Source: Euprymna scolopes
Lineage: Eukaryota
NCBI GenBank assembly: GCA_053919585.1
Contig: CM132790.1
Strand: one strand, 5' to 3'
Length of the DNA stretch: 64,000 bases
The notes beneath the pieces are model-generated. The model was not told where the DNA came from and searched no databases. It was given only the letters and a program-made list of their open reading frames with translations. Shown here in pieces: positions 1 to 64,000 of this stretch (within the stretch, counting starts at the first letter, position 1; each line of letters opens with the position of its first letter). The position numbers were made by a program, and so were the translations under genes.

Positions 1-39
1 TGGTTGATAGTGTGCGGCCTATTAGGTTAGAGACTCTTT

Positions 40-310
40 TTGGAATGAATAAGAACCAAGGTGTGCAATTATTTTCTAAGAGTGAGAGACTAGTGGCAGA
101 TGCACCAGCGAACTCTATAAGTACAGGAGTTCAGGTTGGGTTCTAGATTAGCTTTTACAGTCATCAGCCAGGTTTTTCTTTGTCCACTGTATCGCTCCAC
201 CCTGTAGGTGAACTAAGGCAATTGCTTCATAATCCAGCCAGCATAGACGTCTTATGCGGATGTCTTGTCGGAGACAGTTAATTTTGTAGCAGAACTGCTG
301 CCATTATGCA
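40..310 (-). mobile_element. Decayed RTE-like LINE 3' fragment
   Basis: Minus-strand translation gives DIRIRRLCWLDY, GQRKTWLMTVKANLE and LENNCTPW, which resemble RTE ORF C-terminal motifs (IRRRRLRWLGH, GRPRKTW..VKEDL, LA.NR..W). The frame is broken by stops and frameshifts. Confidence 0.5.
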
Positions 311-350
311 TGTAGATAAATATACAAAATAACAAACACCAAGTTTTTAT

Positions 351-351
<1 letters not shown>

Positions 352-409
<58 letters not shown>
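352..409. repeat. (CA)n microsatellite
   Basis: Perfect CA dinucleotide run. Confidence 0.98.
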
Positions 410-412
<3 letters not shown>

Positions 413-1550
413 TTTGTGCCACTTGTTTATCTATCACTAGATTAACAAAAAAAGAAAGAAAATGCTGATATCTGTACTTTCTTCTAAATAATGATTTATG
501 GTATTAAAATACAACTTTTGTGTACAATCAGAAAAGAGCCTGATTTTATATAAGAGTGCCAAATTCTATCATAATTGTTCTAAAAATAGAAACTATGAAC
601 AAATTACTAAATATTTTGTTCTCTATTGGTTTGTGATTTAAAGCCATTTTTTTTTTTTTTTTTACATAGCTTTAAATTTGTACCACTTTTGAATCAATAA
701 GGATATTTGTATAATTCTATTTGTATAATTCTAAACAGTTTTTTAAAACTCCATTCAGCTTTTTAGAACTACACTGTGATTAAATAGCAATAAGCATAAA
801 TGAAAATTAACAGGGAATACTATTACTAGGATTGGCTGTTTGATTTATAGTAAATCAATTGTCATTAATGACCATTTTGCTCAGTGGTAGCAGTTGTGGG
901 AAGTCCAAGCGGTAGATCTTTGAGAATCCCCCTTCTTCCAAAATTCAGCTTTCTATTTTTGCATTTGCACTGTTGATAGAATAGGAGCCATCGTCATCCA
1001 CATAGTAGTCATCTTGGTGTAGCAAGGTGGGGTGGGGTTTACAGGTACTTGATTGATAACACCACAATAACGAGTGTTGTCCACTTTTGCTATCAATTAT
1101 TTTTGATGTCGTCTTTGAACAGCAGTCAGATGTCAGTTTACTTGTAAAGAACCAAATGAATTTATAAGAGAAACTGAAATGAGTGCCTCAATCCTTCATA
1201 GTCAGCCAACCTTTGTGAGAGTAAACGTGCTGTTGTAGTAAAAGGGATGATTAAGAAAAATTAGATTTTATTTAACGTTAAAATGGTAGCATTCGCCTTC
1301 AATATTAATCCTAGTTTTCTTTTTATATATATATAAAAATGAAATCAAAACTTTAGTTCAAATAGTTTCAAGCACAACTAACCATAAATATTTGAACAAT
1401 TATGAAAGCAATTTTATATGCACTAAGAAGAATGCATGGACCATCAGATTGTAAATATGAAAATTCTGTAAATTTTGAACATGTTAAGAATGATAGAAAT
1501 TAAAATTTTGATTTTTCTTCCATTTATTAATTAAATTCTTTTTTGAAATA

Positions 1551-1903
1551 CAAGAGGCGTTCCAAAAGTATTACCTCCTATTTTTTAATCTGCCTGAATA
1601 GATCAGAGGGAATTACAAATTGCATTTTTATGATGCATTCATGATTTGAAAGTATCATCTCGATTGTAGATATTTGACAGAGCGAGACTCTAAGAAAGCG
1701 ACTCTTGTCATGAATGTGCATTTGAGATAGAGATGCATCATTGAATTCCTGGTAAAAGTGCATTGAGAATGGTGGTGACTATGTAGAAAAATTAATTCTA
1801 AAGCATTAAAGATTGCTCATTTTAATGGTACCACTCCCGTCTTTGTAGCTTTTCAACTTTTGAAGTTAAGAAATAGGAAGCTTTACTTTTGGAATAACTC
1901 TAG
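1551..1903 (+). mobile_element. Internally deleted non-autonomous mariner element (MITE)
   Basis: TA-flanked imperfect TIRs (caagaggcgttccaaaagtattacctcctattt / aaataggaagctttacttttggaataactctag). The left end matches the mariner at 37102 and the right end matches the fragment at 31750. Confidence 0.8.
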
Positions 1904-2146
1904 TATATCAAAGAATTAGTATTCAGACCACCAATACATTTTTTTTTTGTTATTTGTAATGTTATTTTTTCAAGTAATAATTGTTAAACAAGATTAACAA
2001 TTAACATTTTATTTCTGAAACTAATGTATGTTTATGCAAACAGTTGATATCAACCCCTCTCCATTCTAAGTAAGCTGTTATTTTTAGGTTAAATACTTTA
2101 CTAATTTGAGTTTTTTTTTTCAAATTTGATTTACATCTTATTTCAG

Positions 2147-2188
2147 ACTTGGTGATTGGTATACCGAAAATGCTGGGCCAGAACCAAG
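2147..2188 (+). CDS. Putative 42-nt internal micro-exon (phase 2/2, LGDWYTENAGPEP)
   Basis: Pyrimidine-rich acceptor tttacatcttatttcag, stop-free and GC-richer 42 nt, donor AG|GTGTGC. No homology recognised. Confidence 0.3.
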
Positions 2189-2856
2189 GTGTGCAATTAT
2201 TTTCATTTAATTTATTCTAGGTTATTGCTAATGAGAGTGAAATAGATAACAGTTAATGGCAAGCCTCTTATAATTTGGCATGTAGTACTTATGAAAAAAC
2301 AAAGCAAAACAAAAAACCTCCCCATAAATTGCATGCAGCTATTTTGTAATTTAGGAAAATACATGCAGGTAGATTTTCATGCTTGTAAAAAATATGAACA
2401 ATAAATTGCTTATAAAAATAATTCTAATTATTTGCATGAATTGATTTTCTAACTAAATATTTAATTTTGTTTATTTTTGTTTTTTGCTAACTCTTTTCAA
2501 AAACAGTTTGATTTTTTTTTCACTGAAATCCTTATTTTATGAAGTTTTAAATTGCGCTTTATCTTATTTTAATTTGAAAATTTAATATTAAAAGTTAACA
2601 ATTTCATAATATTCTTTTAATATAAATGAGTTGATATTCCATAATATTTTTTACATTGCTGTCTTACGAAAGTATACTTTAATATTGGAATTGTGCAATA
2701 TTCCTTTAATTACATTAATAAAAGATGTAATTATTATTCTACTTGATTTAATTCGTTTTTTTGGTAATTTTAACATCAATATTTAGTATTTTTTAGTCCT
2801 TTTTTCAGCAACGAAAAGCATTTGACACCAGTGTCTTTTCTTTGTTACATTTGTGC

Positions 2857-2962
2857 AAATAGAAACATATTTGTCCATTTTTTAACAATCTTTCTAATAA
2901 TGCTGAGAAATAGAAACATATTTGTCCATTTTTTAACAATCTTTCTAATAATGCTGAGAAAT
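2857..2962. repeat. 51-bp perfect tandem duplication
   Basis: aaatagaaacatatttgtcc...aataatgctgag is repeated at 2857 and 2908. Confidence 0.95.
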
Positions 2963-3248
2963 CCATTCTTTCATTTTCATAATCAATAAATAGTAATTCA
3001 TGTTACGATATTGCACAATGTTGTCACCTCTGAGAAATGGTATACAGTTCAAACACCAATGTAGGTTTCGTCAGATCATTTTTATCTGGGATTGATTTTG
3101 CAGTAATTGTTACTGATATAATGTATCCCACAAAAATACGGCATTGCATAGTTGTAGGATGAAGATAACAAAGACTTGATAGTTTGTTTTCACATATTTT
3201 ATTATCTTTTATTAACCTTCCTGAAATTTTGAGTAACTTCAGATAACA

Positions 3249-3274
3249 TTCTTGGCCTTCTGGCTAGGAATAAA
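3249..3274 (+). mobile_element. U2-headed element copy 1, 5' part (U2 stem I), separated from its body by the Tx1 insertion
   Basis: ttcttggccttctggctagga matches the U2 snRNA 5' sequence ttctcggccttttggctaaga. The continuation (caaagt.tagtatctgttct) resumes at about 5168. Confidence 0.75.
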
Positions 3275-5161
3275 AACTGGTTGGAGTACAAAGGTCGAAT
3301 CGTTGGTGGAGACTTTGATTCGAAGGAGATTATCCTTGAAGGGGCGAGCGGAGGCGTACGCTACTTACATCTTCCTGCTTATCTTTTACTGGTTGTCTGT
3401 ACTGCTTCCTGCAAAATGTCTCCTAGTTTTCGCAAAGCTCCTCGCCTCGTTTTTGTGGGAGAAGCAAAAGCATTATGTTCACAGTGAGGTCTGTACTCAA
3501 AGTCCAAGCAAAGGAGACCTGAGACTGCCCTATCTCAAATATCATAAACATACCAGGAGGTTAGCTTTCCGAGGTAGTCTACTAGAGGAAGACGTTCCAT
3601 GGCGCCCTGTTGTTGAAAGCACTTTCCCCAACCTTAAACTCGACCCGTCAGTCGAAGGCTGTCATAGGCCAAGAAGGGAATCAAATTCTTTGCTGAATGC
3701 CGAACTGCGCTTAGAGCTGTGCTGGGGACTAGGGTCCTCTCAAAACCTAGGAAAAACTTTATTGGGCATTAGTGATGGGTACCACTTCAGATCCCCTGAG
3801 GGAGCGGCTGGGATGGTCGGAGGAGATCTGCTCATAGTAGAATTGGGCATCAGGATGGAACTTTCTTGACAATTCAGAATTTTCCCTGACCTGGCTACTG
3901 ATTTGGAACACACTGCCCCTTTTTTCCAACTTCACAAGGAAAATGAAAATCTGTCCCTGGTGTCTGTACTACAATGATCATGAAATTGAAACAGCTGAGC
4001 ATACCTTTTTCTATTGCAGCTGACTCTGGGAACTCATGGAGTATGTCAAAGAGGTAATGACTCGCATCGATGCCGAGTGCTCACATTTCCATGATGCAAC
4101 ATACATCATTGACAACATGGATCTGCCGCTGTCCGGGGAGAAAGAATGGTTTTTCTGGCCATCCTAGCAGTAGCGAGAATGGTGATTTGGATCACCCGCC
4201 TAAAAAAGGTCTACGAGGGGACATTCATGTTCCAGATTGGGATCTGATCGTTTATGTTAAATATTTGCTTAAAGTGAAAATCAGATGCGATTCGAGAAGG
4301 TTTTAATAAGAGGTGGGTGCATAACATTAGTTTATACATCTGTCGAGGAGCCAGGTTTGAATTCGTGCTCCCACCGTAAAGCATGGCACATGTGGTCCTG
4401 GGTTCTTTGGAACCCATCTGCTAGAATAGCTTAGACTTTAAAAAGACTCTTGGCTGGTGATACAAATGAGATCCTGTTCCTGTTTTGTTTTTGGTACTAG
4501 AGAACTTCCAAGTTTGCCCAACCCATGCATCCTTTTCTTTTTTACCCCCCCCCCTCCCCCATCTTCCCCCACTTGGAGATCACCTTCCACCTGCGTTTTC
4601 CCTCCCTAATATTTTCTCCCCACATCTCCCAGTAAATCACCCCAATCTCAATTAGACCGTCCTGCTTGTTTTCGGCTCCGGAAAACAGTGGGCGATCTTA
4701 GGGTCGGGAGGGACCATCTTAATAGGCATTTTATTTGGTTCAATCTGTTCTTTTTTAGGTTTTTGTTAGCTTTTCTCCACTCCTCACCGCAAATTTTTTT
4801 ACACCACCAAATTCAAAGACTTTTTTTTATCTAATGATCTTTTTTCTCATTTTGCATCATTTAATCATTTATTAAAAAAATAAAATTCACACACGCATAC
4901 ATGTACATAATTTTTTTACAAAAACGCTGGGGAATTTATTTAGTAGGTTTGACTCCACAGAGTGAATGCAGTATTGTGGTAAATGGTGGCAGTCAAGAGT
5001 AATCTCCGAAGTTTTTAAGACCTTTTAGAAAGATCCTGCATCCCCCCCCCCTCCCCTAAATTTCTTATAGGGCTTCATGCCTAAGTTTATTTATTTGTAA
5101 ATTTTTACTCTTATTGTTCAAACTTTAAATTGTAAAATTTACGATCGGTAAAGTATATAAA
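3275..5161 (+). mobile_element. 5'-truncated Tx1-clade (L1 superfamily) non-LTR retrotransposon; ORF2 remnant about 3275-4378 plus 3' region
   Basis: Post-RT ORF2 motifs LSLKGRA..., FLW and KGDLRLP; then LDNSEFSLTWLLIWNTLP; CCHC knuckle CPWC...ETAEHTFFYC (3952-4017); C-terminal LKVKIR...KRWV. Flanked by a candidate TSD taggaa(t/c)aaa. The 3' boundary rests on that TSD. Confidence 0.8.
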
Positions 5162-5366
5162 TAGGAACAAAGTTTAGTATCTGTTCTGATACTACACTTC
5201 ACTTTTTCTGTCCTTGATCAGGGGAGGAGAAATCCTTCTAAACAGGCAATTTTTATTTTTGTTCCTATCCAGAATGCCCTCTTTTGGGGAGCTGGATTTT
5301 CCCCCACATTAAAAACCGACCTTGTGTCTAACTCTGCCCTCGTTGGGAGGAAAGTAAATAGGAACA
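5162..5366 (+). mobile_element. U2-headed SINE-like element, subfamily B, copy 1 body
   Basis: caaagtttagtatctgttct (U2) followed by the family body ggaggagaaatccttc...aatttttatttttg...gtctaactctgccctcg...taaataggaaca. Confidence 0.85.
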
Positions 5367-5376
5367 TTAGATAACA

Positions 5377-5595
5377 TTCTTGACTTTCGGGTCAAGGTCA
5401 GTGTAGTATCTGTTCTGATGCTACACATCATCTTGTCTGCCTTCTGTTAGTGGAGGAGAAATCCTTCATGATTGAGACAATTTTTATTTTTGTTCCTATC
5501 CAGAGTGCTCCTTTTAGGGGAACTGGATTTTCGCCACATTAAAAACCGAACTTGTATCTAACTCTGTCCTTGTGAGGAAGCAAGCAAATAAAAAC
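5377..5595 (+). mobile_element. U2-headed SINE-like element, subfamily B, copy 2
   Basis: Head ttcttgactttcgggtcaaggtcagtgtagtatctgttct and the same body as copy 1, arranged head-to-tail with copy 1. Confidence 0.85.
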
Positions 5596-6445
5596 TTAAG
5601 TGATGTGGACAATAATATGAGGACTAGGAGGGTTGCTCTTCCCCGAGCATAAATAGGGTTAGCTGGTTTGAGTAACCTTTTTATTAAACCATAAGTTTAA
5701 TCTAGTATCCCCAAACTAACTGCAGAGATGTATTCCCCACCTTCTCAAAACCCTAAAATTTCTATTAGACAACTTCATTTATTATGAACTTTTAAAAGTT
5801 GAAGACAAGTCAATATTACATGTGATAGAAGCTGCCATCTTAGATTCTAATAATTTCTGATGTTTCAATATTGGCCTGTTTTTTATGTTGTTCACTGGAC
5901 TAAATACAAGAAAATGCAATGCATTTATTTCTCTCTCTCTTGTAATAAAGTTATTTTGCTATTTTCAGTAGAACCCGTCATTGATTTGCAAAGCTAAAGA
6001 TTTAAAAAAAATATGAAGTTTCTAATTTATCATTGAACTTTACATCTTTAACTTTTGAAAGAGTCTAATTTAAGTTTTAGTAGTTCAAAATCCATTAACT
6101 GCTTCAAATAAATTTAAAAAATGATTGTACATACGTCTCATGGATATTTCAATTCTTTTTACTCGGATAGCAAATAATTTAACTGTGTTTCAATCTAAAG
6201 CAATTCTCACCCAAAAGATAGTTTCTCTAAGTGGATAAAAATAACTTACAGTTTAAATATTTTATGAATAATCTTGGCAAATTTGGGCATACTTTATTGG
6301 TTTTGAAAATATAGTTTTTTTTTTTACCAATTGACATAAAATTTAATCATAGAATATTATTATAATCTTCAAAAAGCCTGCAAATTTTTCATGTTTCATG
6401 CCATAGAACCAAAGATATGAGCATTTCAATATTCAATTTGACTAC

Positions 6446-6495
<50 letters not shown>

Positions 6496-6627
6496 GCAAA
6501 TAGTTAATAAACATGTTAAAAAACACTTTGAAAAAGAGTTATTTATTATTTAATCTGAAAAGGAAACACTTAATAAATGGATAGTCCTTAATCCACATAG
6601 TTTTGAAGAAATACTTTCCTATATATA

Positions 6628-7738
6628 TACTCATGAGCAAAAAAATAATGGGCCAAAAGTGAAAGAATGAATAAATCGATTTTTCAATATTTTTTCATGA
6701 ATTTTTGTTCATTTTAACTGAAAATTTCTATTTTGCAGATCATTATTATTATAGCATATAATAATAAGTGGAAACATTAATCCTAAAAATGGTAAGACCG
6801 CATCTTGAACTGAATTGCAGAATTAAGGCAGTCCAAAATGACTTACAAGCAGATTTTTGATATTTTAAGAAAAGAAAGTGAAAACATCTCTTTCTGTAGT
6901 GAAGTGAATTGGGCAAAGGTTCGAAGTTGAATCTGGTTGCCCTAGAGCATTCACTTTGAAGGACGACTACAGGCTTAAATTAACTGTTTTGAAGGATTGA
7001 AAGAAAACTTATGTTGACCATAGCAAAGAATTCAAAACAGAGACTGGAAATTCTCTTTGTAGATATACAATCTCTAGACGAATGAAAGAAATGGGATTTT
7101 CTTCTTAAAGGTGTGCAAAGAAGCCATTTTTATCTAAGAACGTCAATGATAGAAAGAGATTTTTCTCATTATGACAAGAAAGATACAGACTGGTTCAGAA
7201 ATGTTTTCTGGTCAGATGAATCAAGATTTTGTCTTGTTAGTGATGCTCCCAAACGGTGCATTCAAAGAACTGGAGAAAGATTTTCACCAAGTTGCATAAA
7301 AATGACAGTTAAACACCGGAATGGAGAGATAATAGTATGGGGAACTTTTACTGCAGCAGCAGTTGGGGAACTTATTAGATGTGAGAAGTCAATCAATGCA
7401 AAGGAATACATTCGAATATTAGAAACAGGACTGTTACCAAGTATCCAGAAGCTGGGAATATCTCAGAACATTATTTTTCAACATAATAATGCCCCTGCAC
7501 ACATTGCTAAAGTCACAAAAAATGGTTTTCTGATAATTCAATTAATGTGATATTTTGGCCAGGTCAAAGCCCCGATTTAAACCCAATCGAGAATATTTGG
7601 TCCATAATATCTTGTGCATTGGATGGAAGAACTTTTTCGAACAATGACAGACTGTGGGAGCTGTGCAAAGCAAATGGAATAGATATTGTAGTGATAATTT
7701 CAATTGTTTACATGCGTTAAAGTGGTTATCAAGTAATT
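6628..7738 (+). mobile_element. Decayed Tc1-family transposon (DD34E-type transposase pseudogene)
   Basis: VFWSDESRF, VKHRNGEIIVWG, FQHNNAPAH, then after a frameshift WPGQSPDLNPIENIW. Probable left TIR follows a TA run; no right TIR found. Confidence 0.9.
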
Positions 7739-9074
7739 AACTAATTTATTGAAAAAAGAAACATTCCAAGAAAAATTCAATTTGCTTCAAATTCATATAA
7801 CATTTCCATTTCTTTTTCTTATAGAAAACTTGTTGCTACTATGTGACTTGATAAGCGGTTATATTCTATTTGCCTTTCAATTGAATTCTAGTTAAATGAG
7901 AACCAAATAAATGGATCATAAATCACTTTTTCGTCTTTTTATTTTCTTTAGTTAAAATTCAATAAAATAAAATTTATTTTTAAATCATGTTATTGAAAAG
8001 CAACTCAAAATTGTTTCTTTTAACAATAAGTATGTTTTAATAACTTGGTCTTAAAATATTTTCTTATAAGTCTGCTTGAAGAACAATCAAATAAGATCTC
8101 AAATGTAAAACGAGATACATGATTTTACCGATTTATTTTACTCAATTAAACCAAGTTTTTCAATCGATTGCTGGCATCTTTTGTTGTGTAGACAAAATCA
8201 TGAGTAATTCGCAATCGTTTCATTATTAATAATTTGCAATTATGTTAGATATGAAATGTCTTTGTGTCTATGACTTAACACGATCATCATAGTAATGAGA
8301 AAGATATGATTTATTTTTCCATTGCAATTTTTGTTTTTATTTTTTCACGAGTTTCTAGTTGCCAGTTTTTCTTAATTTTATATGGACTATTTTTGATTCT
8401 CCTTTTATTCAATACTTTCTGCACACAAGTGTTGTTTAGCAGATTGGAATTTTGTTTGTGTAGAAAAATGAGTGACAAAATGATACATCTTGAAAAATAG
8501 ATCTGAAATCCTAACAATATCAACACAATAATGGAACCATTTTACAACCATTCTCAAAGTTCTACACAATGTAAAAATGTTTTCTGAGTCAGCATTTAGA
8601 CAATCAATTTTGGACAAAATAATGATTTGTGTCAGCACATGAACAGAAGTAAGAAAAGGTTATCTTTTATATACAATGAGAAACACTAGCACTAACATTG
8701 GTAAACTCTAGAATGTTTATGGAGGAAAGGTGATAATTTTATGATTAGAAAAAACTTAATGGACACTAAACAAAAAGATGATAGAACTTCTGTCCACCTT
8801 CATATAATGTTCAAGTCTACAAACGCTTAATTTCTAACCATCAATGTTATTACTTTTTCTACTTTTTTCTTTTTTTTTATGACATTGTATCAATAGCATC
8901 TCTTCCTCTGTACATTTAAACTGCATTTCTCTTTTGCTGACCCTCATATTTAATAGAGTTGTGTCCTTGTCTTCTTGCGTGTTAGATTTAACTAATATGT
9001 TGCAGGCCATATACATCTGACAAACTATTACAATGATAAATCGTTTCATTTAACGAATATCTTCCAGATTTTAT

Positions 9075-9352
9075 GTTTCTGGACATGACCTTGAACTATA
9101 TCCGAGGGTGAGGCTCATGCTTGTGGGCTTTGGGGAGTGTGGAGCCACTCTTTAATTGCCATTGCTCCCAGGTCCACTCTGACCCAGAGTTGTAGTAACT
9201 GTTAGGGTCCCAATTATGGGTTAAATAGAAACCGACTTGAAAAAAAACATTCTATTAAATAAACTTTTTCTTCAAAATCACCGGATTCGGCATTAAATAA
9301 CCTGAAAAGTGTTGATATGCCGTAAAACAAAAACAATTAACCAATTAATTAA
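9075..9352 (+). mobile_element. SINE-type interspersed repeat with 12-bp TSD
   Basis: Direct repeat tccagattttat at 9063-9074 and 9353-9364. Body ccaggtccactctgaccc...gttagggtccc and tail gatatgccgtaaaacaaaaac resemble, from memory, an abundant octopod SINE. Confidence 0.8.
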
Positions 9353-10501
9353 TCCAGATTTTATTATTAGGAAAACAAATAAAAACAATAGAAATGGTAT
9401 AAGGAATCATCTTGCAGACTTAGATACTCGAGTATTTGATATGACTGCTTGGTTTTTCTTGGTCAGTGGTTAAAACTTTCCGAGAAAGAACAATTTATCA
9501 AATGTTAAGATCTCTCCTGAAAAGGAAAGTTTGTTTAAAGCTGCAGCAGAGTTGTAGAGGTGGTAGAATTTGGAATTCAAGGGCTGAAATCATGAAAGAG
9601 AGAGAAAGTAAGTTCAAGCCAACTGAGGTAGATACTGCATTTTGGTCTTTAATCTTTTGCTTGAGATTTTAAATGGTTAATGCTTCCATGATTATCTTCT
9701 GATCCCGCAACAGACATAGGGCTGTCATCTCAAAATAGATGATAATCCATAGTATTTAAGAGTCTAAAACATCTTTTTATGTGTTTGGGCTAGAGTTTCT
9801 TTTCTGATTGGCTGTGCTCGGATACTTTGAATGTTTTATTAACTGAAATAAAACATAGATGGATAACTGGAGAAAGAATTGAGTTTATTTTTGTTACATG
9901 CGTTAGGTATGTTACAATGGTCACTTCAAGTTAAGTCTCCAGTCAACCAAATGTGCAGAATGTGACAACATTAAATTCTTCTTGCCATGTGGGCGTAGTT
10001 TCTTAAACTGCATACGGCATATGTATTCTTTCAAGTTAACAAAGTCAGAATCTTAGTTTATAAGTAATATAATAAACATGCGGTTATTATTTTCAAATTA
10101 TCTTTTTGTTTTTAAAGTGAATATTTTGCGATTATCATTTAACAAAAATTACATATGATATTAATACTGATACTACAACAATATATATATAACTGAAACT
10201 TCATTATTCAGCATATCTAGATAAGTATACTCATTTTGATACAATGAGATGCAATAATAGTGCTGCAGAGCCATAAAAAGGGAAAACATTTTAATTTATT
10301 TTATTTATAAATTTTAAATTATACAAGAATCGAAATGGTAATATGGGGCTTAACACTTAGAGCAGAATTGCACAATAATTCCTAGTAAACTTTAGAAGTA
10401 GTTGAAAATTTATCAATTCCGATCAATGAGCATTTGTGAACCCTCACGATGTCACTCACAAAATTGCATAATACAAAATATATACAAGTATAAAAAATGA
10501 A

Positions 10502-10908
10502 TCTGATATAATATAAGAAGACATGGGTTCTTCATTCAATCTTCGGTAGAAAAAAAAACAAAAAACAAAACATTCAGTCGGGCCATTCATCATGGGCCAA
10601 GTCCAGGGGAAGAGTTAGAAGAAATTATTTCTTCAATTCTTAGTGGTAAAAGTTCGAAAACCACTGAAACTAGATAAAATAATCGACGACTGATTTCTTT
10701 TTCTTAGTTTCTATTAAATTTAGGCCGTCGCAAAAGTTTGCGCATGAATTAGAGAAGTAGTCCAGGAATAGGGAGTGACGTGTTAAAAAAAAAAAAAAAA
10801 GGAGAGAAACAGACAGACAGACAGAGTAGTTTTAAGATGATGATGTTACACACTTTTTCATTTACTCCATTTTCCGGTGTCCTAGGCAACGACGGGTAAC
10901 CCTGCTAA
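10502..10908 (+). mobile_element. Non-autonomous Helitron remnant
   Basis: a|tc start with an AT-rich leader; 3' end ggcaacgacgggtaaccctgctaa|t resembles the Helitron terminus at 32474 (CTAG decayed to CTAA). Confidence 0.55.
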
Positions 10909-11245
10909 TCATTAATAAATGAAAATGACCAGAAATAATATTATCTCACTTAATAAAATAAAAAAATAATAAGAGAAACTATTCATTAAACAGTTAAACT
11001 TTGTGAAAATGGAAGCTTTGTTATATAGCTTTCAGCCTCCAATTCGATTCTGTGTACGTTGATGCTGCCTATTCTTTTTCATCCAAATAAATACACATTT
11101 CTTTGTTTAGATTGGGGTTCTTACACTATCAGTTTTCTATCCCCCCTTCTCTTTCTATGCTAACAAATAACATTACTTTGAAACCACAATTTTTTCTCTT
11201 TCAAAAACAAAATTGAAACTTATTTAATGTGATTCTTTGAAAGAA

Positions 11246-11295
<50 letters not shown>

Positions 11296-34975: not shown

Positions 34976-37101
34976 ACTCGGCTCAAAAATTCAGAAATGT
35001 AATATTATATATATATATTAAAGCTGAATTGTTTGTTTTCAATACTATTTTCTATATATACAAAAATGTTCCTCAGTTTTGTGATTGAGTTTTATGTCTT
35101 GAAGAGAAAAAAAACTTCCATTTGAATAGTTTCAATTAGTTGTAATTTGCAAGTAATCCATCTCTATCTTCTATCGGTACATCAGCCTTTTTTAGTCTTT
35201 GTTGTCCCACTCTACATGCTGTCTACTATACATACACTGCACACTCACATACCTGTTTATCAACAATGGAAATTAATAAAAAAACCAGTATTAAAATGAT
35301 TGGAATGATCCATAAACAAAAGGGAATATTATCACAGTACCAATATTATTAAACCATAGCTAGAGAGGAAGAAGATAATAGCAAGCAGAAAAACACTCAT
35401 TTTGAATTTTGTCATTCTTTGTTTTATATTTGCAAACTCACTTTTTATTAGTTCAATCTAATCAGATATATTAACACTTTGAAATATTGTTTCACGTTTT
35501 AATTATTAGAGAGCTTAGAAAGCCAAAACGATATGGCTTGTTTTTCTTTAGATTATTTACCTTCAAAATGTGAACAAGCTTTTGACCTAATAAATCTTTT
35601 TGAGTGACCATATTTTAGGTAAATAATTTATTTTGAAAAAGAAATTTTAACTTCAAAAATTTTTTTAGCAAAGCACTTCAGACAAGACATGAAGCTACTT
35701 GATGTAAGAGTTAATAGAAATGAAAGGTAATTATTGCAAAGACAGAGGATAACTATTAGCCTTAATCTTGAAATGACCAAGTTTGTAGATAAGAGAAAAT
35801 AATCAGCAGGAATAGAGTTCTCTAAATGGTAGATTTTGAAAAGAAACTTCTGAAATAAGCTGTATTACAGTATCAAAATAACTGATGCCATAATTTAAAA
35901 AAAAAAAATCTGAGACTAGCAACATTACGTCTATGAGGTAAAGATTACAGAGAAGAAGAAAGGGTATGGATGATCAAATTATGAATACATTTTGGCACCT
36001 TATCAAGAACTCTTAAACAAGACAAGAGATTCACCAGCCGAAATATAACAACAATACTCCATACATAGTCTGATAGTAGATTTGTAGAGGTAGAGAATAG
36101 TCTCGGGTGTGAGAAAATATTTACGAGAAGCAAAACGAGTAATGATTCTAGTCATTAAGAAAAATTTGATGAGAAAGCAGGATCAAGAAGTTTCAAAATG
36201 TATTGTTGAACTCTCAATCGGTTTTCTCTCTTCTCCCAAAGTTTGAAACATTTCTAAAATAGACTTGACATAAACATAAAGACGCTGTGTCCAGATTATT
36301 GCCAAATGTTTATAAAACAATCTTTTAGCAAATAGATAAGGAAACCCATTAAGTTATGAGTTATGAGTGTATCCATGTTTATAAAACAAACAAAATGACA
36401 CCAGCCATTTACAGTTTATTTCATTGTGCTTTCAATAAGTATTGAAACAGTAGACATTTTCTGAGTCTGTTATAAATATATTCTTTTATTTAAAAATTCA
36501 AATAATGTGTAGTTTCTCCTTATACTTGATTTTCAATGAAATGATCTATTTTTAAAGCTCTAACTATACACACCTATTTTAAAATCAAAAAACTTTAACT
36601 TTTATTAAACTCTTCTATTATTGAAAGATTAAATTTTTCAAAAACACTGCATTACACTAATTTTGTTTACAATATTTTTGGTTTCCAGAATACAAATTCT
36701 GTCTTTTTAGAGTTTTCTCTCGAAAATATACTTATAGAAGATCGTAACTGTCTCCATCCCTCAAAAATAGTTGTACAAACTTCAAAGTTTATATTTTTAC
36801 AATAAATCATAAAAAGAAAGAAATACTGGATTACAATAATTATAATCACTTACCTTTGTAAATATGGAATACATATAATTGCTTACACTTTTATATGTCA
36901 ATATGTAACTGTTCAAGAGTTTGTTCTATTTTTGTTTTTCTATCAAATTTATTTAAAAATGACATTAAGATTTTCAACAATATTCTTATTTAACTTAAAT
37001 AAAGCAATGCTAAAATGAAAATTAATATTAACGCAATTTTCAGTTAAATCATAATTAGTTAATATTTTTTGTTTTAAATAATAAAGTATTCAATGTAACT
37101 A

Positions 37102-37995
37102 TGAGGGTTATTCCAAAAGTAATGTTTCCTATTTTTTTAATTCTGTCAGAACAGGTCAGATGAGGGATTGCAAATTGCGTTGTAATGATGATTGAACTTG
37201 TGCATTCATGACATGAAAATTTCATCTCTGTTGCAGATATTGATGATGTGGGACTCTAAAAAAAAGCAACTCTTGTTATGAACATGCACCAGAAGTAGAT
37301 ATATATCATTGAATTCTTCCATGCAGAAAAATTGAATCAATCAACATTTACTAGCATCTGTTGAACATTTAAAATGAAGTTGATGGCAGCATAGTTAGAT
37401 GGGTTCATCGATTTTAGACAAATGTGAGAAACAAACCATGCTCTGGACGCTCATACACAACCACCATTCTAGAAAACACTGTGCACCTTAACCAATTCAT
37501 CCACTCTGACCGGCGATTAACAGTGAATGAAATGCATGTAGAGCTGAATGTTGGTGCCAATACTGGAAACAATGTTGTCATCCCTAGGATATAGAAAAAT
37601 GTGTGATAAGTGCTTTCCATGAATGCTCACACAAGACCAAAAGGACTATTGACGGGATGTCGGTCAGGGCGTGTTAAATAAGAAAAAAAATTCGAAAGTG
37701 ATGGATTCTTGGACTGCATCATCACTGGTGACAAGATGTCGTGTCACCACTACATGCCAGAGTTCAAAGAACAATCGATGGAATGTCACCACTCACGTTT
37801 TCTAGTAAAGAAGAGATTAAAGATGCAGACATCTGCAGGCAAAGTGATGAACACCATCTTCTGTGACAGGGAGAGCATCATCTTCCTGGATTTCCTAGAA
37901 CCAGAATTGACCATTAATTGATTTACATTGAAATGTTGACAAAGCTGAAGGCCTGGATTGCCCATGTTAGGCCAGAGAAAGAGGAAACCTTCCAT
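37102..37995 (+). mobile_element. 3'-truncated mariner transposon (transposase pseudogene)
   Basis: TA plus TIR tgagggttattccaaaagta; ITGDKMSCHHYMPEFKEQSMECHH...SAGKVMNTIFCDRESIIFLDFL is a mariner catalytic-domain signature. Confidence 0.9.
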
Positions 37996-38479
37996 ATGCT
38001 ATTCTAAATGCCAAAAGATGGAATCAATCCATACTCATAAATTTTGTTGTTTTTTTTTATTTTATTTCTTCATTATTCTAATTTTTATTAATATTTTTAA
38101 TTTAGGCATTAGAGGCTTCATAGCCTATTATAGTTGCAAAATAAGAGGGTTATATAATTTATAAATTCTGGTAATTCAAACTAATTAGCATATTATGGGG
38201 GATTTTCATAAGATAATAAATGGAAAATTTGATAGAACGTAAATGGGCTGTAGGTATGTTTAAAGGTCAATCTAAATATAGGTGGCTATTGTAACTGGTG
38301 ACTTGATAATAAGGCAGGAGATTGAGGAAAATACTATGTTGCTAAGGGGTAATATTTTATTAAGAGATAAAGAAAAAGTTTAGAAGGTGGGAAGTGGAGT
38401 AGCAATTGCAAAGAGTCCCAGGTGAATATTATTAATAATAATTTATAGCTTCAGATTGTTATTCTGTTGGAAAACAAAA

Positions 38480-39010
38480 TTTTGTCCAATAATACTAACA
38501 GCAGAATGAATTGCATGCATCTGCAGTATTGAATGATATTCTTTCTTTCACATTATGCCTTATGCATTATTCTACAAGGTCTTCAGCTATCTCTCCTTTA
38601 AAGCATCCCCATACCATTACAGATCCACCTTCATGAACCAATGCAATTTTCACTTATTCATTCAGAATAAATTAGTCTGAAAAAAACTTTTTGCTTTTAA
38701 ACATTTCAAATTTTGATTTATCTGTCCATAATATTTTTTTTTTTTAATCATCTAAAGTCTATTCCTTTTGCTGTCCTATCCAGTGTAGTTGTTTCAACTT
38801 ATTCTCCTTTAATAGTGGTTTCTTAACCGCTACACAGCCTTTAAGCCAGTAAAATGAAGTCGTTTCTTAACAGATACTGCATGTTGCCGAGTAGATTTAA
38901 TTTCAATTGTTAATTCTGGAATGGTTTTTCTTACTAGATATGATCAAGTGCCTATCCTTTAGAACAGATGCTACTCTGGGTCTACCAGATCTTTTTCTGT
39001 CAAAGTCGTT
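38480..39010 (-). mobile_element. Decayed Tc1 transposase fragment
   Basis: Minus strand RKRSGRPR...KDRHLI, FFSD and HEGGSVMVWGCF. Confidence 0.8.
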
Positions 39011-39049
39011 GAAGGCAATAATGCATGCTATTTTCATATGCATCATATA

Positions 39050-40200
39050 TTGATTACCACTCCCCATAAATACTACATTATATGACTTGCCCAAAACACA
39101 TAAATTGGACATCCCTATGCACCCTATAATATCTTGCATCAGTAACGCCACACACAAAATTGCACAAGCCATATACAATATCCTAAATCCACTAATGGGC
39201 ACCTCCCACATAAAAAATTTGGAGATATACTTGACAAAATAAAAAACATTAAAACAAAACTATACACAGCTCAGATTGTACAACATTATACACTAATGTC
39301 CACATTAAGAAATGTTTTATTTTACTCCATTTACATGAAAAAAAACCATTAACTTACCTTTTCCTTCCAACACCTTGTCTAAAAATTATTAGACTTAAAA
39401 CTGATATGACTTCTTTTCAATTCAATAATAATTGATACAATCAAAATTTTGGTCTTCCTATGGGTATATTCTTAGTGGAATACTAGCCTGCCTTTTCTTA
39501 GAATTCCTAGAATCTGACCCCTTTCAAGTTTAGATTACCTCCAAACACAGCAGACTACTTTAGATATATTGCCGACATTTTAATTTTTCTTCCTGAAAAC
39601 ATCGAGAATATTAAAAATAAAATCTGGATGAATTCAAATACCTTACCCAAACTTTGAAAAAATTGCAGTACCTCACATATTTTATATTAAATGCAAGGAA
39701 AAAAGTCACAAATATTTTCCAGAATCAATAAGCAAAAATCATATACACCAGACTCTTCTCTCAAAAACTAGGCATTTTCTTTTTTACCCACCCATACAAA
39801 TAATACAATAATTTGCTAAACTCTAAATAAACTATAAAGCAAACATAAAAACAACATTTCCAAAACAAACCCATATTCAATGCAGGCATATATACTGTCC
39901 CATGCCATAATTGCTATCATATATATACATATATATATGTTGGTGATACTCAACGTGGATTAGAGAAAAGACTCGATAATCATAAGGGATATAAAAAAAA
40001 TAGCAATTTCTTGAATGCATTATTCTCTCATTCATTGCAGCATGATCATTTAAAAATTTTTTTTTTCAACTTCGTTGAATTTATTTCAAATAAATCTCAA
40101 CAAAGACTTCTTGAATGAGTGCTTATCACAAACTTAAACATAATTAAACAGCATGGAGGTTGCTACAATTTATTGCCTTTAATAGGTAAACTTGTATTAA
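39050..40200 (+). mobile_element. Decayed Penelope-like element (RT remnant plus GIY-YIG endonuclease)
   Basis: AGIYTVPCHNCY...YVGDTQRGLEKRLDNHKGY...NALFSH at about 39880-40045 is a Penelope-type GIY-YIG domain; upstream RT-like fragments are weak. Confidence 0.75.
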
Positions 40201-41029
40201 AAGAATAAAATTTAACTCTTTACCACCAAATTGTATTTTCGTTACCTTTATGGCTTGTTAGCCTAACTGGTTTTCAAAGTGCAGGTCTATGCATGGTTCA
40301 GTAAGTGAATGAAGGGTTTGTTTATGTTCGTGTGTTAGTTGCATGCTAACTTCCGTCACGTCATGATTAAAAAATTTATTTATTGCATAAATAAAAATTC
40401 TGGGGGTAAAGGGTTAAATTTAGACACATGTTAACTTACTTGCACCATAAAAAATATCACCTATTTATAATTAATACATGTTAGTCAATAAATCACAGAA
40501 CAAAGATACACTCATTTCATTTCAATTACACACCCACATTTGAATTATAACGGCTATATTAAAAAAAAAAAACAAAAAAAAAACAACATAAATTGCATCA
40601 TATCATTTTAAATATCTAAACAGCTATCTGATATAAAAAAAGAACAAATTTTACTCACTTAACGCGATACACTTTTTTGAAATCCAATGACTTTTTCCTT
40701 CTGAAATAGACCAGACATCCTTTCACAAGTATATTTTTAAATATTATACTGGTATTTTATTTTCTTCAATTTGATCATCCCGAGGAAGTGTTGAAAATAA
40801 AGATGAAACGTTGATGAACTTGGTTTGTTCCTTTTTCATCTCTTCATATATGTGTGTGTGTGTGTGTGTGTGTAGGTATGAAAAATTAGTTTATGAAACG
40901 GTAAGGCAACATACTAATAAAAATAAGGACATAAACAAATTGAAGCTGCATCAAGTTATTTTGCTTGATCATATACATAATTTTATAAAATGATTTTTAT
41001 CAAACAGAACTCAACCTTTTTATATAGTG

Positions 41030-41540
41030 AAGCATGGAATATAAACGGAGAGGTGGAGTAGTTTAAAGTGGGACTATGGGAATAGATGCATTTTTTGTAT
41101 TGAATTGAGTATATGAAGAGAAAATAAGGATGGGAAGCAGTATTTGGTAAGATCTATGGGAGTGTGGATGGTAGAATAAAGGATTGAAATACAATAAAAA
41201 GTGTTGGGCGTATTTATATGTATATATGCATTTTTAGATATAAAATAATTAACTGATCAATATGAATTTTGAAACAGCTATCAGGCATAAGTAGTCCAAA
41301 TGTTGGGTATATTTAGTTTATTTTAGTGTTATTTAGTGTTTGCAATCAAAGAGGGTAAAAATGGGTTGGGAGCCCTATGAATATTCAGATTTCTCTTTGT
41401 GAAATTTTAGCAATAGGGATTAGACGTTAATTAGTAAATATTTTCTTAATTTTGGTTTGTTCGAAGTATTTTAAATGATTTTTAGGAGGGATATAAGCAC
41501 AACCTCTCATTTTGAAATTCGAATATATCAGATTTGCATG
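41030..41540 (-). mobile_element. Possible second Penelope-like fragment
   Basis: Minus-strand fragments such as FEQTKIKKIF resemble the PLE thumb/linker region; highly decayed. Confidence 0.3.
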
Positions 41541-41894
41541 AAATTTGATACATAAACACTAATAAACGTAAGATTCCTTGAATTACAATTTAAGACTCCT
41601 TAAATTTAAACATTTTCTAGAATGGAAGTCACATAATGGATTTTTATCTAAATTAGAATAAAGGTTCTAGACATAATATTGAGTATCTTTGTATCTAGAT
41701 TTTAATTTTTGTAAGGTGACATAAAAGTGGTGCCGAAATCTAATTTTACTCATGTGCAATCGATATTCTTCTAGTTATATATTATCTAGTTACGTGGTTA
41801 TCACACTATCTTTGAAGGATGCCTAGAAATCAGTTCATTCTTTAGTGTTGCAGGCAGTATAGTTATTGTCTCTCTCAACTACCCCTCCATCTCA

Positions 41895-41896
<2 letters not shown>

Positions 41897-41943
<47 letters not shown>
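41897..41943. repeat. (AC)n microsatellite
   Basis: Perfect dinucleotide run. Confidence 0.98.
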
Positions 41944-41945
<2 letters not shown>

Positions 41946-42646
41946 AGTCCATAAGGTTGCCGTCAGGTGAGGTGAGTGTGGGCAGATGTTGGGACTAGTG
42001 AAATCTTCAAAGTTCACAGTCACTTCTAGATTTTTCCAGAGGTGTGATATGGAGCAGATATGGTCTTACTGTAGTCAACCTTTCGACCCAGCACTTGACA
42101 GCAGTGGACCACAACACAATATAACTTCTGAATTGAGTCTATTATTTTTTTAAGATATGGAATGGCATGACATAGTCTTTCTTAGAAATACAACAAAACA
42201 TCATTAGTTTTAAGAATTTGGTGTTCATGATGCACGAGACATTGTTTGAACTCTAGACTTGCCTCCTGTTCTGTATATGCATTGATCCTGAGAAGAACTG
42301 ACTGTATGTTTTACCTTGTTAAGGAGTTTCTTGATTTTTGTAATCTTCGTGGTAATTAATTGGCCCTCATGACTCTTATATGAAGGGTAACCATAGTCCA
42401 TAGTCCTTGTTATCTAAGGACTTCATTCCTTTGCCTGGATATTGTCATAGCTTCTCAATGTATTCCATTTTGCTGACACAATCAGAATGGCTGCTATGAT
42501 CATTCATGTTGGCCACTGCTTCTACATTTCGGACACAATTTTCCTAAATGTAATGGAATAAAATGTATTTTTTATTTATGTCTTGAACACAATTTGTTAC
42601 GAAAGCCACAAACATACATTTTTGTTTTATCTATAAACTTGTGAAG

Positions 42647-42730
42647 CATTTTAATGAATATACATTTTAATGAATATACATTTTAATGAATATACATTTT
42701 AATGAATATACATTTTAATGAATATACATT
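42647..42730. repeat. 16-bp minisatellite, about 5 copies
   Basis: (cattttaatgaatata)x5 followed by catt. Confidence 0.97.
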
Positions 42731-44984
42731 AATATATTTATGCGTCTGAAGCATTCTATTTAATACTTTTAATCTCTGTTAGCAATTGTAATCTCAACAC
42801 AAATTTGCTCTGAGACAACTTGATATATCCATTACAGCAATTTGTTCATTAAATAAACCAGCACTGAAAACTGGCTTTTAGCTTAGTATTAATTATAAAT
42901 GTAAGAATTAAAAATAACAAATTCAAATATATTGATACAATTTGTATGTCGAAAGATTTGACATTAAAAATAATTTGGAATCTTCAATTTCATGGACAAG
43001 ACTGGGATATATGTTCCACTAGTATATCGTGTGTGCGTAATCTCTTTGTAAAGTTGGACCATTTATTGCACTGATAGTAAAATTAAAACCATAATTTCAT
43101 TAAAAAAAATCAGTTATATTGAGTGTATCCATATTCTATTGTACTTTGTATGACTAATTTACATATTGATTAGCAAAATGAAAATTCATTTCTTATTGTT
43201 TTATAATTCAATGACTTTTTGTTTTATTAATATACAGTTCTATATGTGTATTTTGAAAATACAATTTTAGATTGTGGATAGCATTTTGAGTGAAAAAACT
43301 TGGAATAATTTTTTTGAATTACAAATTGCTTGAATATTTGATTACAAATATGCACTTTAATATAGACCCTTGATGGGTCCAACTTTATAACCAAAACAGT
43401 ACAAATTTGGCATTGATTTAAGTATTGGTGCTTTTTTTTATTTTATTTTTGAAAACTGTAAATTTTTTTTATTCAGTTTTATAAATTTTATATCTATCAT
43501 CCTTCTTGATACTTTTTCTTAATATAGTAATATATACATTGAGGGATTTTCAATATCAAATTTTGACTTTCAATCTACACTTTCAACCTAAACAAGAAAT
43601 ATTGTCTTTATCTGCACTTTCTTTTTCTCTCAAAAGCATTTTGATTGACTAATCCAGTTGATTTTCTTTATGTAATAATTATTTCAGGAATAAAGGATTA
43701 ACAGAATTATATTTGTTGGACACTCATTTTGGCTATTTTAAACCAATTCTACTTTTTCCAAATGCAAACACTGTAGACATCACTACTTTTAGCATATATT
43801 TCACTTCATATAATATATACTGTATTCTATCAGTATTGAATATCATTTCTTAAATCTTTGCTTTCTCTGATTCAACAACTTATTCCGTTTTTCATGCGCA
43901 GCTGTCTTCAAGACATACATTAATTTATCAAGAATATTCATTCTGCGATTTTTGTTTTCCTATACCGATGCATTTTACTATATTTGACATGGTGCATGGT
44001 CATTCATTTCTAGTTATAGTGATTCCTATACGTGCGATAAAAAACATAATTATGCTATCTGCTGTCACTACACTTACTCAAGTCATTTTTTTCTATACTA
44101 AATAATAAACTTTAACATGTACACAAAAATAGGACTTATTACACCATCATTTAAGTTTATCAGCAATTCACACTTTTTATAATAAGCATTCATCAGCAAA
44201 TCAAACATAATTTCATAAGAATATTTAATCTACTTATTTTCTTATAAAACCAGTCAGCATTTGAAAGATGTGTTTGAAATAAAAATCCTATTAGGAAAAA
44301 TAACTGGCTTATAAAAATTATTTTACTAATTAAATTATGTCTATTAGAATGCGTTTTGGTTTATTTAAAAAAATATTTACAGAAAAATATATTGCTTATT
44401 AACTTAACTCAAGCGGAATACCTTTTGACTTTTTTAGAAAACGAGTCACCATTTTTATGAATTACTTTTGATACTGAAATCCTATTTAGAAACAATTATT
44501 TAATTGCATAAAATAATTTCTTGATTACATTTGATCCACTATAATGCATGTTGATTTTTTATCAAACACTTCAGCCATTTCGATGAGTTACATTGTGAAG
44601 TAAAATTCGTGGTTTAAAAAATGTTTTATCTACAAAAATTATCTATGTAATGAGTGATGTAAGGATGTTTGTACCTAGCCATGAAATATGCACTCATTTA
44701 AATTTCCATTTTTATTTCTATATTTAATTTTGAAAATTTTTCATTTCAATTTAAATTAAATTCACATTTTATTTATTCAAATCCAGAGTTGTTTTTTGCA
44801 CAGAAAATTTGCTTAAGTTACAAATACATTTAATCCTATAAAATAATATTTATGTTTATATTATATAGACATTATTATCATTCTCCTATATAAACACAAT
44901 CCTCTGCATATATATATATGTTGCTAAGAGAATGCTCTTAATTATGAAATAATACAAATCTGTAAATTGTCATTATCTCTCTCT

Positions 44985-45349
44985 GATATATATATAAATT
45001 GACCTTATCTGTCTGTGTGAGAAACGGTCTACCCAACTACTCTGTCAATTTTTGATTTACAGGCTTGAAACTTGGTATATAGGAAATTTGGACCTATGGG
45101 ACAAATCCAATTTGGTTTTTAGCCGGTAAAAATAGCTGAAAAAAAACTTGAACTTGGCAGGCATAAATCGACTAAATGTGTACCTTCTAAGTATGTGCAA
45201 ATATACATTTATACAATAAAGTCGGTTAATATTTATAAGTTCTGATATGCATCTGTTGTTAGTACAGATGGTTATGATTAAAGCTATATTTTGGTTTCGA
45301 TTCTAGCTGATGGCACCCAAGTCATATTCTTTTTAACTTTTGAAATCAT

Positions 45350-45386
<37 letters not shown>

Positions 45387-45564
45387 GTGCAATATAATAG
45401 ATAAAGAATTGGCTTTAAAAATACAAAATCTGCATGAATTAAAATATAATTTTTAAGTATATTTTATGGCCAGGCAATGTCGAGGGGTGGGACAATATAA
45501 TAATCAATAGAGAATTGGCTCTATAATAATAAGTTTGAAATCTGCATAAATTAAAATATACTAG
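44985..45564 (+). mobile_element. Non-autonomous Helitron remnant (same family as 49940-53034)
   Basis: Shares gcacccaagtcatat and aaatctgca...aattaaaatata blocks with 49940-50130 (reverse strand); ends in a-ctag-t. Confidence 0.55.
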
Positions 45565-45627
45565 TTATTTATAAATTTAGGAGTAAGAACAGAAGTTCTT
45601 CAGTTTTCAAGAACAAATGTTTTTGCT

Positions 45628-46380
45628 AATTTATTATAGAAAAGGAATTTTTTGTGTGTAAGTTTGTTCCCGATGGACTCAAATGGCTGGGTCAATTTTT
45701 ATGAAATTTTACATGAAGGTACCTTATGTGCCTAGCAGTGTTCGTAGATAGGTTTTATATCGGAATGTCTTCGATAAGTATCGATAATCAAATGAAAGAA
45801 GGAACAGGCAATTTTGATCACAGTTAACACCTTACACAGCCTAACCTCACATGTGCATTTGAGAGGTTTTCTGACGCATAAAATCAACAGTAGGTTCTTT
45901 AATATGATAGGGGCATGTTTGAAATGAATGTTTCTGTTTAAAGCACAATTTCACAATATTTGACTTTTTCATTTTATACTTAAATCCAAGCCATGATCAC
46001 TGCACAACCAGACATAAAATCAACAGTAGGTTCTGTGCACTCGAAATGAATGTTTCTGTTTAGAGCACAATTGATACATTATACTTGACTTTTGCATTTT
46101 AAACATTGTGAAACCATTGTATATAAAAATAATTTTATAAAATCAACAGTAGGTTCTCTACAGTGCAATGTAAACTACAATATATTTTGGACTGTCATTG
46201 CGAAAAGCATGTGAAACTTTCTCTCGGTGCACCACGATGAGTCCCCAATTAGAGAAGGCAATCAATCGATTTGATTGAAAAACGGTTGATTTCACGGATT
46301 TCGATGACAATAAAAATATGTGCGTGTAAAACATTTGTTGATCATCATTCAATAGCAGCAACGTCGAGTCACTCTTCTAA
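45628..46380 (+). mobile_element. Non-autonomous Helitron-like element with internal tandem repeat
   Basis: Helitron-like leader, three copies of ataaaatcaacagtaggttct (45878, 46014, 46136) and a decayed 3' end gcaacgtcgagtcactcttctaa|t. Confidence 0.5.
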
Positions 46381-49300
46381 TATTATATGTAAGATGATAC
46401 ATGCCTACATTTGCTCTATTTGTTAGGAAATAATAAAAAATAAATTGATTACAAATAATTGTAACTCACAATTTTGTTTATTAAATTTATCTTGTATTTT
46501 TTTGGACTTTTGTTTTAAGAAAATTGTTAAATATAGTTTTTTTTCCTTTCCTATTTGGTACAAGCAAATGCGAACTTGTATTTGGTTGGTAAGGAAATTG
46601 CTGCATCCTGCATGTATAATTAGCTGAAATAACCTAGTTAAGAGATTATCAAACTGAAAATCCAAATGTGCCGGTTTCAATAAAGGCTCTCAGCAACCAT
46701 ACCCCATCCCATATTTTTTTTAAGTGTTGAAAATCTATTATTTAATACTATCTTTACCTCCCCAGCATTATCTAAGGACTTCATTCCTTTGCCTGGATAT
46801 TGTCGTTTATATTATGCTAATTTCTAATTTCTTTAATTTCTTATCTTATATTTTTAGAAAGATAATTCAATGAAAAATTGTATGCATTAAAATAAAATCG
46901 GTTTGGTATCTTAGAAAATGTGGACATTTAAGTTGCATTTTTTTTTCTCCAATAAAATTATAAGAAACTCAGAAGTACATGTTAGTTTTATTTTAATTTT
47001 TCTTTTTCAATATGACTTGTAAAAAAAATTGTTTTTCAGTTCTAAAATTCAGTTTATACTTCAATGAAATCTGTACAAGGAATGATAAAATATCGAATGT
47101 TCATGAAAACAATCCTGACAATTTTATGCAAAAGGTTGTGTTTTAACAAGTGAAATGGTTGCATCTATTTCTAGCAAGTTCTAATTTTAGAATAGAAGCG
47201 GCTTTATTTTCCATTTTAGTCAATAGTGTCATGTCCACTGAAAGTTTAATTACTTGAGCAAAATGAAAGGTAATAACACATTGCAACACGTCAGTATTTG
47301 TGTCTCTGCATTTAAGCAGTGAGGAGTCACTGGTTGAATGACGCATGTGCGCACATACAATTGAACGGGAGGTGACACTAATTCTTAAGTTAGGCCAGAG
47401 CAACATTCCTATGAAATCACTTAATAATTGGTCACCGTATCTTCGTAAGAGAGCAGGAAACCTCACTCTCCCTGCTGTTCATAAAAAATGACGACACGCT
47501 TTTCGTGGTTTCTGCCCTTTTGACATTACATTCTAGCACGTAAAGAAAGTAATTTTTTTGAAATTTGATAGGATTTGTATGATTAAAAGTTTCGTTTTAT
47601 ACTTTTTTTTCTATCAAGTGTCTTTAATCCGGGATGAATTAATAATGCTATATTAATTTTGGAGCATTCAAATGAAGAGCAAATTATGCCAAGATGTTCA
47701 AACCAATGTTACTCTCATATGCCTGCTTAATATTGACATTATCAGTAAAAGCTATGAAAAGACGTTTTCATTATTTTAAGTTCGACATGCTTTTGTTAAT
47801 TACTTTTTTCTCATTAAACTATGAATGAATCAGTTTTGTATATTCAGTAATTAGAAATTAGATAAAACTTATAGAAACAGCAATATTTTCATCTAATTTC
47901 CAGAATACTTGTTTTTTAAAAATCCTATTTTATGTTCATATTTGAACTAGTTTTATTTTAATTTTTCTGACATTTTGCTTATTTTCTGTTATGTAGAAAA
48001 TGCTACCCTCCTCCAGGCATTCTCTTAATTGGGTATAAAAATAACTGTTGACCATTCCTCTTCCGAAAGGAGGCGGTCATTTCTGAGAGGGTATAATCTC
48101 CTGAAACACAACCTATAAATTATTATTGTAATTTTCTCAAGAACATTTTAAACAGAATTAATAAAACTAAAATGATAATGCTTTTTCTTTCAATGTCGGA
48201 TTCAAAAGAATTTAGTAAAAGTCATATAATTCTTATCTGATAATTGAGTTTATGGAACTACTTGTATTTTTTTTTATCTATCAGAACTTTAAAACATTAA
48301 TACATAAACATAGATAATTACTTTTTAAGTTGATAGCCAAATCATAATTAAACGTTTCCTTTTGCAAACTTGTTAGGTAAACACATTAAACAAATTGAGT
48401 GACTACTACATTGTTATATTCCAAATTTTTTATTTCAATCTTTTATTTATTTTTTACTTTTCAGGATGTTTGAAATAATTCTTAAATTCAAACTATGGAA
48501 CAAAGTATATAGACAATTTTCTAATGCATTTTTAGTATTGGGGGTCAATTTAAATATCAATTTCCAAAATTAAAACTGAACCTATTGATGGCAGTGTGCT
48601 TTATTTGACATCATTCATTTAGTATATAAAAGTTATAGGTCATAATATCGATGATGGTTATTCATGATTATGGTATGGAGGTGGATCATGTTTTTTGTTG
48701 ACTAATCCTTTGTTTCCTGTAATAAGTTTCAAGTAAAAAAAACAAAACAAAAACTATAAAATTGTGACAATTAGCCGCAATTTCCAAGAAATCTTTGGCT
48801 TAGTGGCATGTCCACCTATTTTCTTTTGTCTCAATGAAGACCTAGTGTTTGTGTGAGGAGGAGGGAGGGTTCTTATGTGCTGTAGAGAGGTAATTTTTTT
48901 TAAACTTTATCAGATAAACATAGGACTTGAAGGTAGCATTTATCCCAAGTTTCACTGTGCTGAATTTTTGTACGCTTAAAAAAACCTTGGACAGTAAAAT
49001 CCAGCTAGAACTGATAATTTGTCATTTTTTAAAGTATATTTTTGTACAAAATCTGATTAAAATGGCTTTCATTCAGTATGGTTTCTTTTCTTTTTTTTTT
49101 TTATTCTCTCCTCGTCCCACCCATATAAAATATACCAAGTTTTATAAAATTACAAATAATTGTGACCGAAATTAATTGATAACTATTAATTGATAATATT
49201 TCTGTGGTTTGCTTTTATGCAACTCTTGCTTCGCTATCGACTCACCATTTGGTCACCTTTACAAACTGGATACCGTTCTCGAGATTGAAAGGAGGCAAAC

Positions 49301-50151
49301 TGAGTGTATATGTTCACATAAAGTTCTGACTAAAGAGTATTATGACCATATCATTCATTTTCACGATGATGGCAACTATGTTAACAACATCCTAAAATAT
49401 AATGAATTTGAAAAAACGAAAAACTTTCATTGCATGACAAATAAGGATCAAACACACAAAGTGTATATTGCTATATTTATGAGTGGGGGAAATGCTCAAT
49501 ATTTGATAGAGCATATATAGATTTTAGTTTGAAGAGTTTAAACATGGCCTCAGTAGCAAACTGGTGACCCAGTTTCTTATAAATCAATAACCAATGACAT
49601 TCAAGTCACCATGTTCTGTTGATTTCATGTCTTATAAGTGTATATATAATAATTATATTAAACATTTTTAAGTTTTTAGTCGTTGCAACTGTTTTATTTT
49701 TTCTTTCCTTTTTCTTACCTGTCTCTTCTCTTTCTCTCACATCTTATTTTTCATTCAAAAGAAAGTTGCCATTTTGTAGTACTTTAGAAATGGTCTTAAA
49801 AAAATTATGTAAATTTCCACAGGCGATGCATTCATATGTAATATATTGATGTTGGCATTCTGTAGATGTTCAGCATAAATGGAGTCGCTCTAACATTATT
49901 GTAGCTATTTCGTTAAAACTACAAAAGTATTAATCTAAGCTAGCAGAGACGCCTGGCGTAGCCTGGTCGTAAAGTACGCTTACATATATTTTAATTTTTG
50001 CAGATTTCATATATATATTATATAATGTTCTATCGATTTTGGTATATTATAAAGTTGCAATTAAAAAAAAAAATATATATATATATATCCATATGACTTG
50101 GGTGCAGTAGCTTGAATTGAAAGTGAAACTAAAACTTATGAAATATATATA

Positions 50152-51890
50152 CAGTGCCACACAAAAGTATTGGATACACATTTTTCTTCATAAATTTAAT
50201 TAGGGTTCAAGATTTTACCTAAAATTTGGTCAGTATATTCCTATTACTATTCTAAATTATATTTGGAGTAGTAATTACAAAATTAAAGTTTAGAAAGTTT
50301 ATATTTAAGGAAAAATATGAATTAACAAATGTAAAAGTATTTGGATACACTTTTAAAAAATTCTTTTTCTGAAATAAATTTAAATTACCTTTGTTTATTG
50401 TGTTGCAATAATGCAAACGAGTAATCACTGACCAATCAGAGAGCTTTATATTAAAATAAATTTATAAAATTCTTCCAGTTTGTGCTCACTCCTTCAAAGT
50501 CAACCAGTTTATTTATAAAAATGCCTAAAACTGTCAATAGTTGTCAATAGACATTCATCAAAAAATCATTGATAAGCATAAAGAAGGAAAAGGGTATCGA
50601 ATAATATCAAGGGAACTTAATCTACCACTTAGTAGAGTTGGAAATGTTATTAAAAAGTTTAAAAACCCGGGTGAAGCTGTTGTAAATCTTCGAAGATGTG
50701 GTCGGTCAAGGAAATTAAACGAAAAAAATCAAGGTGGGTAAGCAGAAAGGTACACAGAACCCCTTTTCTTACTCGTGGTGAAATTCAAACCGACCTCAGA
50801 GAAGCTGGGATTAATGTGAGCAAGGATACAATCAGTAGTTCTAAATTGCGCAGGTTCTGTATCAAGCTCCCCAAGAAAAGTTCCATTATTGAAGCTTAAA
50901 CATGTCAGATCATGTTTGAATTATGTTAAAACATATGAATTTTGGAACAAGTTAATCTGGTCAGACAAAACGAAAATCGAAATCTTTGGAAGAAACACAA
51001 CACATGTATGGCGTAAAAATGACATCGCCTATAACAAAAAGAATACTATTCCTATGGTAAAGTTTGGAGGTGGTTCGATTATAGTATGGGGGTGTTTTTC
51101 ATCCAAAGGTACTGGTGAACTAGAAATCATCAATGGTAAAATGAATGGACGTATGTACAGGGAGATTTTGTAGAAAAACATCCAGAAATCTACTGATTTG
51201 TTGGAACATAATAGCAATTTTATGTTTCAGCAGGACAATGATCCCAAGCATATTGCCAAACTAACCAAAGAATGGCTTAGAAATAATGGAATTGACGTTC
51301 TTATTTGGCCCAGTCAGTCTCCAGACCTCAACCACATTAAAAATTTGTGGAAAATATTGCAGAGGAATCTACAAAATATTCAACAACTAGGACAGTTCTG
51401 CAAAGAATGGCACAAAATACCTGCAAAAAACGTGTGCAACTATAGAAAGCGATTGGAAGCTGTTGAATGCAATACCTTTATTGCATTCAAATGCTTCCGA
51501 TCGCAACCAAATATTAAATCAATGTATCCAATATTTTTGCGTTAGTTGATTTATAGTTTTCCTTTAATATAAACCTTCTAAACTTTGATTTTGTAATTAC
51601 TACCCCAAATATTAGATTACTCGTTTGCATTATTGCAACACGCTAAGCAAAAGTCATTTAAATTTATTTCAGAAAAAGAATTTTTTAAAAGTGTATCCAA
51701 TACTTTTGCGTTTGTTAATTCATATTTTTCTTAAATATAAACTTTCTAAACTTTGATTTTGTAATTACTACTCCAAATATAATTTAGAATAGTAATAGGA
51801 ATATACTGACCAAATTTTAGGTAAAATCTTGAACCCTAATTAAAGTTATGAAGAAAAATGTAATGTATCCAATACTTTTGCGTGGCACTG
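50152..51890 (+). mobile_element. Full-length Tc1-family IR/DR transposon with decayed transposase (about 50521-51518)
   Basis: TIRs of about 275 bp (50152-50426 and 51615-51890) starting CAGTG, each with two aaaagtattggatac direct repeats; motifs [50 protein letters not shown]; frameshifts and a stop. Confidence 0.97.
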
Positions 51891-51975
51891 TGTGTGTGTA
51901 TATATATATGAACCTGAATTCCTTCAGCAATAACCGAAACCAAAAATTATGAAGAATTCTTGGTAAAATTATTCA

Positions 51976-52935
51976 GTGCAAGTCTATAAATGGTCCACAA
52001 GTAATCTTTTTTACTATAAAAATCTGAAAAAAATCTTTATAATGTACGTACTTGTCACTGCATGAAAATGTCATATTCCAAAAATAACGTAAATCGATCA
52101 AGTAGTTTTGTTTTTTATTTAAGAAAAGCAAATATTATTAGACATTTTATCGAAGAAAAACTTAACGCCATCTTGTTTTTGAATGATACACTGCTAGCGA
52201 CAACTCTTGGGAGTGTTTGGAATATAAGATCGGCAAGGGGCAGACAATTGACTTTCCACACTATAGAAAAAAAAAACTTGGAAAATTAAGACATAAGTTT
52301 TTGAGGAATTTGAAAACGAAAATAACGTTTAAAATTCCAGCATACGAGTAGTTTCCAAGATATGAAGAATTTTATGTAAATTGAGCACCCACACGTTGAC
52401 GCTCCTCCAACAAAAATTCGTCAAATGTGTATTTCAGCGGTGTAAATTAAAGTTTTACACTATTGGTGGCCATAAAGTGGGTGATCATTATACCTTAAAT
52501 TATTATAGAAAAGTGATCCCCCACTTTCTTTAAACTAACATTTCTTCATATCTTGGAAACTACTCGTTTGCTGGAATTTTAGACGTTATTTTCGTTTTCA
52601 AATTCCTCAAAAACTTATGTCTTAATTTTCCAAGATTTTTTTTTTTTTATAGTGTGGAAAGTTGATTGTCTGCCCCTTGCCGATCTTATATTCCAAACAC
52701 TCCCAATAGGTGTCGCTAGCAGTGTATCATTCAAAAATAAGATGGCGTTAAGTTTTTCTTCGATAAAATGTCTAATATTTGCTTTTCTTAAATAAAAAAC
52801 AAAACTACTTGATCGATTTACGTTATTTTTGGAATATGACATTTTCATGCAGTGACAAGTACGTACATTATAAAGATGTTTTTCAGATTTTTATAGTAAA
52901 AAAGATTACTTGTGGACCATTTATAGACTTGCACC
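51976..52935. mobile_element. Foldback/MULE-like non-autonomous element
   Basis: Near-perfect inverted arms of about 395 bp around a spacer of about 170 bp; TSD aattattca at 51967-51975 and 52936-52944. Confidence 0.92.
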
Positions 52936-54390
52936 AATTATTCATTACAAGAAATGGAAGTCCATAACAATTAAACGACTTGGATGTAAGTGTGACACAG
53001 AAAATAAATAACAAACACGCTATATTAATATAGATATTTGAATATTCAAATTTTTGATATGGAATTTATTGTGGGAATGTACAATATGAAGGGGTATAAA
53101 GTGTACTCAGGACGTCAAAATTATTGACCTCATGACATATTTGCCTCTTTTAGTTAATTTGGACAAGTTACTCTTATCAGTTTATTTTCGTTATATGGCT
53201 TCATTTATCCTTTATATTACAGTTTTGGCTCCATACTGTCTCTCCTACCCATCCTGATAACTATCACAAAAAGTCACTTATTTTTACATCCTAAGTATAT
53301 GAAGCCCCTTGAGAACAAAATTAATTCTTAATTCATCCATCCACTATTTTATTTAGAATTTTAATATATAGGTTTATACAGAAAATATAGTTTTTCGTTT
53401 GGTATAAGATGTTTTTACATATTTTGAATTTTATGCATCAAAATGGTTTTATTTTTTACTAAGTCTTTAAATTCTTTAAAATTTGTAATTTTTCTTTTAT
53501 GAAGTCAAAACGAAATAGAGAGGATGTAAATTAGCTTACACAAATCCACATGCATATTAATATTTCGAAATGTTTAACAACCGATGTGAGAAAATAGAAC
53601 AAGTAGGTGTACCCATCCAAGAACTGAAACTCCTGTTAATAAGTGAAATGCGGTCAGAACCCAAAATACTTAATAACATTCAAAATATACTGAAAAACTA
53701 ATTTATGGATTGAGCAAATGTTTTACTTTTGTCCCTCCATATTAAAAGTCTCTACAATTTTTTTTTTTTTATTTCATTAGTATAATACTGAAAAACTCTT
53801 CAGTTGAGTGTTTCCTAACTCCTTGAAGAGAAAAAAAAAATAGGTTATATGCGAACTGGAAAAATGTAATTCGTTGGGCCACCCATTCAGCTCAAGCATA
53901 AAAAAGTGGGTTTGCATAGCCAGTTAAATATTAAGAAAAGACAAAGTCTTAAATTCTGCTTGCTATATATCTTCCTCCTCTCACTTTCCTTTCCATTAAA
54001 TATTTTTTGCTATTTACGATGTTATTCCTTTTTATAATAGATTAACCCAATCTTATTTTCTGTATTACATTCAACTGTTTTCAAGTGTATGCTATCACAA
54101 AAGCGAGAGTGAAGAAATGATATAGGGAGGAGGAGTTCACACCACTCACAGTGAAAGAAGAGGGTAATAGAAGCCTAATAAAAAACGATGAATGGTCAAT
54201 TAATTGCAAATTAACACTGAGTAGAACAGTTCAAATGAAGTTTTTCAAACATAACATTTATTGAACAAAGAATATTTTAGCATGTATTTTGTGTGATTAA
54301 AATGACCGCTAGCAAGTTTTCATAACCAGTGGTAAGGATGCTGTAATCGTGGTGTTTCGACCCTCAGTGGAATCAGCCAAGTTGATGAGC

Positions 54391-55099
54391 TAGGTGTATC
54401 AGAATTTTTGTAGGAATTTTTGACACCCCTAACACGAAACTGCGAATAAAATATAAAAAGAACTCGTAATTTCTCTTTTAAAAGTGGGTTGTTTATTTTC
54501 TTTATGGATTAATTATACTTCCAAAATAAACTATTAAAGTTGTATAAAAAGTAATAGAAATATATTTTTTTATTTTTTAAAAAACTAATGAAATTAATTG
54601 AATTTTATGAGTTCAGTATTTTTCAATTTTTAAACTTTAAAAATCTATCAAAATTTTTCTATTGATTCAATTTTTACGATATTTTCAGGGTCAATGTGAA
54701 ATTTTATGCTCTTTCCAATAAACCGAATATAATATTTTAGACAAACGTTTTTTTTTTAATTCACGCCCCCCCCCCATTTTGAAATGTCTATTAAAAAGCA
54801 AATAATTAATTTACTCACCAAAGTTTTATATATCACAAATTGAAGATAAAAGATCAATAAATAATATATTCAAATTTAAAACAGTGTTTTTTAGAAATTT
54901 ACCTGCAAAGCCCGAAGTTTAAAACCTTTTATTTATTTTTTTTTAAGACCACGTTGTTTTTTTACGTGAAACCTTGGTCCTTGCCCCTTTAATTGAAAAA
55001 AAAAATTAGTGTTTGAATGACATTTTTCGAGTAGAAAAGAGTAGTGGAAAGACAGGGGGTCGAATTATTCAATATTTTTCAAAGTTTTTGACACACCTA
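54391..55099. mobile_element. Non-autonomous DNA transposon with short TIRs and 9-bp TSD
   Basis: taggtgtatcagaatttt / aaagtttttgacacaccta termini; ttgatgagc at 54382-54390 and 55100-55108. Confidence 0.8.
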
Positions 55100-56940
55100 T
55101 TGATGAGCTGTAAAGTAATGAAACCTGCGTTTTTATTTTATTTTTTTTTCATTACCATCTTCCCCGGTAATAGAATGCATGTCCTAAGTCTAATAGATGT
55201 TATGATTTGGAAAATTTCTTCAAATATATACATTTATTTTTCTGGGAAGTACAGGAGTGAGGACTACTACAGGGTTGTGTATATTCATCTTTTTAGGACA
55301 ATCTTCATAAAATAGTAAATCTTTTTACCTTCCTATTTCTAATAGTCTAAATCTAGTTAATTGTCAGGAATACATAGTTATAAAAATACTCTATCATTTT
55401 TTTTTTTTTTTTTTTTTTGTAAAAATTTATACAAAAGAATAGATATTGCATAATATATAAGACGATTTTTCAGTTTTGATTTGTCAGTTTCTTCACTAAT
55501 TACACTTTTACAATCCTTCTTCCAAATTTTCTGCAAAAAATTATTCATTGAAATTGTTAAAAAAAAGTAATATTTTTTTTGCATAAAAAATCTGACACAT
55601 GAATTTAATAAAAATTAATCTCCAATGTTTGCTTTTTTTTTTTTTTTTTAATGTAGATTTGTTTTCGTTTATTATTAAATTTGATCATGTCTTTATTTTG
55701 GAAATCTTATTGAAAGCTTTTTAAACCATTTAAAAACAATATTTCAATATTCATAAATGCACCCGACAATGACTTCATAAATAAATAAGACCCAATAACA
55801 TTAAATAGTAATGATTGCTGTCTAATGTCATGTTCCCTTTTTAATAATATTCTTTAATTATAAAAATAAATATTCACATGAACTTTTAAGGTTTATATAC
55901 AGTTACAAAAGTATTCTAATTTTTTTAGATAGCTATTATTTCGTTATTTATAATTTTCTATGGATCTATATTTTATAATTTTTAAAATACCCCTATTAAA
56001 TTGCTATAAATGTCTTTATTTTTATAATAGAAAGAGATGGTTTCATTTGCTTGCAAGAAACGTGCCAAATTTATTCTTTTTGAAAAACAAAACTAACAAA
56101 TCTTGTTAAGGAAACAATGAAAAATAAACATTTAATGACTTATTTTTTCATTAGAAAAAGTAAATAATAAATATCCAAAATATGTTTATATTTCAGCATA
56201 GAATATTTTCTGAAAGAAATTAAAACAATTATTGATGGGAGGTGCAAGACTTTTCATTAAAAAAAAAATTACTTTGTGTTTCCGTGCATAAACACTTTTG
56301 GTTTTTCTTTTGCAAAAGGGTGTTTTTTTTTTGTTTTTTTTTTCATATTTCTTGAGTCAAACATATTCATGTTTTAAATTTTTTATTACACCTCTCCCCT
56401 AAAAAACTAACATTCTTCTTAGAAATCTAACTTCAACAAAATTTAACGCAAAATTGAATTCAAAATATATTGGGCGACACTTTCACTATAGATAAAACCG
56501 TTCCTACCCCCTCCTAAAAAAATTAAATTGATGCCATTTTAATCAATTATGCACCCCGAAAAACCTGAAGGAAACAGATATTTTTTAATTTACTCAGTAT
56601 TTATCTCCCATAGCAAAACAATTATTTGGTTAACTGACCTAAAACCTAGAATGGCCCGGAAACTGGGGATCACCTTGTTAAATTTCATAGGATGAGAATT
56701 GCAAGCCTCCGAAAATTAGTAGGAGGTTATGGCCCCCTAGGTTCGTAAGTTCATCTCGATTTCTTTATTTTAGTTTTTCTTGCCATTAATCGTCCACATC
56801 TCTGGATATGACTGACATCACATATCATGTGAAATATATTTTTATTTCTTTTAGACAACTTATGCAGATATATTTCAAAGAGGCAGATGAAAGAAGTTTA
56901 CTTCAACTTTGCAACATTTGTGTTTATCGGAAGTGAACAG

Positions 56941-57029
<89 letters not shown>

Positions 57030-59621
57030 CTTAAACTGGGTTATTTCGGCTTTTGTCAAAGTGAAGTATGGTTCTGGTTCTGTTCCATTTTCTCAAAATT
57101 TATCTCCTTATCCCAGAAAGAGGCGGTATCACTAGTCATCGAAGGCACCCTGGTTGATAAATGTTGACAGATCCAATCATAAAATTTTTTGCACTTGTTC
57201 AGAATGACCATTGTTTAGGATTCTGGAATACTAACTATAAAACTGACGCCATGTCTAACGTTGCTGTTACTTTTTTTGGGGGGTGAGGTGGGGTAAATGT
57301 ATGCAAATAGGAAAAAAATCTACTTGTATGACAACATGCCGGGATACGTTTGATGTTGAATTTATATTATAAATTATAAACAGTATTCTTTATTTACAAT
57401 AATAGAAAATTAATGTATATAAAGTAGTGAATAAAAAATATTAAAAAAAATTTGCCAGTTAAATTTCGTGGGATTTTTTTTTATTTTTGTTTATGAGTCA
57501 CATAACATGTAACTAGTACATGCTTACTTTTTAAACCTCTCTTAACTTCCCTACAATGTTCATTTCTAGAGAATGTTTGATAATTTTCTAGTTTAGAGGT
57601 TTTATGTTTAGATATGTTATTGGGATTAAAAAACTCAATTATAGTTATTGGAAATGTTACGTTATTTTAAAAAAAATTATTTTTTCACAAAAAAAAAAAT
57701 TCATGTTAAGAAATTTCAGTAAGAAGAATGATCATTACAGTAAGAGTAGATAAATATTTAAAAATAAACTTTAAAAGTAAGAAACCCGGTTTAAAACAAA
57801 TGGTTTTCCATTTATTTACAATTTTCACTAATATGCTAATTATTACTTTAATATTTCATTATCCAATTAATTTAAAAACCTTACATCTTGCCATTTTAAA
57901 TAAATTGTTCCAAAAATAAATAAAGAACTAATAATTATTTTACAAAAATAAAACCCTATTAAAGGAGCGTGTCGGGTTATTTTTAAAGTCTGAACATCTC
58001 ATTAATAACTTGTGGCTTTCTGTAATTCAGGTGTGACTCCCTCCTCTTCAAAAGTATGTCAAAATAAGGATTTAAAGAATTAGAACAGAATATTTTTTAT
58101 TCATTATGAAATCATTTATCACTATTTTAAGAATGTAATTGTTGAAAATGAAATAAATGAATCAGAGAAGGTTGTATTTTAACAGTTCACCTCCATAAAA
58201 AATAACTGAGTTACACAAATTGTAATAGTATCATATCAGAACTGAAATAATGGCTCATTTAAATAAATTACATAAAAGCCGAAACGGGGATGAGGTACAA
58301 GAAAAAATAAAATGGTCGTACCACTAAACTCAAATTTTAACCTGTAAAATTTAGATCTTTCTTGTATAAGGACATTTTCTAACGACAAAATAACTAGTAT
58401 CACTAATTTTCAATCTTCTCATAATATTTTTCATCATTCAATTGACAATTTATTTGTTAAATCCTTGTCCCCAAGTGATTGTTAGCCTTAATAAAAAATA
58501 CTTAAATGTGTTTCATGTTATCAAATAATTTATTCAGAAAAGTCTCCAGACGGTACTTTTTTTGTGTGTAACTCTGAAACAACACAAGGTCAATGAAAAT
58601 ACGAAATCTTTTCTTTTTTTTAAGCTGGATCTTAATCTATTTAATTCAATAAATTTCTGTTAGAATAGCGAGACTTTCAGTGAATAATAGTGCCTCTAGT
58701 TGAATTGAAATGTTGCTTCACCAAACCTTTTCCCTTTGTGAATATTTTTCAGCCTCCATTTTTAATATTTAAAAAAAAAAAAAAAATTATAAGTAAACAT
58801 GTCTTTTGTTTCATTGGAGCACGAACACACACCCACACACGCAGGGAGATTAGGAGTTGATTTTTTTTTTTTTTTTTTTTTTTTTTCTAATCTAAAGTTC
58901 AGCACATTTTACCAAACTCAATTGCTTAAATTTTTGAAAAGGTAAAGCTCTGTTTTTAGAATTGATAAAAAGTAAAAGGAAGTAATTTTATGGACTTGAT
59001 GGAATCGAAAGTATCTTGAGTTCAAACAACTTTTGTTTGCATTTCTCAGATTTCGTAAACTTTTTAGTCAGCCCATCTTCCCTTTCATGACTGCTAAAAT
59101 ATGCTGAACTAGTTAGCAGGCGATTTTAAGCTGAACGATATTGATTGCAAAAAATCAACCTTTTGTTTTTGTTTTTTTTGTTTTTTCTTTTGCCATGTTG
59201 ACCTGATCGACACAGGCGAAAGAAGAATGTGTGTCATATTTCTGTAAATATTTGCACCTCTTGTAGTTTACAAGTTGTGTAGATAGATGAATATTACTTT
59301 TTAAATTTTTTTCTTAGAATATTGAGTAGTAATAAATCTGGTGTTTCTACTATTATGCTCATATTTCTATTAAGGTTTTTAAAAAATATTTTTTTTTTTT
59401 TTAGCTATTGTCAATTTTGTTTAAAATTGATTATAAAATGAAAAATTAGTTTTAGTCTTCCATTTGTATCATTTTGATTTATTTTTAGTAACTTGAAATG
59501 TGAGTTTTGCCTCATTAAATCAAATGCTTTATAGCAATTTTTATCATGTATTGGGCATTATATATATATATATATATGTATATATATTATATATATATAT
59601 ATATATATTATATATATTATA

Positions 59622-59856
59622 TATAATAAATATTATATACAATCTCTCACATTCTGAAAATCATATATATATATATATATATTATATATAATAAATATTA
59701 TATACAATCTCTCACATTCTGAAAATCATATATATATATATATATATATATAATAAATATTATTATATACAATCTCTCACATTCTGAAAATCATATATAT
59801 ATATATATATATATTATATATAATAAATATTATATACAATCTCTCACATTCTGAAA

Positions 59857-59899
<43 letters not shown>

Positions 59900-59960
59900 A
59901 ATATTATTATATACAATCTCTCACATTCTGAAAATCATATATATATATATATATATATAT
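59622..59960. repeat. Minisatellite: about 40-bp core plus variable (AT)n, 5 copies
   Basis: taataaatattatatacaatctctcacattctgaaaatc-(at)n repeated five times. Confidence 0.95.
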
Positions 59961-61668
59961 AATCTTATGATAAAATGGAAAAGTCTTACTTGCAAGTATA
60001 TGAATGAGACGTGAAAAGCTAGGTAGGTGAGCATATGCATTAAACACAAGTTCCATAATCTGAATGGTATGAGTTCGATCCCTGTACATGGCAGTTGCAT
60101 TTTAACTTTTCAAATAATATTTCACAGAACAATATCCAAGAAACTGGCGATATAAAAATATTTCATTGAAGGCAAATAAATCCTCATATAAAAATGTCTA
60201 TTTTATCAATGCTTACTTGATTTATTAAAAAATGATAGATATCTTTTTTTAATTGTCAATACTAAAATAATTCGTTAAAAAGAAAAAAAGAAATGAAAGT
60301 ACAACTGCATTTAAATAATCCAACTAATTCAGTATTCTTTCATAATTGTTTCTTTTTCCCTTTCTTCTCTCTCTTTCTCACTCTCCCAGCTTAAATGATT
60401 ATCCTTGCTTTGTTCTTGAACTTTACATTTTTATTTATTGTCTGCTTGAGGATTTGATATAGTGACCGGCTTTCAGTTTTTATTCTGTATGAATGTTTCT
60501 CTGGTAATTACTGCTGAGATGGCAGATTTATTGTGTCACTTCCCCATCTTTTATACAAAATCTGAATTGTTTTCTCTACCTTATATTTGGAAACTCTTTA
60601 ACCCTAACTGCTGCAGTTTACTATATTTCGCCTTTTGCTCAACCACAAATGTGGCTTGAGGGTAAGATTAAGATAATTTTCTATTAGACACCCAGAAACT
60701 TGTTTTTGTTTAAGAATGCAATGACCTTGTTATGTTTTCACTAAAAATTAAGCATTCCTTTTTACATTTATTTTTTAGCATTGTATTTTTTTTATATACT
60801 TACAAAAAAAAAAGATTGGATTCATCATTCACAGATAAATCTTTTTTGTGCATAAATTAATTTTGATAAAAAAATATTGCTTTTATTATATTGTTCCAAC
60901 AAACTGTCTTATTGTTGGTATTGTAGTATATTATATAGCTTTCTTCATACATTTATATTTATATATTAACTGTCATTTTGTTTATCGTTTATTAGTTTAA
61001 ATTCAACCTTCAAATGGTGTTCTATTTTTGTTGCATCAAAATAAATTTTTAAAGAATTAGACATTAATTATTTCGGTACTTGTATCAAACAACATTCCAA
61101 ATTGACATTTTTTCGTGATTAAAAATAATTCCTAATAGAAGCATTATTTTGGCTGGTATACTTTTTCATCTATTTAGATTTAGTTTGGTGCCTTCACTTT
61201 TCTTTCTTTATATAACACGCAAACATGCATTTTTTATTCACAATAAAAATATTGTATTAATAAATAAGAAGCAAAAGTAATTAAGATAACGACAACTGTT
61301 ATTTTCTTATAAAAAATAGGTCAGTGTATTGGAAGTATTTATTTTAAGCTTGCTTATGATATTTTCAAGCGTCATAAAAAAAACTCTACAATTGTGATAT
61401 GTTGGAAGAAACGGACACATTTTTGTCACTAAAACAATTCCTAAATTGTATATCCTACAACAGAAGCCTATATTCATCATTTTTTACTTTTTTGCTATAA
61501 AATCATTGTGTACAGTGACCAGGATGTGCACTACAACTCATCATAAGGATAATGTACAGTTGTCATGAAACATGAACTGTTTCATGATGTACGTATGTGT
61601 ACGTGTGACATCAGACGTAACTTTTGGGGAAGCATGAGGAATGCTGTGTCTCGGTAGCCAACAATTGA

Positions 61669-61857
61669 TGTACCTATTTATTATGTCTCCCCACGGGACA
61701 GAGTTAGACACCAGGGTCGTTTTTTTAACGTGGAGAAAAGGTACAAAAATAAAAATTGTCTCAGTCGTGAAGGATTTCTCCTCCACCGAAAGAGAACAAG
61801 AAATAGAAGTGCAGCATCTGAAGAACAGATACTACACTTTGATCTTGACCAAAAGGC
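61669..61857 (-). mobile_element. U2-headed SINE-like element, subfamily A, copy 5
   Basis: Reverse complement reads gccttttggtcaagatcaaagtgtagtatctgttctt (U2) then a body nearly identical to copy 3. Confidence 0.92.
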
Positions 61858-63112
61858 GGTAGCAATTCTGAACATATAAAATGTGCAATGTTCTTTTCTC
61901 AAAGAAACTATACAAGTATGTTTTTTATTTTATTAATTGTTACCATAAAATAATTAAAAAGTTGATTTGAATTTGCTTAAAGCATGAATGTTTTTAGTTT
62001 CAATGTTTTTGTATGCAATTCTTTGCAAAAAAGTAAAACGCGTTTATTTTTTTTAAGAAACCTTAAAACTAAACAGTTGAAAATTCATCTCCAATGTGAA
62101 CAGATGTGGAGTGTAAACCAAGGTGATTATTTAAAATATAGAATAAATATTACCTTTTTAAAAAACTATTTTGTTAAAATTAATTTTTTTCTTTTTAATG
62201 AAATGAAACTAAAATCTGAATCTCTTCGATTGCAAATGCTGTGAAGGGGTGCTTGGATTACTCATTTTGATTAGTATCATCCGACCCTCAATTGTTTCAA
62301 TTCGAAACTAACTTTAACCAGAACCGCAAATGTAATGATTATTTTACTGTTTTAGATTTGTGCAACGGAAGCTTACAGATACTGTGTACTTCATCTTTAA
62401 AATGCATAAATAGCACAAGTGTCTAACCGTTGAGTAACAAATCAGGAGTAATTAAAAAGAAGAAAAATACATTTCACAAAAATCTTAATACAAATTCTTA
62501 TTAAATTAAACTGGTATATCTCAATATTAATTAATTTGTTGTAATTTAGTGTCTTTTTCACTTTCCATTATTTTTTTCAATAAAAAACAAAAAACATTTT
62601 TCAGCTCTGGTTAAATGAAATTTTATATAATGTTTTTTTCTAAATTTTTCTATATGATAATGCAGTTAAAATAATTTTTAGTCTTTTACATGTGAATTGT
62701 TATTGCACGATTTTCCCACATATCTAAACATTGTATTAACTGGATTTTTATAGCAGTTTAAAGTGGAGTATGTAAACAAAATAAAGCAAGAAATATATTT
62801 TATTACAAAATCTCTTTAAATGTGCTAAGAACTAATATTGGATTTTAAAAAATTGTCATTTTTAACCGGTAATGAAAAGATGACTATTAACTGAGGCAAT
62901 GTTTAAAAAATGTCTTCAAAAATTGTTTTACTGAAGCCTTTAAAACTTTTGGGATTACCCAGGCTATCAGCCCAGGTGACTAATGATATATTTGCTCAAT
63001 AATCTTAAAGTGAGATTTTCCTTAGTTTGAACTCCTGGAGTTGATTAATAAACAAAACTATATAAAGAATTTTTTTTTACATTTTTGAATTTTTGAGATG
63101 AAGATTTATTAT

Positions 63113-63390
63113 TCACATTATTTGGATTCTTTGGACTATTGTTCTCATCTTGAGTGCTATTTTTTACAACGTTTGTTGATGTAACCTTCGATCTTCTTCA
63201 GGTGAATCTTGTCAAACTTGGAATCTGCACAGAATTTAAATAAGCCCTTTATAAATAAAGGGTAACATGACAAGGTAACATGACAAGACTCCCAAGTTGA
63301 ACAAGAAGAATATCAGAGGTTACATCGATTAAAATGTGTGAAAATAACAAATCAAGATGAAAACGGTAGTCGGAATAATCCAAATAATCT
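63113..63390. repeat. Inverted pair of Penelope-like terminal repeats
   Basis: Minus-strand copy (cacctgaagaagatcgaaggttacatcaacaaacgttg...aagatgagaacaatagtcc) and a divergent plus-strand copy from about 63300. Confidence 0.6.
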
Positions 63391-64000
63391 CTTTTGTCAT
63401 TCATTATCAACATCTGTTGCCCGTGTTTTGAAAAAAAAAAATCTTTTATATGTATTTAGTTTGCTCACTAGTTTTGTCTTGCTTACTAGTGTCAGAGAAT
63501 GGTGGGGGAGGGCATAACCCTCTCACTCTTTCAAGTTCTTGCCTTGTTAACCACTTCACAGGGCGCTATTTTTATTACATATTTCATTCCATATTCATTT
63601 GTCAAAACTAATACAGATGGACATTTCCATAAGTTTTCAGAATTCATAATGCTTTTCTTAAATAATTACTTACCATAAAGCAGTTACCAATCATATAATT
63701 TTGATTTAAAAAAAAAAAAAAAAAAAAATTTATTCTTAAATACACCTTACATATCAGATTTTCCCTGCTTGTATGCCTCCATGTTTGCATACATTTCAGT
63801 ATTTTTGTGATATGCAATTATTAAACTAAATCTGTGTGTATTACAGATTAAAAACATTACATTCTTTCAATACCTGATTATCATTAGTAACCATTTAAAC
63901 TTCAAATAACAATCTTCATTACTAAAATCATGCATTTAATTCAATATTCTACATTAAAACATTCCTTTGGATTCATACAGATGATCACTCATATTCCTTT

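What the first reader, a model, noticed from the sequence alone, without database searches (positions are those of the whole stretch)
3241..5382. Tx1-clade LINE inserted inside the U2 head of a U2-derived element
Seen: U2 stem I (ttcttggccttctggctagga, 3249-3269) is followed directly by a 5'-truncated Tx1 ORF2. About 1.9 kb later the U2 sequence resumes where it stopped (caaagtttagtatctgttct). The insert is bounded by taggaataaa (3265-3274) and taggaacaaa (5162-5171). Established: Tx1-clade elements are often sequence-specific, and Keno (Tx1) and Utopia target U2 genes. Inference: this is a U2-targeting LINE that also lands in U2-headed SINE copies. Those copies would act as landing pads or decoys that spare real U2 genes, and the LINE may mobilise them, since both appear to end in taaataggaaca.
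Basis: partly seen in the sequence, partly recalled or inferred. Interest (0 to 1): 0.8.

Follow-up and report, generated by a model that had tools for sequence, protein, structure and literature searches.

The report
Dead LINE inside a U2-derived SINE head
A broken, front-truncated jumping gene (LINE) sits inside the U2-snRNA-derived front end of a very abundant short mobile element in a mollusc genome; it lies at a different point from the one used by the known U2-homing LINEs, and this one locus cannot show whether it homed there or landed by chance.

Summary
A 1.9-kb, 5'-truncated, dead LINE (3271-5161) splits the U2-like head of a ~230-bp SINE (3243-3270 and 5162-5365). A 6-bp duplication, TAGGAA, flanks it, and an intact second SINE unit follows (5371-5595).

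The LINE belongs to the L1/Tx1 group. Its best Swiss-Prot structural match is Xenopus Tx1, only marginally ahead of L1. In a tree it sits in a clade with an Argonauta element, apart from two Keno-type LINEs that I located inside real U2 genes of a fish and of amphioxus.

Those LINEs insert at U2 nt 38/39. This one sits at about nt 21/22, so it is not at the Keno/Utopia site.

The junction heptamer TAGGAAC equals the SINE's own 3' end. One diverged paralogous contig from a sister species shows the same LINE-to-U2 junction. This suggests a homology-assisted preference for the head.

Most SINE copies, however, have AT-rich flanks rather than U2 flanks. The machinery that moves the SINE is therefore not strictly U2-specific.

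The "decoy that spares real U2 genes" idea is untested. The shared-tail argument is confounded, because the shared letters overlap the target site.

Earlier notes of this scan describe the same SINE/LINE system on other pieces of this genome.

The parts
3235..3242 (+). AACTTCAG: first of three near-identical 8-mers that bracket the two SINE units (candidate target-site duplication of the SINE insertions)
   Evidence: The related 8-mers are at 5363-5370 and 5593-5600.
3243..3270 (+). 5' piece of SINE unit 1: the U2-derived head, equivalent to U2 nt 1 to about 27 (stem-loop I)
   Evidence: 20 of 28 bases match the head of unit 2, including 13 identical leading bases. The consensus of read loose ends...TTCTTGGCCTTTTGGC, precedes 5162 in 198 contigs. 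Rfam U2 alignment of unit 2.
3265..3270 (+). TAGGAA: left copy of the 6-bp target-site duplication / microhomology of the LINE insertion
3271..4379 (+). 5'-truncated, degenerate LINE ORF2 remnant. It holds the post-RT region, the CCHC zinc knuckle (C-x2-C...H-x4-C, 3952-4017) and the C-terminus with a stop at 4377-4379. It has at least two frameshifts and 6 in-frame stops.
   Evidence: Relatives P0005 and P0119 carry Exo_endo_phos + RVT_1 + zf-RVT.
4380..5161 (+). LINE 3' UTR (782 nt) with no poly(A). It holds modules also seen in the 3' UTRs of relatives: GGGTCGGGAGGG near 4700, and 4927-5013.
   Evidence: Read depth on the backbone is comparable to that of the ORF2 part.
5162..5167 (+). TAGGAA: right copy of the 6-bp duplication. 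With C5168 it forms TAGGAAC, identical to the SINE's 3'-terminal heptamer.
5162..5365 (+). Rest of SINE unit 1: U2-equivalent nt 22 onward, the Sm-site-like AATTTTTATTTTTG, the 3' domain, and the tail ...GTAAATAGGAAC
   Evidence: nhmmer E 3.8e-56, profile positions 24-209; alignment
5371..5595 (+). Intact SINE unit 2, head to tail with unit 1
   Evidence: Rfam U2 at 30 bits over 5371-5551; nhmmer E 1e-60

Best explanation
This is a nested retrotransposon insertion. A member of a very abundant mollusc SINE family was already in place. Its first ~47 nt derive from U2 snRNA, which makes it SINEU-like. A Tx1-like LINE (L1/Tx1 group, with APE-type relatives) then inserted into that head by target-primed reverse transcription.

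The bottom strand was nicked just left of TAGGAAC, which corresponds to U2 nt 22-28 (UAAGAUC in real U2). Reverse transcription stopped early, so the copy is 5'-truncated just after the RT domain. Second-strand cleavage 6 nt downstream produced the TAGGAA duplication. The copy then decayed by frameshifts and stops.

The choice of site was probably not random. The head heptamer TAGGAAC is identical to the 3'-terminal heptamer of the SINE, and possibly to that of the LINE RNA. The nicked target could therefore anneal to the 3' end of the RNA, giving homology-assisted priming.

This would be a preference for U2-like heads, not the strict endonuclease specificity of Keno. The insertion point differs from the Keno/Utopia point.

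Shown: the anatomy, the duplication, the protein homology and the difference in site. Inferred: the order of events, the role of annealing and any preference.
For: - Anatomy and TSD.
- ORF2 homology: 40-47% identity to full-length APE+RT+zf-RVT LINEs.
- L1/Tx1 group: human L1 ORF2p in the PDB at E 2e-73 for relative P0005. In Foldseek, Xenopus Tx1 P14381 is the top Swiss-Prot hit (23% identity, E 1.5e-64) against human L1 (20%, E 1.1e-62) for relative P0119.
- Intact heads read ...GGCCTTTTGGC directly before TAGGAAC... in 198 contigs, so TAGGAA was present once before the insertion.
- TAGGAAC occurs on the + strand only at 5162-5168 and 5359-5365 in 64 kb.
- A 313-nt contig from the sister species (run X19, record 12) spans 4914-5186. 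It crosses the LINE-to-U2 junction and has 22 mismatches and 5 gaps. Single-copy flanks in the same run differ from the window by 1-3 letters, so this is a paralogous copy with the same junction.
- Relatives in the clade behave like site-specific elements. L004 has a 21-nt duplication of an LTR-like target just downstream of a TATA-like box. The P0122 and P0151 loci show an ORF1-ORF2-ORF1 gene order, meaning head-to-tail stacks.
Against: - There is only one copy of this LINE in the window. I could not tabulate the flanks of the other genomic copies, whose number I could not determine.
- The paralogous contig could come from a segmental duplication of the whole nest.
- SINE 3' flanks are AT-rich with 0.37-0.41 agreement, not U2.
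- No U2 lies near relatives L001, L002, L004 or L005.
- The LINE 3' UTR has no GTTCCTA partner like the one in the SINE body. The LINE RNA may therefore end at ...TATAAA(TA) and not carry TAGGAAC at all.
Confidence: 0.6

Rival explanations
1. Chance nesting. A LINE with ordinary, weak target preference landed in one of a very large number of SINE copies. The TAGGAA repeat is simply its short TSD, and the match to the SINE tail is a coincidence that drew the reader's eye.
For: - Summed read depth on the SINE parts of the stretch is up to about four orders of magnitude above that of the LINE backbone.
- The window alone holds 5 SINE copies and only one is interrupted.
- SINE flanks are AT-rich and non-specific.
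- Relatives of the LINE are not next to U2.
- The homology between the LINE and SINE 3' regions is limited to at most 12 nt.
Against: - A 6-7-nt identity between the insertion point and the SINE tail, exactly at the junction, has a chance of roughly 1 in 4,000 to 16,000 for a random site.
- The orientation matches that of the SINE.
- A diverged paralogous contig shows the same junction.
- Members of this LINE clade elsewhere look site-specific.
Confidence: 0.3
2. One-step composite. During a single retrotransposition the reverse transcriptase copied a SINE RNA back to the head heptamer. It then jumped to a LINE RNA through the TAGGAAC homology and later jumped back. Alternatively, the LINE+SINE composite was copied as a unit.
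For: - The TAGGAAC homology would favour template switching.
- Near-identical 8-mers AACTTCAG (3235-3242) and AACATTAG (5363-5370) bracket the whole head+LINE+SINE composite.
- Template switching is the proposed origin of SINEU heads (PMC4494074).
Against: - It needs two template switches, and the second has no evident homology.
- The TAGGAA duplication is exactly what a simple insertion predicts.
- The 8-mers are equally well explained as the TSD of SINE unit 1 itself, because the same motif also follows unit 2 (5593-5600).
Confidence: 0.07

Closest known systems
Keno (U2 snRNA gene-targeting Tx1-clade LINEs; Kojima & Fujiwara 2004, as cited in PMC4494074 and PMC4640811)
   Same: The relatives are LINEs of the L1/Tx1 group with an APE-type endonuclease. 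The element is inserted in sense orientation into U2-type sequence.
   Different: - Keno-type elements that I located in real U2 genes insert at nt 38/39. In the fish locus L006 a 16-nt TSD covers nt 39-54 and the element has a poly(A) tail. In the amphioxus locus L007 the U2 sequence resumes at about nt 37.
- Here the break is at about nt 21/22, the TSD is 6 nt, there is no poly(A), and the target is a SINE head rather than a U2 gene.
- In the post-RT tree the window LINE lies in a separate clade with 100% SH-aLRT support.
SINEU and Tx1-Mar of crocodilians (PMC4494074)
   Same: SINEs with U2-derived heads are associated with target-preferring Tx1 LINEs, elements nest in one another, and some LINEs and SINEs share snRNA-derived 5' ends.
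   Different: - SINEU was reported only from crocodilians, and its shared target is a Mariner transposon, not the U2 head.
- Here the host is a mollusc and the SINE retains a nearly whole, degenerate U2 (head, Sm-like site, 3' domain).
- Here the LINE sits in the head itself.
YURECi / YURE-2_Cis in the U2-derived satellite U2_sat of Ciona, and Utopia (PMC4640811)
   Same: These are LINEs that land in U2-derived repeats rather than in functional U2 genes, with weakened specificity that recognises short U2-like strings.
   Different: Utopia and YURE encode a restriction-like endonuclease and use the nt 38/39 site. Relatives of the window LINE carry an APE domain, and the site is different.

Membership tests
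Keno (U2-targeting Tx1 LINE) | Insertion at the fixed U2 site, with the 3' flank starting at U2 nt 39 (TCTGTTCTT...) | tested here: not met
   The 3' flank here starts at the equivalent of U2 nt 22 (or nt 28 if the tail includes TAGGAAC). The reference sites were checked in L006 and L007 and in the text of PMC4640811.
Keno (U2-targeting Tx1 LINE) | ORF2 groups phylogenetically with Keno elements | tested here: not met
   In a quick ML tree of the post-RT region, the window LINE lies in a 21-row clade (SH-aLRT 100) with Argonauta P0181. The two U2-resident anchors, P0232 and P0221, lie elsewhere. Caveats: only the C-terminal region was used, the tree is unrooted, no Repbase references were available, and P0232 sits on a long branch.
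Keno (U2-targeting Tx1 LINE) | Most copies are flanked by U2 sequence | not testable with these tools
   The genome cannot be searched. There is one locus plus one paralogous contig. Both metagenome scans found nothing.
Tx1 clade of non-LTR retrotransposons | APE + RT + C-terminal CCHC ORF2 that is closer to Tx1 than to L1 | tested here: inconclusive
   The CCHC motif and post-RT region are present. Relatives have APE+RT+zf-RVT. Xenopus Tx1 is the top Swiss-Prot structural hit, but only marginally over L1 (23% vs 20% identity). No RTclass1 or Repbase phylogeny was possible.
SINEU (SINE with an snRNA-derived head) | 5' region derived from U2 snRNA | tested here: met
   Rfam U2 gives 30 bits, E 3.4e-4, with positions 1-48 aligned at high posterior probability and an Sm-site-like AAUUUUUG. 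This is below the gathering score, so it is a derivative and not a gene.
SINEU (SINE with an snRNA-derived head) | High-copy, dispersed retroposed copies with target-site duplications | tested here: met
   There are 5 copies in 64 kb on both strands. Read depth is very high and flanks vary. Flanking repeats: TACTTAAGTCT at 15646-15656 and 15836-15846, and AAC(A)TT(C/A)AG around the pair.
SINEU (SINE with an snRNA-derived head) | 3' tail shared with the partner LINE | tested here: inconclusive
   Only TAAATAGGAAC(A) is shared, and 7-8 of those letters coincide with the resumed head at the LINE junction.
Utopia (RLE-type U2-targeting LINE) | Restriction-like endonuclease placed C-terminal to the RT domain | tested here: not met
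   Relatives have an N-terminal Exo_endo_phos domain. The C-terminal region here is zf-RVT/L1-like.

The most novel reading that the evidence does not exclude
The SINE head carries, at the place of U2 nt 22-28, an exact copy of the 3'-terminal heptamer (TAGGAAC) shared by the SINE and its LINE. Every SINE copy would then spread a landing site that primes reverse transcription of further LINE or SINE RNAs by base pairing. This would be a self-propagating target, distinct from the Keno/Utopia site, and would explain the nests and head-to-tail stacks reported across this genome.
Probability: 0.3. Interest if true: 0.7.

Novelty: new variant of a known kind. Interest (0 to 1): 0.45.

Why it matters
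snRNA-headed SINEs are published only from crocodilians, and U2-homing LINEs are known to use a single U2 site.

A mollusc system would differ in three ways: the SINE is hugely amplified and U2-derived, Tx1-like LINEs nest in its head, and they do so at a second site.

If confirmed, it would show that a mobile element can carry and multiply the target of its own machinery. It would also give a natural test of how far 3'-end/target base pairing, rather than endonuclease specificity, steers target-primed reverse transcription.

This single locus is only one example and is not proof. As an isolated object it is a dead, truncated LINE in a repeat.

Tried and rejected
- Rfam at gathering thresholds found no U2 gene in the window.
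- A tblastn alignment that started at 3243 suggested the 'head' might be ORF2 coding sequence. I rejected this: the extension is gapped and weak, and the DNA match to SINE heads is far stronger.
- The search for homologous proteins with the 199-aa piece found nothing.
- HMMER representatives and their contigs (L001-L003) were too short to show 3' flanks.
- Two scans of JGI metagenome contigs, one for the tail+head junction and one for the SINE head, both gave zero hits, so no extra copies could be fetched.
- The large ENA sample that holds the closest abundant relatives gives no DNA.
- The protein atlas gave no clade names.
- The sigma-70 promoter and terminator scan is irrelevant for a eukaryote.
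- A search of earlier findings by sequence was blank.
- A template-switch chimera of the U6/L1 type is rejected. Such chimeras carry the whole snRNA upstream of the LINE piece, whereas here the head is split and resumes.
- Reading the LINE as a Keno member is rejected on both site and tree.

Full report
**What is there**

The window comes from a mollusc genome, going by the run labels. Earlier notes of this scan call it cephalopod-like.

From about 3271 the sequence becomes protein-coding-like:
- frame 3270-3866 is open for 199 aa;
- 3739-4155 continues the homology in another frame, with 4 stops;
- 4134-4376 returns to the first frame, with 2 stops, and ends at a stop at 4377-4379.

These pieces align at 40-47% identity with the post-RT region, CCHC zinc knuckle (3952-4017) and C-terminus of full-length LINE ORF2 proteins that carry Exo_endo_phos, RVT_1 and zf-RVT. 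A 782-nt 3' UTR without poly(A) follows, up to 5161.

At 5162 the U2-like head resumes. It continues into a complete SINE body and tail (5162-5365; nhmmer profile positions 24-209). A second, intact unit follows at 5371-5595. Rfam's U2 model recognises that unit at 30 bits, below the gathering score of 46, with E 3.4e-4 and the first 48 positions well aligned.

Three more SINE copies lie at about 15640-15846, 26690-26890 and 61670-61862 (minus strand). There is no second copy of the LINE in the window. No real U2 gene is present.

**Junctions**

- The left junction reads ...GGCTAGGAA | TAAAAACTGG.
- The right junction reads ...GTATATAAA | TAGGAACAAAGT.
- TAGGAA is therefore duplicated (3265-3270 and 5162-5167).

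In 198 contigs of a DNA run, the letters before 5162 are the ordinary head...TTCTTGGCCTTTTGGC. TAGGAA was therefore present once before the insertion.

Mapped on the Rfam alignment, the break lies at U2 nt 21/22 and the duplication covers nt 22-27.

A tblastn alignment that began at 3243 raised the possibility that the "head" was coding sequence. That extension has two gaps and four identities. The DNA matches SINE heads far better, including 13 identical leading bases. I therefore discard the idea.

**What kind of LINE**

- Relative P0005 matches human L1 ORF2p structures at E 2e-73.
- An AlphaFold model of relative P0119 (pLDDT 84.5) finds Xenopus Tx1 ORF2 as the best Swiss-Prot match, at 23% identity and E 1.5e-64. 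This is just ahead of the L1 ORF2 proteins at 19-20% identity.

Membership of the L1/Tx1 group is thus firm. Membership of the Tx1 clade is likely but not proven.

Two more distant relatives turned out to be true U2-gene residents:
- In the fish Coilia (L006) the element lies in a U2/U5 gene array. U2 nt 1-54 are upstream of it. Downstream come a poly(A) and then U2 from nt 39, which gives a 16-nt TSD.
- In amphioxus (L007) the U2 sequence resumes at about nt 37.

This matches the published statement that Utopia and Keno share a site whose 3' flank starts at nt 39 (PMC4640811).

The window LINE is about 17 nt upstream of that point. In a tree of the post-RT region it lies in a strongly supported clade with an Argonauta hians element and marine metagenome elements. 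That clade does not include the two Keno-type anchors. The LINE is therefore not a Keno element at the Keno site.

**Is the position more than chance?**

For:
- The head heptamer at the junction, TAGGAAC, equals the SINE's terminal heptamer. On the + strand it occurs only at those two places in 64 kb.
- Orientation is the same as that of the SINE.
- One 313-nt contig from a sister species crosses the same LINE-to-U2 junction. It differs from the window by 22 letters and 5 gaps, whereas unique flanks in that run differ by 1-3 letters. It is therefore a paralogous copy.
- Members of the clade elsewhere look site-specific. L004 has a 21-nt duplication of an LTR-like target just after a TATA-like box. 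Two loci without DNA show an ORF1-ORF2-ORF1 order, which means head-to-tail stacks.

Against:
- The SINE is extremely abundant, and the locus was picked because of the coincidence.
- The flanks behind the SINE tail are AT-rich with only 0.37-0.41 agreement, so most SINE copies are not in U2-like sites.
- Four relatives' loci have no U2 nearby.
- The LINE 3' UTR shares only the terminal ~12 nt with the SINE, and most of those letters could belong to the target rather than to the LINE.

I put homology-assisted, preferential insertion at about 0.6, chance at about 0.3, and a one-step composite at under 0.1.

"The LINE may mobilise the SINE" rests on the 12-mer TAAATAGGAACA. The match is real (5158-5169 and 5355-5366), but at the LINE junction it is confounded by the resumed head.

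The SINE tail heptamer also has an exact complement inside the SINE body (GTTCCTA at 5261-5267 and 5492-5498). The second subfamily changes both sides together (GTACCT ... AGGTAC). The tail is therefore part of a SINE RNA stem. The LINE 3' UTR has no such partner.

"Landing pads or decoys that spare real U2 genes" could not be tested here.

**Relation to earlier notes and to the literature**

This scan has already described the same U2-headed SINE and associated Tx1-like LINEs on other pieces of this genome. I treat those notes as leads only.

One of them states that the stacking point is the one known U2-targeting LINEs use. At this locus that is not so.

In the searchable literature, snRNA-headed SINEs are reported only from crocodilians (PMC4494074). 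The cephalopod SINEs named in the two papers I opened are Ceph-SINEs, OR2 and IdioSINE2 (PMC4758252, PMC5786205), and neither paper mentions a U2-headed SINE from molluscs. My searches found no paper describing a U2-headed mollusc SINE.

**Verdict**

The insertion site is new relative to Keno and Utopia, but targeting remains unproven from this locus.

Noticed in passing
window 3235-3242, 5363-5370, 5593-5600; 15646-15656 and 15836-15846: Both SINE units of the tandem pair are bracketed by near-identical 8-mers, AAC(A)TT(C/A)AG. The solo copy at 15.6 kb is bracketed by an exact 11-mer, TACTTAAGTCT. Three insertion events therefore share an ACTTAAG-like site whose first letters overlap the SINE's terminal AAC/TAC. 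This suggests a target preference and/or tail-target microhomology for the SINE itself.
   Followed up: partly
window 5261-5267 / 5359-5365; 5492-5498; 15765-15770 / 15836-15841 region: The SINE body holds GTTCCTA, the exact complement of the tail TAGGAAC. Subfamily 2 has GTACCT paired with AGGTAC, a change on both sides. This fits a stem that closes the 3' domain, which is the subject of another note (s1-272098).
   Followed up: partly
window 17397-17430: An isolated U2-leader fragment (equivalent to U2 nt ~5-41) is followed by unrelated sequence instead of the SINE body. From 17807 an ~8.3-kb CT-rich 22-25-bp satellite runs to 26128, interrupted by N gaps. Another SINE copy lies just beyond it at 26690.
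   Followed up: partly
window 4144-4317, 4405-4491, 4927-5013: Three short segments at the end of the LINE ORF2 and in its 3' UTR have summed read depths 100-500 times that of the rest of the LINE. Most reads differ from the window at fixed positions. An abundant related family, or a non-autonomous derivative, must share these modules. The 4927-5013 module is also recognisable in the 3' UTR of relative L004.
   Followed up: no
window 2857-2958: A perfect tandem duplication of a 51-bp unit that begins AAATAGAAAC lies 280 bp upstream of the nest.
   Followed up: no
L006 (Coilia grayii) 2246-7657; L007 (Branchiostoma lanceolatum) 7098-7270: Keno-type LINEs lie inside real U2 genes. In L006 a 16-nt TSD, TCTGTTCTTATCAGTT, covers U2 nt 39-54 and the element has a poly(A) tail, within a U2/U5 tandem gene array. 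These are useful reference junctions.
   Followed up: yes
L004 674-694 and 7261-7281: A full-length relative (ORF1 + ORF2, P0119) is flanked by a 21-nt direct repeat located just downstream of a TATA-like box of an LTR-type repeat.
   Followed up: partly

What the first reader, a model, noticed from the sequence alone, without database searches (positions are those of the whole stretch)
5162..61857. Dispersed U2 snRNA-headed SINE-like family with two subfamilies
Seen: five bodies in 64 kb on both strands (5162, 5377, 26703 = subfamily B; 15657, 61669 = subfamily A). Each begins with up to about 45 nt of U2 5' sequence joined at a fixed point to a shared non-coding body, and 5' truncation varies. 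Copy 3 has an 11-bp TSD. I see no tRNA-type A/B boxes and no poly(A) tail. Established: snRNA-headed SINEs (SINEU) are known from crocodilians, while most SINEs have tRNA, 7SL or 5S heads. Inference: an independently evolved, high-copy U2-derived retroposon in an invertebrate. I do not know of a description but cannot search.
Basis: partly seen in the sequence, partly recalled or inferred. Interest (0 to 1): 0.9.

Follow-up and report, generated by a model that had tools for sequence, protein, structure and literature searches.

The report
U2-headed SINE tied to U2-homing LINE
The five repeats are real copies of an abundant short retroposon of a mollusc genome that starts with the first 47 letters of U2 spliceosomal RNA. 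That U2 piece is probably the landing-site flank of a LINE that homes into U2 genes, which would explain how such "snRNA-headed" SINEs, published so far only from crocodilians, arise.

Summary
All five copies exist: subfamily A at 15657-15835 (+) and 61673-61859 (-), subfamily B at 5162-5362, 5377-5592 and 26703-26890. None touches an assembly gap.

The head is 93% identical to the host's own U2. It runs to U2 nt 47 and is followed by a 10-12 nt reverse complement of the U2 branch-point region.

A diagnostic 25-mer of the body occurs 57,119 times in the 5.9-Gb genome (control 0). Young A copies lie 0.6-1.8% from their consensus. They have 9-19 bp TSDs that nearly always begin TACA.

The copies have no A/B boxes and no poly(A) tail, they carry internal T5 runs, and Rfam matches nothing but U2.

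New here:
- Copy 1 is not truncated. Its first 20 head letters lie at 3249-3268, separated from the rest by a 1.9-kb LINE fragment inserted in the U2 head.
- The same LINE family sits in the native U2 array, preceded by U2 1-47 and followed by U2 from nt 22 (a 26-bp TSD).
- A third monomer type shares 3' UTR sequence with this LINE.
- SINE ends (…TAAA+TAGG) mimic LINE end + U2 nt 22-25.

Best reading: a non-autonomous partner of U2-homing LINEs that carries both target flanks. Other agents of this scan reached similar readings on other windows of the same genome. It is a new variant of a known kind (SINEU).

The parts
3235..3248 (+). 5' target-site duplication of B copy 1 (aacttcagataaca)
   Evidence: 12 of 14 letters identical to 5363-5376
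3249..3268 (+). First 20 letters of the U2 head of B copy 1 (U2 nt 6-25), split off by a LINE insertion
   Evidence: ttcttggccttctggctagg read directly. It continues colinearly with 5162 onward, and TAGG is duplicated on both sides of the insert
3269..5161 (+). 5'-truncated L1/Tx1-type LINE of the U2-homing family, inserted at U2 nt 21|22 of the SINE head with a 4-bp TSD (TAGG)
   Evidence: blastn 69-72% to the LINE resident in the native U2 array. tblastn of ORF2 C-terminal homologues covers 3243-4418. The 3' ends align through the junction
5162..5362 (+). Rest of B copy 1: U2 nt 22-47, fold-back, body and tail ending gtaaatagg
5363..5376 (+). 3' TSD of copy 1, which is also the 5' flank of copy 2 (aacattagataaca)
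   Evidence: Part of the same target sequence (aacttaag) recurs after copy 2 at 5593-5600, suggesting two insertions at one site
5377..5592 (+). B copy 2, with a full-length head starting at U2 nt 6
   Evidence: Rfam U2 30 bits
15646..15656 (+). 5' TSD of A copy 3 (tacttaagtct); the 3' copy lies at 15836-15846
   Evidence: exact 11-bp repeat
15657..15835 (+). A copy 3, 0.6% from the A consensus, head starting near U2 nt 10-17
26703..26890 (+). B copy 4, lacking the B-specific middle hairpin
61673..61859 (-). A copy 5, 1.8% from the A consensus, head starting near U2 nt 11-13

Best explanation
The repeats belong to a non-coding, LINE-dependent retroposon superfamily. Its RNA has four parts: U2 nt 1-47, then a 10-12 nt anti-U2 fold-back, then a variable middle and a LINE-3'UTR-related tail, then the letters TAGG (U2 nt 22-25-like).

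The proposed origin is an L1/Tx1-type LINE family of this genome that homes into U2 genes. It nicks the bottom strand at nt 21|22 and the top strand at nt 47|48, so every insertion is preceded by U2 1-47 and followed by U2 from nt 22. A short non-autonomous derivative or partner sitting at that site was transcribed together with both flanks. That transcript became a retrotransposition unit that carries the U2 'head' wherever it goes.

It spreads by target-primed reverse transcription, using the LINE's proteins, to sites outside U2. This produces 9-19 bp TSDs. The insertion sites are chosen largely by pairing of the last RNA letters ((U/A)ACA) with the nicked DNA. The U2 heads of the copies in turn attract new LINE and SINE insertions, giving split copies, dimers and head-to-tail arrays.

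Shown:
- the anatomy of the copies
- the copy number
- the TSDs
- the LINE in the U2 array with its 26-bp TSD
- LINE insertions in two SINE heads
- tail similarity between the third monomer type and the LINE 3' UTR

Inferred:
- co-transcription as the origin of the head
- which LINE subfamily drives the A and B copies
- pairing-guided priming
For: 1. Family and mobility. A 25-mer of the body has 57,119 genomic matches and the control has 0. At least 44 further copies are 98-99% identical to copy 3. 15 of 30 A loci have clear TSDs of 9-19 bp. Their 3' flanks start T 29/30, A 30/30, C 26/30, A 27/30.

2. Native U2. It forms a 764-bp tandem array with about 1,175 exact pattern hits. One array unit is interrupted by a roughly 7-kb insert, preceded by U2 1-47 and followed by U2 from nt 22. 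The insert encodes an ORF2 C-terminus with zf-RVT (E=1.3e-8) and has 130 homologues.

3. The SINE head ends at the same U2 nt 47.

4. The same LINE family is joined at U2 21|22 to SINE heads in L017 (90% identity) and in the window at 3269-5161, where TAGG is duplicated.

5. The tail of the C-type monomer shares an exact 17-mer and a C-rich block with the LINE 3' UTR (z 6.2-8.6, 0 of 1000 shuffles). The A and B tails are homologous to the C tail.

6. The LINE ends …ATAAA followed by U2 TAAGATCA. SINE B ends …GTAAA followed by TAGGAACA, and the head of copy 1 has TAGGAACA at nt 22-29.

7. The copies have no Pol III boxes, they carry T5 runs, and only U2 is found by Rfam.

8. In crocodilians some Tx1 LINEs also carry U1/U2 heads like those of SINEU (PMC4494074).
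Against: - The A and B tails themselves show no significant direct similarity to the LINE 3' UTR (z 0.3-3.0). The link runs through one sequenced C-type monomer.
- The body shows no similarity to the first 300 nt of the LINE, so the element is not a simple internal-deletion derivative of the LINE family sampled.
- Dispersed A copies land at TACA, not at the LINE's U2 site TAAG.
- No copy has the native ATCGCTTCTCGGCC start joined to the SINE junction (0 hits). No master copy inside a U2 gene was found.
- Full-length heads begin (A)TTCTTGG rather than ATCGCTTCTCGG.
- Poly(A) RNA-seq shows the SINE only inside longer transcripts, in both orientations, with no discrete starts. There is no direct evidence for the proposed unit-length RNA.
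- The LINE's clade (Tx1 or L1) was not determined, because only the last 210 codons were available.
Confidence: 0.6

Rival explanations
1. Classical SINEU-type origin. A reverse transcriptase copying some LINE-related RNA switched template onto mature U2 snRNA and copied it from about nt 47-53 to its 5' end. That single chimera then became a master copy. The coincidence with the LINE's nt-47 break is chance, and the driver LINE is unrelated to U2 homing.
For: Kojima proposes this route for SINEU (PMC4494074). The genome holds independent U2 chimeras and retropseudogenes. L032 has U2 nt 1-62 plus 70 nt with a 13-bp TSD, and L031 has a truncated U2 retrocopy. If a 2-nt deletion is allowed, the head may extend to the CAG at U2 nt 51-53, which blurs the nt-47 boundary.
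Against: It does not explain the TAGG(AACA) end that mirrors U2 nt 22-29. It does not explain the tail similarity to the 3' UTR of a LINE that lives in U2 genes. It does not explain why that LINE is found inserted in SINE heads. Full-length heads also lack the intact U2 5' end that template switching to capped U2 normally gives, as in L032.
Confidence: 0.25
2. A different U2-targeting lineage of the Keno/Utopia kind, which cuts at GTAGTA|TCTGTTC, drives the family or at least its C-type units. The 57,294 'tail|TCTGTTCT' joints are its repeated insertions into U2 heads.
For: The joint lies at exactly the nucleotide where Utopia and Keno 3' ends meet U2 (PMC4640811). It has 57,294 matches with control 0, often 193-209 bp apart. 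The same joint is seen in 135 RNA reads with 0.97 agreement.
Against: No such LINE was found. The joint can equally be a 13-nt deletion inside the 26-nt U2 22-47 linker (TAAGA…TCTGTTCT) that one successful dimer then amplified. L046 shows a dimer flanked by a single TSD pair, and L008 has a full-length linker at another joint. The A and B copies of this window do not use that site. The test for such insertions in native U2 (0 hits) used the sequence variant of a minor U2 locus and does not cover the main array.
Confidence: 0.12
3. The U2 head acts as a promoter or snRNA-like module. The element would then be transcribed on its own like an snRNA or Pol III gene and matured through an Sm-like site.
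For: There is an AAUUUUUAUUUUUG stretch between two hairpins, and the A RNA folds unusually well (z = -6.5).
Against: U2 promoters lie upstream of the gene and are not carried in the RNA (established knowledge; Kojima's discussion). The copies have no A/B boxes, and their T5 runs would stop Pol III. Sampled copies share no upstream sequence. No discrete RNA ends are seen in the reads. The body has no similarity to U2 nt 48-196.
Confidence: 0.03

Closest known systems
SINEU (SINEU-1/2/3) of crocodilians, Kojima 2015, PMC4494074
   Same: A short non-coding retroposon whose 5' end comes from U2 (or U1) snRNA. It has internal oligo-T and no recognisable Pol III promoter. It has TSDs, many subfamilies and dimeric forms. 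A LINE of the L1/Tx1 kind is the proposed driver, and some of those LINEs carry the same snRNA-derived 5' end.
   Different: The host is a mollusc, not a crocodilian. There is no poly(A) tail, whereas all SINEU families have one. The head is U2 1-47 plus an anti-U2 fold-back. The 3' end carries U2 nt 22-25-like letters. The associated LINE homes into U2 itself, not into a Mariner element. Sequence relatedness of the bodies could not be tested.
Keno (Tx1 clade) and Utopia (restriction-like endonuclease) U2-targeting LINEs, PMC4640811
   Same: These are retroelements whose insertions are flanked by U2 sequence, with tandem stacking in U2 and TSDs of up to 20 bp in some families. One abundant joint in this family lies at their cut point, GTAGTA|TCTGTTC.
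   Different: The LINE found here joins U2 at nt 21|22 with a 26-bp TSD, which is a different site. The finding itself is non-coding and mostly lies outside U2 genes. Keno is reported from frogs, fish, lancelet and hydra, not from molluscs.
Non-autonomous partners of target-specific LINEs that are co-transcribed with their target, such as R2 and its short derivatives (recalled from memory; the R2 co-transcription argument is cited in PMC4494074)
   Same: No own promoter is needed because transcription starts in the target gene. Flanking target sequence in the RNA helps integration.
   Different: Here the unit has escaped the target gene and spread genome-wide while keeping both target flanks.
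snRNA-LINE chimeric retrocopies made by template switching (Buzdin 2002 and Garcia-Perez 2007, as cited in PMC4494074)
   Same: A U2 5' part is fused to an unrelated 3' part and flanked by TSDs. L032 is such a one-off.
   Different: Those are independent single events with varied junctions. Here one fixed junction is shared by tens of thousands of copies.

Membership tests
SINEU (snRNA-headed SINE) | 5' region derived from a U1 or U2 snRNA gene | tested here: met
   93% identity over 43 nt to the host's own U2. Rfam U2 scores 30-31 bits, E about 2e-4, below the gathering score.
SINEU (snRNA-headed SINE) | Short non-coding retroposon under 500 bp with TSDs, amplified as a unit with a fixed structure | tested here: met
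   Units are 179-216 bp. TSDs are 9-19 bp in 15 of 30 loci. The body 25-mer has 57,119 matches. The head-body junction is fixed.
SINEU (snRNA-headed SINE) | 3' poly(A) tail (all SINEU groups) | tested here: not met
   Copies end …GTAAATAGG followed directly by the TSD.
SINEU (snRNA-headed SINE) | Sequence homology to the crocodilian SINEU bodies or tails | not testable with these tools
   Neither Repbase nor Dfam is available.
Classical Pol III SINE (tRNA, 7SL or 5S head) | Internal A and B boxes or another Pol III internal promoter, and a head derived from tRNA, 7SL or 5S | tested here: not met
   No box A or B match even with relaxed patterns, and T5, T5 and T4 runs lie inside the unit. Rfam finds no tRNA, 5S or 7SL.
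Non-autonomous partner of a U2-homing LINE | Shares 3' sequence with the autonomous LINE | tested here: inconclusive
   The C-type tail against the LINE 3' UTR gives z 6.2-8.6, 0 of 1000 shuffles, with a 17-nt exact match. The A and B tails are not significant on their own.
Non-autonomous partner of a U2-homing LINE | Carries the LINE's target flanks at the LINE's own break points | tested here: met
   The LINE in the U2 array lies between U2 1-47 and U2 22 onward. The SINE head ends at nt 47 and the SINE ends with TAGG, which is nt 22-25-like.
Non-autonomous partner of a U2-homing LINE | Same target preference as the LINE | tested here: inconclusive
   LINE copies insert at 21|22 of U2 and of SINE heads. 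Dispersed A copies insert at TACA. SINE insertions at 21|22 were not counted.
Keno / Utopia | 3' end joined to U2 at GTAGTA|TCTGTTC | tested here: inconclusive
   Met by 57,294 C-type joints, but these may be one amplified deletion. Not met by the five window copies or by the LINE found.
Keno / Utopia | Encodes RT with an APE (Keno) or restriction-like (Utopia) endonuclease | not tested
   Only the last 210 codons of the associated LINE were within reach.

The most novel reading that the evidence does not exclude
The element carries both flanks of its partner's homing site in its own RNA: U2 1-47 in front and U2 22-25(29)-like letters behind. It uses them as guide sequences. The 3' letters would choose and prime the nick by base pairing. 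The 5' leader would anneal the finished cDNA to U2-like DNA. The anti-U2 fold-back would keep the branch-point-recognition letters masked in the RNA. If so, snRNA 'heads' of SINEs in general would be homing-site scars of target-specific LINEs rather than captured promoters. This family would also account for part of the reported 'near absence of SINEs' in these large mollusc genomes, because it goes unclassified.
Probability: 0.35. Interest if true: 0.75.

Novelty: new variant of a known kind. Interest (0 to 1): 0.6.

Why it matters
snRNA-headed SINEs have been published from only one vertebrate order, and how they get their heads and how they are transcribed was left open (PMC4494074). This is a second, independent and much younger case, in an invertebrate. 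Here the likely source of the head can be read directly from the genome: a LINE that lives in U2 genes and leaves exactly this 47-letter leader in front of itself.

That turns the question 'where do snRNA heads come from?' into a testable one. The tests are a census of joints, 5'-end mapping and a mobilisation assay.

There is also a practical point. Repeat annotation pipelines that recognise SINEs by tRNA, 7SL or 5S heads will file at least 57,000 (and probably over 100,000) such units as 'unknown'. Genome papers on decapodiform cephalopods report almost no SINEs (PMC13218726, PMC8967140). That this genome belongs to that group is my inference from its size, its contig number and the mollusc labels of the sequencing runs. 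It was not shown.

Tried and rejected
- Rfam at gathering thresholds finds nothing in the window. U2 appears only with the E-value threshold.
- Two attempts to scan the genome with RF00004 failed. Patterns based on vertebrate-type U2 found nothing, because this U2 has GATCAAAGTG.
Density therefore rests on pattern counts only.
- A pattern search for any element that shares the last 40 nt of the tail but differs upstream gave 143 hits. All were deleted or truncated SINE copies, with no recurrent LINE.
- A search for insertions at GTAGTA|TCTGTTC in native U2 gave 0 hits. My pattern carried the GATACG variant of a minor locus, whereas the main array has GATAGG, so the result does not cover the array.
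- A search for a master copy with the native U2 start gave 0 hits.
- The body against U2 nt 48-196 and against the LINE's first and last 300 nt shows no similarity.
- The idea that the rest of the unit is a degenerate U2, as the Rfam global alignment suggests, is rejected on that basis.
- Fetching contigs that encode LINE homologues returned no DNA.
- Covariation test: the fold-back and two hairpins are kept in most of 14 diverse copies, but only 1 of 19 pairs shows a double change. Structure conservation is plausible, not proven.
- The poly(A) RNA-seq reads show no unit-length transcript. This is not decisive, because such libraries lose small non-adenylated RNAs.
- The U2-like hits at 17404-17439 and 38961-38978 are not family copies.
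- Complex prediction and the structure tools were not relevant.
Full report
OBSERVATION

BLASTN of each copy against the window returns only these five places. An 18-mer of the U2 branch-point region hits six times against 0.07 expected; the sixth hit is chance.

- Subfamily A is at 15657-15835 (+) and 61673-61859 (-).
- Subfamily B is at 5162-5362, 5377-5592 and 26703-26890 (+).
- The 11-bp TSD of copy 3 is exact.
- The assembly gaps (N runs at 19625-24853) lie in a CT-rich simple repeat, at least 1.8 kb from any copy. No statement here depends on continuity across them.

THE HEAD

The genome's own U2 was found as a 764-bp tandem array with about 1,175 exact pattern hits. It scores 161-179 bits with Rfam. 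Like the SINE head, and unlike vertebrate U2, it has GATCAAAGTG.

- The head is 93% identical to it over 43 nt.
- Rfam matches the copies to U2 only, at 30-31 bits, which is below threshold. No tRNA, 5S or 7SL is found.
- Full-length heads begin (A)TTCTTGGCC, that is U2 nt 1-6 onward with a small deletion, and run to nt 47.
- The next 10-12 letters (GATACTACAC in B, CAGATGCTGCAC in A) are the reverse complement of U2 GTGTAGTATC(TG). They form a hairpin with the branch-point-recognition region.
- The seven core pairs of that hairpin are kept in 11-13 of 14 diverse copies, mostly through G-U changes.
- The rest of the unit shows no similarity to U2 nt 48-196.

THE FAMILY

- A 25-mer of the A/B body has 57,119 matches with up to 3 mismatches; the control has 0.
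- At least 44 further copies are 98-99% identical to copy 3.
- 34 sampled A copies lie 0.7% on average from their consensus. That sample is biased towards the best hits. The two window copies lie at 0.6% and 1.8%.
- Older A-like copies (85-92% identity) and B copies (73-82%) also occur.
- 15 of 30 A loci show clear TSDs of 9-19 bp.
- The 3' flank begins T (29/30), A (30/30), C (26/30), A (27/30). B copies are followed by AACA.
- There are no A/B boxes and no poly(A) tail, and there are three T4-5 runs inside the unit.
- The A RNA folds far better than shuffles (z = -6.5).

RNA

In two poly(A) RNA-seq runs the SINE part is covered 700-1,300-fold per orientation, and the two orientations are equal. 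89% of reads run on into unrelated flanks, and no discrete starts or ends appear. So the copies are seen embedded in longer transcripts. A unit-length RNA is neither shown nor excluded.

THE LINE LINK

This is the main addition of the present work.

1. The U2 array has gaps of 7.9-8.4 kb between regular units. At one gap, the upstream side shows U2 nt 1-47 followed by foreign sequence. The downstream side shows foreign sequence ending …AATAAAATAAATAAA, followed by U2 from nt 22. This is an insertion with a 26-bp TSD of U2 nt 22-47. Its last 210 codons carry the zf-RVT domain typical of L1/Tx1-type LINE ORF2, with 130 homologues. The SINE head ends at the same nt 47.

2. The window itself holds a 1.9-kb 5'-truncated copy of this LINE family at 3269-5161 (69-72% by blastn; protein matches over 3243-4418).
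   - It is preceded by ttcttggccttctggctagg (U2 nt 6-25, 3249-3268) and followed by taggaacaaagtttagtatctg… at 5162.
   - The whole B copy is flanked by a 14-bp TSD, 12 of 14 identical (3235-3248 and 5363-5376).
   - Copy 2 follows directly and is itself followed by aacttaag…, so two SINE insertions seem to have used the same site. L003 shows the same reuse by an A copy next to a B copy.

3. In L017 a LINE 3' end, 90% identical to the array copy, is joined at the same nt 21|22 to the head of a young A copy.

4. A third monomer type ('C', 239 bp, L046) shares the head and fold-back with A. Its tail shares an exact 17-mer and a C-rich block with the LINE 3' UTR (z 6.2-8.6, 0 of 1000 shuffles). 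The A and B tails align with the C tail but not significantly with the LINE directly.

5. The LINE ends …ATAAA and is followed by U2 TAAGATCA. B units end …GTAAA+TAGG and are followed by AACA. The head of copy 1 reads TAGGAACA at nt 22-29. The last four letters of the SINE therefore look like the start of the downstream U2 flank.

MECHANISM

Taken together, the unit looks like a short element that once sat at the LINE's U2 site and was transcribed with both flanks: U2 1-47 in front and U2 22-25 behind. It has since been copied by the LINE machinery to other places.

The TACA/AACA rule is best read as pairing between the last RNA letters and the nicked target:
- In L003 and L023 the first letter differs between the two TSD copies.
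- In copy 5 TACATC appears only on the 3' side.
- In the L018 array, units are separated by TACAA.

This part is inference.

DIMERS AND ARRAYS

The joint GGAGCAAATAAATACCA|TCTGTTCT has 57,294 matches (control 0), often 193-209 bp apart. It appears in 135 RNA reads. It lies at the nucleotide where Keno and Utopia 3' ends meet U2 (PMC4640811).

It may mark repeated insertions by a second, unseen lineage. It may equally be a 13-nt deletion within the 26-nt U2 22-47 linker that a successful dimer then spread. L046 is a C+A dimer inside one TSD pair. I could not decide between these. With the C-type units included, the superfamily probably exceeds 100,000 monomers.

COMPARISON AND NOVELTY

SINEU of crocodilians (PMC4494074) is the closest known kind. 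It has a U1/U2-derived head and internal oligo-T. It has no promoter. It has dimers. Tx1 LINEs are its proposed drivers, and some of them carry the same snRNA head.

This family differs in five ways:
- It has no poly(A) tail.
- It has the fold-back.
- It has the U2-like 3' letters.
- Its LINE homes into U2 itself, at a site other than that of Keno and Utopia.
- Its host is a mollusc.

Kojima found no SINEU outside crocodilians. The paper library holds no mollusc case. Repbase and Dfam could not be searched. Papers on large cephalopod genomes report almost no SINEs. That this genome belongs to that group is only my inference, from its 5.9 Gb, its 46 or more large contigs, and runs labelled mollusc.

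EARLIER SCAN NOTES

Other agents of this scan have already described the same family on other windows of this genome, including the 47-letter leader shared with U2-homing LINEs and stacking at U2 sites. I re-derived the leader, the fold-back and the stacking from my own calls.
- the split copy 1
- the L017 junction
- the tail similarity
- the TAGG end
- the TACA rule
- the two genome-wide counts

VERDICT

It is best filed as a new variant of the SINEU kind with a readable origin. Interest 0.6.

Noticed in passing
L057/L058 (G000:C9:168874962-168886374); the array spans about C9:168.867-168.97 Mb and beyond: The native U2 genes form a 764-bp tandem array with about 1,175 exact hits. It is interrupted at least four times by 7-8 kb inserts. 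The one I read is an L1/Tx1-type LINE with a 26-bp TSD of U2 nt 22-47, a U2 site different from the published Keno/Utopia site. Its 3' UTR holds an internal run of about 75 A.
   Followed up: partly
L032:1440-1570 (-): A separate one-off chimera: U2 nt 1-62 with an intact 5' end, fused to about 70 unrelated letters ending aaataaatactt, flanked by a 13-bp TSD (ccccatcatatat). It looks like a template-switch retrocopy.
   Followed up: no
L031:1357-1537 (-): A U2 retropseudogene truncated at both ends (Rfam 77.5 bits), with an old B-like SINE fragment about 200 bp downstream.
   Followed up: no
L018:1293-2262 (G000:C28:19600483-19601440): Five A units lie head to tail with a 195-bp period, separated by TACAA. 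The first unit has the GGCCTTCGGGAC head variant and the others have GGCCTTTTGGTC.
   Followed up: partly
L007 and L010: Two loci share the same flanks around an A copy, so a larger repeat or duplication carries the insertion. L010 lacks the upstream TSD copy that L007 has.
   Followed up: no
G000:C6:159327, C11:119720841, C19:36709737, C21:116638761: Four near-identical places where a B-type SINE tail is preceded by the same unrelated AT-rich sequence (…ttacttttagcttaactttatatttcaccattt…). A truncated SINE tail has been captured in another repeat.
   Followed up: no
window 15741 and 15704: In both poly(A) RNA runs an A>G difference at 15741 is seen almost only in one read orientation: 193 of 699 against 2 of 682 in one run, and 99 of 734 against 0 of 604 in the other. 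It could be RNA editing of SINE-containing transcripts, or one highly expressed variant locus. DNA of the same individual would be needed to tell.
   Followed up: no
window 15835 flank, runs X20 and X23: RNA contigs from a run labelled as a second species carry the A-type SINE at 95-99% identity. One flank (aacaatcaaat[a/g]aagatt…) is shared with the first species, which hints at an orthologous expressed copy.
   Followed up: no
window 17595-26349: A long CT-rich simple repeat (ctctc/cctct-type units) contains all the assembly gaps of the window.
   Followed up: no
window 26669-26694: Directly upstream of B copy 4 lies a 26-nt piece (cttatttttatttttgtacatttgg) that matches the T-rich middle of the SINE (95% over 20 nt). 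It may be a rearranged fragment of another copy.
   Followed up: no
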